A DNA stretch of 63,123 nt, filler included, from Reclinomonas americana ATCC 50394 (Eukaryota), in assembly GCA_048213135.1 (NCBI GenBank). It is 11 parts of 11 records of this genome, joined end to end, with 100 filler letters (N's around TTAATTAATTAA, not from the genome) between each part and the next. Parts side by side here need not be neighbours in the genome. Positions count along the whole stretch, not along the records: positions 1 to 4,453 come from AFZH01018905.1; positions 4,554 to 14,361 come from AFZH01018908.1; positions 14,462 to 16,380 come from AFZH01018909.1; positions 16,481 to 31,649 come from AFZH01018910.1; positions 31,750 to 38,430 come from AFZH01018911.1; positions 38,531 to 41,781 come from AFZH01018912.1; positions 41,882 to 44,104 come from AFZH01018913.1; positions 44,205 to 45,876 come from AFZH01018914.1; 3 more parts are not named here. One strand, 5' to 3'. Positions 1 through 63,123 of this stretch are shown in pieces; within the stretch, counting starts at the first letter, position 1; each line of letters begins with the position of its first letter. A program made the position numbers and the translations under genes. The notes below the pieces were generated by a model. It was not told the origin of the DNA. It searched no databases and was given only the letters and a program-made list of their open reading frames with translations.

Positions 1-74
1 AATGTGCACGGGATATGTGTGTGTGCGGAATGTGTGAAATGACGTTGCCTGTGCGTGTTTGTTTGTTTGTGCAG

Positions 75-1245
75 CCCATGTCGTCGTCCGACGTGAGCGC
101 CGGCGGCGACGACGACGGGCTGATGATGGACTCGGTGATTGTCGGCACCTCGACTGATCTCGAAAAGGAATACTTGCGCCTCACAGATGTGCCGGACCCG
201 ACCAAGGTGCGCCCCGAACGCATCCTCGTGCAAAGTCTCCGCCTGGTCAAGCGCAAGTGGCGAGAGGATCACAACTACAAGTACGCGTGGCACCAGCTGA
301 AGAGCATTCGACAGGATCTCACCGTTGCGTGTTTTGTGTCTGTTGGATGCACTTTCTCGTGCTCATTGTGTACTGCGCTGCTCAGGTACAACGCATTCGC
401 AACGAATTCACAGTGGAAGTTTACGAAACGCACGCACGCATCGCTTTGGAGCAGGTGTGTGTCGCCGATGCGTTCTCCCCCTCTGTGTTTCGGTGCTCAT
501 GCCGCACTGCAGGGCGACGTTGGCCAGTACACACAGTGCCTGGGCCAGCTGCTCTCTCTGTACAGCAGTGGCCTCGACGGGCACGTGGTGGAGTTTACGG
601 CGTATCGCATTCTGCACTCGCTGTATTCCAAATCGGCACGAGGTATGTTGCACGCACTGCGTTGAATCATCAGTCGCCTTGCTCAATTGGGCGCAGAGGC
701 CACCCTCTTGCTTGCATCCTTGTCGGCCGAAGACAAGAAACAGGAAGCCATCAAGCACGCTCTGGAGGTGCGCGCCGCCCTCGGCCCCGCAGACATGAAG
801 TTCCCCGGCATTCTGGACTATCAAAAGTTGTGTGCCAAGAGAATGAGTGATTGACGAGTCAACAGACAACTCACAATGCTGGAAAATCGCAGATTCTTCC
901 GACTGTATCGCACAGCGCCTAACATGGGAGGCTATCTGATTGACGTGTTTATTTCCAGAGTACGAGTGCGCGCACTGAAGATGATGTCACGATGGTGTGT
1001 GTGTGCGTGTGCGCGCGCGCGTTGCCTTGATTGCAGCCACGCCGACACACTTTCCTCATTCTGACGCACACAGTTACCGCCCGACGCTCGACCTGTCGTT
1101 CCTGCAACAAGAGCTGGCCTTCGACACGGATGCGCTATTGTGCGACTGGCTGTTGGAGCTCGGCGTCCCACTACCACCTCGCAACACACCACGATTCGAC
1201 TGCGTCAAACTCGCCGAGTACGTCAACAGATTACCGGAAGAGTGA
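75..1245 (+). CDS. LENG8: SAC3/GANP-family protein LENG8/THP3-like; C-terminal exons only, 5' end upstream of the window
   Basis: Spliced translation IVGTSTDLEKEYLRLT..PDPTKVRP..LKSIRQDLT|VQRIRNEFTVEVYETHARIALEQ|GDVGQYTQC..EFTAYRIL..FFRLYRTAPNMGGYLID matches remembered THP3/LENG8 motifs. GT-AG introns include 324-385 and 827-892; TGA at 1243-1245. Confidence 0.9.
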
Positions 1246-1367
1246 TTCCGCACCACCACCACCATCACCACCGTCACCAGCACCACCAACACCAAGTTCC
1301 ACTTGTTCCTTCTCCTCTCTTGACCTTTCTTGTATTCCTCTTTTTTCTTCTTCTTCTTTCTCTCTTT

Positions 1368-1699
1368 GTACGACGACGCGGACTTGCCTGCCGTGCCCTG
1401 CACCGCTAACCGCGCGCTGTGGAGAGCCCTCCCCGATAACTGCAGCGTGCGGAAAGTCGCAGGTTGCACGGTCGCTCTCCCCCTCGCCCCCCTGTTTTGC
1501 TCAAGAGTTACGTTGGCGCACCGTGTCTCGGTTTCACTGCATGCACAGGTTCCACCATCTTGGTGTCGGAGGGTGGGGGACGAGCGAGGGGAGAGTGACC
1601 GGCAACCGCGGCTTGGTACGAATCGGGGGGTGGAGCAAATCTCCACGCGCGCAACTCGCGTGTGCCAGGGCATGTGAGCGCGGCACTCCCTCGTCGTAC
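1368..1699 (+). ncRNA. Putative structured RNA: long imperfect rod/hairpin of unknown family
   Basis: Nested complementary blocks: 1368-1376/1691-1699, 1393-1400/1666-1673, 1411-1425/1640-1651, 1429-1437/1622-1630, 1454-1467/1602-1614 and 1469-1487/1584-1601. Non-Watson-Crick pairs in the stems are G.U on the + strand. Confidence 0.6.
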
Positions 1700-1940
1700 C
1701 TTTGTGAGAGTTGGGGGAGAGATGGGATAGGAGACGAAACAACAACAACAACAACAACAACATTTCCAGCATGGTGGGGCTTGGCGAGTGAATCAATCGC
1801 ACACAACGCAGACAACGTGGTGGGTTTTGTTCATGTTCCCATTTTGTGACGTCTCTTCGTCCCTCTGCGTCTCTTCGCGTGAGCGCGACTGCATCAGTCG
1901 CCGACGCAGCAGGCAAGCGGCTGCTGGCACCCCCACTCAC

Positions 1941-2620
1941 TCAGTCATCGTCCACAACCTCTGCCTGCTGTCGTGCGGCCTTTTTCCCACGCTTCTCCGA
2001 CGGTCCACCCTGCCACTGAGGAATCAGCACATCGGGAAAGAAATACACAGAGAGGGAGTTGGGCTCCACACAAAGCCCACCGAGGCAGCCGCAGTGGCTG
2101 GTCTCTTGTTGGCCGCCGGCTTGCGCTTTGGTTTCTCCGTGGCCGCCGCCTTCCTCTCCTCAATCATGCCACTGACAAACTCCGACAAGGCCGAGTTGCG
2201 ACGACAGAACAGACGCACATCGTCGGGTGTCACCGTCTTGCGTCCAGCGTGCTGCGCAAAGGCTGCACAACGGCGGAGAAGAAAGAAACAGTGAGTCGAC
2301 ATCGACTTGTCTTCGACAATTGGATCGCTCACCGTCCAGATCACTGGCCAGCACGTCTGCAGGATACGCAATGTGTGAGTCACTACTGTGTGTGCCTGTC
2401 AGAGTGTGTGCGTGTCTGCAACGCACCAATGATGCCACCCAGCAGCTCAGTGATCGCCGACACTGCTTTCTTGTCAAACGAGAATCCTCCGCGCGTGGAG
2501 GCTAAGAGAGATGGGAAAGCGAGTCAGCAACACAGTGACTTTGTGAGGGTGTGTCTGTCTGCCTGTGAGACCTTCTTCATCGCAAATGCGCGCAATCTCT
2601 GCGTGCAAGGCGCGATCCAT
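1941..2620 (-). CDS. CENPS: Centromere protein S / MHF1 histone-fold protein
   Basis: Spliced MDRALHAEIARICDEE|ASTRGGFSFDKKAVSAITELLGGII|DVLASDLD|AFAQHAGRKTVTPDDVRLFCRRN contains the DL.AFA.HA.R.TV..DDV.L..RRN signature. Four GT-AG introns; the true start could lie further upstream. Confidence 0.88.
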
Positions 2621-2939
2621 GGCAAACGTCGCTGCAGGACATGGATGGAAGACAGCTCAACAAAGGCCCACTGCAGCATGTAAACGCCACTCGTAACACA
2701 GAGGGAAAGAGAGAGAGAGAAGTGTAAGAAACGAGCGCGTTGAAGTGCGGAGACCGCGAAGTTGACTTCCACGACCTGCCTCTTCTGCTGCTGCGCATGC
2801 TGGAAGTCCGCGTATGCAGACAACTGCGGATTAGAAGAACACCAATCTTTGTGCGTCTCTCCTCCCACGCCAGTAGCTGCTTGAGCAGAGAACGACAGTG
2901 AGTTGTGTCCTGCGTTGTGATATCTGACAGAGATTTGCA

Positions 2940-4324
2940 ATGAGCGGAGCACACAAGTGGGCCGACGAGACAGAAGACGAGCTGCCTGCGGTGCCTGGCA
3001 GCACGCCACCTTCCTCCGCGCCCATTGCAGTCAACAAACCAGCTGCAACCGCGACAACACCACTCACAGGTGACACGCACTCTCTCTCACACACACACAC
3101 TCACACGCACACTTACACGTGCGTGCAGGCACCTCGCCTGTCTCTGGTCACCTCACTGTGACACAATCAACTGCTGCTGCTCTCTGGGGCGGAGGTGGAG
3201 ATGAGGGCTCGAGCAGACGACGTTGCGCTCTTCTCTCTTTGTGTGTGTGTGTCTCTCTCTCTCTCTTTACTCTTACATGCATGCACACGCAAAGGTGGCG
3301 GAAGTGGCAAGCGAGAGCGCTCACCAGCCAAGACAGAAGAGAGGAAACCAGCAGCAACAGCAGCAGCAGCGACAGCAATGCGGTGAGATGCGCTCTTGTC
3401 AGTCAGTGTCTCTCAGTGCGACTCACTGTGCACGTGTCGCAGTGCACCTGCTCCTCCTCAGCAACACCAACACCAACAGCAGCAGCAGCAGCAGCAGCAC
3501 AGGCAAGCAGCGACCAGGCCGACTGCTGCTGCTGCTGCTGCAGTGAGCGAACCACCACCTGCACCACCAGCTGCGTCGTCGGCTTCGTCGTCGTCGTCGT
3601 CGAGTGGGAGTGGAGGTGGACGAGCGTTTTCCACCAACTTGAGTCTGGAAGATGTTGCGGCATTTCACGAGCATATGTATGATTGCCTCCTGCGCGTGCG
3701 TTTCTCACTCGTGTGGGATGGTAGATCCGAGCGGCGCAGTTTCGATTTGCGGACGAGCGCGACTGGCACCAATATCACAATCCGCGCAACCTGCTGCTGG
3801 CGGCGGTCGGAGAAATGGGTGAACTGGCCGAGGTGCTGCTTGTGGAACGAGATCGTCTGTCCACTTGGTCATCAGACTGACTGCTTGTGCAGCTGTTTCA
3901 GTGGCGCACGGATCAAGAGGCTGCACCGGGGCTGCCTGGCTTCTCTGTCGGTATGCATGATGGCACTCACTCATCTCTCTTTTTCCCTCTTGACTGTTCA
4001 TGGCTTGGTGGTGCAGCGGAAAAGGAACGCGTGGCGGAGGAGATGAGCGATGTGATGGTGCTGCTCGTGCGCATGGCGGATGTGGCGGGGTTGCGTAGTT
4101 ACACTCTTGTGCTGTTTGTGTTGTTGACGCCGCTCACTGTGCATGCCGTGCTCGCAGAATCGACTTGTCGACAGCAATCCCCAAGAAAGTCGCTGCCGTT
4201 GCGTGCATCGGTAGTTAGTGAGCTTTGCGTCTTGTCCTCTGCACACACTGTGCCGTTGCAGAATGCCGTCAAATACCCGGCGGAGCGCGCCAGGAGCCGA
4301 CGCCAAAAGTACAACGAATTTTGA
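2940..4324 (+). CDS. DCTPP1: dCTP pyrophosphatase 1 (MazG-like) with a long low-complexity N-terminal extension
   Basis: Spliced LSLED|IRAAQFRFADERDWHQYHNPRNLLLAAVGEMGELAE|LFQW..EEMSDVMVLLVRMADVAG|IDLSTAIPKKVAA|NAVKYP; TGA at 4322-4324. Confidence 0.92.
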
Positions 4325-4453
4325 TCGCCGGCTTCTCCCCGCCTCGTTGGCGCGTCAACCACACAATGAATCTCTCCCACCACGCATCGACGACATTGTA
4401 CAGTCATTTGACAGTCTCCATACAATAATACCGACGACTGCTTAGCTAACTAC

Positions 4454-4553
4454 NNNNNNNNNNNNNNNNNNNNNNNNNNNNNNNNNNNNNNNNNNNNTTA
4501 ATTAATTAANNNNNNNNNNNNNNNNNNNNNNNNNNNNNNNNNNNNNNNNNNNN
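4454..4553. other. Artificial assembly gap linker (N-run, TTAATTAATTAA, N-run). The same linker occurs at 14362-14461, 16381-16480, 31650-31749, 38431-38530, 41782-41881, 44105-44204, 45877-45976, 50226-50325 and 52357-52456
   Basis: The same 100-nt construct, with stop codons in all six frames, occurs ten times. Confidence 0.98.
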
Positions 4554-4694
4554 GGCAAGATGCGCGTTGTGTGTGTGTGACAGTGTGCAGCGAGCAGAGA
4601 GTGGCAGAGACAGAGAGCAAGAGAGAGAATGCGATAGAGACGAAGCGCGGTCTCACCTCGATGGCTAAAAACGCAGATTGACCGTCCAGCTGAC

Positions 4695-4861
4695 CGACGG
4701 AAGGCACTTTCACCTCGTGACAAGAAAGAAGACAGCGAAAAGCGAAGTGATCGGGACCGAGAGAGTGAAGTGCAGAGTGCTATCCACCGCTGCTCAGAAC
4801 GACAACGCCAGGAGCGTGCAAGAATCGACCATCCCACTCCAATCGACGGAAGGCACTTTCA
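4695..4861. repeat. 18-bp perfect direct repeat CGACGGAAGGCACTTTCA at 4695-4712 and 4844-4861, upstream of DDX52
   Basis: Read directly; the copies are 149 bp apart, with weaker similarity just upstream of each. Confidence 0.8.
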
Positions 4862-4944
4862 TCTCATATCATATCATATCATCACGCACGCCTGAGCGCG
4901 CAACGGACTCTCCATAAGTGGATTTGAGACTCGCTGAGAAGAGA

Positions 4945-7526
4945 ATGGACTTGTTCGCGACGCTTGCACGTGGCGCGCGATTCAACAAGCATCGTGCGAC
5001 TGCCGCAGCCAGCAGCACCACCACTACCACTACCACTACTACCACAACAACGACGACTGCGGCAAAGTCGAGTGCCGGCGGAGGAAAGCGAGGCACGGTG
5101 TGTGTGTGTCTTTGTCGCAAGTGCACATTCACATGCACAGAAGCGCACACAGCACGCGCACACGAGACTGACGCGAAAAGAGCTGCAGGCGAATCCGTTT
5201 GCGTTGTCGGCGGAGGTGGAGCGGGAGCTGGACTTTTTTGGGACGTTGCCGACGAGTCGGGAGCGGAAAGAGAAGGAGGTGGAAGATGAGGAGTCGAGTG
5301 ATGATGACAGTGAGGAAGAGGAGGAGGAGGAGGAGCAGCCTGCGCGCAAGAAGAGGCGGTTGAGTGATGCGCTGTCGCTGGAGCATGTTGCGTTGTGTGA
5401 TGCGTCGACCTCGGCAGGAGCACAGGGTATTGATGTTTGTGCAGGTCAAAGGTCTGCAACGACGTGCTCGTGTCAAGGTGCAAGGCGACGACGTGCCGTT
5501 GTCGATTTCGTCGTTTGATGAGCTGGCAAAGTGCGTACACATGCGGGCGGTGTGCGTTTCTGGTTGGCTGGTCGCGTGCTCATTGGTGAAGACAGACTCG
5601 GCTTCAAGGACTACCTGCTGCGCAATGTTCGTGAGGGGGGTTTCACCGAGCCGACACCCATTCAGATGCAAGCGATTCCGTTGATCTTTGCGGGGCGCGA
5701 GCTGCTGGCCTGCGCACCCACGGGAAGCGGCAAAACGTTGGCGTTTTTGTTGCCGATTCTGGCCAGTTTGAAGGCATGCACGCTTGCGATCTGTCCTCAT
5801 TTTTCATCTCAAGTCACTCACCATGTGTGGCAATGCAGGCGCCGGCCGAGGAAGGCTTCCGCGCGCTCATCTTGTCGCCGTCGCGTGAGCTGGCAGAGCA
5901 GACGTACCGCGAGTGTGTGCACTTTGCACGCGGTCGCAAGTGGCGCATCTGCCTGTTGACCCACAAGAGCACGTCGAGTGCGACCTTGTCGTCGAAGAAG
6001 CAAGGTTTGCGTGTGTTATCTCTTCACCCTCTGCAATAACATCCACGGCACTCACAAAGAGGGTGCGCGATGCAGACATTCTAATCTCCACGCCGCTCAA
6101 GTTGGCGCATTTCTTGCGTCTCGGTGTGATCAAGCTGCAAAAGTTTCGCACGTCGGCTGCATTCCGTGCCCTTTGCACCCACTTACTCACTGTGACGCAC
6201 CACAGTGTGAAGCGTGTGGTGCTCGACGAGTCCGACAAGCTGTTCGAGCTGGGCTTTTTGGAGCAGGTCGACGAGATTATTCATGCCTGCTCGAATACGG
6301 GCATTCAGCGCAGTCTCTTTTCGGCGACGCTGCCGACTGGTGTGGAGGAGATGGCGCGTTCGTTCCTTGTGGATCCCGTGCGCGTCATTGTGGGCTACAA
6401 GTTACGACTCCACACAAACACGAGCAGGTGCTTGTCGCTGTTGCGTCGCTGCTGACGTGCGTGCATGTGCAGGAACACGGCCAATGAGTCCATCAAGCAG
6501 CGTCTCGTGTACGTCGGTCGGGAGGATGGCAAATTGCTGGCCATGCGACAGTTGATTGCGCAGGGAGTGCGGCCGCCTGTGATTGTGTTTGTGCAAAGCG
6601 TGGACCGCGCGAAGCAGCTGTATCAAGAGCTGGCGTACGAGGGTCTGAGCACGGATGTGATTCATGCGGAGCGCTCACAGCGGGAGCGCGACGAGGCTGT
6701 GGCGAATTTCCGTCGAGGGAAGACGTGGTTCTTGGTGGCCACCGATCTCTTGTCGCGAGGTGTGTGTGCGCAGTGGTGGGAGGTGGTGACGCGTCGTCGT
6801 CGTCTCACTCCGCCGTGCAGGACTGGATTTCAAGGGAGTGCAGCTGGTGATCAATTATGATTTCCCACAGTCGGCCACCAGCTACATTCATCGCATTGGT
6901 GAGGAAGATGGTGGAGATTGTGGAGAGTGCCAAGAGATTGATGATCTGACTGCTGCTTGATGCGCGCAGGTCGAACGGGTCGTGCCGGCCGCCCGGGCGA
7001 GGCTGTGACGTTCTTCACCGATGAGGATGCGGAGGTGCTGCGGTCCATTGTTAATGTGGTGCAATCGAGTGGCTGCGAGGTGCCCGACTGGATGTTGCAG
7101 CTGCGGAAACCCAAGTTACGCACGCGTGGCGCGACCTGTGAGCCATCACCCCGCACCGTCTCACTTCCTTCGCCAAAATTGTTACAGTGGCATGGTCAAG
7201 AAGCAGCGCAGTATGTTCCCGGTGAAGCGCGACAATATCTCTGCCGTCTCCGACTGGGATCTGAAGCGTGCCGAGAGGAAGCGGTGAGCGCATTGAATGC
7301 AGTGACTTTGCAATCGTGCCGACACGCTCACTCTCCGTGATGCAGGCACTTTATCAACGAAAGCACTGGCCGCAGTGGAGGTGGCGAAAAGGACCGATCG
7401 AGAAGCAGGTCGTATTCTAGCGGCATGGGCGACAGAGCTACCAGAGGTGGTGGCGGCGGTAAGCGCGGACCGCGGAAGACAGAAGTGGCCGGCACGAAAC
7501 GCCCGAGACCCACAGCAAGAGAATGA
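4945..7526 (+). CDS. DDX52: DEAD-box RNA helicase DDX52/Rok1
   Basis: Motifs: N-terminal [14 protein letters not shown] motif [48 protein letters not shown] and C-terminal [10 protein letters not shown]. About 12 introns; TGA at 7524-7526. Confidence 0.95.
5774..5838 (+). other. GC-AG intron in DDX52
   Basis: AAG|GCATGC...CTCAC...TGCAG joins LASLK to [14 protein letters not shown] in frame. Confidence 0.8.
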
Positions 7527-7546
7527 AGCGCTGATTGGGAGTGGAT

Positions 7547-7792
7547 GAATCCCAGTCGAGGTTTATGGAAATCCTGACCGAGGTTTATGGAAATCCCGAC
7601 CGAGATATAGGAAATCCCAACCCAAGTTGTTGAATCCCAACCGAGGTTTATGGAAATCCCAACCGAGATATTAGAATCCCAACCGAGGTTTGTAAACCCC
7701 AGCCGAGATTTGTTGTAAATCCCAACCGAGAGATATGAATGCCGACCGAAACACGTCGAAAACTTGACCCAAGTTGAAGTGCCAGTGATGTA
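7547..7792. repeat. Degenerate minisatellite, ~11 copies of a ~19-23 bp unit with core GAAATCCCAACCGAG
   Basis: Successive units include GTTTATGGAAATCCTGACCGAG, GTTTATGGAAATCCCGACCGAG, ATATAGGAAATCCCAACCCAAG and GTTTATGGAAATCCCAACCGAG. The array fills most of the interval between DDX52 and the next gene. Confidence 0.9.
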
Positions 7793-7842
7793 ACGAAATT
7801 TGCGCGGGAATCACTCCTCACCAACTGCAGGTCGCCGAGGTG

Positions 7843-10800
7843 ATGGCGCTTGCCTCGTTCCGTCCCGAAGAAGCGCGCGATAAGCTCGGGCAGCAAGCGA
7901 CTCTGCTCTTGCGCGCACTCGACGATGGTCAGTCCTTTCCACTCACTCTTCCCTCTCTCTCTCTCTCCCTCTCACACACGCACACGCACACGCACAGACG
8001 AACACGGTGTGCCCACGCCACTGAGCAACCGACTAACTGCTCTGCTGCGCTCTCTGCTGGAGGCTCTTCGACTCATGAACGTTTCGCGCGCAGCACCAAC
8101 ATGCACTGAGTGTGTCACTCTCTCACTGACAATGATTATCAACAGCTGTCGCTGCCCAGCGACTTCTTCAGTGACTTGGTGATCCGCGAGCCTCCTCGAC
8201 TCGACGCCAGTGAGACCACTCCGCGCAGAGAACGTCTGCAGTTGCATGTGGCCACTGTGCTGGAGGTCGTGCATGCAGACGACACTCATGGTGCGTCTTC
8301 TCTCACTCGCACTCTCACCTTCCTTCAACGCTCGATGGAGCTCACGCAGCAGTGCGACACACAGAGAGCGAGTCACCGATGAAAACGCTGGGGCGATCGG
8401 TGGCCGAGATCATGTTGTACTTGCGATCGGCGCTGACGGACATTGGCGTTGGGGTCGAGGCGATGCGAGTGGAGATGGAATCGACCCGCAGCTCGTTTCG
8501 CTTGTTCTCGTGTGGACGATCGCCTGCCGAGGACACGCCGACGATGCGCAGGCTGTCGCTGCAGGTGGACGAAGGTGCGGCACTTGTTGCCTTGGCGAGT
8601 GAGCAACCGAGTCTCTCAACTTTGCGCATGCGCAGAGCTGGTGGCGCTGGAGGGCATTGTGAACGCGTTGCATGGCGCAGTGGTGTTTGTGCCGACAATG
8701 GTGGAGGTGCTGAAGTTGCGGAGTCACTTCAACACGGCGCTGTTGTTCGACGATCCGGCCGTGGCCGCCTTTTGGAACTCGAAAGTCGGGCCGACGGTGT
8801 GTGCTGTGCCGCACAGCGTGACGCTCGCAGCGCATCTCAACTCAACGGTGTGTATGGGTGCGCGTGCAGCAAAAATACGTCTGCTTTAGCGAGCTGCAGA
8901 GGGCGTACTTTGCGTTCATGCGCACTGCTCGCCAGTACGACGGCGAGCCGGCACGACATGCTCTGTTGCGCGGATATCCGACCTTGGGCTATCCCCGCGA
9001 CGACAGTGATCCGTGTGTGCTTTTGCAGCGACTTTTGCAGCGGTTCGGCCATCTGGGCTTCGCAGGGTGGGACAGTAGAGAAAGCTGACTCTGTTTCGTG
9101 GAGCAGGTCGCTCAAGAAGATGCACGCCACCGATTTGGTGAGCAACGTCGAGTTCAAGGAGCTGATTCAGAAGAGACACCGTGCTGTCGGACAACGATTG
9201 GCCGACGCCGACGGCTTGCTGGCGCTGCTGGCATCTCTCGTGCAAGGTGGAGTGCTGTTTGAGGTGCTGGTGTTTGTGCTGCCGGCGCTCACACCCTTGT
9301 ACACTGCAGACGAGAAGCGAGTGTTGTTGAGTGCACAGGGACTGGTGATGGGCGAGCCGGCGTTGAGAGTGCGTGACTTTGTGTGGGCGGAGGAGGAATT
9401 GCCCTCATGCTCAATTTCGTTCACTTGTTTTTCTCTGCAGTCGCTGGCTTCGACCATGTTCACCTCGGTGGGCGCACCCGACTGGCCCAACCTGCATCGC
9501 TTTCTTGGCCCAGCCGTGAATTGGTTTGGTTCGTCCACTGTTAGGTTGAGAACGAGAAACGATAACACTCTCAGGCGCGCCTCACGTTTCTCCTCTCGGC
9601 AGTGAACTGCTTTCCCAAACTCGTGCAACGACTCGGTGGCGAGCCGCCGACTATGACCAAGATTCTCGAGACACTGGCAGAGGTGGCGTCTTCTCTACAG
9701 CTCCCTGTGCTCATCTGCCTCTCGCCCTGCTCACACTCCCGCAGGTGGTACCACGGTGGAATGACGCAGCACAGCGTGCGAGCACCGCATATTTTTCTCG
9801 TCTGCTGGACGTGCAGGATCGCCTCCGTCGCGCGCTGGTCATTCTCACAGATGCACTCGGCTACGGCGGTGACATGTCCGAGTTGCAGTCAAACGCTTCG
9901 GTGAACTCTGGACCATTGAGTGCTGCCCATGCGACAGCGGTGAGTTTCGATGACGATCGCTGTGCCACATCTCCGCACAACTGATTCTCATGCATTTTTT
10001 TGGTTGCACACAGGATGCGCACGGCCTCGCAACGTTCCTTCGCTGGTGCCTGAATCCAGACAGTCCAAAGGGCGAGCCGCTCTACGAGAATGGCGCTTGG
10101 ATGGACGACTGTTGCGTCTCACGCTCGTGTCACACCGTTTCTCCATTTTCCTCACCCTCACGTGTTACTGTCAGTGCTCCTAATGGCCTCCGTGTCGCCG
10201 TTCGGTGCCAGCTTCCCGCTGCCGGTCGCCGTTCTGCTGGAGTTGTGGTCCATGTTCCGGACTCCGTTCCTCATTCAGGCCCTGGCGCCGTCGCACATGT
10301 CGTCAGCAGTGTTGGTGCGAATAAGCGGGTCGATGACTACGCAGTGCATGCATCTGCTTAACAGCCGTCGCCTCCATCACAGCTCATGGCGCTGCCTGGC
10401 CGCCGCTCTCTGTTTGATGCAGCCGACTCGGTGCGAATTCGGGATGCAAGCGGCCGCGTCGTCGCGGAGCAGCACATTTCTGCACAGCATGTCCTGACGG
10501 TGTGTAGCATGTGCGCCTCTCTCGTGTGAGACGCAGGGTGGAACTGACGCGTGCTGCATTTGGCCAGGTTCGTCATCGCCACTTGCTGGTGGTCAACATC
10601 CCAGTCATGGCGGCGTCGTCGGGAGTCGTGCGAGCGGAGCTGGCGCTGCGGCAGCAACTGGACGATGCACAGTTGCGCTGTGGCTCCGCCGACTCATCTC
10701 ATGTGCTGCCCTCTTGCCTGATTTTGCTGCGCAGCTCATCGGTGCCTGTCGAGAGCACGGTTCCTCTTGGTCGCGCACTGAGCATGCGCTGCGCTCCCGA

Positions 10801-13437
10801 AAGCACCATGGCCGATCGGCTGTGTCGCATCTATTGCATGCCCGAGTACGGCATGTCGTCGTCCGCCACGGCCATTGCCGCCGCCATGCGCGATACTCCA
10901 CGCTCGTGGCCTGTGGTGAGTGGTGACTTGCTTGCTCACTCTTGACTGTTTCGGTCCACTCAGCGTTATTGTGTGCGACAGGCCGGTATCTATGGCGCGC
11001 TCGTCCACCGGCGACTGACAGTGACCGTCACACGACCGCGCGGTCTACAACTCTCGTATCCCGCCCTCGGCTTGTGGAGGGCGAGGAGACAGCCTTCCGG
11101 CACTCTGTTGCGTCCACTGTTTCCCGGCGGTGTCTTCAAACGCGAGTGTTGATTTTCACTGAGTGCATGCACCAGAGCTCTGCAAGGCGAACTGCTTGGA
11201 GTGCACACACTGACGCGGTGTCCGGACGAAACTCAGACGCTCACCTTTGCCGTGTCGGTCACCGATGGTGGCTTGTCGCTCCGCGATGAGGCGGTGCACT
11301 CGGACTGGCATCTCGTTGCGTTGGTTGCATATGCTGGAAGCGCCTGGTGCCACTGCTAACATGTGTTGTCTTGGTAGGTAATCCCCTGGTCACATCCAAC
11401 CCACGCCCACGAGGCGTCGTCCGAGATGCTCATGATTGGCATGCTGCAACGAGAAGAGTGAGCCTGTTCCGTCCATGACCACTTGCTTGTCGTGTTGGTC
11501 TCACTCACGTGACGCGCAGAGTGCTGGTACTGGAACAATCGCACGCCTTGTCGCCACATCACGCGGGAGAGACCGGCAATCCAGTTGCGTCGTGCTGGGA
11601 GATCTTGTTCGTGTTCCGCCCTCGTCCTCATCACCCCCTGCCGCAGGATACTCGCTACCGACCCCTCTTCCTTCCATTTTCCGATGTGCTGCACGTGCTG
11701 ACGGCAACATCGCCGGCGCTCTTGATCAATGCGCGGGAGGACGTGAAGGTGGAGGGTGCGGCGCACGATCTCTTCAGCTTGTGCAATGGACCGCCCGAGC
11801 AGGTCACTTTTTATGCAGCTGTTTGTCTTCCCCACCTTGTGCTCACCTCATTTCGTCTCACGCAGGTGACCATGCGAAGTGTGAGTCGCAGCATGGCTGT
11901 GGAAGGTGCTTTTTCCATATTGTTTCTCCCTTTTCGTTTCGTTGGCTTTACCTGCCTCACCGCGATCTGTCGCAGCCGCGTTGCCGCAAACACTGCGCGA
12001 AGTGCGTCTGGTTGCGCTCCGCGATCAGGTCTCCTTGCGTGGCGGTGATTTCGGAGTGCAGCACGGCCGGCCGTATTTTGTGCATGCCATTGATCGCCAG
12101 CGCGAGTTGGTGTCGATTCTCGGGAACTCCGGAGTGTTGTTGAGATTACCGGCCGCCGCCGTGTACCTCGTGGGGGACGCCATGCAGTTGGTGAGGCGCA
12201 GCTGTCGCCCGCATTGAGTGCGTGGGGAAAATGTGTGGCGTTCTGACACTTTGCGCGTGCAGCCCCTGACGAGCGCGACCTTGTGGCACACGACAGACGA
12301 AGGCGACGAGGAGGGCGACAGTCGAGAGGTTTGCGATCCATCCCCCCACTTGCCCTCTGTCAAGACTTGTCTCTCTAAACAGTGTCGCCATGCCCCATGC
12401 ACAGGGTGGTGCCAGCACAGGTGCGTTTCTCTCTGTGCTATGAAATGGGGAGGGAGAGGCGCTCACACATCGTGCGCTACAGATGTCCGAGGATCGCCCG
12501 TGGCCGAGTTGATGGCGGACGAAACCGGGCAGCCTTGTTTGCAGGCGCGCTTTGTGGCCTTCCACGAAGTGTCGGACATCATATCGGCGTCGCCACCGGC
12601 GTCGGCGACATCCGAGTCACCACAGTCGCACCCGTCGTCGGCCTCCACACCACCGTCGCGCCAATCACGATACTTGCCGCCGACGCCCGACATTATTGCC
12701 AAAGTGGCCGCCACCACGGCCGCTGCCGCCGCTGCCGCCGTGAGCAATCGACGGAACAGTCGCACCGGTCAGACCGACGTCGCCACAATGACGGCGGTGA
12801 TGGTCGCGGACTCGGACGATGACGACGACATGGTGGAGGTGGCAGGCTACGAGGCCGGATACGCCGACGACTTGACGCGATCACCGGAGCACATTCCGGT
12901 CGAGGTGTGCGGTCTGGACGTGGACATTCCACAGCGGCGACTCCCGCACCACCAGCCATCACGCGGCCGCCCACAACCGCCCATCACCTCGTCGTACCTC
13001 TCCCCGAAATCGCTGCTGCAGACGCAACAGGCGCAATCCGCACCTCCTCTCCGCCACCCAACCACGCGTCGCACCCTACGCACACGAACGCCACCGCCTG
13101 CTCCCCTCGACCGCAAGTACATGTTGCGTCGCAGCCACACACAACCACACACGCAAGACAGACAGATGTATTCACTCGGGGAAGTGTCACACGCAGCAAT
13201 GGCCACCACAGCTTCGACAACGACGATGCCTCCTCCAGCAACGGTGGCGTGCTGACTCCCCTGTCACTGCCCTTTCACCACCACCAACACCAACACGACG
13301 GTGACTACCCCACCGCCGTCTCTCTGCTCACCACCGAGGACGACGACGACGATGACGCACTCAGTGTGCACACACTAGTGGCCGCCGATCAATCGCCCGC
13401 ACTCGACGCCACCGACGACGACGAGCTTGTCAAGTAA
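7843..13437 (+). CDS. Large multi-exon hypothetical protein with a helical N-terminal/central region and a low-complexity C-terminus
   Basis: Starts MALASFRPEEARDKLG. Exons chain in frame through many GT-AG introns to TAA at 13435-13437. No family recognised; it could be more than one gene. Confidence 0.6.
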
Positions 13438-13691
13438 TGAACATTGATGTCGCGCACCAGTGAGAGCCACGCCTCAGCCGCCCGCTCAATCGCCTGTGCA
13501 TTGGTGAGCACTTGTCGCAGATTGACATGCAATTGGTTCATGTGCTGCGCAGTGCGATGAAGACCCTGCATGCAAGTGAGAGAACAGAGAGAGAGAGAAA
13601 GTATGTGAGAGGAGAAAGGGCCGCGCACCACAGCAATGCCATCCAGCAGCTCGCGTTTGCGCATGCGTCTCTCCTCTTCCTCGCTCTCCAT
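13389..13691 (-). CDS. DASH/Dam1 complex small subunit, Dad1-like (Dad4 not excluded)
   Basis: One intron gives MESEEEERRMRKRELLDGIAV|GLHRTAQHMNQLHVNLRQVLTNAQAIERAAEAWLSL. The length and the RE.L..I..G.....MN.L..NL..V.......A..W pattern resemble Dad1/Dad4. Confidence 0.6.
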   Translation of the reverse strand: MESEEEERRMRKRELLDGIAVVRGPFSSHILSLSLCSLTCMQGLHRTAQHMNQLHVNLRQVLTNAQAIERAAEAWLSLVRDINVHYLTSSSSSVASSAGD

Positions 13692-13743
13692 TCCTTGTCA
13701 CTGAGTGAGTGTCCTCTGTGACAGTCAGTCAGAAAGAGACGAA

Positions 13744-14361
13744 ATGAGGAGCCGACGTCGCCTAAGCGACACCTTATCCTCGCCTTCCTCTTCGTCTTCC
13801 TCCTCTGCATCGTTTCGCGTGCGAGAGTGCGCAGTGGACGAGAGCGACAATGGCGAATGCACGCGCGTGTGGTCGTCGGGAGTGCGCGAGCTCACTGCAC
13901 TGGTCACCCGTCACATGTTCCTCACGTGGCACATTGCGCGTCTGTATGCGTTCATACTCGCAGTGGCCAGTGTCATGTGGTGGCAGTTTGAGGTCAGTGA
14001 GCGTGCAACACACACTCTGGTGTGCCTCACTCACTCACGTGTCGCTCAGTGGCCGCTAGAGTGGATCTTGAGTGGGGTTTTCGTGGCGGGATGTGTGCCT
14101 CCAGTGATGGTCTGGTGGCATGTGCGATCAATGGTGGAGCGGCTGGTGCAGGAGGGCACGCGCGAGGATATGAGCTCGGTGGTGGAGTTCTATCAGTGTC
14201 GATGGTCGCCGGCGTTGGCCAAGAGCGCCTTGCCTCCGCCACCCGACAAGGTGCAATGGAGTGGCAAGCTGGAGAGCACAGTGCCAAGGTGCTGCAAGAT
14301 GCGCCACTTTTGCGTCGCCGAGGATGCTGCAGTTGCGCACCTGTACGTTGTATGCGAATTG
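13744..14361 (+). CDS. NAT8/NAT14 (camello)-like membrane GNAT acetyltransferase; N-terminal part, truncated by the gap
   Basis: FRVRE..D..ECTRVWSSG, then a two-helix hydrophobic hairpin, then EDMSSVVEFY...HFCVAE, as in the NAT8-family layout. The acetyl-CoA motif would fall in the gap. Confidence 0.6.
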
Positions 14362-14583
14362 NNNNNNNNNNNNNNNNNNNNNNNNNNNNNNNNNNNNNNN
14401 NNNNNTTAATTAATTAANNNNNNNNNNNNNNNNNNNNNNNNNNNNNNNNNNNNNNNNNNNNAGTCACGCAGCAGCTGAAGTGGTGTACGAGGCTTGCCCT
14501 ATGCGGGCCTTGAGTGCTCGTCGCCACTGTCGAAGTTGAACGGATTTGAGCCTCTGTCCGTGCCTGACAACTTGACTGCTGCA

Positions 14584-17266
14584 ATGCCGAGAGTGTACCG
14601 AGTGCGCTGGTGCATTCAACGCGCTGTGGCCTTTGGTCAAGAGGTGGGCACATGCACTCCTCCACATTCACTGTGATTCTCTCTCTCTCTCTCTCTCTCT
14701 CACTCTCTCTCTCTCTGACATGATGCTTGCAAAGGTGCGACTGTGTGGCGAGTTGGGCAGTGTTCGCACACACACCTCGCATCCTCTCTCGTGGAATCCA
14801 CACGAAAGCGCAGTGCAGTTGCACTGGAGTGCGGGTGACTGGTGGACCTCTGAGTTGAGTGAAGAGTGAGAAAGAGAGAGAGACGAGAGATTGAGAGATA
14901 TTGAGAGAGAATGAGGGACAGATAGAGAGAGAACAGAGAGCCTGAGAGCCTGTGTGTGAGAGAGAGAAGAGAAAGACAACTCACTCCCTCTGTGTGGACA
15001 ACAAACAGCGAGGTGCAGCTCACTGTGGATGATCACGCGGAGGAGTTCGTCGACACTGCTGCGCTGCCACTGGTGGTGTACAAGTACTGTGTGATGGGGG
15101 CGCAACAAGAGCATGACGGAGGCGATGGATGCGTCTGGGAGGGTGCCTATGGTCTCGATCGGGAACTGTTAGCACATGAATCGCTGTGGGTTGCCACGCC
15201 CGTCTTGTCTCCTTGTGCGTTCTTCTTCTTCTTCGTCATGTTGTTGGTTGGTGCGCGCACTCATTGTCTTGGCCAGTTGTCATTCGCGATCATTGGGTGG
15301 AGTCTGGCGCGGAGAATGTTGCGCTGTAGTGTGAGCGTGTCTTTGACCTGTTTCTCCGAGCGACTCACCGCGTGCACAGTTTTGGCGATCGTCGGAGCTG
15401 CAAGTGTCGCTGGATGAGGTGCTGGCGACTGTGTCGATGATGTCGGAGGATGAACTGGGCGATGAGTCGTTGGTGTGTGATTGTGTGTGGTTTTTCCGAC
15501 CGTTCCAGCCCTCGCTGGTGTCGCTGAATCAGTCCACGTGCAGGTGGCGACGTATGTTCGTGTGCAGTGCTCACAAGTGGTGCGACACGCTCGTGGCGAC
15601 GATGAGTGGCCAGTGGTGGTGCTGCAAGGAACACTGGAGCCGCTTGGTGTGTGCATGTGCTGTGATGGGAGTCCGTTCCTGCACACCAAGCTCACTTGTG
15701 TCGGATTAGGTTGCTGGGGCAGCCGTTCACCACCCGGCATTCAACTGGCGCCACTGGGCGACGGCGGAGTGTGGCACTGCTGTGTCTCATTACCCACGGT
15801 TGCCGTGGACGACGGTTCTGCGCAGTTGCGTTGGTCATGGAGATGTGTTTCTTCATTCTCGCTGCTTACGTCTTCTTCCATCCAGATACAAGTACGCCGT
15901 GTGCACCGCAAGAGGTGCGCGCGCAGAGGTTGCGTGGAAGGATCTGACGTGGGAGGAGGGCGAGAATCGTACGTTGCAAGTACCGCAGGCTCTCGTGCGC
16001 GTCGAAATTCCCGACGATGGCAGGTTCGTGGAAGCTCTTGTACTCACAGTGGTCGTGTTTGTTCTCTCATTCGTGTTGTTTCTGTCTTCGCGTGCAGTTC
16101 GCATGCTGGTGACGGCGCATTTGCGGCTCTGTCACGCGCTCATCAGCGATCCGCGGCGGTGCGACAGTTGCGACCGGTGGTGGTGATGGCCGACTTTCCA
16201 CTTCGTCATGTGCCGCGATACGAAATGCCATTCCGCGGCTTGCACAATCCCACAGGCTCCATTTGCTACGCCGCATGTGTGCTGCAGGTGCGAGCGTGTG
16301 ATGAGAGCCGCGAGTCATGCACGTTGTGTTCACCAATGTGTCGCACAGACCATGCTGCACACCGAGTACGTGCCAGTGCANNNNNNNNNNNNNNNNNNNN
16401 NNNNNNNNNNNNNNNNNNNNNNNNTTAATTAATTAANNNNNNNNNNNNNNNNNNNNNNNNNNNNNNNNNNNNNNNNNNNNCGAGGAGGGCCATTTGGTAC
16501 GCGCGCTGGCGCCTTACCTCAACGCGGCGATTGGTGTCGAATGTACCGACACCATGTGGGACGATGCGCGACCACCGGAAGAGCCTCACATGGTGAGTGT
16601 GCAGCGCTCAACGGTGCACTCTACCCTATTTGGGAATGCTGAATGCGCAAGTTTGAATAGGTCGGTGGCAGTCACGTGATGCTGCTGTGGGAGATGCCGC
16701 AGGTGTTGTGCTGTTTCGTGACTGGCTGGTACGAGAGCGCCAGTTTTATGGAGCACGTGACGGAGCACGCACTGCGGAAGGTGTGTTCGCACAGCGCGAA
16801 TGATGGCGTCTCACTGCCCTCTCTCACCCTCTGCAATGACGCAGAAACACTGTTCGCGCGGCCAGGGTTTCATTCGACCACCCATGTTGTACTTTCGCCG
16901 TGGCGGTGCCGAGCCGATGCATGCACGCTACGAGCTGCGAGCGTTACGTATTCTCCTTCAATGCGCGAGTTTTCCCTCCTCCTTACCTCCTCCTCCTCCT
17001 CCTCCTTGTGCGCAGCGTCATTATGCACACGGGATTCGAGCTGGACGGTCACAACTTTGTGTACGTCAGACCGCCGAGCCTGCGCACGTGGCTGGTGATG
17101 GACGACGAGCGAGTGCATCGCGTGTCGGAGGCGACCGCCGTGGGCGAGCACATTCCCGATCCCACTGCCGTTCCTCGTGCGTTGTCCTTCGCCTCTTTGT
17201 ACACCAAATTCGTTCACGGTACTCACTCTGTTGGGCGCAGATTATCTGGTGTACGTGCGGGTATAG
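14584..17266 (+). CDS. Ubiquitin-specific protease (peptidase C19) with two N-terminal CBM20 starch/glycogen-binding domains; spans gap 16381-16480
   Basis: CBM20-1: VRWCIQRAVAFGQE|VRLCGELG..WNP..AVQLHWSAGDWW..YKY..VWEG..DR. CBM20-2: VVLQGTLEPLG|CWG..GVW..|YKY..TWEEGENR. Cys box: GLHNPTGSICYAACVLQ. His box: YELR|SVIMHTGFELDGHNFVYVR..WLVMDDERV. C-terminus HYLVYVRV*, TAG at 17264-17266. Confidence 0.8.
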
Positions 17267-17688
17267 TGTTAATGAAAAGTGTTAGATTTTGCTGTGTCCA
17301 AAGACCATGTCTTTGTCGAAGTGCGTGATCTCGGCAACCTACGTCTTCTCTTCGCTTGCATTCCAATGGCGACCTTCTTGTGGGCCCTGTGCCTCAAGTG
17401 TTGACGTCGCGACCCTCGTGCTCTTCAGTCTCGAACCTTGGAACGAACACCTAGGAAGTCAAGGTCTACTGGTCAAAAAGCGACAGGGTTAGACTTGGCC
17501 ATCACCTTCTTTGTTGCGCCCCGATATCAACGTCGAGAATACGGCAATTGTCCGGCGTCTCATCTTTCAATTCCGACTCTGCCACACACCCCTCACGCAC
17601 ACACGCGCGTGTGACTGCACGCGTCTCCAGTACATGCCAGCACACGTGCGGCGGAGGAGGAGGCAGAAGAAGAAGAAGAAGAAGAATC

Positions 17689-20600
17689 ATGATGAGCAGC
17701 CGAGTCGCACCTTCCGATCCACATCTCTCGCTGACTCCATCGCCGCCCACGCATCTCCTCAACGCCAGTCTCATCACCACCGACGCACATCAGTCACAAT
17801 CACTTCCATTCGTTCTCACTCAGCGATCACTGAGCGATGATGATGATGATGTCGACGAAAATGGGGAGCGGATCGTCGTTGACTCGCCTTGGTCACGGAC
17901 CATGGCCACCGCCACGTCATCGCCATTGGCCTCGGTGGTGCCTGTGCCGCCGAGTCGATATCGACGTGCCACGGTGGTCGGCAGCGTGGAGCCATTGCCG
18001 CACGGCTTCCGACCGCCTTCGCGACTGGAAATCATCGACGACGACGATGACCTGTTTCCGCGATCGGTGTGCATTGATGCTCTCACTCCCTCACTCTTCC
18101 TCCTTCTCCTTCTAATCAGTCTTTTGTGCTGCAGATGGGAGGCCGACTGGAACACGATTTGCGATCGTTGCGCAAGCAGCTGGTGCGGCAATTGGTGGTC
18201 GAGGCGCAAGCGGCGCGTGTGGTGCGACCGGACGAGGTTCTTTTGCTGCAACGGTACCTGCGACATGGATTTGCCACAATGGCACTAGTGCTGGGCGGGG
18301 AGGAGCTGGTGTTGCCGGGGATTGATGCGTTGCGTAGCTTTTTTCTACCGCCAGTGTCAGTGACTGAGTGCTGTACTCACGCCAGTGGCAGGCATGTGGA
18401 TGCGGCGGAGGTGGTGGAGAAATGGTTTGTATTGGTGCAGCAGTCTCTGCATGTTTCGCTGTCCCTCACCTCCGCCCCTGCCAGTTTTCCGTTCGAGTTG
18501 CACGTGCTGCCGGAGGCGTATTCGTTCTGGGAGCATCCGGATTACGCGACCGGTGGATGGTGGTGCTGCTGTCGGCACAGCGTGCAAGTGTCTCCGCTGT
18601 ACGACATTCATCCGTGGCTGGAGGTGTTCATGGACCAAGACGGTGTGGTCACCATCCAGGACATACGGCAGACTGCCTTTTCCATCACCCTCATTCCCGA
18701 CAACCCCGTGCTCATGGTGGTGGCGATGCGCGGACTCATTGAGTGCTCCTGGTGCGCATCGTTGTACCGTGACTGAAAGACGTGCTGATCTCACAGTGTG
18801 TGTGTGCAGCTTTTCACCTCGTTTTGCCAGCCTCGATTCAAGGCGGAGACCACGCGGATTGCAACTCGACGACATGAAACCGCTTCTTCCTCCAGAAATG
18901 CTCACTGACGGTGTGTGTGTGTACGTACACTATCTCTGTGGCCTTCGCATGTTGTTCATGCGTTTCCCTCGCGCGCAGGTGCCTTGCCTGCACCGCCATT
19001 ATCACTGCCCGCCACCCCACCACCAGAGCCGGTGTTTGTCGAGGCGCCGTCGCCCGAAATGCCCCCCACAGAGGTGCCGCAAGTGTCGCCCACGCCAGTG
19101 GTCGCTTCGCCGCCGCCGTACGCCACCACTCCTGTGGAGCCACTGCTGCCCGAACCGGTGGACGATGCGGCGACAGAAGCAATTGCAGACACGCAGACCG
19201 AGACCGCGGCCACAGCGGTTGACGAGGCGAGCTCCATCGCCTTGCCACCGGCCATGGCCGCAGACGCCTACACCGATACTGGGAGTGTCGCTGTGGTGGC
19301 CACCTTGGCACCGTCGCCTATCGACACGCCCATTGCTTCGCCAAGAGCACAGTCGCCAGCACCGGCCGTCGATGGTGAGCTCTCAACATCATTCATGGGT
19401 ATGTGATTTGTTGTATACTCACGCGCGCACACACAGACGAGAGCATTGAGCGTGATCCGCTTCCCATGTCGCTGCCTGCTGCCGCGACGCCAGCCGCACC
19501 GTCTGTCGGTTGCTCCCCGCTACCGCCACCCAACGATCTCGTTGCCGACGCCAACAGTGCAGTTCGTGAATCTGCGCCAGTGGTCATCACCATGGCACAC
19601 TTGCAGTTGTGTTATCTGCCTGGTCTCTTCCCTTGTCCTTCAACTAATCGCCCCCCAACCCCAGATTGGAGGCCATTCCCGAGTGGCCTCCACCACTACC
19701 CTCCGACCCCTGCTCTTCACATCAGTTGGTGATGCAGCCGGAACTTGAGAACGGTTCACCGCCACCCTCGGCGCCACCCTCGCCCGCCATGACGCCGCCA
19801 CCGAGTCGTGCCGTGTCGCCACTGTTTCTGCCCGCTGTGGTGGTCGACACCGAGGCACTCGGCACCGCGGAGCCAGAGTTGCCACTGGAACCGGAGTCGC
19901 CGCGTTTCGCTCGCTCGGCTGCACCTGTAGAAATGTTTTACGACGAGGAGCGATCTTCGAGTCCGCGTGTATTCCCGCTGGCAGACCCACTGTCGCCACC
20001 ACCCTCGCCACACCGCGTGGCCTTGTCGGCAGGTCGAGCCGTGCCGCCGCCACTCTCACCACGACGCTCACGCGGCCTCTCACCAGTGCCGTCAGCCGTT
20101 GAACTTACCAAGGAGACCGGCTCGCGGAAGCGCGACGAGGAAGAGGAGGAGCGTCAGCGGCTTCTCGAGGAGCAGAAGATCGCCGAGCGCAGAAGAGCGA
20201 CGGCCATGCGCGGATTCGCCAGTGGTGGCTTCACCGGTGCATCGCTGCATCCGTCGTTCATGGAGGGAGAGGAGGCGGAGCCGGCGCCTCCGCCGACCGC
20301 ACGACCAGTGTACTCGTCGTCCGGTTCGAAATCGGCCCTCCCACCGACGCTGCTGCACAGTGGTGCGCAGATGCGGGCACGACGGCTTCTTCGTGCCGCG
20401 CATGACAGAGGTTAGTTGTCATTCTCCGTCGAGACAGCGACCGCGTTTTCTGACGTGCTTGTCTGCAGCTCCGGATGCGCAGCAGTTTGTAGAGGTCGAC
20501 ATGCCCCACGCACGCGAAGTGTCGGACGACCACCCGGCCGTCATTGTGTACGTGCCCGCTAGTGGACCGTTTGCCGCTGCAGCCGACATGTTTAGCACCA

Positions 20601-23210
20601 CGCCGCGGCGCACCGTCGACGAGTGGCTTCGAGTGCGGCACGAGTGCCATCCGGCATTCGTCTCGCGCTTCAGTCGCAAACTACGCATGGCGTTTGCCGA
20701 GCACGCCGACGAGCCGGCGTACGAGGCCGACATTGGTATCCGAGATTCGCACGGCGTGTTCCATGTGGTGCTGGCTTGCATCGACCGGCAGTTGTTCTCC
20801 TATCGGCACGAGGTGCGTCCACATTCGTCAAAGGCTTTGTGCTTGTGTCTGTGCGCTCATCTCCTCCCCCTCCAATCTCAAGGCCATGGCCAAGTGCCCT
20901 CGTGTATACCTGCCCGCGCTGCTAAAGTTGGCCGACGATATTGAGTGCGACGAGCTGTGCACGGTGTTGGAGCGCCTGATGGAGTCGTTGTTGAAGAGCG
21001 GCAAGCTGCACCCGGTGTGGATGATGCGGCAGGCCAGCTCCTACTCCCCCCTCATGCTTCCACTGTACGACAAGGCAATCGATGTGCTCGCCGAGGGGCT
21101 CCCACAGTTCATGCGTGACGCACGCTTGCGCTTTCTCACCCTTGACGAGCTGCTGGCGGTGAGTAACTCATTCTGCATATCTGTCTCCACTCACTTCTCA
21201 CGACATTTTCGCCACAGGTTCTCCAACACCCGTCGTGCCGGACTGAAGTGGGCAACGAGCACGCCTCGGCGGTGGCGACTTACGTGCGCCAACGGTGGGC
21301 TTCGGATACGTTGAACGAGATCCCGAGTGCAGATCTGCAGCGTCTCACTGCGCTCGCACGAGGGTGCGAGGTCGATCTTGTCGACATTGCTCCGCTTGTG
21401 TATGTGTGTCACTATCGCCGTGGAGGGTGGTCGAATGCACTCGACCAGCTGGCCAACCTGGCCAACAAGAATCCGGGAAAAACGTTTGTGGGTCTGCTCG
21501 ACGCATCCTGCCAGCCATTTGTCGGAGCGCTGCCTTTTGACTGGCTGTTGCGTTTGTGGGTGAGTTGTGTTTGTGGCTTTGGGGCTCACAACGTTTTTAT
21601 GCTTTGCATCAAGGTATCGACTGCTGCGTGCTGCACGTCGACCGGCCACGCAAGAGACGGAGGAGAATGCCATACGAATCATTGTGCTGTTTGCAATGTT
21701 CCACGCGGAGGGCTACGATTTGTCGCGAGAGCAGGTCAACTCGCTGTTTGAGTGTGTGCGACGTGTGACGCCACCGATTAGGTTACCGCGCTCGGCGGCG
21801 TTTATGCGCATTCGTGGCGAAACACTGGTGAGTGCGATCATCGAAGATGGCTGTGGGGAGTGCTCGCAGCTCATGATCACTCTGTGTGCAACAGGTGGAA
21901 CACCTCGCCAACGAGTGCACAGTGGTCGAGGATGGCGAATTGCAGTGGCCGGAGGTGACGTCGCAGCTGGTGCACCAGAACGGCGAGTCACACTCGGCCA
22001 CCGCCAACTCGGTGTCGCATTCACCAACATCCTCTGCGCCGGCAAGACCAGCCACACCATCCGTCGTTCCACGCCTGCAGCTGCCGCTGCGCATGGCGTC
22101 GGAGGGCGATGTTGTCGCCAAGTGAGTCGTGCTTGTGGAGGGCCTTTTGCTGTGTTTATACTCACTCGTGGATCTTTTGCAGTGGACGCAGTCATTCACC
22201 CGAGTCACCAAGGTGTGTGTGGAAGGTTGTGTCGTGTGCTCTGATATTGTTTTGTGAAGCTCACAAGGGGATGCGCACAACCAGCAGTCCGCGATCAGCG
22301 TCGCGCGATCTTTCCAGTCCTCGGCGTGATGGCTGGTTTACTCCGCGCGACTCGCTGCTGACGGTTCCTGCGAGTGTCTTTTCGAGCCGACTTGCCTCGT
22401 TCTCTCGTGGAACAGAGACCGCGGAGGCACCGCTGCTGCACTTTAGTGCACAGCTGGCCGGCAAGCGGCTGGATGTGTCGGTGTGTTTTTGGCAAGGCGA
22501 CATTGATTTTCATTCAGCGTCGATGGTCTTCTCATTTGTATGCGCGCGCGCGACCAGACCGGCGGTCTGCGAGTGAGCTGCAAGCGTCGTGGTGGTCGAG
22601 GAATCGCCCTTGCGTCGCCGACCGTCACCACTGGAGCGCTGTATGTCGAGTTTCGCGTGGTGTCGACCATCAAGATGCACCCAGTGGCGGTATGCGTGTT
22701 ATTACATTGTACCACACAGTGCCAACACTCCATGGTCTTCTCAACCACGGTCATGATCGTGACGCAGGTGGGCGTGTGCTACGGCGACGGAAGTGTGCAT
22801 CTCGACTCGTGGATCGGTGCCGACGAGAGCAGTTGGGGTACGTAATGCGAGTTGTACACTGAACTACATGGTCGTCGATGCCGTCTCATCTCATCGCTTG
22901 CGCAGCCTTCACCAGCGACGGTGAGGCTCGCCACAGCGGGCGCAGCTGGCCGTACGGGCGTGCATTTGGACAGGGCGACCGCGTGGGCGTGCTGCTCGAC
23001 CTGGCCGCCGGTACCATCCAGTTTTTCATCAATGACGTCGGCCTGGGAGCCTGTTTCACCGGCGTGCACATCCGCCGGGCATCGAGTACCGCCAAGAGTC
23101 CGCGCGATCCATCCAGCACCACTCGCGGACTCCACGTGGCAGTGGAGGTGTGCCAGCCGGAGCACGTCGTGGAAAGCGTGCTGGCCGTGCGCATTGTGCC
23201 GTCGTCGTAA
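17689..23210 (+). CDS. Large protein with a Pro-rich region, a BTB/BACK-like region and a C-terminal SPRY domain
   Basis: SPRY: ALYVEFRV..VGV..WIGADESSWG..YGRAFGQGDRVGVLLDLAAGTIQFFINDVGLGACF. BACK-like LRFLTLDELLAVL near 21130. TAA at 23208-23210. The BTB/BACK call is weak. Confidence 0.7.
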
Positions 23211-23491
23211 TGGGGGAAGGAGGGGGTTCTTTACTTTTTTCTAATTGTGTGTTGTATAACTACTAACGGGGAAGTGTGTCAGGGTGTGCATACAAGTGTG
23301 TGTGATAGAGGTGTTGTTGTACGTTTAGGAGATGTTTATGGAGTGAATTCGGTGAGAGGAATACTGTTACGCGATGATCCAACAGGCTACTCTCCACGAT
23401 GATGCACGAAGAAGAAGAAGAGTGCATGCACGGACGGACTTCGAAACTCCCCAACAAACGACGGACATTGGGACGGAGTTTGCAAGAAACA

Positions 23492-25273
23492 ATGTCATCA
23501 GCAGAGGAGGTTGATCGCCTTCCCTCTCTGCCTCTCACTCTGTCTCTCAGTCACTCACTGACTCGTCACAGAGCTGCTTCCGTCGCGATCTGTTCGCCGG
23601 CAAAGTCGTGGTGGTCTCTGGAGGAGGCACCGGCATCTGCTATGGCATCACCAAGCTCTTCATGGAGGTCTCTCTCTCCTTCTCTCTGCCTCTCTCTCCT
23701 TGCCACTCTCACTCACTGCACGACACCCCAGCACGGAGCCAACGCCTGCATCTTTTCGCGCAAGGTGACACACACACTCTCTCACACACGCGCGCGCAGT
23801 CTCTCTGAACTTGCACGTGTGCACACAGGTTGATGTGCTGCAGCGTGCAGCCAGTGAGCTCGAGGCTGCAGTGCCCGGTCGTCGCTGTGTTTATGTGCAG
23901 GCCGATGTGAGAGACTATGAGAGCGTGCAGAAGTTGAGTGCGTGTGTCACTTGCAAGTCTGTTCTTAGTGTGTGACCGAGAGTGAGTCGTCGACAGTGTG
24001 ATGCGCTTTGCTGTGGACCAGCTCGGCCGCATCGATGTGCTGATCAATGGAGCAGCGGGGAACTTCTTGTGTGCTGCAGAGAAGCTTTCGTCGAACGCGT
24101 TCAAGTTGCGTTGAGGACCAAGCAAAGCAACTGATGCATAGCATCTCACTGACGATCGCCAAAAAAAAACACATCATGTGCAGAACGGTGATGGAGATCG
24201 ACACGGTGCGTTACAGACAGTGCTCCTTTTGTTAGCAAAACAAACAAACGCGCGCGATTGAACGCTGCGGTCTGTGCAGTTGGGAACGTGGAATTGCTCC
24301 AAGGCCGCGTTCGAGACGTGGATGAAGGCGCGTCTTCCGATCGCTCTGTCGCTTTGTTGCAGCGTGGTCGTTTTATGCTGACAAGTGCGTAGGCGAATGG
24401 TGGTAATATCATCAACATCAGTGCGACGCTGCATTACACGGGCATGCCGGATCAGTTGCACGTGTCGAGCGCCAAGGCCGCGTGCGATGCGCTGGTGCGA
24501 TTGTTGTCGTGTGTTTTGAGAAAATCGCCGGCTTGTCGTTGAATGTTGCGCGCAGGTACGAGTTCTGGCCAACGAGTGGGGCGAGTTTGGTGTGCGGGTG
24601 AACGCGGTACGTGGCGTGGCGATCGTGCTTTGTGACGGTGGTCGAGCTGTCGTGTTTTACATTCCGTGCGGCTTGTAGATTGCACCGGGTCTCATTGCCG
24701 ACACGGAGGTATTGTACGCGCCGTCAGTCGGTACTTTGTCGTGCTGCCAAGGTGCTCATGTGCATGTGCACAGGGTGCCTCTCGCCTGCTGCCCGGCGTC
24801 CCCGAGTCGTTCATCCAGGCGCTGCCGATTGCTCGCTTCGGTGTGTTCTCGTTCCTGCATACACGAAATGATATCTCGTTACTCACTCCACCCTCGACAA
24901 TGCACAGGAACAAAGAAGGTCGATCTGCACGCCAGCATCAACTCGCTCTTCTTTCCGTCGTTCGCTCACTCCTTTCACAGGACATTGGCGATGCTGCGCT
25001 CTTCCTGGCCAGCCCCGCCGCCAGCTACCAAACCGGTACGATGCACACGCACTCCACCAGCACACACATACACACAGTCCACCTCTGCTCACACACACGC
25101 ACATGCAGGCACGCTGATGATTGTCGACGGCGGTCAGGTCTCCCAATTCACTGTCACCTTCGTAGTCTCGCCGCACAGCTCACTCCAGCTCTCATACACA
25201 GTGGATGCTTGGCAACGGACCCAAAGTGCTGCTCCGCCTGCTGACCAAGGGCAAGATCCAAGCCAAGCTGTGA
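23492..25273 (+). CDS. DECR2: Peroxisomal 2,4-dienoyl-CoA reductase (SDR family)
   Basis: [87 protein letters not shown]-terminal PTS1 -AKL*. Confidence 0.95.
24328..24392 (+). other. GC-AG intron in DECR2
   Basis: AAG|GCGCGT...CTGAC...CGTAG joins ETWMK to [10 protein letters not shown] in frame. Confidence 0.8.
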
Positions 25274-25337
25274 ACGTCGCACATGCCGCCAATGAACCCA
25301 CAGATGTCCTCTCGCCGTGATTCTTTCTCCTGTCAGT

Positions 25338-25632
25338 ATGAGCAGACGACCTCCGCGTGCGCTCGAGGTCGGCGGCCTCTCTCCGCCTCCTCACGACACA
25401 GGCGACGACGCAGGCGACGATGACGATGACGACGACGATGACGACGATGATGATGAGCAGTATGAGGGCGACGAAGGCGGAGGAGAAGAAGGCGACACCA
25501 CCTCCACAAAGAGACGCGTGCAGTTGCCACCTGCCACAAAACAACGGAAACGCGCAAGGTCGCGCGGCCACCATCGAGTCACCTCACCGGTCTGTGTGTG
25601 AGAGAGACACACACGCGCGCAGTTTGAGCTCA

Positions 25633-25666
<34 letters not shown>

Positions 25667-28326
25667 AGAGTGCGACTGCGTTGCCGTACTTTCGCGTGCT
25701 GGATGAGCAGAGGATCTTGTCGGCGCCTGCTGAGCCGACGCGCGTGGCCACTGCAGTCGACACTATAGTCTATGTGATGCGCGGAGGTACTGCTCACATT
25801 TTGTCAATCTCTCATTCTCTGTCTCATGCTCTCTTTCTGTGTGTGCAGGTGAAGTGCGTGTGTTTACTCCGTTTGACACCAACGTGCCTCTGTACTCGTT
25901 CCGCACCACGTGGCCGCGAATCATTTCAGTGCATTGTCTGGAACGCGCGCGAGGGTGAGCGTGTCTCTCTCTCTGTGCCTCTCTCTGTCTGTCGCTGAGA
26001 GCTGCGTTGTTAGTGTGATTATGCTAGAGGAGAATGCGGAGCGCACGGAGCGCGTTGTTCGTGTGTATCATTTCGACCGGAGAGCGACTGAGCGTGCGTT
26101 GCTCTTGTGTCTTTATGCAAGTGACATTGTGCCAGTACCGCCACTCACATGCAGTTGCAGAGATGTTGCAGCCGTGGTGGTCGGAGGCTGTTAGTCGTGT
26201 GGAGCCGCTGCCGGTGCCTGATGGCAGAAAGGTGCGGTGCATGCGGTTTTGTTGTTGGCGCTAGGCGTCGACATTGACTGCTCTTCGTGTGTGCAGAGTC
26301 CGCGATCGGACCTGTCGCTTCGCGTGGACACGTTGCGCGTGCCAATGAGCCCGCGGTGTGTCGGTCTCGATGCATCCTCGGGCATTCTCGTGGTCGGCTA
26401 CAAGTCTGGAGTCCGCATGTTTATTGGTGAGTGCGCTCCGCGGCAGCTCGTGATTGTTTTCGTCGCTCACCACCGCGCAGTGGATCCTGTGGCGTGGTAC
26501 TTGCACATTGAGCGAGTGCTTCGTTTCCAGCTGCCGGAGGAGTCGCTGTCGGCCAGTGAGCGTGAAGCATTCGACCGCAACATGGGTGAGTGGGCGTGAT
26601 GTATCTGTCTGTCGTTCGCAGTTAGTAGCCGCTGAACAACCGATGCGTATTTCTGCGCAGCGCTGGCACAACGATTCCGTGATCGCGTGGGACGCAGTCC
26701 ACTCCAGGTGCTGGACATTTACACGTGCGATCTGCGCGTGTCGTTCGTCTCTGTTGTGGGCGCCTATGTGGGTGAGTCGGAGAACCTGCATGGAATTGTC
26801 TGTTTGTCATTTTCTTAGTCGCCGCTCCCACAGCATACGGCTCGCATCATGAAGTTCGCGTGTTGCACGTCGATTTGCGACTCAGCGGTGGATGCACGTT
26901 TAGTTTGCTCAGCGGCCAGTACTGTCCATCGGTGGCATCGGCTCGCAGCAATCCGACGAGTCACGAGCGGCGACGCAGTGCTCCGACGTATGTGGGACAA
27001 GAGCCCAGCACGCCCACGGTCTCCGACATGTGTGTGACGCTGGCGTTTGACCGCAATCGTCAGCTGACCATTGATTCGAGCTCGGGCATGCTTGGACGAC
27101 TGGAAAAGTTGAGTTGCCACGCCATCACGCGCTCCATCCCGTGTTTCCACTCACCCCGCTCTGCAGACGAACGCGATCGACGCGACCACGCGAGTTTGAG
27201 ATTTGCGGACCGCGCGTCGAGGCCGGTCACCAGCTCTCCTCGCTGGCCTCGGGAGTGGGGTTCGGTTTTTGCCCTTTGTCTCCTGTCACTGTTTTTGTCC
27301 ACTCACGTGAACTCGCAGTATCGTGGTCGTGCACATGGTCGTGCATCGGAAAATCCGTCGACCGGCCTCGATTCACACGCTCAAGTTGTTTGAGAGCGGA
27401 CTGCGATCGTCGGCCACGTCGGCCAGCACCAACCCCATGTCCCCGTCGGCGACGAATGCCAATGCCACGTCGGCGAGGTACTCGGCGGCAGGCGCCACCT
27501 CACCACGAGGCTTCAGCGGGAGTCAAGTGACACTGCCACACAACCCGCATCTGTTTCCCAAGTGCCTGTTTGCGACGGCGGAGAAGGGCTACTTGTACGA
27601 CCTGCTGTCGCCGGATCCCTGCGTCGAGTACACATTCTCCAGCAAGTCGGTGCACGTCGACGCCAACTCGCTGTTTCTCTTCTCGTGCAGTGCCGTCGGT
27701 GAGTTGTCGGAGCAGGGTTGTTTCCAGTCGTGTCTTCCACTGACACTTGTCGCGTGCAGGCATGGAAGTGTGGTCGCTGCGCAGCAGCCAGTGGCTCGTC
27801 TCCATTCGACCATTCATTGGCATCTCGGAGCTGGCGGTTACCGACGATCATGCCGTGGTCTTGTGCAAGTTGAGCCTGCTTTTTCCTTCGTGCCACCCTT
27901 GTTTTGCTGGTGTGCACGTGCTGACAGGTTGGTGGCAGATTTGGCGACGACGAGCGAGTGCATGTGGCCGCGGTGTTTGGCAAGCCGAGTTCGCCCACCG
28001 AAAAAGATGGTGTGATGGAGGCTGTGCGTGGTCGCGCGTCGGCCGTCGAAGGCAGTGGCAACTGGGGTGCGTGCTGACGTCGCGTCGATCGGGAGTCTCT
28101 GCCACTCTAAATTCGACTTTTCCCCTGCCAGATCTCATTTGCTCCGACATTTCCGGTGTGAGTTCGCTTGGTCGTGGTCACGTATCGTCCATTACGTTTG
28201 GGTCGCAGAGCGGTTGGTGGAGAGTGCACTTGCATCGATGCGTATGTGTACGCCGTTCCAACCCACGCATGTGCATGTGTGTTCACGCAGGCACTCCACG
28301 AGATCCGGCACGGCAGGTGGGTTCCT

Positions 28327-28408
<82 letters not shown>

Positions 28409-31400
28409 TCTTCTTCTGGCGGTAACTGACCCTACCCTTGTATCTTTTCCGTGCAGGCGACACCACGCGCCCCTCCACCCAATGGTGGCAAGCGCGATGT
28501 GGACCAGAGTGTCGACATGTACGTCACATGTTGCTTGCTTATGGTGCGGATGATGGACTCATGCACAGCGGTGGATGCAGAAGCGCTGATGTGGGAGCTG
28601 TGGATGAGGACGATGATGATCACGAGGAGGCCAACTGGAACTTTTACTTGATTCGCTTGGCGCCAGTCGAGCGCATGTTTGAGGAGATGTTGGAGAGTGC
28701 AGAGATGCATGCCGAGGTTTGACTCTTGCTCTGCTGCTGCGCCTGGCGCTGGCATGCACGCCCTGATGATCATCTGCTGTCGCGCGCCCTTGCAGAGTGG
28801 AGACACTGTCTACTTCAAGCTGCTGTTTGAGGCGCACTTTTTGGTCAAGGGCCGGCTGAACACCGTCCTTGGTCGCAAGTCGGAGAGTTGCGTTCTCATT
28901 TTGGTTTTCCGGCCTCCTCCAAGCACTCAAATCGCGTGAGCAGATCAACAAGAGACCGTGGTGTCTCGGCTGCAAGAACAGGACCTGTTGGCTTTGTTCC
29001 GCCGCAGCTCTGGCCTGATTGCTGAGGTCTGTTGTTGCTCAGCGCAAAGTGTGTGTCACTCGTTGAGCGCCGCAACTCACGTGTGCATGGCTGCCAGTAT
29101 TATCTGCGCTCCGGCAACTACTCGGAGAGCGCCATTTTCTTCTCGTGCTCCAACCGCAAACTCGGCTACGTCATCGATCGCCTGGCCGGGCGCACCGAGG
29201 CTCTACTCGGCTACCTGGAGATGGTGGTGTTCGACAAGGAAGTTGAGAGCCACGCGTGGAGAATTCCGTGAGCTGTAGGTGTGCTCATGCTTGTCGCAGA
29301 ACACGTCGGTGCTGGACGACGCCGATGCCACTCTGTGCTACCGCGTGTGCGAGCTGTACGCCACGCACCTTCCACACCGAATGTCGACACTGTATTTGGA
29401 GAGTCAGCTGCCGCATTTGTCGACTGATCTCGGTGTTCGCGTACTGGAACGGCTGTGCGCGGTGCGTTGTAGCTGCGTGCTCGTTTCGGAATCCGACTTT
29501 CTCACCGTCTCTGTTCGTGTGCGCAGCGAGGACAAGCCACGGCTCGTGCGGCCGATCCGTTTTCGGGGTTCGATGACGACGTGCACGCGCCGCACTCGTT
29601 TCCCAACTGGGGCTCCGTGGTGCCTCTCGACGCTTTTGCATTGTGCTTGATGTACCTGGAAATCGACAATGCCGCAGCAGCCACCTCGTGCCTCACTGAT
29701 TTGGACCAGCACTTGCTGATGCAGTTCGGCTGCACGTATCGGAGCATCTGGGAGCCGGATATCGGTGCGCACTCTCTCTTTCCGTGTTCTTCCCACCCCG
29801 TGGTTGTGCTGACACTGCGCAACCCGAAGCACTCTCCAAATGCCTGTTCAACCTGCCGAGTGATGCCCGACTCTTCAGCAATGTGGTGGTGCAGAGCGAT
29901 GCGCGGTTGCCACGCATGCTTCTCGAAGAGGTTCTTAATCAGCCACCGTGTGTGTGTCATCCTCGTCATGTATCTCACGCGCCTCTTCCAGAACGTCGGC
30001 GTAATCACCTTGGGTCAGCTGTTGGCCGAGTGCGCCCCGTGGGTACTGTGCTCCTTGTGCTGCAAGTTGTATCCTCGGATTCCACTCTCGGTGGGACTCT
30101 TCCTGATGAGTCTGACCAGCACACCGGAAAATCCAAGGTCTCGTCACTTGGCGCGTGTGGCCGGACTGTGACTTGCCTCACTCTCGTCTTTTTTGCTTAC
30201 AGGAGCCCGCTGGAGGTGTATCTGCTGGCCGCGGTGGGAGGCGGCTGGGAGGATGTGGAGGCCGGTCTGACGTCGACCGACGTGTGTACGTTGTTTGCGC
30301 GCCTGTTGGTGGTGCTGCTCGCATCGCAGCAGAGCCGACCCACAGACACTCCGCGATCTGTTGCGTGTGTGCGTGTCTGCTTTCGCGTGTGCGCTCCACG
30401 TACCACGCTGACCAACATGTCACACAGTCGTCGTCGCAGGTGCTGGACGATTCCTCGAGCGATGCGCTGACGATGAGCTACGTGTTGGAGAGTCTGTTGC
30501 TGCCCACCAGCTTGGCCGCGTCGGATGCCGTCGAGGTCTGTGCCTGTATTCTTCACAATGCTGACTCGTTGATGTGCTATCTCTTGCTGACAAAGTGTGT
30601 ATGTCGGCAGACGAGTCGACGTGTCGCAACTGCTGCCGCCCCAGCCGGTCCTTCATCTGCCGCCACTTCACCGAACGAGGACTTGGAAGAGGGATGGGAG
30701 TCGAGGGTGGCGAGTGAGAGCGTCCTCAACCTTTTGCGGCCCACAGCGGAGCGATATCAGTGGCTCGACATGCTGGCGTCGCCGACGGGCACCAAGGACA
30801 CACCCTCGCAGACGCTGTGCGAACTGCAGAATTTCCTCATTCGCTGCTCGTTGCCACGCGGCTCTCAAGCAGGCTCCCGCCGATACCGAGTGCATGCGGC
30901 CGACATTCTGCGCGACCTGGATGCCGTCGCCCCGTTTGCGGGTGCCACCTCCATTCGCGTGCTGTGCCTGGCCATGGACGGTGCCATGGATGCCATTTTC
31001 AGTCTGCTGCTCGAGTCCGATCACTGCGAACTGGTCTTCGACATTGCCTGCACGTTCTTTGGCAAGGTTTGTGTGTCGAGCACACATGCTGCTCACCGCT
31101 CCCTCTCTGTAGCTCACCGATGGTTGTAGGAGGCACACGAGTCGTGGAAGGATCTCCTGACGAGATTACGGCGACTGAGTCTCGACCAGCAGTTGCAGGC
31201 CACGGTGCGTCGCGCTCTCTCCTCCTTTCCCTCCCCCTCCTCATTCCCTCACTCTCACCCACGAGCAGGCACGAGACCGATGTGGCAAGACGTACATTCG
31301 TTGCCTGGAGCACCTGTGTCGCAGTGTGGCACCGTCGGCATTCGTGCAGATGCTCCCGGAGGATGGCGACATGCAGTTCTTCTTGCCGTACATTGAGACG

Positions 31401-31649
31401 TGCTTTATGGCGCGCAAGGAGATCTCCATGTGGCGCTCCATTGCCAGCGAGGTGCAAGGTACGCGAGAAAGAGCGCTCTGCACTCTTGTAGAGTTTGGTG
31501 CGGCGCTAATATTTGAAATGGGACGAGCAGGCAGTGATCCACTGGCCGATAATGGCGCGCGCTCGGGACACCATCATCACCGTGCGCTGCACCAACAACA
31601 ACTACAAGGCAACATCAGCGGTCTGCCGTCTCGGGTCGGCGGAGGCACG
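25338..31649 (+). CDS. HPS3: BLOC-2 subunit HPS3-like; 3' end runs into the gap
   Basis: Beta-rich N-terminal exons, then helical exons. The C-terminal YIRCLEHL..FVQMLPEDGDMQFFLPYI matches the remembered HPS3 C-terminal LPEDG..FFLPY motif. Confidence 0.78.
28332..28406. repeat. Intronic (GT)n microsatellite; similar tracts at ~25636-25665 and ~59067-59132
   Basis: Read directly. Confidence 0.95.
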
Positions 31650-31749
31650 NNNNNNNNNNNNNNNNNNNNNNNNNNNNNNNNNNNNNNNNNNNNTTAATTA
31701 ATTAANNNNNNNNNNNNNNNNNNNNNNNNNNNNNNNNNNNNNNNNNNNN

Positions 31750-32234
31750 GGAGCAGCAGCAGCAGAAGGCGCAGGATCCACACGCAGCGGCTTGAGGCCG
31801 AGCTTGGCGCGCATCTTGTTGGTCTCCTCAATCGACAATGAAATCTCACCCGCGCTGTTGCTCTCCATTGCCGGCGCCTCTACGCTCTCTGCCGGCGCTG
31901 CGTGCATCTCAACATCATCGTCCTCTGCGCGTGCGCGTGAGTGTGACGAGATAGAGAGAGTGTGTGACTCACACGCGCACTTACGTTTCCGCGATGCACC
32001 GCGACCGCGACGTGTGGATGCTGCTGCTGGTGGTGGTGGTGGTGGAGGCTCACTGCCTGCTGCTGCTGAGCGACGACTTGATCGTCGTCTGTGTGTTGTG
32101 TGTCAAAGTGTGAGTGGACATGTCACGCACGACAACAACGCAAACAACGCGGAAACGAGAGACGCAGACAACAAGCAAGCTAGAGACACACACAGAGTGG
32201 AGAGTGGCACCACAGACCTTCCCTCGTCGGCCAT
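31750..32234 (-). CDS. SART1: SART1/Snu66 tri-snRNP protein, N-terminal part truncated by the gap
   Basis: HIND motif ISLSIEETNKMRAKLGLKPL; probable start MADEG at 32234. Confidence 0.88.
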
Positions 32235-32365
32235 CACCAAAGTCGGGTCACCGTTGCCCGCAGCACAATTGCAATCTGGTAACCCTCGTCGGAAATCACT
32301 CTTTGTGCGAGAGAAAGCGCGCCAACTGATCGTCGAGTGTGTTGGAGTGCACGAGAGAGAGAAAG

Positions 32366-32916
32366 ATGGGGTTTCATACACGATGGAAGGCGGTGTTTGT
32401 GTCGATTGCGTGTGTGCTGATATTATGGACGGGCTTTGTGTTTTACACATTGATGCGCTCGCTGGTGCCGGCGTCCTCGTTTACTCAGGTGAGGATGCTC
32501 TCTCTCACACACACACACACTCTCTTCTTGTCACACACACACATGCGAGCAAAAGAGAGGGCTCGATTATTGTCTGCGAGAGCCCTATGAAACGCCTCTC
32601 TTGCTCACACTCGTTCACACACAGTTCAATCGCGACTTCTTCGGTTCAGTGCACTGGGTGGTCGGCTCTGTGTTCCTTGTGGGCGCCACTCTGCTGATCA
32701 CACTGGTGGTCGACGCACCACGATTGGAGTTACGTCACTCATGATGATCCGATATCTTGCCCACTCGCACTCACACTCACTCTCTTTCACACACACACGC
32801 ACAGGCCGTTCATTCAACCAGCGCGCATCGATCACCGCACGCATCATAGCATGCCGGCGTTTATGGAGACAGCGCCACCGGGAACTCGCATTCCGAATAC
32901 GCCCATTGCCGTGTGA
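32366..32916 (+). CDS. Small two-TM membrane protein with weak resemblance to PIG-P
   Basis: Three exons: MGFHTRWKAVFVSIACVLILWTGFVFYTLMRSLVPASSFTQ|FNRDFFGSVHWVVGSVFLVGATLLITLVVDAPRLE|PFIQPARID..IPNTPIAV*. Confidence 0.6.
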
Positions 32917-32944
32917 GATCGGAAGTTTGTGCTCTTCTTTAGAG

Positions 32945-33390
32945 GGTTGTTGTTGTTGTTGTTGTACAGCGTTGAATGGGGTTTTACTACTTAGCTTTTT
33001 TTGTTTACTGTGTCCATCCGCGATCGTCTCTTCTTGTTGCGCTGCGAAGAGCAAATGAGGGAAGATGACAAGTTTTCTTTCTTGGTTGTTGATGGTGGAC
33101 AGCGTTGTTGAAGAGATCGTGAATGTTTTTTACTGCTCTTTCTTATTACTGTGTGTCCGTCCGCAATCGTCTCTTCTTGTTGCGCTGCGAAGAGTGGAGC
33201 AAATGAGAGATGACAAGTTTTTCTTTTTTGGTTGTTGATGGTGGACAGCGTTGTTGAAGAGGTCGTGAAGGTTTTTTTTACTGCTCTTTCTTATTACTGT
33301 GTGTCCGTCCGCAACCGTCTCTTCTTGTTGCGCTGCGAAGAGTGGAGCAAATGAGAGATGACATTTTCTTTTTTTGGTTGTTGATGGTGG
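32945..33390. repeat. Intergenic tandem repeat, about 3 copies of a 143-148 bp unit, each containing a CTCTTC...GAAGAG hairpin
   Basis: The block CGTCTCTTCTTGTTGCGCTGCGAAGAG starts at 33025, 33168 and 33316; copies 2 and 3 are nearly identical. Confidence 0.92.
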
Positions 33391-34013
33391 GCGTCGACTG
33401 ATCATGAGGCGTTGTTTGTGTAAAGAACTGAGAGTATGGATGTGGTCGCCAAGCGAGTGTAGAGAGGCAGTTACCGATAGGCACAGCTAGAAAGAGAAAG
33501 GGTGCCAGGCAAGGTGTCGACGTCGACGTTGATCATTGTCAGACATTGTCCAGTTGTCGCTGTGCATGCAGCTGTGAATGCCTGCATTTATTCTTGGCCT
33601 TAGAGTGCATGTGTTGTAGCTGTTGCTTGCAGCGGAGTCAGCAAAAGTTGCAGCATCGATCTTGAGGTCGACGTCGACGTCAGCATTGATTTCAAGTCGA
33701 CGTCTAACTCTTCTGCCTGCAGTCACCGCCTTCGTCGTCACACAGTGACATCTACTCACTATTCAACAGCAACAAAAACAGTGGAGACTGTTGACTGCGA
33801 GGTGTATTGCCATGCAGTTGTCATCAACCGGACACGGCGGCTCTCGCATTCATCGCCTTTTTCTCGCTCAAGCATCCACACTCTCCCTCTTTGCGCAAGA
33901 GAGACGCAGACTGACACAAAGAGAGAACACACACTCACGCACGCACACGCACACACAGGCTGCGTGCATCTTGCGTTTTTCCGACAGTGTCCGGAGTGTT
34001 CTGCGTGAGAAGA

Positions 34014-37000
34014 ATGGTGTCGCGACGAGTGACTCTCGTTGTGGTATGCCTCCTGCTGGTGATGTCCACACGAGTGTATGCTGCACTGTTGTGTCCACTG
34101 GCCAAGGTCGACATCCTGGTGTTATTCGATGGTGAGTCAGACAGTCAACAGAGAGAGAGAGAGAGAGAGAGTGAGAGAGAGAGAGAGAGCAAAGAGTAGA
34201 GTGTGCAGTGAGTGAGTGATTGTGTTCTCACTCCCCCCTCGCCGTGTTCACACAGGATCGGAGAACTTGTCTGGTGTGCCCGACGTGGTGCCCAACTGGA
34301 TCTACAACTTTGCCAGCTCGTTGGACTTTACGCAGCAGCACCTGTCCATTCGACAATGTTACTACTGCCCTGCGCACAGTGAACTGGTGTGCCTTTGCTG
34401 TTGTTCACACTCACTCGCTTCTGATGTACAGGGTCCGCACCGAGCGACGATGTTTCGTATCCCACTGGCAGCTACGATCCCAACTGGGTGCTGCAGCCGT
34501 TCAGTGCGGCTGTCGATACGCGCTCGACGACGGGCTTCTCGCTGCGACCAAACACGGCCAGCTTCCCCACCGACAATCCCGCCACGTTCCTCGCCAATGT
34601 GGTGAAGCCGGCGCTGGATACCGCTGTCACCGACCGCATTGGCAGTGCCAACACGGCGGCGTACTTGGCGCTCGAGTGGGCCAAGGTGTGTCTCTCTTTT
34701 TTCTTTTCCTTTTTGCCACTCCTCTTCTCACGCTGTATGTGCGCGGGCAGAACTTTTTCGACACGGATCCTTCGGTGCGCCCCAGTGCCAGCAAGTTCCT
34801 CATCTTTGTCTCCAGCAACTTTAACCGCTGCGAGGCGTTCTTTGCCGATGTGCGCAACGTGTGCGACGACCCCAGCGGCTTCTCGTACATTGTCAACACA
34901 AACCCGACCGACTGTTTCGTGTATACGAATTCTTGCTTTGCAATTTCGATTCCTCAACATGCTCCTTGCGCACACACACACGCAGTCCCCGAGTACGTCA
35001 CCTTGAAGGACCGCGCTGTCGCCGCCGCCACCGCTCTCAAGAACAGCAACATTTTCGTGGCCACGGTCGGCATCGAGTCGCAAGTGGATGCGTTTGCGCT
35101 GAACACGTTTGTGAACCAAGAGATGATTCCGTACGCTTCCCCCGACCCCATCACGGGTGTGCCGCTGTACGTGTCGGTGCCGCCGGTGGATCCCTCGCAA
35201 CTGGCCTCCACTCTGGCATCGCAACTCGACAGCAGTTGCGTGTATGTGGGGTCGTCGTAGGCCGGCTTGTCGTGTCTCACTGCTCATGCCTTTTTTTGTT
35301 TCCCGCCGACAGTGCTCAACAGCGTGTGCACATCGTCGACGCCGACTCGTTGCGTTTCTTGTCTGTTATTCGTGCACTTATAGATGGCTTGCTGAAACCG
35401 TGATGTCACAGTCGCGTACACCACCCCGGTGCCGACCCCTGTGTGGAACTATTTCCCGTTCACGTCGTCGGTGCGTAAATCACTTGCGGGTCAGCCTTTT
35501 GCAACACGAGAATCTCACTGTATGTGTATCGCGTGATATTTGAGCACAGTTCACTGTCGGCAACAAGCCCGGCTCCATTCAGCTGGTGGCCGTCACACCG
35601 GCATGCAATGCCATGTGCTCTCCGGCCATCACGTTCAACCCCTCTTCCACCTTCCAGCTGCGTCTCTCTCTCTCTCTGTCGAGAAGTCACCGATCGCTGC
35701 ATTGCAATCCTAACTCTGGTCATGCGTACAGGCCGTCGGTGACCCCCGTCACCGTATCGACACTGACGTCCAGCACGTCGGCCGTGTCCGGCACAAACTA
35801 CACACTGCGCCTGCAAGACACAGTGTCTTTCCGATATCTCGACTCGAGCAGCAACTTCCAGTACTTGAGTTGCGTGTCAACTGGAGAGTGTGCCTTTCTT
35901 CGCGCCGCACCTAACGTGGGAGGGATCGCACGCAGATCCCGCCATCACCAGCGTCACCCTCACGACTACACCGTGGGTCGTTAGCCTCGGCAACACCGTC
36001 ACCTACACGTGCAGTGCACCTGACAACAGCAGCGGATACATTGGCGCCGACATTTACCTGAAGCAGGGCAGTAACAGCACACTGTTGGGATCAGTCACGC
36101 CGACATGCTCGCCGGCCGGCACCGTCAACACGGTCAACTACACGCTGGCACTCAGCTATCCGTATTCTGGAGCTGGTGAGCTGCGACGATCGCACTCATC
36201 GCCGAGTTTGTGAGACCAACGCTTGTGCTGCGCAAACTGCAGGGCACACGGTGGAGGTGCGCCTCAAGTCAAACGACATCACACAGGTCTCCAGCAGCAT
36301 CTCCAATGTGTTTGGCACTACGGCATCTTTCACCGTTAATGGTGAGTTTTTTTGCGTTCCTTGCGCTTGCTGCTTTCTCGCTTACATTCTCATCCTCTGC
36401 ATTTGTTTTCCTCTGTCGCAGCATTGATTACATGTGCGTGCACGCACTCCGTGATACCAGTTGCGCCTCCCGTTTTGTTGCTCACTAGTGTGCACACATC
36501 GCAGTGCCGGCGCCAATGAACCTTGACAGCGCCTCGGTCACGTTTGTGTCGCACGTACCACCGGCATACTTTAGTCGACATGTGGGCTCCACGGCATTCT
36601 ACGACCAGCCGACGATGGAATTCAACGTGCTGGCACCGATCGGTCTCAACGTATCGCTGCTGACGCGATTGGACATTGAGCTGAGCTGTGCCGACAGCAC
36701 CGCTCTCACTGCTGTGTGCGTTTTGATGGATGCTCGAAGCACATAATAGTTCTCCCCAAGGCTGATTTTTTCTCGGTGCATGCAGCTCCGTGTACATCAA
36801 TCAGCAGACTGGCATTAGTGCGCCGCCGAACGGCACTCCGATTCCAGTCAAGATTCCCGCGCAGTGTTGCGTCCCCTCACGTCAACGGTACTCGCTCAGA
36901 AAGCGGACTCGCTCACCGATGTACTGTGCACAGACCTGTACGCCTACCGCATTCGTGTGCGCTCTGCCATTGGTGCTTCAGTCAGCGCGTACGGTTCCTA

Positions 37001-38430
37001 CTACGGCCCGTTCTGTTGCGTTGCTGCATTCACTACCAAAAAGTTGTTCTTTGTCCTCATATTGCACGTGCTATCCCATCACAGCTGGCACTGACGTGTG
37101 GACATCACCGACGCTCACACGCGCCATGTGTGGTCTCGCCCTCCGCAGCAGCAGCAATGATCTTGTGCTGTTTGGCGGTGATTCGACGCAAGAGTTCGCA
37201 GCCGACCCTCGGCTGTGGGCGTACAATACCGTCAGCCGTTTCGTCTCCCCTCACCCCTTCACGGCACGACAGGAGGCGTCCTCTCATGTTGTGTTGCTCC
37301 ACTTGCAGAGACGTGGCGAGTGCTGGCACCCACCGGATGCTCGTCCAGCGCCTCCACTCCCGGACCGCGTACCGGCCACACTCTGGTGATGAATCCGTCG
37401 CGCGACGAGTTGTTCCTCTTTGGCGGTCGCGGGACGACCACCGACTGCGTGCAGAACACACCCCCGTACCATTGCCCTGGGTCGACGAGCTTTGGCGTGC
37501 TGAACAGCGTGTGGCGCTTCAATTTTGGTTCGTGCTATTGCTGGTCTGTTGACGAGCAGCAGAGTCGCTGTTGCTCACATTACTTGCCGCAGGAACCAGC
37601 ACGTGGTCGACTACCACCTTCAGCACGTCTGTGTCGGCGCGGTACCGGCACTCAACCGTGGTGGTGGGCACGCTCATTTACATTTTCGGTGGACTCAGTT
37701 CGGGTGAGGCACCACTCAACGAGCTGTGGTCATTCAACGCATCGGGCGCCGGAACAGTCACCGCCACACGCCTGGCCAACGCGCCGTCGGCACGAGTCGA
37801 CGCCACTGTGTTTGCCTGCTCCTCCACCACCTCCATCTACGTGTTGGGCGGTGTCTCCAGCAGTGGCACTGTGCTGACGGATTTGCTAAAATACTCAATC
37901 GGTATGAAGCGGGAGGGGTAGTCTCCGTCTCTCTCTCACTCTCCCGCGCATACGCTCATTCCCGATACTGCAGGCTCCAACACGTGGTCCACTGTGACCT
38001 CGTCGACGCCGTACGCGCGCATCCAGGCGGCCGCGTTTGAGTATGCCAACCAAGTATGGATCTTTGGCGGCGTCAGCAAGACCACTAACCAAGTACTCGG
38101 CGAGCGACTCGTGTTTGATTGCGGTACGTCCCGCTGCGCACGTGTTGATGTCAGCAGCGTGCGCAGTCAACTGATCACTTGTTCCTCACGCGCAGCCACG
38201 GAGACATTCACACAGACGCAGGTGCCGACCAACAATGCCACATGTGAGTCGCACGGCCAGCGATTGAATCATGCTCCAGACTTGCTCACTGCGTATGCCT
38301 CTGAACAACACAGTCCCCTTCCACGCTCGCTTCGAGACTTGCAACGCCATGACCGCAGGTGGTACCCTGTATCGCATCGGCGGCAACAAGGTAGGCAGAC
38401 GACTGCTTTTCCCTCGCAATCTGTTTCTCT
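34014..38430 (+). CDS. Secreted or cell-surface protein: signal peptide, VWA domain, beta-sandwich region, kelch repeats; 3' truncated
   Basis: Signal MVSRRVTLVVVCLLLVMS. VWA: VDILVLFD|GSEN..NTAAYL..RPSASKFLIFVS..IFVATVGI. Kelch: PRTGHTLV..LFLFGG, RYRHSTVVVGTLIYIFGG, IYVLGG, VWIFGG. Confidence 0.8.
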
Positions 38431-38530
38431 NNNNNNNNNNNNNNNNNNNNNNNNNNNNNNNNNNNNNNNNNNNNTTAATTAATTAANNNNNNNNNNNNNN
38501 NNNNNNNNNNNNNNNNNNNNNNNNNNNNNN

Positions 38531-39256
38531 ATCTCCATCTGCCACGACATCATTCTGCAAACTGTCACTCCTTACTCACAGGCGCCCTCTCCCCTGCCTC
38601 ACTCCCCCTCGCCCCGCCTCTCACTCAAACTCTGCCTCGGCCTCTGCAGTTGTCTCACCGAGCCCGAGTCCAACCAGCTTGATAATGGGAATCACCAAGA
38701 TGTTGCCGAGAGCCCACAGTCCACCACCCAGAATACCCGTGGCCACGAAGGTGAAGGTGCCGGAGATGGCCTGATCAATGTATCCCATGGCCAAGATGCC
38801 AGTGGCCATTAGCCACTGCACCAGTCGGGGAGTGAGTGAGACAGACAGACAGACAGAGAGACACGCTCTTCTCTCTCACACACACGTGCCTGGAACACAA
38901 AGCCGTCTTCCGTGTTCACCCACTTGACGACGACATAGTTGGACTGCGTGTGAGAGACAAGAGAATGAGTGCATGAGTGAGTGAGCAATGTGATGTGTGA
39001 GAAGAATCGAGCGCGGGAGAGAGTGTGTAACTCCGAAGAAGAGAATGGCCACCAGGGCGCCGAGGTAGCTGCACACAGAGAGTGAGAGAAGGAGAGAGGT
39101 GAGCGACGTGAGTGTGTGAGTGCGTGCGGAACATTGCACGCAGAGCGCTTGCCCTCGTGCTCCACACATGCAGAGTGCGTGAAGTGGGATGATAGGGAGA
39201 GAGTGGGTGGGTGGGAGACGTGAGATGACGAACCCGATTGCCGTGTCGTTCACCAT
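38531..39256 (-). CDS. TMEM144: TMEM144-family (DMT superfamily) transporter, N-terminal part
   Basis: G|YLGALVAILFFG|SNYVVVK..DGFVFQ|WLMATGI..GILGGGLWALGNILVIPIIKLVGLGLG. Confidence 0.88.
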
Positions 39257-39303
39257 GGCCACGATCACTGCGATGTGTTCGTCTCTTTGTTTCATCGATT
39301 GGT

Positions 39304-40548
39304 TCACTTGTCTTCTACCACTGCCACCTCCTCCCCATCCTCCTCCTTCTCCTGCGTCACATGCGCAAACGCCACCTCATCTGTCCAGCACAACTTGAAA
39401 TCGTTCTCCGGCTCCAGCTTGCGCACCCATACCTGCATGCCGACATGCAGCACCTCCAACTCGCCAGCGTACGTGGCCAAGAAGCCGTCAATGGCCGGCT
39501 TGGGGGTGTGGTGCGCTGGCCGCCGACCGTACATCCACAAGTAATCGTCCAGCGCCAGTACGCCTCCCACACGCAGCAAATGGAAGGCGTGCACGGCGTC
39601 CTCCAGCGTGCGGGTCGCCGTGTGGCACGCATCCACGTACACGAAATCGTACAACTCGGTGCGCGGCTTGTCGGCCGTCAGCAGACGCATCATGGCCGGG
39701 AGACTCTCCTCGTGTATGTACCGCACACGACCCTGCTCCATGTACGGCTTCAACGCCCGCTGGAAGCGCTCCACCGGCCCGTGATAATCAATGCAGTCGA
39801 TCGTGGCCTCCGGCAACGAGTTGCGCATCATAAAGAGCGCCGAGCGGCCCTCGTAGCTGCCGACCTCCAGCATGCGCAGCGTGGTGTTGAACGGCACAAA
39901 GCTGTAGAACATTTGCGGGAACATGGACGTCGTCATCCAATCGTCGCCGAGGAACAACTCGCTGTCGGGCGGGCTCGGCGGGAAGGTGCCCTCCGGCAGT
40001 GCGGCCACCAGTCTCTCGCGCTCTGCATACCGCGCGCGAGCCACCGAGTCGCGTACAGCCGACACCAGCGCTGCATGCACATTGCGCACTGTCGCACACT
40101 CGTCGATGGCACGATCCCGCATAAAGGCGATCACTGGGTGGGTGAAGGGAGTGAGAAAGGGAGTGTCCACAGTGTGTTCGTGTGTGTGTGTCAGTCTGCG
40201 TCCCTCGCTCTCTCTCTCACCTGCTTCATGCGTGTTGCTCTTGCCGACCACCGACAACACCTTTGCCTCCTCCTGATCGACACTCATGAGGACGCCAGTC
40301 ACATCCGTCATTGTGCGCGCCTCGTGCAGATCGACCGCGCGCAGAGACACATTGTGCTCGTCGGAGAGACAGGCGGCGAGGAAGAGCTCGCGTGGTGTTG
40401 GTTGAGGAGGCGGAGGAGGCGGAGGAGGTGGAGCAGAGTCTTTCTTGGCTTTCCGCTTGATCTCACGTGCGTCGGCGGTGCATGTCAGCAGAAGCGCGCA
40501 GGCAAGAAAGACAAGAGCGATGGTGAGGAGCGCGCGATGTGGCGACAT
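39304..40548 (-). CDS. Class I SAM-dependent methyltransferase (Methyltransf_24-like) with an N-terminal signal peptide/anchor
   Basis: Leader MSPHRALLTIALVFLACALLL; motifs MLEVGSYEGRSA, IDCID, YDFVYVDACH..LEDAVHAFHLLRVGGVLALDDYLW and TPKPAIDGFL. One intron. Confidence 0.88.
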   Translation of the reverse strand: MSPHRALLTIALVFLACALLLTCTADAREIKRKAKKDSAPPPPPPPPPQPTPRELFLAACLSDEHNVSLRAVDLHEARTMTDVTGVLMSVDQEEAKVLSVVGKSNTHEAGERESEGRRLTHTHEHTVDTPFLTPFTHPVIAFMRDRAIDECATVRNVHAALVSAVRDSVARARYAERERLVAALPEGTFPPSPPDSELFLGDDWMTTSMFPQMFYSFVPFNTTLRMLEVGSYEGRSALFMMRNSLPEATIDCIDYHGPVERFQRALKPYMEQGRVRYIHEESLPAMMRLLTADKPRTELYDFVYVDACHTATRTLEDAVHAFHLLRVGGVLALDDYLWMYGRRPAHHTPKPAIDGFLATYAGELEVLHVGMQVWVRKLEPENDFKLCWTDEVAFAHVTQEKEEDGEEVAVVEDK

Positions 40549-40975
40549 GAGATGAAATTGGACAGCGCGGTCCTGCACGCTGTCTGCTGTGATGTCGACG
40601 AGTGGGTCGACGAAGGGGAAGAGTGCTGGCTGCGGGCTGTGTTTGAGACGATCGCAAGTGCAGTTGGTCGACGTTTGCGATATCGATCGCATTCGACGAG
40701 CTGATATGCCAGCAATGCGCATCTTACACTCACTAGTATGATCGTGTGCGCGTTTTGTCACTTGTGTGCATCGCTCGTTGTTGCCTGCAGTTGTGAGTGC
40801 GCAACGTCGACGTCGATGACTGATATCTTCCCCGACGTCGATCGACGACGTGAACCGACAAGTGCGCAGCTTGTAGAACCACTCGCGAGTACACACGCTG
40901 TCTGTTGCTTGACTGTATACGTCTTTCTCCGTGTTTGCGTGAAGTTTTCGCACAGGACACTTGATCTCCAGCACC

Positions 40976-43900
40976 ATGAGCGGCGGTCTCGAGGTGAGCT
41001 TTCTCACACCCACACACAGCTCCCTCGCCTACACACGCGCCTCGTGCAACCACCATCTCCATCGCTCGTCTCTGCATGCACGGAGGGAGTGTTCTTCCGC
41101 GCGCCATGTCGTCATGCTCACAACAAACTGCACACGCGCTCTCTCTCTCTCTCTCTCTTCTCTCCGCATAGGACACTGCTGGGTGGTTGCACAAGCAAGG
41201 CGGTGCCATCAAGACATGGAAGCGACGATGGTTCTGGTTCGATGGAGCGCGCCTAAAGTATGGCAAGAAGCAGGGCGCCGCCGCCATCTCCTTCATACCG
41301 CGTCGCTCCGTCTCGCTCGTCGACTACGAAGACGAGGTGCCGAGTGGACCGAAAAAGTACCGCGAATTCGGCATCAAAGTGCGCCCTCTTGTTGTGTGTG
41401 TGTGTGTGTGTCCGCGTGACTCATCATCGTGTGGCAGGTGGTGACCTCGGAGCGCACGTACACGTTTCTTGCGGAGGACTCTGACTCGCGTGTGCTGTGG
41501 GTGGAGGCGATCATGGACTGGATTGATCGGCCGGCGGAGGATTTCCCCGATGAGGCGCTGGAGACGGCGTCGGCGGGTGGTAATGAGGACGAGGATGATG
41601 ATGATGATGGTGCGTTGTATGGTGTGTCGTCGTCATGGTGGTGGTGGTGGTGATGATGCTGACACGGTGTGTAGATCACAAGTCGATGAGCGGACGCAGT
41701 GAGGCTTCGGTGTTGTCGGCGTCGTCGACGGCGTCGACGGCGGCTGTGCCGAGCAAGCCGGCGGTGGCTGTGGCCTCACCGNNNNNNNNNNNNNNNNNNN
41801 NNNNNNNNNNNNNNNNNNNNNNNNNTTAATTAATTAANNNNNNNNNNNNNNNNNNNNNNNNNNNNNNNNNNNNNNNNNNNNGCTGCTGCTGCTGCTGCTG
41901 CAACTCCAGCTACGGAGACCACGGCCGCGGCCGAGGAAGCACAGCTACCAACGAGCGGATTGGTTGTGTCGGGCATTCGCGCCAGTCGAACAACAAGCAA
42001 TTCAGGTTCATCCTCTGGCAGTGGCGCCTCTGGTCCCGGCACACCGACTGGCGCCAAGAGGCCCTCAGCAAGTACCACCGCTGCAGCGCAGGCACTGTCG
42101 GGTACACGCACGGGCCTCGGTCCAGTGTCGAACAGCGGGTCCGCGTTGTTGCGAGGCTCCAGCACGGGAGGACGCAGTGGCAGCACTGCTGGTAGCGGTG
42201 GTTCCTCTGTGGCGGCTCTCGCTGCCGCCAGTCTCGCCAGCGTCCCGTCAATGTCGGCAAGCGCCACCGAGTACAGCAGTTCGCCCAAGTCCGGCGGCAA
42301 GATACCATCGCGTCTCTCCAGTCGTCCGGCCCCAGTTGCCGTGGCTGGTGATGATTCTTCGTCATCGCCTGTGCCGATTCCGGGAATTGGAAGTATCCGG
42401 CGGCCGTCAGCTTCCACCGAGTCCACAGGCTCTGCTGCATCTGCTGCGTCCGGTTCCGGCAGTAGCACTGCAGCTGGCGCTGCGTCTTCGCCCGACACAC
42501 CCACCGCTGCTGCTGCTGCTGCGGGTGGCACTACTTCTGCGAACGGAGCGTCGGGCTCAGCCGGTAGCGGAGAGGGCGAGAGTACGGCAACAGCAAAGCC
42601 GCCAGGTGTGTTGTCGATTCGTGCTGCCGAGAGCCTGCCCGTACTCATTCGCTCGTTAGCAGCCACTCCGCGACAGCCTGTGATGAGTCTGGGTATTGCT
42701 GGCATGTCGACCATGCGGGGTGTGTCTCCGCTGGTCAAGGACTTTGCCGACATCGCCTCACGCGAGAGCATTATGAATTTGTTGAAGACCGATGGTGAGT
42801 AGGCAATAATTGCGCGCACAGTCGGGGCCGCTGTGTCGTTGCGCTGACACAATTTCTGTGGAGTAGAAAACGGTGTGTTGGTCATGTCGGATATTGTGGA
42901 GAAGGAGAATAAGCGCGGCAAGCGGCAAGCACGCCTTCTCTGTGTGCTGGAGCGTGCATTAGTGTTGTTGACGCCACCCAGTGCCTCGAGTTCTGTACTC
43001 CACGTCCTTCCCATTGACAAGGTAATGTGTGTGTGTGCACGGCCTTGTGCACATTCTTGTTCTCCCTGACATCCGATTGTCAGCTCGCCGGCATTTTCCT
43101 GTCGGAGGAAGAATCGACGTGCCTTGCGTTCCGTGTGTACGGCGATCACGATTTTCTGTTGCTGTCACCGAATCGAGTGGACTTGGTGGAGCTGTTTGTG
43201 CAGCTGGCGCAGTCGCGCAGTGAACGACGTCTGCCGTGCACAGTTGCGTGGCGGAATGCTCTCTCTCTCTCTCTCTCCCTCTCCCTCTCCCTTCTGTATC
43301 TGAGTCTCACTGTCGTGCGCCGTTGTCTACCACAGCGTGTGTCCAATGTGCGCACCGTGCTTCACCGCGACAAGATCACTCCCGCGCTCCCCGACGACAT
43401 CAATGGTGAGGGTCGCGCGAATGACCGGCAGTGCTTGCATGGCAGGCGCATCTGATCACGACTGTTGGTTGTGTGCTGCAGAGCTGAGTCGCATGCAGCT
43501 GGTCGGTGCCGATCGCGATCTGGCTCAATTGGCACATCACCCCACAAGCATGGCCAGTCTGGCCGCAGGTGGTGAGTAGTTGCTGTCGCGCAGCACTATT
43601 TTTTGCTCATTGCTCATCATCTCATCTCTCCCACAAAGGCGAGACCAAAGTACTGTTCTCAGTGCTGCTCGCCAAGGTCAATCATCGCGACACCAAGCAA
43701 CAGCGGTACTTGTGCATCACTGACGCGACAGTGTACACATTTGACTTGGACTTTGCGTGTCTGCGTCGCATCGAAATCAAGGTTGGTGGAGACTTACACG
43801 CGTTCTTGCGTCACCCGGGATTCTCAACGCAACTTCATTCATGCGTGCAGGACATCTCGTCAGTGGTGGTGAGCACTGCAGATGAGGAGACATTTGCCCT

Positions 43901-46900
43901 CATGGTGCCGTCCGAGTACGATATTATGTTTGTGTCGCGTGAACGAGCGGAGATTATCGAGTTGCTCAGCCAAGTTCACCCGGCCAAGCGTCTCTCCGAC
44001 GGTCTCTTCATTCAGGTGATACAATTTGACTCTTGTGGTCAGCAGCAACCTGCCACAGAAGCACGTTGATAACATCTCCTTCTCTCTGTGTGTGTGTGTG
44101 TGTGNNNNNNNNNNNNNNNNNNNNNNNNNNNNNNNNNNNNNNNNNNNNTTAATTAATTAANNNNNNNNNNNNNNNNNNNNNNNNNNNNNNNNNNNNNNNN
44201 NNNNGTCGTCGATTGCCCATTCGGTCTCTGAGTGGTGCGTCGCTCGCAGATGAACACCACGCGCCGCGTGCTGCAAAATAGCATCAAATCGGGAGATGCA
44301 CGTGCTCTTCGTATGGCGATTCAGAATGCGCGATCCTTGGGCATGGGTGCGTCGCGTCGTTCTCGTATGCTGCCTCTTGCACAGGCGACCCGAATGCTCA
44401 TGCAGTCGCTCTCTGCTTTTTTTGTCGCGCAGCCGAATCGGAGATCACAGAGGCGGAAAACGCTCTCAAGTCACTGCAAGGTGCCGAGGCCGTTCGTCGT
44501 GACCTGCGTCTTGCCGTGGTCAACAAGGATCTGGTCGCACTGGAGGTGTGTGTACATTCATGTCATTCATCAGAGAGGCTCGGTTTACTGATTGATGATC
44601 ACGCAGGCGGCGGCAACCAAGGCGGCGGCCTTCCCTGTTCTTCGCGACGAGATCACGAAAGCCCGTGAGGAACTGGCTCTGCGCGGCGAGTTGGAGACAC
44701 TGCGCACCAAGTTGGATCACGCGATCGAATCGCGCGACTATGATGAGATTCAGCGCGCGCTCAGCACTGCCAACGCGCACCCGATGGCTGTCGAGTTACA
44801 AGAAAAGTTGGAGAAGGGCGAAGTGGTGCTGCGTGAACTGCAAGAGGTGGAGCAGAGGCGACGCCATAGCGAGTCGCTGGAAGTGATGGAGGGACTGGAG
44901 CGTGCCATCCAGGTGAGTGCATGAAGGCACGTGTCGGTGTCCTCCCTCTGGTTGAGTAATTTTTCTTTGTTGATCGCAGTCGGGTCAAGCCGATCAGATC
45001 CGCGAGAAATTGACCCGCGCCAAGGCTTTCTGCGAGGCCACTGGCACTGGTACCACCAACGTTTTGCACTTTGGTCTGGTTGGCCTGGGTGACAAGCAGC
45101 TGGAGCAGTCGTTGTTGTCGACTGTGGCGCAGGCTGAAAAGGTTTGTATTTATTTGTTCCCCTCACTTCATCGTGTTCGTCTGCTCACTTGCTTGCGACA
45201 GTCTGCACAAGAGCACATTCAGCGTGACGAGGCGTTTGCGAGTCTTCGTCAGGCCCTGGAGGCGCGCGACCGTGTGCGCTTGACTGAGACGCTGCAGACG
45301 ATCCGTGACCGCCGGTGGGACATGTACGAGCAGCATCTCATCCGCTCCGCCGAGCGACGCCGCGAGGAGCTGGAGGTACAGTGCTCTCTGAACTTATGTG
45401 GTGCACTGCATTCTGTCACTCACATCACTTGTACACATGTGTGTGTGCGCGCACACAGCGCGAGGAGGTTATTCGGGCACGAATGTCGCAGCTGATTGGG
45501 GAGCTTCGCACACTGCACACAAATCTTGCGGCGCCGCTCATGCCGCGTGCCGAGTTGCTTGGCGAGATTCGTGATGTGGCCCGCGTGGCAGCTCCGTTTT
45601 CCGCACTCGGCGACGCGATTGATGGTGAGAGATCCGCAGTGGCGATTGTGTGCCGTTGCCGACTTCTTGTTTATTCTTCTGACCTGTCGATGCGTCAGAT
45701 TCACACGCGCTGTGCGACGAAGTGGTGATGCGAATGGATCTGGAGCGCAGCCTGAGTGAAATGGTGGCACAGCCGGATGTTAATGCTGTTGCCATTGAGA
45801 CGCTGTTGGAGCAAGCGCAGGAGGCCAAGTGTGCGTGAAACATAGTTTCGCAATGATTGTCGCCGTTGGCACATGGNNNNNNNNNNNNNNNNNNNNNNNN
45901 NNNNNNNNNNNNNNNNNNNNTTAATTAATTAANNNNNNNNNNNNNNNNNNNNNNNNNNNNNNNNNNNNNNNNNNNNTCGGCGACTGCCACCGTTGCCTCT
46001 GGTGGCGAACAAGGGAAGGGTAGTGAGGCGTCGGCCAAGAAGGGCCTTCACAAGATGGGTCTGCGTCAGCGGGTTGCCTCGGACAAGGCAGAAGGTGCGT
46101 GTCGAGAGCTGTACTTTGCGGCTCCCTTCGCGTATTTTTTCTCATGCACATCGCAATGGATGCAGATGTAACTGCTCCTCCGCCTCCGCCATCCACCGCC
46201 GCATCACCTGTGGTCGTCACTGGAGAGACCACGACTGTCACCCCCGCTGCGCCACGCGGCACTGCTGCGGCCTCTGCCCCGCCACCTGCTGCTGCTGCAG
46301 CAAGCACCGTCACCAGCTCTGCCGGGGAGGATGCGGTGGTGGGCTCTGGCCCGACGGAAGACGACGACGAGGGCGAGAGTGGCGAGTTGCACTCTGTGTT
46401 TACGCCGCAAGATTTGGAGGACCTGCTGAAGACCGAGGACGGGTGAGGCGGCTATGAGCGTCTCTTTTGTCGCCAATTTCTCCGCTCTCACCATGTCCCT
46501 TGTGTGACAGTGATTCGCCACTGCGCCCCGGCGATCGAATTTCCTTGTCGGGCATCTTGCTGAGATACGGCAAGGACAAGACCTTTTCGCTGTGCGCGGA
46601 GAATTCTATTGGGGCTGGACCCCGTTCGCAACGGCTGCGAGACCGGATCGCCACACTGGAGAGGAAGATGGCAGAGGCCTCGGCGGAGGGCAATGCTGAC
46701 ACTGCGGCTCGCTGCCAGGAGGAATTGACCCGGCTGGATAACGAAATGCGGCGAGTGGTGCTGGCTGGCGGGGTTCGTGCGCTGTGCAGCGGTGGAACAA
46801 TCCACTCTCTTTGTTTGTATGTGTGTGTGCTCTGCTGCCGCTGACTGCCTCGTGGGGTTGATGCTTGCAGCTTACTGTTGGCTTCCGGTACTCGACCTGG

Positions 46901-49042
46901 GAGTTGGTGCAGGCGGCACCGACGGCCGAGAGCACCACGACGCACTTCGAGGCGGAGAAACAGGCCACACGACGAGCGCGTTCTCTTTCTGCCATTGTGA
47001 ATCCGGTACGATGTTCACGAACGTGTCGCTGTGTTGCCCTTCACCTGGTCTGACTGCGTTGCGTCACAGGCGCCCCCTCCGTCGGCGGTGGAGGCGGGTG
47101 CGCCGCCTATTGATGTGACAGTGCCGCCTGATCGCGACGCGGACACACCTCCGATTAGCAGTCCTGCCTCACATGACTCGCTGGAAGTACCGTTGCGTCA
47201 GCGCACACGCACACGCGCGCATGTCAATCGATCGATTGATGGTATACTTATCATGCATGCAGACCGTCGCCCATGAACCGCGTGGAGAATTCCACACCAC
47301 CACAGCGACTGTCGGTGACGCACATCAATGCTGGCGACCTGGTGGAGGAACTGGCCTCGAGTTTGCGTGATCTGAAGGCCGAGTGTGCGGAGCGCGAGCT
47401 GCACGGCGTCGTAGGTACGTTGTGCACCTGCTGTGCTCTCTCCGCAATGATATCGAGACTCACTTCACACTGCGACAGGCGTTCGAGATGCTCACGGCTA
47501 CTATGTGGTGGCCCCAACGGCGACTCTGGCGCTGCAGGCGGTGAAACTGATTCATGCAATTCTGACGGATCGTGTGCGGGTACGGAATCCTTGCTCGCCC
47601 TTTTTCCCAGTTCGTTTAGTTTTGCTGAATGACTGGAGTGCTGTGCAGGAAGCGTATGACGTTTCCGGTGATCCGCTCCGCATCCTCAGTCAAGTGCGAT
47701 CACCCGACGCCGACGCTGCCTTCCGCGACTTTTACTCCTTGTCCAGTTGCGCTGATCCATTCAGACATACACGTGCCAGCTATTGATAATCATGCCTCTC
47801 AATCCGTGTATTGCAGATGTGCGCAAGCTTACCGAGGCGCAGTTGAACCGCCTCGGGCTGCTGCTGTTTATTCAGTACTGCCTGAACCAGCGCTTCTTGT
47901 CGACCATGTTGCAAATCGCGTTGACAACACCTGGATTCGTCGAGACCACGTACCATCCAACAGCACTGATGGCGAATCCGGCCGGACTCGATGATTTGTT
48001 TGGCGTACTGGCACTGCTGTTGCAGGTGTGTGTTTGTGTGTGTGACACCGAGAAGATAGCCTCTCTTGCGCTGGGCCTCACTGACACGTTGCGTGTCTTT
48101 TGCATAGTTTTCTTTCTCGTTCAAGCTCGGAACGCGAGACGCCCCTACTCAGCCCAAGCCCGGTGCGTTGTTCTTTGCGCTTTATATTACGTGTGTCAAT
48201 ACGCCGTATTGACGGGTTGTTTTGTATCTTGCAGTTGCTGCTGCGGTTGGATTCGAGGCTCCGTTGGTGGCTGTGGTCAAGGCGATTGCCAGACACTTTG
48301 TGCAAACTGGTCAAGCTCGCGATTTGGTGCGTCCTGTTGTTGTCGTTGATGATGATGTGTGGAGTGCTAATCGATACGTGTGCCGCCAGAAACTGCTTGG
48401 CGATGATTCCATCACGCCGGCCATCACTGTCTTGGTGCGCGGTGACTTGTGCACTGCGGTGGCCACGGTGCTGTCAATAGGGTTCAAGGCGAAGCGTCTG
48501 TTTGGTTCGAATCATCTGTGGGACATGTTTGTGCGGGCATCCAAGAACGCAAGAGGCCTTGGTGTCACTCTTGCCACGGCGGTCTCCAGCATTGACGATC
48601 TGGTCGAGAGAAGTCTGCGCTCCGGCGACAAGGACGTCAAGTTCCGCACACTCGTTTGTCACGCACTCAAGTTTCGCAGTCGCCGCTTCCGCACACTCCC
48701 GATGACACGCCTGTTTATCACTCACGCACCACCACCCTCTGCGTTTGCAGCACTCATGTGTTGTGTGAATTCCTGAGCGCGGTGTTGTCGGACAGCGACA
48801 TTTTGGAAAGATACTACGAAGAGTCGTCACCGTTCTGGCAAGCAGGTGCAATTGACGCGCTGCAGCGGGCGTGTGGCAAACTTGGTGAGCTTCTGTGGTC
48901 GCGGTGGTGGTCGTGAAGACAACCGGCAGTGACTGACATGACCTTGTGCACAGACAAATTGCCGTTCCGCCTGGCGTTGGACCGCGAGTTGGACTCGGAA
49001 GACGCTGGTGCAATGAGCGGCGACGATAGTGATGAATGGTAA
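40976..49042 (+). CDS. PH - Ser-rich - two myosin-I TH1-like - helical/UVR-like - RUN-domain protein; contiguity across three gaps is inferred
   Basis: PH: GWLHKQGGAIKTWKRRWF..RTYTFLAE..WVEAI. TH1: LVMSDIVEKENKRGKRQARLL and VLFSVLLAKVNHRDTKQQRYLCITDATVY..SEYDIMF..RAEII. RUN: LCTAVATVLSIGFK..HLWDMF..KFRTLVCHALN..ILERYYEESS. TAA at 49040-49042. Confidence 0.65.
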
Positions 49043-49178
49043 TGCAAAAATGAAAAAAATGTTCTTGTTTAACTCTTTAAATAGATGGTGCGTGAAAACA
49101 ACCACATACTTTTACTCTCAGTTTTCTCTCTCTCTCTTTCTCTGCGAACAACAACACCGACGCTGGGGGGAGGAACCA

Positions 49179-51993
49179 TTATCGGACGTTGAGCACACGC
49201 TCGGCGATTGCTGGCTCGTGCTCCCTCGACATGTTTGGCCGAACATCGTGCACTCCACGCTTGCTGTCGCGCAAGAGATGCTTGCCAAAGGTGGGTGAGC
49301 CAGGCGGTTGCGGCTCCACCAACTTGAACGACGGCGAGTACATCACGTCCTATAGGCGAGCACACACACACACACATACGGAGTGAGTCGTACTGCGCAA
49401 ACCGAATGGTGTGTGCATCAAGCTGCTCACCGTGACGTAGTGTGGCTGCGTGAGTGAGCGCTCGGCGGTGAGGGATAGCACGGCCGTTCGCTGGTGTGCG
49501 TCGGTCAAGTCGTACTTTCGGTCGTAGAACTGAAGAGGAGGAGAAGGAAGGATTCAGTGACTTGTATGGCAGCCTTGGTCGACACAACGCGGCATACCTT
49601 GTCGAGGAGAGGCTTGTGTAGACGACGCTCCAACTGGCTTGGCACATCTCGCATCGTGCCGGCATGCAAGTCAGGCACCGGCATGCGCGGCCGCACCGGC
49701 GACACGTCCGGATCGTAGTCCAAGTGCAGGCCTGGTGGTTCGCGTGGACGATCGGCGTTGTGTGGCCGCATTGTCTGCATGTTGGGTCCCAAGACACGCG
49801 GCTGCACGAGATCCCATGTCGGGTCGTACTCCTGCGCGCGCCAGTGAGAATCACGTACACGCCGACCGCAGACAACTGCCACCACCGCTCACACTCACCA
49901 AACCAAGATTGATGTGCTGCAACTCCTTGCCCGTCTCCGTTCGTCTCAGCTGCCGGCTAAAGTCGGTTTGTGGTGGACGCTCATGCACATGCACGTCTTT
50001 GAAACAAAGGAGACAGTCAGCCAGCAGAATGGACGACAAAAAAACAATCCACATCTTCGCACCTGCGTCCTCCGGGTGGTAGCGAATGCGAGGCTCCATC
50101 ATCTGTGGCTCGCTCTCCTTGGTGATGACGCGTCGGTCGCGTCCGCCAGTGCGTGTCATGTCGGGCGACAGCGATCGGCGGAAGGTGAATGGTTCCGGAT
50201 TGGACTGCACCGAATATCGAGTCAGNNNNNNNNNNNNNNNNNNNNNNNNNNNNNNNNNNNNNNNNNNNNTTAATTAATTAANNNNNNNNNNNNNNNNNNN
50301 NNNNNNNNNNNNNNNNNNNNNNNNNGCTGCGCGTGCGTGCCGTACTTGGGCTCTGCGACCGCGCACGACTCCTGTGCGAACGACCGTCCTCGGTGCCGTC
50401 GCCACCGTGCCGACCACTGCGGGTAACCGAGGCCGATGCAGGTCGCGAGGGACGTGCATCCTCTGCCGCCTGTGCGCGCGCCTTCGTGTCAGTGACGTGC
50501 GCGTGGGTGCGGCTGTCGGACAGCAGAAAAAAGAGAGCTTACGAAACGTTAGTGCCATCACCCTCGCCGTAGGTGAGCTCGCGAGGAGGTGCCGTCTCGT
50601 CGCCATCGTCTTGCTTCAGTTGCGTCCTGTAGAACACGGGGCTCTGCGGCCGGCCAGCCATCTCCCGATCGCGCTTCGCCACCGGCGAGAACTCGCTGGC
50701 CAGTGACGGCGGTGCTCCACGGCAGTGGTGCGGATACACGGGCTCCTTCATGGCCGGTGTGAGCACAGTCGGCTCGGCGATGGTGAAGCGCGGGTTGTAT
50801 GTGCCCTGCGGGCATCAAGAGAGAAACCCAACAGAATCGAGTCAGTTTCACGTGGAGGGAGAACACTGTTCGCATGGGGTAAAAACGCACCACTGCTGGT
50901 GATTCGCGCGACCTCCGCACGTGCTTGTTGGAGGTCTCACGCCACCGTTCCGGTGAGAGGAAGCTGGCACTGCCGGCGGTGCTCTCCGCCGTCGTCACAT
51001 CGCCAACTCGCGGGTCGACCTTGAAATGTGGCCGGTACACCTGGCGATTGTCGACATCGTCGTCGCTCTCGCCATCGGCATCGGTCTCACCGGCACCAGC
51101 AGCCCCGCTGGAAGAAGAGGACTTCCTCTTGCTGGGATCGGGTGAGGCGCCGCGCTGCAGCACGGCGTTCTTCTTCATGGCCGACAGTTTCTTGTTCTTG
51201 GCGGCGGTCTGCTTCTCGCGATACTTGGCCGCCCGTTCGTCCATGCTGCGCTTCACGGCCGCGATAGGCGACAGCGGCTGGTCGCGCGCCTTGGACTCGC
51301 GCAGTTCCATCAGGCGCCTCTGCACCAGCTCCTCTTCGGTGGCCTCGCGGTGAATATCGGCGGCACCCCGGCTGCGCACACCAAATAATCGTCAGTTTCC
51401 CGTGTTCATCTCACCCAGGTGTGCGTGTGTGCGCGCGTGTGTATGCACTCACCGAGCACTGGAGCACACAGATTTGTCGCGCTTGACATGGTTGGGCTGG
51501 TCGCCAGCACTGATGATAGTGTCGGAGAGATCGAGGTCGAGCGACGAGCTCGACGTGTCAATGCTCAAGTCCAGCGATGCCGTCGACGAGTTCGGCGACG
51601 AAGCCGCCGGAATCTTGACGTGCTTGGCCCCTGCGGCTACACACAGCAAACCGGGGAGTCAGACGCGTGGTCATCGATGTGCTCACAGCGGCGGCGGCGG
51701 CGTGGGACTCACCAATAGAAGCCTTCAGCAGGCTCTTGACATTGAACGACGAGTCGGCAACTGCGCACAAGAGAGGAGAAGCATGATGAGCACAACCAAT
51801 TTCTGCGTCGAAGGAGGATTTTGGAGGCGGTGGCGGGAGTCGACTTACTTCGTCCGGCTCTGCGGGAGTTGACCAAAAAAGAAGAAGAGTGAGCGCGCTG
51901 CTGCAGAACAACCAGACAACAGACACGCACGCAAGCAGACACACAGACGACAAACCGTGAGAACGACGGTGGAGTGGAGTGACTCGCAGCCAT
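49179..51993 (-). CDS. Hypothetical disordered protein with recurring Y-x-P-x4-5-(V/A)-x-P motifs; spans gap 50226-50325
   Basis: Spliced motifs VYRPHFKVDPRV, TYNPRFTIAEPTV, EYDPTWDLVQPRV, DYDPDVSPVRPRM and MYSPSFKLVEPQP. Stop at 49179-49181; start uncertain. Confidence 0.55.
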
Positions 51994-52247
51994 AGTGTCG
52001 CAAGTACGATTCGCGGGAGAAGTGTTAAATCCTCCGTGTCACAGCAGCAACAACACGTGATGCGCGCGCACAAACACACACACGAGGGAGAGCAAGAAAA
52101 AGGGAGAGGGGAGCTACAATGTGTGCACACGCGTTGATGTACACGCGCGCGTTCCAGCAAGAGAGATTGAGAGCAAACAGCGAGAGCCGCGTGCGTTTTC
52201 AAATGACGTGGCGGAAACTGTAATTACAGTAGACGCAATTGATTCGC

Positions 52248-52255
52248 GCGGGAAA
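52248..52255 (-). promoter_or_regulatory. E2F-like site TTTCCCGC about 30 bp upstream of the HEAT-gene ATG
   Basis: GCGGGAAA on the + strand matches the E2F consensus TTTSSCGC. It is a short motif in GC-rich DNA. Confidence 0.3.
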
Positions 52256-52286
52256 TCGCGCGCGCGCAATCGTCTTCTCCCTCCAG

Positions 52287-55200
52287 ATGTTCAATGCGAG
52301 TGTGCCCTCAGCCTCTGTGGAGGTTGTCGACGATGAGCTGCTCGCGGGTGCGTGTCNNNNNNNNNNNNNNNNNNNNNNNNNNNNNNNNNNNNNNNNNNNN
52401 TTAATTAATTAANNNNNNNNNNNNNNNNNNNNNNNNNNNNNNNNNNNNNNNNNNNNAATCTCGTTACTCCCACGCAGAGTTATGTGTGGGAGGCGCTGGG
52501 GCTGAAGCTACCGAAGCAGCTGGATCCATCGTCCGCCGTGTTGGACGGCACCGAGGTTGTGCGGCTGTGTCGCCAGAATGAGACCTTGGTGTGTGCCTTC
52601 CCTCTCTTGTAGTGTAGCCTCACTGCAGATCGTCTCACGTACACACACACACAGAGACCTGTGTTTGGACAAATGTCGCGATTAGAGTTGCTGGTAGCCG
52701 ACGTCTTCAACCAGCACGGACAGGCGGCTGAGAATCTGATTGCTTTGCATCGTGCCACGCTCTTCTGGCTGGCCTCCGACGATTCACTCACTGTGTGCGA
52801 CGCGTTGCCGAGTGTGCGTCGCTTCGCCGACGCCGAAGCCAACTTGCTGGCCTTGTATCCGCACGTGTTGCACATGCTCATGGCCAATGTCCGGTATCCA
52901 CTGGAGGCACTGAAGAGTGCCGCAACGCGTGGATTGGAGTTTGCACTGGATCACCTTGGCTGCACGTTGCGTTTTGCAAGACAAAATGTTCCGCTAGACG
53001 GCTGACTTGCTGGCTCACCTGTGTACGATGCAGCGTCGGTCCCGTGTATGCCGACCTTGTGCGCACGCTTCTCGAATCGTATCCGAGCACGATGGATGAC
53101 CGACTCAACCCGATTCTGTTGGTGCGGACGCCGAGGAGTGTGCGAGCCAAGCGACCTTCCAGCGCCTCTCACGGTCGTAGTCGATCTGCGTCGGGCATTG
53201 TGGACGATGTGCTACTCGGCAGCGGCGGCAATGCGAGTGGTGGCGATGGTGGTGGTGGTGGTGGTGGTGCAGTCGATGCCGGCGCTGCGGCCATGGCACC
53301 ACCGCACTCACCCGACGAGACAAGCCCGCTTTCGCCAGGCGACTTGGACGGCAGTCCAGCCATCCCATCGCCGACAGAGTCTGGAGATACGGATGCGGCG
53401 CCGGCTGCGGCAGTCGCGCGCACCGATCTTCGGATTCCGCTCCCACTCCTTGCTGCAGCAGCTGGGTACGTGAGGCGTGTGCGCAGGTAGTGCATTACTT
53501 GTGATTGCTGCTCATCATGCGAGGAATATCAGCGACGGCGAGAAGCAGCGTGTCGCCGATCACTCAGCGTCCCTGCGCGTATCACCTGACGGTAGTGGCA
53601 GCAGCAGCAGTGGCAGTGGCAGTGGCGGTGACGCGATGGATAGTCGCAGCAGAGGTGGCGCTGCAGGAGAAGGTCCGCGCCCCATTGTTAGCACTGGTTC
53701 AGGTATGTGACCGTGGTGTCTTCATCACACCGGGTGGCTGGAGTCGATTCACGAACGTTGCAGACGTGACAGAGACGGGCAGAGCTGGCGGCCCCACATC
53801 GACGTACTCGTCGGCACTCATTGATGCATTCAATCGCTTGCTGGAGACGTGCTTCGATTTGTTGCCACACTTCTCGCGGACGGTGCTCGCGGAGTTGATC
53901 CAGAACTGCTTGTGCCCAAAATTCCTCCATGCGACACTGGCGAGCGAGGTTGGGTGCTGTCGCAATCAATAATCTTCATGTGCACTGCAGACTGTCTCAC
54001 TTGTTGTGCACTCTCCGCTGGTCAGCTTGAACTGCAGGTGATGCGGTTCCTGGTGGTCGCCCTCAACCGAGTGCAAGGCGATGTCAGTCTCCCATTCCAA
54101 GTGCACGACAAGGTTATTTGTGTGTGATGTCCATCGGTGTACATTCGTCGCTCATTCTTGTTTTCGGTGCAGGTGTTGAGCATGCTGCCGGAAAGCAGTT
54201 CGTCAGTGACCCGCAACGCCGCACACAAATTGTGGGCCGCACTTTGCCAGCACCTATCTCGTTGCGTCGACGTTTGAAGTGATTCCGAGGCCGTGCATCT
54301 CTCACTCTTGCCTATGCAGAGTCACTGTGTGCTGTGTCAGTGCGCGAATTCGCCGATTGGGTCGAGATTTGGTTGAAGCGCATTAGCGCACATCACATTG
54401 CGGGAGCGGACGGCGGTGACAGCAAGGCCGCTGCGGATGATTTGCGAAGCAGTGGCGGTGTCAGTTTCGTGCCCGCATGTGCGTCCCGACAAGTCAATGA
54501 TTCCCACATTCTCTTGTTCACAGATCGAATCATGAGCCTGTCGGTCACCGACTTGGTGCCACGAGCGGTCGTGGAGCTGCTGCAGTTGGTGTGTGCGCAG
54601 GTGGCGTGGCATCTGCAGACGTCACGTTTTTCCGGTGACGCAGCCTCGGACAGGCAGATACAGTGCACTGTCGCCATGGCGAAGAGTGCTGTGGAATTGT
54701 GTCGGTGTTTGCCACCGCTCATGTCTCTTCTCGAGTCCATGGTAATTCTACTTGTCGGCGACGTGCACACTTGGTAAACTCAACGAGTGTTTGCAGGCTG
54801 TGTCGCCTCCTGCACAAGCGGCTGGGAGCAATGACGTTTCTGAGTTTGCCTTTGTGTGGGCGACGGTGGAGAGTGTCTGCCTCGCCATTCCAGGTACTCG
54901 CAGCGCTGGTGGCGCGACTGAGTGCTCTTTCTTCTCACATGGCATTGTGACACAGCGCCGTTGGTGCCCGCTGTCGACAAGATGCTTCTGCCGTTCGTCG
55001 ACAGCGCATACGAGTTTTGCAGGCACTCGTCGCCTCCTCAGGTGGTACTGCGAGCGTTGGAGGTCGTCCTACGCTGCTGCATGCCAAATGCCGAGTGTGC
55101 GAGTCGACTAGTCGACTTTCTGCTGGTGTTCTGTCAGGTGCATTCCTCTGTCCCTGCAACGACCGACATGGGAGATGTGATGTTGACTGTGAATGGCAAC

Positions 55201-58200
55201 ACAGTGGATACCGTACAGCGTGATGGATGAAACATTCTTTGTGTTGCGTTCGCTGTTGCGTCTGACTGCCGAGTATTTGCATCCGGAGCATGTGGCCACT
55301 GTGATTCAAGTGCTGCTCGACCGGTACTACTCTCTCGTCGTCCGTTTTTTATTGTCCGCCGCGACGCACTCACACGTCACCGCGCAGCTACACGGTCAAG
55401 AGCAAATCGTACCGCGAATGCCTGCAGTCCACCATCAACACGTTGATGCGCGCCACCACCAAGGTCGACGATTCGGTGCTGCAGGCGTGTTGGACGGCTC
55501 CGTGGGCATTTCGACCGGTGCGTCGTCTGGGATTGACTGTCAGTTCATTCTGTGTGACTCACCCGATTGAGTAGACCGTGTCGACCCTGCAGATGCCGCC
55601 GACCGACAGCGATGGGTCGCGTCGCGTGTATATGTTTTTCGTGATGGTCAAAGTGTGTCTGCTCGACAATCCCGTCCCCGATGAAGGTGTAGTGGTGGTG
55701 GTTGTCAGTACTTGTTGGCAATGCATGTGTGATTGCTGAATGGTCACTGCAGGAGGTGCTGGCCGTCCGCTCGGTGTGGTCGACTGGGCCGCCCTCGAAA
55801 TCAAGCACGAAAGTCACGTTGAGCGTCTCGCACTATTCAAGGTTTCGTTTTCGCTCGATTTTTCGGTGATGTGGTGGTGACGTACTGAAGAATCTGCGGT
55901 GCTGCAGGACTGTGTCTGCGTCATGGACGACGATCAGATGCAGTTTGTGCAGCAGTCGAGCCTGTTCGATGTGCTGGTGGAGGCCTGTCAGCAGCTTCTA
56001 TCCCACCCCGCGGCGCAAGTTCGGCACCACGCCTTTCACATTGTGTCATTGCTGTGTGCCAAGGCGTGCGAGACGGCCGAGAAGCACGGCAAGAGGTTTG
56101 ACTCGCGTCGCTGCTGCGTAGAGAGGGAGAGACTCATCGATCATGAACACGCAGCGTGGCAGTGGCTCTTGACGAGCGCATGGCCTCCGTGTCTGGCATC
56201 CTCGTCACCTGCCTCCGCAGTCGCGACGACGAGCTCGCCTTTTCGGTGGTCCAGTTCATGCAAGTGTTGCTCAACAAGGTGGGTGGCCATCCATGGTCGA
56301 CGATGTCGAAGTGTTGGTATGGTCTGATGTGGTGTGGGCTTTCAGATGACGGCCGACGAGGCTACCGACGAGACGCTGAGGCAACTGCTGTCTGCTGTGG
56401 TGACAAAACTGTGGGAGCCCTGTTATGCGCTCCTTTACAGATGTTGGCACAACTTGCAGCTGGCCGCCTTGTGCTTGCTGGGCACATTTTGCAAACTGGC
56501 CGCTGGTGGTGCTGGTGCCGGTGCGTGTTCTCCACGCGACCGCTACATTGTCTCGTCTCTGCTGCTAACGTGAGACCACAGAGCTCACTGAGTCGTTGCG
56601 GAGCAGCATTCAGAACGACGTATTGGCGCTGCTTGACAGCCGCAGCTGGCACATGCGTGCGGGCGCGTTGGACATGCTGTCGGCTCTGATGACGTCCGAT
56701 GGAGCGCGCTGTGAGGTGTGTCGTCGTGTGCTGTGTGAGGTCCTGTCGAGTGGTTGGTTCTGAGGTGCTACCGTGAGTCGCAGAAGGCATTGGTGCAGGC
56801 TGTGTGTGCGAAGGTGGCCTCGCTGAAGGACGACTGGCCAGAGTCGGTAACTGTGCGCGCCAGGTTCGTTTCCTGCCTCGGTGTGCTGCTGCCCCGCTGA
56901 GGGAGAGAGAAGAAGATGAAGAGACGCTGAATTGTTGTTGGTCGTGTAGTGCACTGCATTCCGCCCTGCTTCGAAAACTCGATCCGAGCGACGAGGTGGT
57001 TGAAGGAAGCAGGCCTCCGGAAGGTGGTGAACTTGCCAGTGCGGTGGTCGCTGCGTGGGGGGCACTTGTTGCGCACCACGAGTCGGTGCCGCCATGGGTG
57101 CCGATGCCGCTTCAGGGTGCTGGGTCCATTTCCACCAGGTGACGTTTTCTCCGTCGTCGTTATTTGACTCGCAGTGCATGCGTTCTCTGACTTTGCGTGC
57201 ACAGCTCCGTCTCCTGTTTCTTGCCGAGTGCGCATCGAACAACAGCTCTCCGCTCCTTCCTGACTCAGGTGTATGGTAACACACTGGAGACAAGCGACGA
57301 CGGATTGGCTGCTTCTGCGGGTAACGTGTGTGTGGGCGCGTGCGTGTTTGATTGTGTTTGTGACGTTGTGTGAACAGGAATCATGCCAGTGCATTTGCGA
57401 GACGACTCGGCCAAGGCAGTGCACGACTGCGAGACGCTGGAGGACTTTGCCCGTGGCAAGGAGCGGCCTGTGTACAGTGTACTGCCGCCGCCCCGACCAT
57501 GGAGGAAATCGCGTGAGGTGCGTGCACAAGCCGAGTTCGTGAAGTGAGTGTCGCCGACTCAGTTTTCTGTCTGCTTGTAGGATGGAAGCAATCGCGCATC
57601 GGATTCTCCATCCACGCCTTTCGCGCGCTGGTGGAAAGAGGTTTGCAACTTGACTGATGAATAGTGAGGCGTGGCGGGTGACGTCACCGATGCTCACATG
57701 CACTACTTCCGCATCAGGTGCGGGCAAGCAACAGCGAGTCACTCCCTCGTTATACAACGTGGTCTTCGGCAACCGGCGGCGCCGGAGTTGGAACTCCTGG
57801 TTTGTAGCAGTGGGGTTTTCTGCGACTGGCCATCTGTTTGTCGCCCCTGAAATGTGTCATGCACAGCGAGGGATCCAGTCGAGGACAACGAGGTGGCAAC
57901 TCAGTCGCGGTGGGGCGCAGAGGTGTGTTTGTATGTGAGAGATGAAATGAGAGAGAGAGAGACGGGGGTGGTGGTCCTGTGCGATCGGGCTCACTTCACG
58001 TTGCGCATTCACAGGGTGGACTTTCGCTCGATACCGACGGAGACCCGTACGAGGAGTTGGGAATTGTAGATGTGGATGGAGACGACGCTGAAGATGAGAG
58101 TGTGGATCTGCTGGAGCAGCTGATTGCTCGGGAACTTGCCCGCTACATCGATCGGTATGTGCGAGTGGTACACGACTGTCACGTGGAGTTGCACACTCAT

Positions 58201-59063
58201 GAAGCAATGTGGCAGGCGGTATCAAACTCGCTTGTTCCCTCGCGGCGCTTCACCATCCACCCGTGGTGAAGGAGTGTTTGGCCTTGAGTCTGATCGACAA
58301 GACATTGGTGACGTGCGACCGTATCGGTCTCAGTCGGCTGGCTCCGGCCGCATTGGCTACCGCTTCGCGAGAGTGCGTCATTTTTTCTTTTCCCCCACTA
58401 GTGTGTCGATGGTGCTGGCGAATGCTGACTGCCGCGCAGCGACCATCACGCGATGGGTCGATCGGTGGCGCGACTGCAGCAACCATGCAGCCGCTCAAGA
58501 AAGTCCGCCGCAAGAAGTCGCGCCTGCGTCCATCCTGGCGACTGAGTTGCGTCCGCTGAAAATGATACCGCCAGGTTTGCGTGTGCAAAAAATGCCGCAG
58601 TGACTGAACTGCGAGGCCTCGACGACGCAGATCGCACCTTTGGTCCCGAAGCTCCTTCACAAGGCTTCGACGAACTTCGTGTCAGTGCTCCTCGACCAGA
58701 AGAACTCGCGGCGAATGCCGCTGTTATGGGACGCAACCACGCTGGAACCCCGATGCTGGTGCGTTGCAGTGCACATGACGCTCTCGTTCACCTCATCGTA
58801 TATCTAAAAAACTACGTTCACAGCGACCGGGGGCAGAGCCGTACTTCCATCCAGGTGGGGCGCCGTTGATGCACTCTGGCGTGTCGTCCGCGATGGGTGG
58901 CGGTGCGGTGGGCGGTAATGGTGGTGGCTCTGTGATGCCTGGCAGTGGTGGTCTCGCCGGTGATGGCAGATATCGGTCGACACCAATGCCCACTTTCGAC
59001 GACGACAGGCCGCAGCCAGTGGCACGATCCACGTATGCGGCAGCGCCTGGTCAGCGTGGCAGC

Positions 59064-59134
<71 letters not shown>

Positions 59135-62100
59135 GTGTGGTACTTTCTCTGCAAGTACGCCTCTCAGTCACATTGATTCGCTACGCAGTCGACCGCAAGC
59201 GCCCTCTCGAGATGCATTCGTGTCGATGGTGAACAGAGAGCGTCGACTGTATCAGGTATGCAGTGTAGGAGGTGACCCGTGCTCCAGTGTTTGTGGTTGC
59301 TGACCTGTCGCTGTGCAGCCGCCAGCGAGTCGTTCGAATGTGCGACCCACGTTTGCCGTTTCGTAAGCGACTTTAAGTGTTTTCTCCATGGGTAGCCTCG
59401 TCTCACGCGAGTTCGCTCTGTTCTGTGTGCAGCACCGGCAGCAGCGCATGGCCACTGCTGAGGGTGGCGACGCGGAATTCGTGTCCAGCAACCCGCCTTA
59501 CTACTCTCAGTCGTCGGTTGCGGCTCCGGCGCCTGGGTACGGCAACTGGTTCCCCAATGTGCCCATGCCGTATGGCTCGTATGGCGGTGGGCAGCCGGTG
59601 TTGCCGTGGAGTGGCGACCGCGGTGGCGGCGATGGCGGCGGCGACGGTGGACGCGTGTACGGTCGGGAGAGCGAAGATGACGTGCAATACGATGACGAGG
59701 AGGAGGTGGAGGACGATGAAAGCGGTGCGGCTGGTGAACTGTTCGGAGACGCGTATGGTGACGGCATGGATGAACGTGTGCCATATCTGGAGATGGGCGA
59801 TGGCATGTTGTACTCGGCGGCAGACTGGGGTCACGCACCTCCGCAGGGCTATTGGCCACCGAATGCCACTGCCGCCGCTCCCGAAGATTGGAACGACGAG
59901 GGTGATTGGAGTGAGCGGTGAGTGCGGCGACACAAACGTGGTGGCTGACTGTGGTCCTTGCTCACTGGCGATTGATCCGCAGAGGGCCGGGTGACTTTGA
60001 TGTCGGTGGTGGCCTGGACGACATGAGTCCCGATGGGTGAGCAAATCAGCAACACGAATGAGTATTCCACGTTGATCTAACTTCACACTCCTCCGCGTGT
60101 TCGACAGTTTCGAGCTCAATGCCTCTCAGTTCGAGAGCTACCTGCGTCAACTGCACTCGTCGCAGCCACAACCGCATCAACCGCCGCCGGCAACGCACTT
60201 TGGGTTGCGTGACACTGCTCTCGACGTGATGCTGCCAACCGTACTGATTCGTCGCGTTGTTGTTTGCGTGCACAGGCCCATGTATCCCGTTCGTCAGGCG
60301 TGGAATGAGCCGGGAGCAGCTGGCGCCGATGGTGGCCATGGACAGTCAGAAGCAGCTCATCGGTACAAGGAACATGAGGCACCACCACGTAAGCCGGCAG
60401 TCTCACCACCCTCCTCCGACGGTGACGAAGTGGAGTATCTGGTGCGTGACGGCGAGGGAGGGAGTGATGAAGCGGAACAAGAAGGACAGGTTTGTCAGTT
60501 TGTCGTAGCTGATCTGTGGCGTCGTGTGTGTTGAGTGTGCTGAGCGGGTGAGGATCCACTTCTTGCTGCAGGAGGCAAGTGTGTGGCACAATCAGCAGCA
60601 GCTACAGCAGGTGTGTATGCATGTCTATGTTTGCGAAATCGTGCTTGATTTTGTCCAACATACGAACTTTGTATTCTTGTGTGGACGAGCAGCACGCGGC
60701 AGCAGCTGCGGCGGCCTCGCGATACGCAGCTGATTCCGACTCGCCGCCCCCCGACTATGACCCGTTGCGTCGGTGTCTCCTAATCGTTTTACTCGCAGCG
60801 ACACACGTCTCACATCCCCTCTCACTTCTGTAGTGACGAGCGCGCTGGCGCCGACGATATGCAACTGGAGGACGCCGAGCAAGAGGACTCATGGACGGCA
60901 GATGTCTTGTCGGAGCGGAACCTCATGCGACACACGTCAGCCGGTGCGGTTTTTATGCGTGTGCATCAGCGCGAGTACCGTTCTGCGCTTACAGATTTTG
61001 CCTCGATAGTATCGCCAGTGCGCGTGCGTGCTCCGCCGTACGTGGACGTACATGATGGTGTCGTCGACATTGGCGATGGTGGCAGAGGTGTCGACCAGAG
61101 TGGTGGTTTGTACTCGCCGTCATACAGCGCCGACGCCGAGGACTCGGACAGCGTGGTGAAGAGCGAGTCGATTGACTCGGAGCTTGCTGATGCGCACTTG
61201 GTGCGTACACGAAAGCACCGACACACCGACACATGCACACGCACACTATCCGTTCTGCGTCTGCTGACTCATTCCCGGTCGTGTCTGCAGCGACCGTCCG
61301 CCGCTGCCGCGAATCGCTTGCAGTCGTCGGTCGGACGCAGTTTCGTACTCATGATAGCTCCCCTCCTCACCCTGTGGCCCTCTGCTCACGGTCTACACCG
61401 CAGGAGCCAATGCGCCTTCGCCGACACGCGCCGGATACTTTGTCGAGACTGTGGGCTCGCGAAACTCATCACAGGGAGTGAGTATTTTTTTCTCGGCCGT
61501 TTTTGAAGCGGAACTTTACTGACGGATCGCACTCGCACAACAGGGACGCGCTGCTAGGCCACAGCCGCGAAGGCAGTACCAGAAGGGCACGATTCCGGAG
61601 AGCGAGTTGGAAGACAGTGATGTTGCGTCTCGTCACCCTTCCCGTCGCCTCCCCTGGCGCCATATTCATGTACGCGCCGGCTTGCAGGAGGATGTCGACG
61701 ATGCCGAGTACCTGTACGTGGAGGGCGCATTGGATGTGCTCGGCCCGGTGACGATTGAAGACCGCATCGGCATGGGCCTTCCGCATGGTGTGCGCGTCAC
61801 GTCCGACATGATTGCGTTCCCGGCGGCCATGGAACCCGTTGACGGCGACTCCGGTTGGGTCGTTTCTCCACCGCGCGTGCACGCTCCAACCGCAGCCCCT
61901 GGCTCTCGGAACGGTGCGGGCCTCTTGGCGCAGCGGCCCGTGGATGCAAATATTCATCGTGCGTCGGCCTTTACGAGTGTGGCACACGGCGACAGCGACA
62001 GCGGCAGCCATAGTGACGGCAACGGAGACGACCATGCTTGGAATCGGTATCCCGCGGCACAACACGACAGCGAAGAAGACTACGAGGAGGAAGAGGAGGA

Positions 62101-63022
62101 CGGGGATGACGACGACGAAGTACTCCTCGACGATGGCGACGACGAGGACGAGGACGACGACGACGGCGATGATGGCGTCGGTGACGATGACGGCGATGGC
62201 AATGGTGGACGGGGAGAAGCACACTTGCGCTCTGCACCGCAGTCGAGTCCTCATTCTGCGGATCTCCGACGGAGAATGCCGGAGCCGGTGCAGGCAGCTC
62301 CACCAGTCACCAAGCCCCCCTCAACTGAAGATCAGCCGACTCCGCTGCTCGCCGAGCCGCAGAGTCTCTCACGGCAGTACACTCTGGCTCGCGCCGCCGT
62401 GAGTGGCGGAGTCGCCTCGGTGCCCACGCCAACGCCAGTGCCGTCAGCATCGGCATCGACCGGATCCACGGCGATGTCGGTGAGGAGTTCACCGCCGCCG
62501 CAGCCGGTCAGCACGCCGGTCGAGCAGCAGATTCACAAGTACGTGGACGTGCAGCCGCTGTTGGATCCGACGGATACCTACCGCGCGCCGGTGCCACCAT
62601 CGCTGTTCGCCGCCAAGTCACTGAGCTCAACAGCAACTTTGGCGACGCAGCCGGCAGCAGAATACCGCGACGCGCCACATGCCTACGGTCGCACGCCCGC
62701 CAGCCAGCTGCCAGCGTCCGTACTCCGGTATTCGGGTGATCGGGGCGAGACATTGGTCACCCCTCCACCAACGGCGACGACGGCGGCAGCAGTTGCTGCT
62801 TCTGCGGTCCCGGTTTCGCAAGTGCGGGAATCGCCCGCAGTTGCATCCGCGGCGCGTCACCGCATAGCCCCTTCGTGCCCGCCGCAGTCGCCCGGCGCCG
62901 TTCCAACCCTGCGTCCGCCGGCCTCGTCCAGCCCCAGTTCCTCCTCCTCCTCGTCGGCCTCTTCAACCGCGACCTCGCCTGCGACACCGTCACAAGCCTC
63001 CACGCGATCCGCTGGCAAGTAA
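52287..63022 (+). CDS. Very large protein with a HEAT/ARM-repeat N-terminal half and a low-complexity C-terminal half
   Basis: HEAT-like units such as LLSHPAAQVRHHAFHIVSLL and LLDSRSWHMRAGALDMLSAL. Exons splice in frame through ~57520-58020 (..KSRE|DGSNR..WWKE|VRASNS..|ARDPVED..|GGLSLD), linking both halves; TAA at 63020-63022. Confidence 0.65.
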
Positions 63023-63123
63023 AAACAGCATCGAGCTGGCAGCGATCCATTTGACCGTTACATTTCGAATTTCGTTGTTTAGTCCTCTTCGCCTGCGTCA
63101 GTCGAGCAGAGCCTCCCCCACCC

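What the first reader, a model, noticed from the sequence alone, without database searches (positions are those of the whole stretch)
324..60770. A major class of atypical 5' splice sites (GTT-R-H-G, mostly GTTGCGT) consistent with +1-shifted U1 recognition
Seen in sequence: the ordinary donors here are GTGCGT, GTGAGT, GTGTGT and GTACG. At least 23 introns instead begin with the same words displaced by an extra T (GTTGCG, GTTGAG, GTTGTG, GTTACG), so the conserved G sits at +6 rather than +5. Twelve lie in recognisable proteins and restore the reading frame: 324 and 827 (LENG8); 3654, 4090 and 4198 (DCTPP1); 5387, 6401 and 7115 (DDX52); 14854 and 15825 (CBM20-USP); 23933 and 24105 (DECR2). Eleven more are frame-consistent: 10111, 27108, 27869, 30360, 32729, 35869, 36866, 37015, 47192, 54261 and 60764. 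Only 1 of the 23 (4090) has G as the last exon base, whereas many conventional donors here follow G or AG. Established knowledge: rare human GUUAAGU donors are read by U1 snRNA in a +1-shifted register (Roca and Krainer 2009), where intron +1G takes the role of exon -1G. Inference: this organism uses that rare mode routinely, perhaps via variant U1/U6 snRNAs or altered U1C/Luc7/U6-m6A specificity.
Basis: partly seen in the sequence, partly recalled or inferred. Interest (0 to 1): 0.85.

Follow-up and report, generated by a model that had tools for sequence, protein, structure and literature searches.

The report
Splice donors shifted by one base
About one intron in five in this unidentified eukaryote starts with GTT-GCGT instead of GT-GCGT, and everything around the cut is displaced by one base, a way of marking intron starts known so far only as a rare exception in humans.

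Summary
All 23 sites carry GTT at the stated coordinates. GTTGCGT occurs 35 times on the gene-bearing + strand and 3 times on the - strand.

A gene finder that required only GT or GC at the donor called 196 + strand introns. Of these, 37 start GTT with G at +6 rather than +5. The reverse-strand control gave 33 calls and no GTTGCG donor. Spliced alignment to homologous proteins and MSA/PDB alignments support seven reader sites: 324, 827, 3654, 6401, 7115, 23933 and 24105.

In this class the exon context, the intron positions +4 to +8 and the codon phase all match ordinary donors slid by one base. G at -1 occurs in 3/37, against 65/94 for ordinary donors.

This favours +1-shifted U1 pairing over a bulged U. 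It remains inference, because no U1 gene, whole genome or RNA data could be reached. A human-like U1 5' end is predicted to pair only weakly with these sites.

I rate it a new variant of a known kind, and of high interest.

The parts
324..385 (+). intron, donor acc|GTTGCGTG (SAC3/LENG8-like gene)
   Evidence: Found in both gene-finder passes. Spliced alignment chose it in 20/20 homologs. The MSA is gapless across the junction.
827..892 (+). intron, donor aaa|GTTGTGTG (SAC3/LENG8-like gene)
   Evidence: Found in both passes. The MSA places DYQ|K on a conserved NYH-type motif. Spliced alignment preferred the in-frame donor at 800 in 15/19 homologs.
3654..3724 (+). intron, donor gat|GTTGCGGC (DCTPP1-like gene)
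   Evidence: Missed by the gene finder. The PDB alignment of ORF 3725-3877 to 2oie/7mu5 extends upstream to residue 2, which places the acceptor at 3724/3725, in frame with this donor.
4090..4157 (+). intron, donor ggg|GTTGCGTA (DCTPP1-like gene); the only reader site with G at -1
   Evidence: Found in both passes. No homology check succeeded.
4198..4261 (+). intron, donor gcc|GTTGCGTG (DCTPP1-like gene)
   Evidence: Found in both passes. No homology check succeeded.
5387..5444 (+). intron, donor cat|GTTGCGTT (DDX52/ROK1-like gene)
   Evidence: Found in both passes. The 11-intron model gives an open 600-aa protein that is gapless at this junction. Only 1/14 spliced alignments chose it; the N-terminus is poorly conserved.
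6143..6205 (+). intron, donor aaa|GTTTCGCA (DDX52-like gene)
   Evidence: Found in the mixture pass only. Spliced alignment chose it in 6/15. The MSA is gapless.
6401..6472 (+). intron, donor caa|GTTACGAC (DDX52-like gene)
   Evidence: Found in both passes. Spliced alignment chose it in 14/15. The MSA is gapless.
7115..7187 (+). intron, donor caa|GTTACGCA (DDX52-like gene)
   Evidence: Found in both passes. The donor was chosen by 5/7 spanning homologs. The MSA is gapless.
8081..8145 (+). intron, donor aac|GTTTCGCG
   Evidence: Found in both passes.
10111..10174 (+). intron, donor act|GTTGCGTC
   Evidence: Found in both passes.
10672..10734 (+). intron, donor aca|GTTGCGCT
   Evidence: Found in both passes.
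11584..11646 (+). candidate intron, donor cca|GTTGCGTC
   Evidence: Found in the mixture pass only.
13123..13196 (+). intron, donor cat|GTTGCGTC
   Evidence: Found in both passes.
14854..15008 (+). candidate intron, donor tga|GTTGAGTG (reader site, USP-like gene)
   Evidence: Not recovered by either pass. It is frame-consistent only by my reading of the three-frame translation.
15318..15379 (+). candidate intron, donor aat|GTTGCGCT
   Evidence: Found in the mixture pass only.
15825..15885 (+). candidate intron, donor gca|GTTGCGTT (reader site)
   Evidence: Not recovered. It is frame-consistent and joins ...GSAQ to YKYAV....
16943..17015 (+). intron, donor agc|GTTACGTA
   Evidence: Found in both passes.
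18329..18391 (+). intron, donor tgc|GTTGCGTA
   Evidence: Found in both passes.
21547..21613 (+). intron, donor gct|GTTGCGTT
   Evidence: Found in both passes.
23933..23996 (+). intron, donor gaa|GTTGAGTG (2,4-dienoyl-CoA reductase-like gene)
   Evidence: Spliced alignment chose it in 9/9 homologs. The gene finder wrongly chose 23938-24079.
24105..24183 (+). intron, donor caa|GTTGCGTT (reductase-like gene)
   Evidence: Found in both passes. Spliced alignment chose it in 7 of the 8 homologs that span it.
27108..27166 (+). intron, donor aaa|GTTGAGTT
   Evidence: Found in both passes.
27869..27938 (+). intron, donor caa|GTTGAGCC
   Evidence: Found in both passes.
28887..28943 (+). intron, donor aga|GTTGCGTT
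   Evidence: Found in both passes.
29242..29299 (+). intron, donor gaa|GTTGAGAG
   Evidence: Found in both passes.
30360..30427 (+). intron, donor tct|GTTGCGTG
   Evidence: Found in both passes.
32729..32804 (+). intron, donor gga|GTTACGTC
   Evidence: Found in both passes.
34914..34985 (+). intron, donor act|GTTTCGTG
   Evidence: Found in both passes.
35235..35411 (+). intron, donor gca|GTTGCGTG; the 3' end is uncertain because a second GTTGCGT lies inside at 35349
   Evidence: Found in both passes.
35869..35935 (+). intron, donor tga|GTTGCGTG
   Evidence: Found in both passes.
36866..36933 (+). intron, donor agt|GTTGCGTC
   Evidence: Found in both passes.
37015..37084 (+). candidate intron, donor tct|GTTGCGTT (reader site)
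   Evidence: Not recovered; the finder chose 37010-37148. The 3' end is read from the sequence listing. The frame was not checked.
37238..37308 (+). intron, donor gcc|GTTTCGTC
   Evidence: Found in both passes.
43243..43335 (+). intron, donor aca|GTTGCGTG
   Evidence: Found in both passes.
47192..47262 (+). intron, donor acc|GTTGCGTC
   Evidence: Found in both passes.
47746..47816 (+). intron, donor cca|GTTGCGCT
   Evidence: Found in both passes.
48641..48750 (+). intron, donor caa|GTTCCGCA
   Evidence: Found in both passes.
52966..53033 (+). candidate intron, donor cac|GTTGCGTT
   Evidence: Found in the mixture pass only.
54261..54319 (+). candidate intron, donor ctc|GTTGCGTC (reader site)
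   Evidence: Not recovered. The finder chose the in-frame donor at 54198 with the same acceptor.
59358..59432 (+). intron, donor gcc|GTTTCGTA
   Evidence: Found in both passes.
60764..60833 (+). intron, donor ccc|GTTGCGTC (reader site)
   Evidence: Found in the mixture pass only. The agnostic pass chose the in-frame donor at 60773.
61340..61403 (+). intron, donor gca|GTTTCGTA
   Evidence: Found in both passes.
61622..61687 (+). candidate intron, donor gat|GTTGCGTC
   Evidence: Found in the mixture pass only.

Best explanation
The window holds an abundant second class of ordinary GT-AG spliceosomal introns, about one in five. Their 5' splice site reads GUU-R-H-G-U, mostly GUUGCGU.

The whole recognition motif, from the last exon bases to intron position +8, is the organism's ordinary motif (A)G|GU-R-N-G-U with its first intron G replaced by U. 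The cut falls one base further upstream, at the GU formed by the former exon G.

The most likely mechanism is that the 5' end of U1 snRNA pairs one position out of register. In this register G+1 pairs with C9, U+3 with A7, G+6 with C4 and U+7 with A3, while A-1 faces U10 and C-2 faces G11. U6 and U5 then fix cleavage at the only GU present.

What is shown: the class exists, it is abundant, and the profiles and phases are displaced by one base.
For: Existence of the class:
- GTTGCGT occurs 35 times on + and 3 on -, against about 8.5 per strand expected by chance.
- 37 of 192 GT donors from a donor-agnostic gene finder fit the pattern, against 159 of 4639 other GT sites on the + strand (OR 6.7, p=3e-16).
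- The reverse-strand control gave 33 calls and no GTTGCG donor.
- An unsupervised two-component EM separated '.caGTTGCGT' (35%) from '.aGGTGcGT' (65%).
- Homology supports 324, 827, 3654, 6401, 7115, 23933 and 24105.
- The class looks like the ordinary introns. Retention would break the frame in 33/37 against 83/94, a yUnAy branch motif is present in 34/37 against 78/94, and the median length is 70 nt in both.

Displacement by one base:
- G at -1 occurs in 3/37 against 65/94 (p=7e-11).
- Without any gene model, G at -1 occurs at 3/35 of all + strand GTTGCGT against 22/60 of GTGCGT (p=0.003).
- Position-by-position profiles agree only when slid by one base.
- The same enrichments over pattern-matched decoys appear one base apart: A facing U10 is +1.3 in this class and +1.1 in ordinary donors; C is +0.6 in both; T facing A3 is +0.7 and +0.9 (log2).
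- Intron phases are rotated by one.
- GTT donors that have G at +5 keep G at -1 (14/22).
- For 70 GTT donors against 863 GTT decoys, complementarity to U1 is not enriched in the canonical register (AUC 0.51) but is enriched in the shifted register (AUC 0.65, p=2.5e-5).

The shifted register is an experimentally shown mode in human cells, according to passages read in PMC4856993.
Against: - No U1 sequence of this organism was available.
- With the human-type 5' end AUACUUACCUG (as printed in PMC4856993), nearest-neighbour duplexes average -2.06 kcal/mol for this class, -5.75 for ordinary donors and -2.96 for random GT sites. +1G pairs with C9 in only 7/37 minimum-energy duplexes.
- Pair counts hardly separate the shifted register (6.32 pairs) from the bulged register (6.35 pairs).
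- Two positions do not transfer cleanly. Shift +5 is richer in C than ordinary +4 (76% against 36%, p=5e-4). Shift -2 lacks T (2/37), unlike ordinary -3.
- The intron catalogue comes from my own gene finder. It matched homology-based or hand-built introns exactly in only 15 of 24 cases: DDX52 8/11, LENG8-like 4/5, reductase 3/8.
- There are no RNA data.
Confidence: 0.6

Rival explanations
1. U1 pairs in the normal register at G+1 and U+2, one of the two U residues (+2/+3) bulges out, and pairing resumes at +4. This is the 'bulge +2/+3' register of Roca et al. 2012.
For: Complementarity in the bulged register is also enriched in GTT donors over GTT decoys (AUC 0.62, p=4e-4). It gives as many pairs as the shifted register (6.35 against 6.32). 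The register is listed for 68 predicted human sites (PMC4856993 Table 3).
Against: This register leaves C9 free to pair with G at -1, so G at -1 should be favoured as in ordinary donors. It is instead depleted: 3/37 against 65/94, and below the exon G content of 32% (binomial p=0.0007). The exon profile and the intron phases are slid by one base, which this register does not predict.
Confidence: 0.12
2. A dedicated second U1 snRNA, or a U1 whose 5' end differs from the usual one, is complementary to GUUGCGU and reads this class directly.
For: The standard 5' end pairs poorly with the class. The class is more constrained at +5 (C in 76-85%) than ordinary donors are at +4. Variants with G at U1 position 5 raised the AUC for this class from 0.36 to 0.56-0.59 without losing the ordinary class.
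Against: None of the 16 variants tested at positions 5 and 6 separates the class well from decoys (best AUC 0.59). After normalising to decoys, the preference for C is the same in both classes (+0.6 log2). One standard C8-C9-U10-G11 stretch explains the exon preferences of both classes. No snRNA gene was available to look at.
Confidence: 0.15
3. The motif is read mainly by something other than the U1 register, for example a protein of the U1 snRNP, U6, or an intronic enhancer-like word UUGCGU. The resemblance to a shifted motif would then be incidental.
For: Predicted RNA-RNA pairing is weak. TTGCGT alone is biased 56:12 towards the + strand.
Against: The one-base displacement is seen on the exon side and in the codon phase as well as in the intronic word. 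The variable words GCG, ACG, GAG and TCG mirror the ordinary donor words.
Confidence: 0.08
4. There is no special class. The donors are mis-placed by reader and gene finder alike, or GTT donors are simple degeneracy at +3.
For: The gene finder is exact in only 15 of 24 checked introns. 7 of the 23 reader sites were not recovered in the agnostic pass. There are no RNA data.
Against: The strand bias of 35:3 and the depletion of G at -1 do not depend on any gene model. Seven sites are fixed by homology. Degeneracy at +3 alone (GTTNG donors) leaves G at -1 intact (14/22). No repeat family is shared among the 46 introns; the longest shared matches are 10-16 nt of simple sequence.
Confidence: 0.05

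Closest known systems
+1-shifted-register 5' splice sites of human genes (Roca and Krainer 2009; cited and re-measured in Tan et al. 2016, PMC4856993)
   Same: A GU is followed by the ordinary consensus one base late. G+1 takes the place of exon G-1, U+3 faces A7, and cleavage stays at the GU.
   Different: In human cells these are rare exceptions: all validated non-canonical registers together make up 1.5% of human sites (PMC4856993). Those sites rely on A-rich words such as GUCAAGUAU that pair strongly. Here the class is 19-21% of predicted introns, and it uses GCGU-type words that pair weakly with a human-type U1. The 2009 paper itself was not held, so its details are recalled.
Bulge +2/+3 register 5' splice sites (Roca et al. 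2012; Table 3 of PMC4856993)
   Same: The same GUU start with the consensus displaced by one base.
   Different: That register keeps exon -1 paired with C9. Here G at -1 is depleted (3/37). The 2012 paper was not held.
Ordinary donors with U at +3 (GUUNG; for example the GUUUGU consensus I recall for Entamoeba, which was not checked in any call)
   Same: T at +3.
   Different: Those donors keep G at +5. The window has such donors too (22 GTTNG), and they behave like ordinary ones, with G at -1 in 14/22.

Membership tests
U2-type GT-AG spliceosomal introns | GT...AG termini, with removal restoring the reading frame of a real protein | tested here: met
   The DDX52-like, reductase-like and SAC3/LENG8-like models are open and collinear with homologs across 324, 827, 6401, 7115, 23933 and 24105.
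U2-type GT-AG spliceosomal introns | A branch-site-like yUnAy motif near the 3' end, and the same length class as other introns | tested here: met
   The motif is present in 34/37 against 78/94. The median length is 70 nt in both classes.
+1-shifted-register U1 5' splice sites | Intronic consensus displaced one base downstream (G at +6, U at +7), with U at +3 | tested here: met
   Profiles match only when slid by one base. The +3 base is T in 37 of 55 donors with +6G and no +5G. Strand counts for GTxGCGT are T 35:3, C 12:4, G 7:13 and A 0:1.
+1-shifted-register U1 5' splice sites | Exon -1 behaves like ordinary -2, because G+1 occupies C9 | tested here: met
   G at -1 occurs in 3/37. The -1 profile compared with ordinary -2 gives p=0.34. 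Phases are rotated by one base.
+1-shifted-register U1 5' splice sites | More stable pairing to U1 in the shifted register than in the canonical one | tested here: inconclusive
   The shifted register gives 6.32 pairs against 4.08 in the canonical register. Nearest-neighbour energies with a human-type 5' end are weak, and the shifted register is the minimum-energy fold in only 7/37.
+1-shifted-register U1 5' splice sites | Rescue by compensatory U1 mutations in the shifted register, and knowledge of the organism's U1 5' end | not testable with these tools
   No snRNA gene lies in the window and no genome is held.
Bulge +2/+3 register 5' splice sites | Canonical pairing of exon -1 and -2 is retained | tested here: not met
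   G at -1 occurs in 3/37 against 65/94. The phases differ from ordinary donors (p=0.009).
U12-type (minor spliceosome) introns | A 5' splice site of the RTATCCTT type (consensus recalled) | tested here: not met
   All 46 class members begin GTT followed by G, A, T or C, and none has TATCC.
Introner-like repeated intron elements | Sequence similarity along the introns | tested here: not met
   All-against-all blastn of the 46 introns found only 10-16 nt simple-sequence matches.

The most novel reading that the evidence does not exclude
This lineage runs its major spliceosome in two registers as a matter of routine. Roughly a fifth of all introns are marked by a 5' motif in which the canonical intron G+1 is a U, and the cut is made one base upstream. 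Such a system would need either a U1 snRNP that tolerates a C8 mismatch genome-wide or a second, dedicated U1. It would also need a U6/5' splice-site interaction that accommodates an extra nucleotide. It would be the first organism in which shifted-register recognition is a main mode and not a rare exception.
Probability: 0.5. Interest if true: 0.85.

Novelty: new variant of a known kind. Interest (0 to 1): 0.74.

Why it matters
Recognition of the 5' splice site is thought to tie the U1 binding register to the cleavage site, apart from rare human exceptions. A genome in which one intron in five uses a displaced register would be a natural experiment on two questions. The first is how the cut site is chosen after U1 leaves, during the hand-over to U6 and U5. 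The second is how much mismatch U1 snRNP tolerates.

There is also a practical consequence. Gene predictors trained with a single donor matrix would mis-annotate a large share of exons in this organism. My own finder did so at 3654 and 23933.

Tried and rejected
RNA evidence: no RNA holder was listed for window 4560-14360.

Whole genome: none is held, so U1/U5/U6 genes could not be sought. Rfam found no snRNA in the window at gathering or E<=1 thresholds.

Earlier scan notes: nothing relevant.

Gene finding:
- A first self-trained codon model failed or was weak.
I replaced them with 264 + strand ORF references and 14 - strand ORFs.

Homologs:
- The DCTPP1 exon search was first too short, then found nothing at E<=1.
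- A PDB search with the last DCTPP1 exon found nothing, and the ORF 3881-4321 gave only weak stretches. Sites 4090 and 4198 therefore stay unchecked by homology.

Related genomes for orthologous-intron comparison: the best proteins are only 65% identical and the best metagenome loci 60%, so no comparison was possible.

Organism identity: an exact look-up of five start variants of the intronless - strand ORF found none in the collection.

Literature:
- Searches for GTTGCGT or GUUGCG together with 'splice' returned only unrelated papers.
- A search for 'shifted register' found no organism-wide precedent.
- Roca and Krainer 2009 and Roca et al. 2012 are not held.

Hypotheses rejected: introner-type repeats, U12-type introns, and simple T insertion into GTGCGT, which would keep G at -1.

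A scan of 16 hypothetical U1 variants at positions 5 and 6 did not yield one that explains the class.

Full report
SETTING

The window is 57% G+C. It consists of 11 contigs joined by ten N44-TTAATTAATTAA-N44 linkers. Every Pfam-supported ORF but one lies on the + strand:
- SAC3/GANP
- DEAD and Helicase_C
- UCH
- SPRY
- short-chain reductase
- Kelch
- PH
- myosin TH1
- RUN

The exception is an intronless methyltransferase ORF on the - strand at 39307-41028. Three resources were unavailable: no whole genome is held, no RNA run was listed, and no snRNA lies in the window. Everything below therefore rests on the DNA of this window and on homologous proteins.

IS THE PATTERN THERE, AND IS IT MORE THAN CHANCE?

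All 23 coordinates carry GTT-R-H-G, and only 4090 follows a G. GTTGCGT occurs 38 times, against 17.0 +/- 4.4 in dinucleotide shuffles; none of 100 shuffles reached 38. The split is 35 on the + strand and 3 on the - strand.

Among GTxGCGT words, only x=T is strongly biased to the + strand (T 35:3, C 12:4, G 7:13, A 0:1). GTGAGT shows no strand bias (40:46). The likely reason is that its reverse complement, ACTCAC, is the branch-site word of this organism.

AN INTRON CATALOGUE THAT IGNORES THE DONOR SEQUENCE

I wrote a small Viterbi gene finder. It combines:
- codon log-odds
- an acceptor matrix
- a branch-site matrix
- intron composition

These parts were trained iteratively. The donor was required only to be GT, or GC with a penalty. 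It called 196 introns on the + strand: GTG 81, GTT 70, GTC 25, GTA 16 and GC 4. The most frequent heptamer was GTTGCGT, with 16 cases.

Run on the reverse strand, the same model called 33 introns, 3 of them GTT and none GTTGCG.

The finder's accuracy is limited. Against hand-built or homology-based introns it was exact for 15 of 24:
- 8 of 11 in the DDX52-like gene
- 4 of 5 in the SAC3/LENG8-like gene
- 3 of the 8 reductase introns that at least 4 of 9 homologs support

Its errors are wrong in-frame donors and missed short exons. Such errors add noise. They cannot produce a strand-specific word.

A second pass used a two-component donor mixture learned without supervision. It gave 194 introns, 41 of them in the class.

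HOMOLOGY CHECKS

I also wrote a protein-to-genome spliced aligner that knows only GT/GC...AG. Its results, with the related alignments, are:

| Gene | Intron (donor) | Support |
|---|---|---|
| Reductase-like, 9 homologs | 23933-23996 (GTTGAGTG) | 9/9 |
| Reductase-like | 24105-24183 (GTTGCGTT) | 7 of the 8 that span it |
| DDX52/ROK1-like, 15 of 41 homologs used | 6401-6472 | 14/15 |
| DDX52/ROK1-like | donor at 7115 | 5/7 |
| DDX52/ROK1-like | 5387-5444 | 1/14; poorly conserved N-terminus |
| SAC3/LENG8-like, 20 of 150 homologs used | 324-385 | 20/20 |
| SAC3/LENG8-like | donor at 827 | aligner preferred in-frame 800 in 15/19; see below |

For DDX52, an 11-intron model gives an open 600-aa protein. 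It aligns without gaps at every junction, including 5387.

For 827, the multiple alignment shows that the 827 donor keeps a conserved N-Y-H-type motif, which the 800 donor would delete. The window simply carries an 8-residue insertion upstream of it.

For the DCTPP1-like gene, the PDB alignment of ORF 3725-3877 to 2oie/7mu5 runs five residues upstream of the acceptor the finder chose. This places the acceptor at 3724/3725, in frame with the 3654 donor. Sites 4090 and 4198 could not be checked.

Two GC-AG introns are also supported: 5774-5838 (7/15 plus a gapless MSA) and 24328-24392 (all 8 homologs that reach it).

THE CLASS AND ITS ANATOMY

I define the class as GTT with no G at +5 and with G at +6. 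In the agnostic catalogue there are 37 such donors, 94 ordinary donors with G at +5, and 61 others. The pattern is 6.7 times more frequent among called donors (37/192) than among other + strand GT sites (159/4639; p=3e-16).

The introns look like the rest:
- Retention would break the frame in 33/37, against 83/94.
- yUnAy is present in 34/37, against 78/94.
- The median length is 70 nt in both classes.
- C at acceptor -3 occurs in 36/37, against 85/94.

They share no sequence family.

The key result is a displacement by one base at every level.

Exon context:
- G at -1 occurs in 3/37, against 65/94 (Fisher p=7e-11).
- This is below the exon G content of 32% (p=0.0007).
- Without any gene model, G at -1 occurs at 3/35 of all + strand GTTGCGT, against 22/60 of GTGCGT (p=0.003).

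Position profiles:
- The -1 profile of the class equals ordinary -2 (p=0.34) and not ordinary -1 (p=5e-10).
- +4 equals ordinary +3 (p=0.92) and not +4 (p=1e-10).
- +7 equals ordinary +6 (p=0.22) and not +7 (p=5e-7).
- +8 equals ordinary +7 (p=0.85).

Enrichment over pattern-matched decoys: the same enrichments recur one base apart.

Codon phase (0/1/2): the class gives 9/11/17, against 42/33/19 for ordinary donors (p=0.009). This fits the ordinary distribution rotated by one base (p=0.36). The mixture catalogue gives p=0.0004 and p=0.45.

The T at +3 is not the cause: donors that start GTT but keep G at +5 keep G at -1 (14/22).

Two positions do not transfer cleanly. C at shift +5 is more frequent than C at ordinary +4 (76% against 36%). 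T is nearly absent at shift -2.

MECHANISM

These patterns are what a +1-shifted pairing of the U1 5' end predicts:
- G+1 pairs with C9.
- U+3 pairs with A7.
- A at -1 faces U10.
- C at -2 faces G11.

The bulged-U register leaves C9 free for G at -1. It therefore predicts an unchanged exon profile and unchanged phases, and neither is seen.

Counting possible pairs to the human-type 5' end AUACUUACCUG (printed in PMC4856993), I compared 70 GTT donors with 863 GTT decoys. They are not enriched in the canonical register (AUC 0.51). They are enriched in the shifted register (AUC 0.65, p=2.5e-5) and in the bulged register (AUC 0.62, p=4e-4).

There is a caution. Nearest-neighbour duplex energies with that 5' end are poor for the class:
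- Class mean: -2.06 kcal/mol.
- Ordinary donors: -5.75 kcal/mol.
- Random GT sites: -2.96 kcal/mol.

None of 16 variants at U1 positions 5 and 6 gives an AUC above 0.6. I cannot decide among these without the snRNA genes.

COMPARISON WITH WHAT IS KNOWN

Shifted and bulged registers are established for human sites. All validated non-canonical registers together cover 1.5% of human sites, and the bulge +2/+3 register covers 68 predicted sites (passages and Table 3 of PMC4856993). The two primary papers were not held.

Full-text searches for the motif with 'splice' and for 'shifted register' found no organism in which such donors are a main class. These searches cover only the held library.

I therefore file the finding as a new variant of a known kind. 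The mode is known, but its use here is many times more frequent (19-21% of predicted introns), and it uses weakly pairing GCGU-type words.

LIMITS

- The evidence comes from one 63-kb window.
- The organism is unidentified. The best protein hits are 65% identical or less, and an exact look-up failed.
- There are no RNA data and no snRNA sequence.
- The intron catalogue is home-made and about 63% exact where it could be checked.
- Four reader sites (14854, 15825, 37015, 54261) remain unsupported beyond frame reading.

Noticed in passing
window 4454-4553, 14362-14461, 16381-16480, 31650-31749, 38431-38530, 41782-41881, 44105-44204, 45877-45976, 50226-50325, 52357-52456: There are ten identical 100-nt linkers (N44, TTAATTAATTAA, N44), so the window is 11 joined contigs. 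All of them carry their intron-containing genes on the + strand, which is unexpected for randomly oriented contigs.
   Followed up: partly
window 39307-41028 (-): This is the only clear - strand gene. It is an intronless 574-codon open frame with a Methyltransf_24 domain (E 4.5e-13) among intron-rich + strand genes, and it may have a signal-anchor-like start at residue 161. Its exact sequence is not in the protein collection.
   Followed up: partly
window 5774-5838 and 24328-24392: Two GC-AG introns (GCATGC and GCGCGT donors) are supported by spliced alignment: 7/15 and 8/8 homologs.
   Followed up: yes
whole window, + strand introns: The branch-site word is (A/T/G)CTCAC(T), the reverse complement of the GTGAG donor word. 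This hides the strand bias of GTGAGT (40:46).
   Followed up: partly
window 7546-7739: A tandem array of a 22-nt unit (AATCCCAACCGAGGTTTATGGA, 8.6 copies) lies just downstream of the DDX52-like stop codon.
   Followed up: no
window 33009-33390: There are 2.6 copies of a 148-nt tandem repeat, each containing GTTGCGCTGCGAAGAG, in a region where the gene models are poor.
   Followed up: no
window 3460-3556: A hairpin-like, low-complexity stretch draws a dozen weak, sub-threshold miRNA-type Rfam matches on both strands (best 29 bits, against a gathering score of 54).
   Followed up: no
window 6005-6075, 58575-58630 and other GTTTG donors: Donors of the form AG|GTTTG(C/T)GT look like a two-base displacement, but they keep G at +5 and G at -1. 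They behave as ordinary-register sites with U at +3 and +4.
   Followed up: partly

Follow-up and report, generated by a model that had tools for sequence, protein, structure and literature searches.

A degenerate inverted repeat between convergent LENG8-like and CENP-S genes of Reclinomonas americana forms a strong single hairpin

The window (the whole stretch of DNA that was analysed, 63,123 nt) is made up of 11 contigs of about 1.7–15 kb joined by ten linkers of the form N44-TTAATTAATTAA-N44 (4454–4553, 14362–14461, 16381–16480, 31650–31749, 38431–38530, 41782–41881, 44105–44204, 45877–45976, 50226–50325 and 52357–52456); since the linkers join separate contigs, features spanning a linker are not true neighbours. 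A hairpin element of 330 bases lies on the first contig (1–4453), in the 695-nt stop-to-stop spacer between a SAC3/GANP-family gene (LENG8/Thp3-like) and a CENP-S gene that converge on it. The last exon of the SAC3/GANP gene was placed at 1074–1245 on the + strand (TGA at 1243–1245; exon borders by eye). An earlier exon of the same gene (78–323) matches PF03399 with an E-value of 0.004, which is below the curated cut-off; its closest homologues, eight proteins, are 47–65% identical to it, and PF03399 is present in 8/8 of the homologues found. The intron of this gene at 324–385 begins with GTTGCG, and the exon preceding it ends in C. On the other side, the CENP-S gene is marked by a PF15630 match (E 1.6e-8) on 2027–2398 of the − strand and is probably completed by a last exon at 1941–2015 on the same strand, with its stop at 1943–1941, after a 65-nt intron (2080–2016) that joins in frame and was inferred by eye; read unspliced, the frame ends at a stop at 2026–2024. 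The core of the element, 1368–1699, starts 122 nt past the LENG8-like stop and ends 241 nt short of the CENP-S stop. The probable CENP-S stop TGA lies directly 5′ of a splice-donor-like GTGAGT (1935–1943, − strand), which could belong to a 3′-UTR intron or to an alternative C-terminus. A candidate 3′-UTR intron (GTACGA...AG) was also judged by eye and rejected, as its start is unlike the donors of the neighbouring introns and nothing downstream requires joining. Pfam matches on other contigs of the window comprised DEAD/Helicase_C exons (5522–6857, +), Kelch repeats (37182–37918, +), a myosin TH1 tail (43488–44066, +) and a RUN domain (47756–48346, +); a Methyltransf_24 domain lay in an open frame of 574 aa at 39307–41028 (−), on another contig.

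The sequence 1368–1699 is a degenerate inverted repeat. Folded as + strand RNA, it gives a single unbranched rod of 129 pairs (86 G-C, 30 A-U, 13 G.U) at −184.8 kcal/mol, against a mean of −142.5 kcal/mol (sd 5.5) for dinucleotide-shuffled sequence (z −7.65; 0/100 shuffles as good); the − strand folds at −170.3 kcal/mol (z −7.82; again 0/100), and the core as single-stranded DNA reaches z −5.83. The z-score called for in the first-pass annotation is thus significant on both strands. The + strand MFE lies 14.5 kcal/mol below that of the − strand, and the + strand fold is well defined, with a mean MFE-pair probability of 0.87 and 65% of its pairs above 0.9. The MFEI of the core is 0.86, within the range reported for plant miRNA precursors. 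When the + structure was mirrored onto the − strand, the energy obtained lay below the − strand's own MFE, an artefact of scoring non-standard pairs, and this value was discarded. The left arm (1368–1491, +) pairs with the right arm (1575–1699, +) in the MFE folds of both strands and in the arm-to-arm alignment. The apex or spacer between them (1492–1574, +) is a G.U-rich rod on the + strand only, ending in a UUC terminal loop (1533–1535) in the + strand MFE, and falls into small separate hairpins on the − strand. All four of the helices singled out beforehand were found where they had been placed: GTACGACGA/TCGTCGTAC forms the 9-nt terminal helix 1368–1376/1691–1699, which is 100% paired, GGTCGCTCTCCCC/GGGGAGAGTGACC lies inside a 14-nt, 93% paired helix (1469–1482/1588–1601), GTGCCCTG/CAGGGCAT lies within the helix 1392–1400/1666–1674, which has one G.U, and of CTCCCCGAT/ATCGGGGGG the MFE uses the CCCC/GGGG at 1431–1434/1627–1630 while the centroid uses more. 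The finer details fared less well. A side hairpin at 1440–1452 appears in the DNA fold only and is absent from the RNA MFE, and the branched apex is likewise not a feature of the + strand, where the rod is unbranched, but is confined to the − strand and the DNA fold. Along the rod, 99 of 311 21-nt windows were duplex-like (no more than five unpaired and three asymmetric positions); the best 21-nt duplex, and the most Dicer-like stretch, is 1462–1482 with 1588–1607 (+), in which no more than one base is unpaired on either side.

For comparison of the hairpin with the rest of the window, all 63 kb were scanned with RNALfold on both strands at a span of 420. On the + strand the fold at 1344–1723 led the ranking by energy per base (−0.534 kcal/mol/nt, followed by −0.478) and was the sole top fold whose pairs all (100%) shared one axis. 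Its − strand counterpart came seventh, with 90% of the pairs on a common axis. No other strictly single-hairpin local fold in the window comes near the core hairpin in size. Under the same shuffle control, the three next-best candidate hairpins gave z-scores of +0.09, −2.67 and −2.41, and the scan yielded no comparable hairpin at any other gene pair of the window.

Pairing outside the core was of a different quality. An outer helix, 1292–1302/1774–1784, had been put forward as possible, and it does occur in the MFE fold of the 493-nt segment; when the core was kept and both flanks were shuffled, 5/100 shuffled-flank folds were as good (z −1.76), and for the inner flanks (1344–1367/1700–1723) 3/150 were as good (z −2.65). 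The outer helix and the flank pairing were therefore rejected as a specific structure and are regarded as compositional, a CT-rich tract having a GA-rich one opposite it. The former follows the SAC3/GANP stop (1295–1367, +; CT at least 84% in 50-nt windows across 1295–1377); the latter (1704–1763, +) is purine-rich, includes an (AAC)n microsatellite and is pyrimidine-rich on the CENP-S sense strand, so that for both genes the sense strand has a pyrimidine-rich end in the adjoining tract. The same pyrimidine-left/purine-right layout recurs elsewhere in the window, where (CT)n at 14655–14730 and (GA)n at 14857–14922 stand ~130 nt apart with a fold z-score of only −1.8. The (AAC)n microsatellite itself (1738–1762) adjoins the right side of the hairpin, and similar GTT/AAC runs are present at ~32946–32965.

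For analysis of the differences between the arms, the left half was aligned with the reverse-complemented right half under a strand-symmetric scoring scheme. Across 152 ungapped columns there were 125 matches and 27 mismatches, besides 47 gap columns. Such divergence bears on the reading of the element as a chance fold or as an artefact of assembly or amplification, for example an inverted chimera: the window consists of 11 short linker-joined contigs, which indicates a fragmented assembly, but the arms of a chimera would be identical, which led us to reject this origin, and no shuffle on either strand folded as well, so that we regard the whole reading as scarcely credible. The 27 mismatches divide into 13 that are G.U on the + strand, three that are A.C on the + strand and 11 of transversion type. 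The statement that the stem deviations are G.U wobbles is therefore incomplete: the transition-type differences stand at 13 to 3, and there are also the 11 transversion-type mismatches and the gap columns. The three A.C positions, which are G.U on the − strand, are adjacent (1409–1411) and lie inside an internal loop. A ratio of 13/16 differs from 0.5 (p 0.021, two-sided) and from the 0.55 expected from core composition (p 0.029, one-sided); in the main stem taken separately the count is six G.U to three A.C, which is not significant (p 0.37), and the apex (1492–1574), whose halves align poorly, one being T-rich and the other G-rich, holds the remaining 7 of the 13 G.U. From these wobbles the first-pass annotation had argued for selection on RNA structure; the overall excess (p 0.02–0.03) speaks for that argument, and the main-stem count and the equal strand z-scores speak against it. 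It is this G.U asymmetry that would carry the step from a strong fold to a selected RNA, and it is weak; given equal z-scores on the two strands, it amounts to no more than a hint that the + strand is selected as RNA.

A hairpin selected as + strand RNA, in the 3′ UTR of the LENG8-like gene or in a read-through transcript, is nevertheless the explanation to which this asymmetry would belong. It could take the form of an hpRNA- or miRNA-like precursor of Dicer type, or of an RNase III site that ends and destroys read-through, and we consider these variants together the main rival, a tentative possibility that deserves attention without being the favoured one. Besides the 13:3 ratio, the lower + strand MFE with its unbranched apex, the many duplex-like windows, the status of the element as the only rod in 63 kb and its start so close behind the LENG8-like stop are all in keeping with it. 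It is weakened by the core z-scores, which are alike on both strands, by a G.U excess that lacks significance in the main stem and can be ascribed to composition in the apex, and by the window, which contains neither a complementary target nor a similar hairpin at its other gene pairs.

Sequence comparisons placed the element in no described group. No Rfam family was matched at threshold; the only match with E ≤1 was MIR1023 (RF01043), which scored 22.7 bits (E 0.032) where the gathering score is 90, and the whole window contained 0 matches at gathering score, in agreement with the earlier failure to assign the element to a known RNA family. An independent gene for a new structured ncRNA with its own promoter and ends would account for this result and for the strong, well-defined structure; yet the element is a plain rod without conserved-looking internal loops or junctions, its fold quality is equal on both strands, and the T6 run at 1342–1347 lies upstream and not downstream of the hairpin, unlike the layout of a Pol III unit, so that we consider such a gene very improbable. 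None of the nine frames translated across the element had a Pfam match at E ≤0.01; two weak matches (E 0.054 and 0.082) were far below their cut-offs. A search with blastn (1292–1784, word size 9) returned only microsatellite matches within the window, with exact runs of at most 14 bases, and likewise no target or progenitor gene complementary to the arms was found within the 63 kb (microsatellites, at most 14 exact bases); a coding or target-gene origin of the arms was rejected, as there was neither a Pfam match nor a match in the window. A scan of metagenomes for SAC3/GANP recovered six loci (L001–L006; 1.6–3.5 kb, GC 24–46%), all from distant organisms, which were mostly too short to include the 3′ end of the gene and whose best rod-like folds were unremarkable. 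Among the 222 ORFs of at least 120 aa in the window, none contained an RNase III, PAZ or Piwi domain.

The ends of the element have transposon-like features. The perfect 9-bp termini (1368–1376/1691–1699) are terminal inverted repeats, the interior is without coding capacity, as in a MITE or foldback element, judged by the nine frames against Pfam, and a direct repeat CTTT, read from the sequence, stands directly outside the 9-base terminus on the left (1364–1367) and on the right (1700–1703). This pair is a possible 4-bp target-site duplication, only four bases long, for which we roughly estimate a chance occurrence of ~1/256 at fixed boundaries; excision of the element together with one CTTT would join the CT tract to the GA tract. 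Such a repeat beside perfect termini is compatible with a transposon or foldback reading. In its multi-copy form, a member of a MITE or foldback family inserted with a 4-bp target-site duplication, this reading accommodates the termini, the CTTT pair and the lack of coding capacity. The copies it calls for were searched for in several ways. Within the window, blastn at word size 9 and a search with the 14-base terminus (at most three mismatches) disclosed no second element, only the two own termini pairing up; the latter search gave 24 matches where 9.3 were expected, an excess that looks mostly like GACGAC-type repeats. The other scanned windows of the same assembly contained 0 look-alikes (~90% identity), exact-pattern scans of genome_contigs returned 0 matches for each of two patterns, one of 24 bases from the stem and one of 21 bases from the terminus, and an exact-pattern scan of viral_contigs with the 21-base terminus alone gave 0 matches. 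The dispersed copies that would have marked the element as a MITE are thus absent from the DNA searched, the 63-kb window and the other scanned windows. In addition, the divergence of the arms would place any activity long in the past, and the termini do not start with a CACTA-type motif. Membership of a multi-copy family is accordingly unlikely in our estimation.

Several characterized systems resemble the element in part. Long inverted repeats constitute the hpRNA endo-siRNA loci of Drosophila, one of which was born inside a 3′ UTR as PMC10317233 describes. The element here resembles them as a single-copy inverted repeat of a few hundred bases that forms one extended imperfect hairpin, its 129 pairs lying on one axis as in an hpRNA- or miRNA-like precursor, and hpRNAs are young in the account of PMC10317233. 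As defined there, hpRNAs differ in having Dcr-2-dependent siRNAs and arms that are usually derived from their targets, while the window here holds no target-like match. Long-hairpin miRNA precursors occur in Chlamydomonas, and also in other protists. According to PMC5511227, transcribed inverted repeats feed the small-RNA machinery, most young loci of this kind are probably neutral, and the long-hairpin loci of Chlamydomonas type are thought to stem from inverted duplications. The likeness to the Chlamydomonas precursors described in that source lies in a unicellular eukaryote, a fairly long hairpin and several possible duplexes; a member of that class must yield AGO-bound small RNAs among which one 5′ end predominates (PMC5511227), and here the only Rfam miRNA match, MIR1023, is far below threshold. 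Hairpins can also descend from transposons, hsa-mir-548 being derived from the Made1 MITE (PMC1784062). Like MITE-derived hairpins, the element is short and non-coding, consists almost entirely of a pair of inverted arms, and has perfect termini flanked by a short direct repeat; MITEs are multi-copy, and here no second copy was found in the DNA searched.

The known sites of Rnt1 are short stem-loops capped by an AGNN tetraloop. In the predicted fold the present element is unlike them, having a stem of ~120 bp and a UUC loop, and the loop in particular tells against an RNase III site of that type. The position would suit a stem-loop in a nascent transcript. A Rnt1 site in the NPL3 intergenic region of S. 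cerevisiae serves fail-safe termination (PMC2779338), and Pac1 of S. pombe cleaves stem-loops in nascent mRNAs (PMC8421224). As at the NPL3 site reported in PMC2779338, the hairpin stands 3′ of a gene for an mRNA-processing/export factor, where read-through would enter the neighbour; both RNase III examples, together with the 3′-UTR hpRNA of Drosophila (PMC10317233), are precedents for a selected + strand hairpin. A further proposal is a two-way RNase III-type processing or termination element acting between the LENG8-like and CENP-S genes. The fold is about equal from either strand, so that read-through from both genes would be cut; we rate this proposal as doubtful.

The reading that we prefer, and to which we give about an even chance, is a single-copy foldback that arose at the level of DNA. 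We infer that an inverted repeat of ~330 bp, with two arms of ~124 bp around an 83-bp spacer, would most likely have originated by local inverted duplication or by a foldback/MITE-like insertion and would since have decayed, being tolerated in the 3′ space that the two convergent genes share. Owing to its position, a transcript reading in from either side would fold into an imperfect double-stranded stem of ~120 bp, and such a stem, if transcribed, may be a substrate for RNase III- or Dicer-type enzymes. The fold exceeds chance by far on either strand, the two z-scores being equal, and does so as DNA too; this is exactly what a DNA-level palindrome predicts. We count the decayed look of the aligned arms, the main-stem ratio of 6:3, the perfect termini flanked by CTTT, the missing Rfam and Pfam matches and the compositional nature of the pairing outside the core in favour of a DNA-level origin. 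Against it we count the 13 G.U to three A.C with the A.C clustered in an internal loop, the + strand rod that is kept through the apex and is 14.5 kcal/mol lower, the well-defined structure (mean pair probability 0.87, MFEI 0.86) and the survival of a 330-bp passenger in a short spacer of a gene-dense genome; the lack of a second copy in the DNA searched counts, within this reading, against a multi-copy MITE origin. The earlier suggestion of a new ncRNA, a small-RNA precursor or a 3′-UTR regulatory element is compatible with the z-scores and with the Rfam and copy searches; what it lacks is weight on the side of selection, for which the evidence is the modest G.U excess. The evidence for a functional RNA is limited to that excess, and the equal fold quality of the two strands suits a DNA palindrome no less. 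In itself the hairpin is real and strong, unique in the window, placed between two convergent genes and outside described RNA families; at most, the single-copy foldback would be a 'proto-hairpin-RNA' locus, still young, its products being by-products, and a discrete selected structured RNA is not favoured. It is best filed as a long inverted-repeat/foldback locus that could be a young source of hairpin RNA.

The consequences differ with the reading. A neutral foldback would be an ordinary by-product of genome evolution, and it would caution that a very strong, strand-equal fold z-score alone does not indicate a functional RNA. A true two-way element would insulate the convergent genes, would couple the amount of an mRNA-export factor to the processing of double-stranded RNA in the nucleus and would correspond, in a eukaryote, to the two-way hairpin terminators that lie between convergent bacterial genes. 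If the hairpin is processed, Reclinomonas americana, a deeply divergent protist, would have a small-RNA or RNase III substrate locus at convergent genes, where control of read-through matters.

What the first reader, a model, noticed from the sequence alone, without database searches (positions are those of the whole stretch)
14584..17266. Tandem-CBM20 deubiquitinase: a candidate glycogen/starch-targeted USP
Seen in sequence: two CBM20 modules keep the binding-site residues (LG..W, second W, YKY, WE..R). They precede a USP Cys box (GLHNPTGSICYAACVLQ) on the same contig. The next contig supplies the His box (SVIMHTG...GHNFVYVR), the WLVMDDERV Asp and a YLVYVR end, so the catalytic triad appears intact. 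Established knowledge: CBM20 targets laforin (partner of the E3 ligase malin) and the glycophagy receptor STBD1 to glycogen, and HOIL-1 can ubiquitylate glucans. I know of no characterised CBM20-USP fusion. Inference: an enzyme removing ubiquitin from glucan-granule proteins or from the glucan itself, the eraser of a polysaccharide-ubiquitin system.
Basis: partly seen in the sequence, partly recalled or inferred. Interest (0 to 1): 0.8.

Follow-up and report, generated by a model that had tools for sequence, protein, structure and literature searches.

The report
Starch-binding deubiquitinase with matching ligase
An unidentified intron-rich eukaryote has a strongly conserved gene that joins two starch/glycogen-binding modules to a ubiquitin-removing enzyme domain, and a second gene that joins three such modules to a ubiquitin-attaching RING finger, which suggests a writer and an eraser of ubiquitin that both dock on storage-sugar granules; neither activity has been tested.

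Summary
The gene has 15 GT-AG exons, no internal stops, and is cut by one assembly gap. A second allele-like copy has the same contig order and differs by 25 synonymous and 2 non-synonymous changes (pN/pS 0.025). Both CBM20 domains pass spliced profile tests. The His box is USP7-like and strong; the Cys box is divergent and only moderately supported. Asn, Cys, His and Asp are present, but several ubiquitin-contact motifs are altered, and an inferred 70-130 residues lie unseen in the gap. One distant metagenomic protein, P0001, also has a CBM20 half followed by this Cys box, so that fusion is not an assembly artefact. New here: the same genome encodes a triple-CBM20 RING protein on one contig, a candidate writer, plus GT5 synthase and phosphorylase matches. 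No laforin, GWD or GT3 synthase was found. Best reading: a granule-tethered deubiquitinase acting on granule proteins (about 0.5); cutting ubiquitin off the glucan itself is less likely (about 0.17). Ten paper searches found no natural CBM20-USP, and this scan had not noted it on other DNA.

The parts
14584..15317 (+). Exons 1-4: start ATG and CBM20-1 (about aa 1-135). Site-1 Trp40, Lys85 and Trp103 are kept, the core Trp57 is kept, there is a 7-aa insertion before Trp40, and Asp replaces the site-1 Asn.
   Evidence: site-1 residues by analogy to STBD1 W293/K322/W334/N339
15380..15472 (+). Exon 5: acidic linker between the two CBM20 domains
   Evidence: frame and splice sites kept in the second copy
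15544..16023 (+). Exons 6-8: CBM20-2 (about aa 175-290), with Trp210, Trp229, Lys248, Trp268 and Asn273 all kept
   Evidence: (exon 8 Pfam CBM_20 E 0.013); the C-terminal half is shared with P0001
16098..16287 (+). Exon 9: linker conserved with P0001 (44% identity), then the USP Cys box. Oxyanion Asn codon 16246-16248, catalytic Cys codon 16264-16266.
16349..16380 (+). Exon 10 (start only): continues the Cys-box helix and is cut by the contig end
   Evidence: identical in the second copy
16381..16480 (.). Assembly gap (N runs with an all-frame stop linker). Inferred to hide about 70-130 residues of the USP thumb and fingers, including the QxD box.
   Evidence: the size is an inference
16482..16942 (+). 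Exons 11-13: end of the fingers region and a weak box 4 (P.VL kept, LKRF lost), leading into the His box
   Evidence: 1.5 bits; 2 of 1000 shuffles scored as high
17016..17176 (+). Exon 14: USP His box. Catalytic His codon 17050-17052, catalytic Asp codon 17101-17103.
   Evidence: (Pfam UCH E 0.0028)
17241..17266 (+). Exon 15: last USP strand and the TAG stop; there are no USP7-type C-terminal UBL domains

Best explanation
A USP7-type cysteine deubiquitinase whose usual targeting domain has been replaced by two CBM20 modules. The CBM20s hold it on the cell's storage alpha-glucan, and there it removes ubiquitin from granule-bound proteins such as synthase, phosphorylase or glucanotransferase. 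It probably opposes the genome's CBM20x3-RING ligase, which would tag the same proteins, so the pair would set enzyme turnover or granule autophagy, with a ligase role like that of laforin-malin in animals. Shown here: gene structure, domain identity, catalytic residues, purifying selection, one distant homologue, and co-occurrence with the RING gene and alpha-glucan enzymes. Inferred: glucan binding, protease activity, ubiquitin specificity, substrates, and any functional link to the RING protein.
For: pN/pS is 0.025 in both halves (13 synonymous/1 non-synonymous and 12/1; P 7e-14), with no exon indels against 42 indel nt in introns. Asn, Cys, His and Asp are present, with a His-Asp spacing of 17 as in the USP7 alignment. 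Both halves have USP7-like genes as their best paralogue among 30 USP loci. P0001 keeps the CBM20 YKY and WE.GENR motifs, the linker, and the Cys-box Asn and Cys. The CBM20x3-RING gene lies on one contig, with Pfam CBM_20 above cut-off twice and zf-C3HC4_3 at E 4e-12, and pN/pS 0.13 in the CBM part. GT5 synthase-like and phosphorylase matches lie on paired contigs. Laforin-malin targets glycogen enzymes through a CBM20 (PMC6116066 passages).
Against: The Cys box is weak on its own and found no USP in the PDB. The conserved Asn after the Cys, the Tyr after the His and the LKRF motif are replaced, so ubiquitin binding may be altered. About a third of the catalytic domain is unseen. Only 1 homologue turned up among 1.84 billion representatives. 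The RING gene's first 40 codons are Arg-rich, look like a presequence and are unconstrained, so it might not be cytosolic. RNF213 shows that a CBM20 in a ubiquitin enzyme need not serve storage glucan.
Confidence: 0.5

Rival explanations
1. A glucan-ubiquitin esterase: the CBM20s present the glucan chain to the active site and the enzyme cuts ester-linked ubiquitin off glucose, reversing glucan ubiquitylation by the CBM20-RING protein or another ligase.
For: Ubiquitylated glycogen is abundant in mouse liver, and OTULIN cannot cut the ubiquitin-glucose bond (PMC13345935). DUBs for most non-protein substrates are unidentified (PMC12203941). Several USPs have esterase activity, and esterase catalysis tolerates an altered triad (bioRxiv 2026.10.20.760496). 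TssM, an Ig-fold plus USP esterase, has the same 6-residue Asn-to-Cys spacing. Deltex ligases modify non-protein hydroxyls (that they are RING-type is recalled).
Against: The glucan-modifying ligases named in these papers are HOIL-1, ARIH1 and RNF213, not simple IAP-type RINGs. No such ligase was searched for in this genome. The papers read report glucan ubiquitylation only in mammalian systems. No sequence feature here specifically marks an esterase.
Confidence: 0.17
2. A degenerate USP fold that no longer acts on ubiquitin: a protease for another modifier or peptide, or a catalytically weak scaffold or ubiquitin reader on the granule.
For: Several conserved USP positions are substituted, and the 100 residues before the His box do not match the USP7-like paralogue above chance (262 of 1000 shuffles scored as high). 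This genome also holds a USP7-like paralogue without the catalytic Cys.
Against: All four catalytic residues are kept under strong selection, and Asn and Cys are kept in a distant homologue whose neighbouring residues have changed.
Confidence: 0.15
3. The CBM20s recognise foreign or non-storage carbohydrate, such as that of ingested or cytosolic bacteria, and the RING/USP pair tunes a defence or xenophagy response in the manner of RNF213.
For: RNF213 is an E3 ligase with a CBM20 that coats pathogens (PMC11549300). The assembly contains a large bacterial contig, C2. CBM20-1 has insertions near site 1.
Against: The RNF213 CBM20 is under positive selection, whereas these CBM20s are almost invariant between the two copies. 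CBM20-2 keeps the full alpha-glucan site-1 set, and the CBM20s resemble those of the genome's own glucan-type genes.
Confidence: 0.1
4. The His-box half belongs to another gene, placed next to the CBM20/Cys-box half by scaffolding error.
For: No contig spans the gap, and the missing sequence was not found. P0001 ends before the His box. The two copies come from one assembly, so their shared order is not fully independent.
Against: Both copies have the same order and orientation over three contigs. Each contig ends or starts inside an open exon. The halves are complementary, both are USP7-like, and both have the same pN/pS. Even if true, the CBM20-Cys-box fusion lies on one contig and in P0001.
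Confidence: 0.05

Closest known systems
USP7/USP47 subfamily of USP deubiquitinases (Pfam UCH, PF00443)
   Same: Cys and His boxes are closest to USP7-like paralogues in this genome and to human USP7 in the PDB, and Asn/Cys/His/Asp are present.
   Different: Two CBM20s stand where USP7 has its MATH/TRAF domain and there are no C-terminal UBL domains (USP7 layout recalled). One extra residue lies between Asn and Cys; CYAAC, GHN and the loss of LKRF are atypical.
Laforin (CBM20 + DSP) with malin (RING + NHL)
   Same: A CBM20 brings ubiquitin-system activity to glycogen, and its substrates are glycogen enzymes (PMC6116066 passages).
   Different: Here the CBM20s are fused directly to a USP and to a RING. 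No phosphatase partner was found (0 of 28 DSP loci fetched carry a CBM20). The passages read name no dedicated eraser for laforin-malin.
RNF213 (CBM20, AAA+, RING and RZ finger E3 ligase)
   Same: A natural ubiquitin enzyme with a CBM20 (PMC11549300 passages).
   Different: It is a very large ligase acting on LPS and pathogens, and the role of its CBM20 is unresolved. The protein here is a hydrolase, and its RING partner is small, with three CBM20s and no AAA+ or RZ domain in the gene model.
TssM (Ig-fold domain + fingerless USP, ubiquitin isopeptidase and esterase)
   Same: A beta-sandwich domain precedes a divergent USP, with a 6-residue Asn-to-Cys spacing (PMC10719079; bioRxiv 2026.10.20.760496).
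   Different: It is bacterial and its Ig domain is not described as a CBM20. Cys to His is 134 residues in TssM; here 139 residues are already present without the gap. No sequence comparison was made.
HOIL-1/LUBAC and OTULIN glycogen ubiquitylation
   Same: Ubiquitin regulation of glycogen (PMC9016349; PMC13345935).
   Different: Those enzymes are not CBM20 fusions (the Nature study recruited HOIL-1L through an engineered CBM20), and OTULIN does not cut the ubiquitin-glucose bond.

Membership tests
CBM20 (PF00686) | Profile match over the domain | tested here: met
   Spliced domains score 7.9-14.9 bits on three home-built profiles, above all 1000 shuffles. Pfam could be run only on single exons: 15.7 bits against a cut-off of 23.3.
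CBM20 (PF00686) | Site-1 Trp, Lys, Trp and Asn (STBD1 W293/K322/W334/N339) | tested here: met
   CBM20-2 has all four; CBM20-1 has three, with Asp for Asn.
CBM20 (PF00686) | Beta-sandwich fold | tested here: inconclusive
   A single-sequence model of a partial, intron-containing piece had pLDDT 39.
CBM20 (PF00686) | Binds starch or glycogen | not testable with these tools
   Needs a binding assay.
USP deubiquitinases (PF00443) | Cys box with oxyanion Asn and catalytic Cys | tested here: met
   Asn342 and Cys348 are kept in both copies and in P0001; hhalign E 1.5e-4, above 200 of 200 shuffles. The motif is divergent and weak alone.
USP deubiquitinases (PF00443) | His box with catalytic His and Asp | tested here: met
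   32.3 bits against a shuffle maximum of 4.6; in register with USP7.
USP deubiquitinases (PF00443) | QxD box, thumb helices and fingers | not testable with these tools
   These would lie in the assembly gap.
USP deubiquitinases (PF00443) | Box 4 with the L.RF ubiquitin-contact motif | tested here: inconclusive
   The P.VL part matches weakly (1.5 bits; 2 of 1000 shuffles as high) and L.RF is absent.
USP deubiquitinases (PF00443) | Cleaves ubiquitin conjugates | not testable with these tools
   Needs an enzyme assay.
USP7 orthologues | N-terminal MATH and C-terminal UBL domains (recalled) | tested here: not met
   The N-terminus is CBM20 and the stop follows the last USP strand. A closer USP7 candidate exists elsewhere in the genome (L034).
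Laforin | CBM20 followed by a DSP domain | tested here: not met
   The catalytic domain is a USP, and no CBM20 scored above 5.3 bits in 28 DSP loci, where this gene's own exon scored 9.3-11.1.
IAP-type RING E3 (for the partner gene on C927) | C3HC4_3 RING above the Pfam cut-off | tested here: met
   46.2 bits against a cut-off of 27; best PDB matches are cIAP2, cIAP1, MYLIP and XIAP.

The most novel reading that the evidence does not exclude
This eukaryote has a self-contained polysaccharide-ubiquitin cycle: the CBM20x3-RING protein places E2~ubiquitin on the storage glucan and ubiquitylates glucose hydroxyls, and the CBM20x2-USP is the first dedicated glucan-ubiquitin esterase, together controlling granule turnover by autophagy, independently of the animal HOIL-1/LUBAC system.
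Probability: 0.15. Interest if true: 0.93.

Novelty: new variant of a known kind. Interest (0 to 1): 0.72.

Why it matters
Ubiquitin on glycogen and on glycogen enzymes is now known in mammals, but the enzymes that remove it are largely unidentified. A natural CBM20-USP gives a named candidate eraser that can be tested with existing reagents (Ub-PA, ubiquitin-maltoheptaose, ubiquitin-glycogen). The CBM20-RING gene beside it in the same genome suggests that ubiquitin control of storage glucan arose separately outside animals, by direct domain fusion. Either protein could also serve as a glycogen-targeted research tool.

Tried and rejected
No RNA holder was listed for the stretch, so no reads were laid. 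Three word-index protein searches found nothing beyond P0001; these are weak negatives. Two metagenome scans and one viral scan confirmed no relative (0 of 595, 0 of 259 and 0 of 37 candidates). Both ESM Atlas searches gave only short UCH or unnamed clusters below 0.9 and no CBM20+UCH cluster; these are leads only. The gap sequence was not found: the 21-nt contig end occurs only at the two contig ends. The PDB search with the Cys-box exon hit NHL/Pizza repeats through a short motif; rejected, because the match stops before the Cys helix, which follows USP paralogues and is conserved in P0001. The PDB search with exon 8 found nothing. The fold of a partial CBM20-2 was uninformative. Family searches of the genome missed this gene's own CBM20 and UCH exons, so the negatives for GT3 synthase, PPDK_N and laforin (28 loci from 42 DSPc matches) do not prove absence. 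One of the 11 pieces (16847-16945) was in the wrong frame and is not used. Pfam on 22 long frames of the window gave a hit for 1, a methyltransferase; no glucan gene cluster was seen. Malin, HOIL-1 and RNF213 homologues were not searched for.

Full report
Setting. The window is a scaffold of an intron-rich eukaryote (GC about 57%) with 10 artificial 100-nt spacers. The genome G000 has 108 Mb in 16,441 contigs. Most genes found occur in two near-identical copies, which I read as haplotypes. The assembly also holds a large bacterial contig, C2. I did not identify the organism.

Gene model. Ten exons on contig C3442 give 365 residues from the ATG at 14584 to the gap, and five exons on C3443 give 171 residues ending at TAG 17266. 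All 13 introns are GT-AG, 61-155 nt, and there is no internal stop. A second copy lies on C2239 and C2238, reversed, at 92-95% nucleotide identity, with the same breakpoints and the same order over three contigs. Between the copies the exons differ by 25 synonymous and 2 non-synonymous changes (pN/pS 0.025, binomial P 7e-14) with no indels; the introns have 59 substitutions and 42 indel nucleotides, and all 13 splice-site pairs are kept. This supports the exon model and shows that both halves are under strong constraint. The start codon is inferred: the frame is open 35 codons upstream, but that stretch differs non-synonymously between the copies.

CBM20 domains. Pfam could be run only on single exons; exon 8 gave CBM_20 at E 0.013, below the cut-off. 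I built profiles from 8 CBM20 pieces of this assembly, from 147 bacterial pieces out of 76 loci, and from both. The two spliced domains scored 14.9 and 14.4, 7.9 and 10.9, and 9.5 and 14.4 bits; the best of 1000 shuffles scored 5.7, 0.7 and 2.3. Against STBD1 site 1 (W293, K322, W334, N339; PMC11406230 passages), CBM20-2 keeps all four residues. CBM20-1 keeps three, has Asp for Asn, and has a 7-residue insertion.

USP domain. The His box scores 32.3 bits on a profile of 17 His boxes from this genome (shuffle maximum 4.6); its best paralogues are USP7-like, and it aligns in register with human USP7. The Cys box is weaker: 3.4 bits, reached by 1 of 1000 shuffles, with a USP7-like gene as best paralogue at E 0.05. 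Aligned with P0001 it gives hhalign E 1.5e-4, above 200 of 200 column shuffles. Asn342, Cys348, His and Asp are present. Against a normal USP: there is one extra residue between Asn and Cys, CYAAC replaces CYMNS, GHN replaces GHY, L.RF is missing from box 4, and the 100 residues before the His box do not match the paralogue above chance. Cys to His is 243 residues in the paralogue and 139 here without the gap. The longest identical run between the copies inside contigs is 321 nt, which suggests that contigs break at longer shared stretches. I therefore infer that about 70-130 residues are missing. The sequence was not found, and the join is not proven.

Independent homologue. A phmmer search of 1.84 billion representatives returned 1 protein, P0001 (240 aa, ENA, a single 1368-nt contig). 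It looks like an intron read-through frame. It was found through the linker and Cys box (44% identity), and upstream it also carries the C-terminal half of a CBM20 (8-13 bits against shuffle maxima of 3.4 or less). The fusion therefore exists in a second, diverged organism. No further relatives were found, but these collections cover spliced eukaryotic genes poorly, so rarity is not established.

A matching ligase. A CBM_20 search of the genome gave 13 matches in five groups and missed this gene. One group, on C927 (6940-8727, one contig, six exons, 435 aa, no stop), encodes three CBM20s followed by a C-terminal RING. Pfam gives CBM_20 above cut-off for two of them and zf-C3HC4_3 at E 4e-12; the best PDB matches are cIAP, MYLIP and XIAP. 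Its second copy, C2460, covers only the first four exons and gives pN/pS 0.13 in the CBM part; the first 40 codons are unconstrained and Arg-rich, so the start and location are uncertain. The genome also has GT5 synthase-like exons on paired contigs, phosphorylases, a probable DPE2-type gene (inferred) and a triple-CBM20 gene of unknown function. Not found: GT3 synthase, PPDK_N, a CBM20 near any of 28 DSP loci, or a CBM20 near any of 30 other USP loci. These searches miss divergent exons.

Mechanism. The simplest reading is a granule-tethered USP that removes ubiquitin from granule proteins and opposes the CBM20-RING protein (0.5). Canonical RINGs usually pass ubiquitin from an E2 to protein lysines (established knowledge), and malin's substrates are glycogen enzymes (PMC6116066 passages). 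The bolder reading is a glucan-ubiquitin esterase (0.17). Ubiquitylated glycogen is abundant in fasting mouse liver, and OTULIN cannot cut the glucose bond (PMC13345935: abstract, discussion and passages). Erasers for most non-protein substrates are unknown (PMC12203941 passages), and esterase catalysis tolerates altered triads (bioRxiv 10.64898/2026.10.20.760496, parts 1-3 of 5). Other rivals are a degenerate or non-ubiquitin enzyme (0.15), a defence role like RNF213 (0.1) and a scaffolding error (0.05). The link between the two genes rests on shared domain logic and co-occurrence in one genome only.

Comparison with print. Ten full-text searches found no natural CBM20-USP fusion. For most hits I saw only the listing. 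Of the 5 papers holding both 'CBM20' and 'deubiquitinase' I read passages of 4, and none describes one; the fifth is on RNF213 and was seen as a listing. A survey of 74 metazoans lists CBM20 partners without a USP (PMC12913940 passages; its supplements were not read and could list more). RNF213 is a known CBM20-bearing E3 (PMC11549300 passages), so a CBM20 ligase is not new in kind. TssM is an Ig-plus-USP esterase (PMC10719079 passages). Passages of PMC2064834 and PMC9016349 were also read. The library lacks most subscription papers, and no InterPro search was possible. USP7 domain layout and box names are recalled.

Verdict. The feature is real: a constrained, divergent USP7-type domain behind two CBM20s, with one outside homologue and a candidate CBM20-RING partner. 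It is a new variant of known kinds, with function untested. Interest 0.72.

Noticed in passing
G000 C927, L133:6940-8727 (+); partial second copy C2460: Six-exon gene for three CBM20s and a C-terminal IAP-type RING, a candidate glucan-targeted E3 ligase. Its first 40 codons are Arg-rich, resemble a mitochondrial presequence and are unconstrained.
   Followed up: yes
G000 C4533/C4534 (L132 from 5983, L129) and C4421: Gene with three N-terminal CBM20s, then low-complexity and coiled-coil-like sequence (weak ATG16 match, E 0.006, below cut-off); a possible granule scaffold.
   Followed up: partly
G000 C102, L035 (match 77228-78203, minus strand): USP7-like paralogue whose Cys box lacks the catalytic Cys while the His box is intact; a probable pseudo-deubiquitinase.
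   Followed up: partly
G000 C4029 and C5150 (L012, L013): CBM20 followed by the start of a 4-alpha-glucanotransferase-like motif; probably a DPE2-type gene.
   Followed up: no
G000 C2 (L014, L015, L138, L139): Contig of over 1.6 Mb, without introns at the loci read, GC 47%, whose CBM20 gene is 32-65% identical to Bacteroidota genes, mostly Chitinophagaceae: a bacterial genome inside the assembly.
   Followed up: no
G000 C365 and C129 (L140-L143): GT5-type glucan synthase exons while no GT3 synthase was found; on C365 the two pieces lie on opposite strands, possibly a local mis-orientation.
   Followed up: no
window 39307-41028 (-): Long frame with a Methyltransf_24 domain (E 4.5e-13).
   Followed up: no
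window 13743-14361 (+): Upstream gene with hydrophobic, probably membrane-spanning segments and no Pfam match, cut by the gap at 14362.
   Followed up: no
P0001: Its read-through frame suggests introns at the same positions as in the window gene (before the CBM20 Trp motif, before YKY and after the Cys-box LQ); inferred from the protein only.
   Followed up: no
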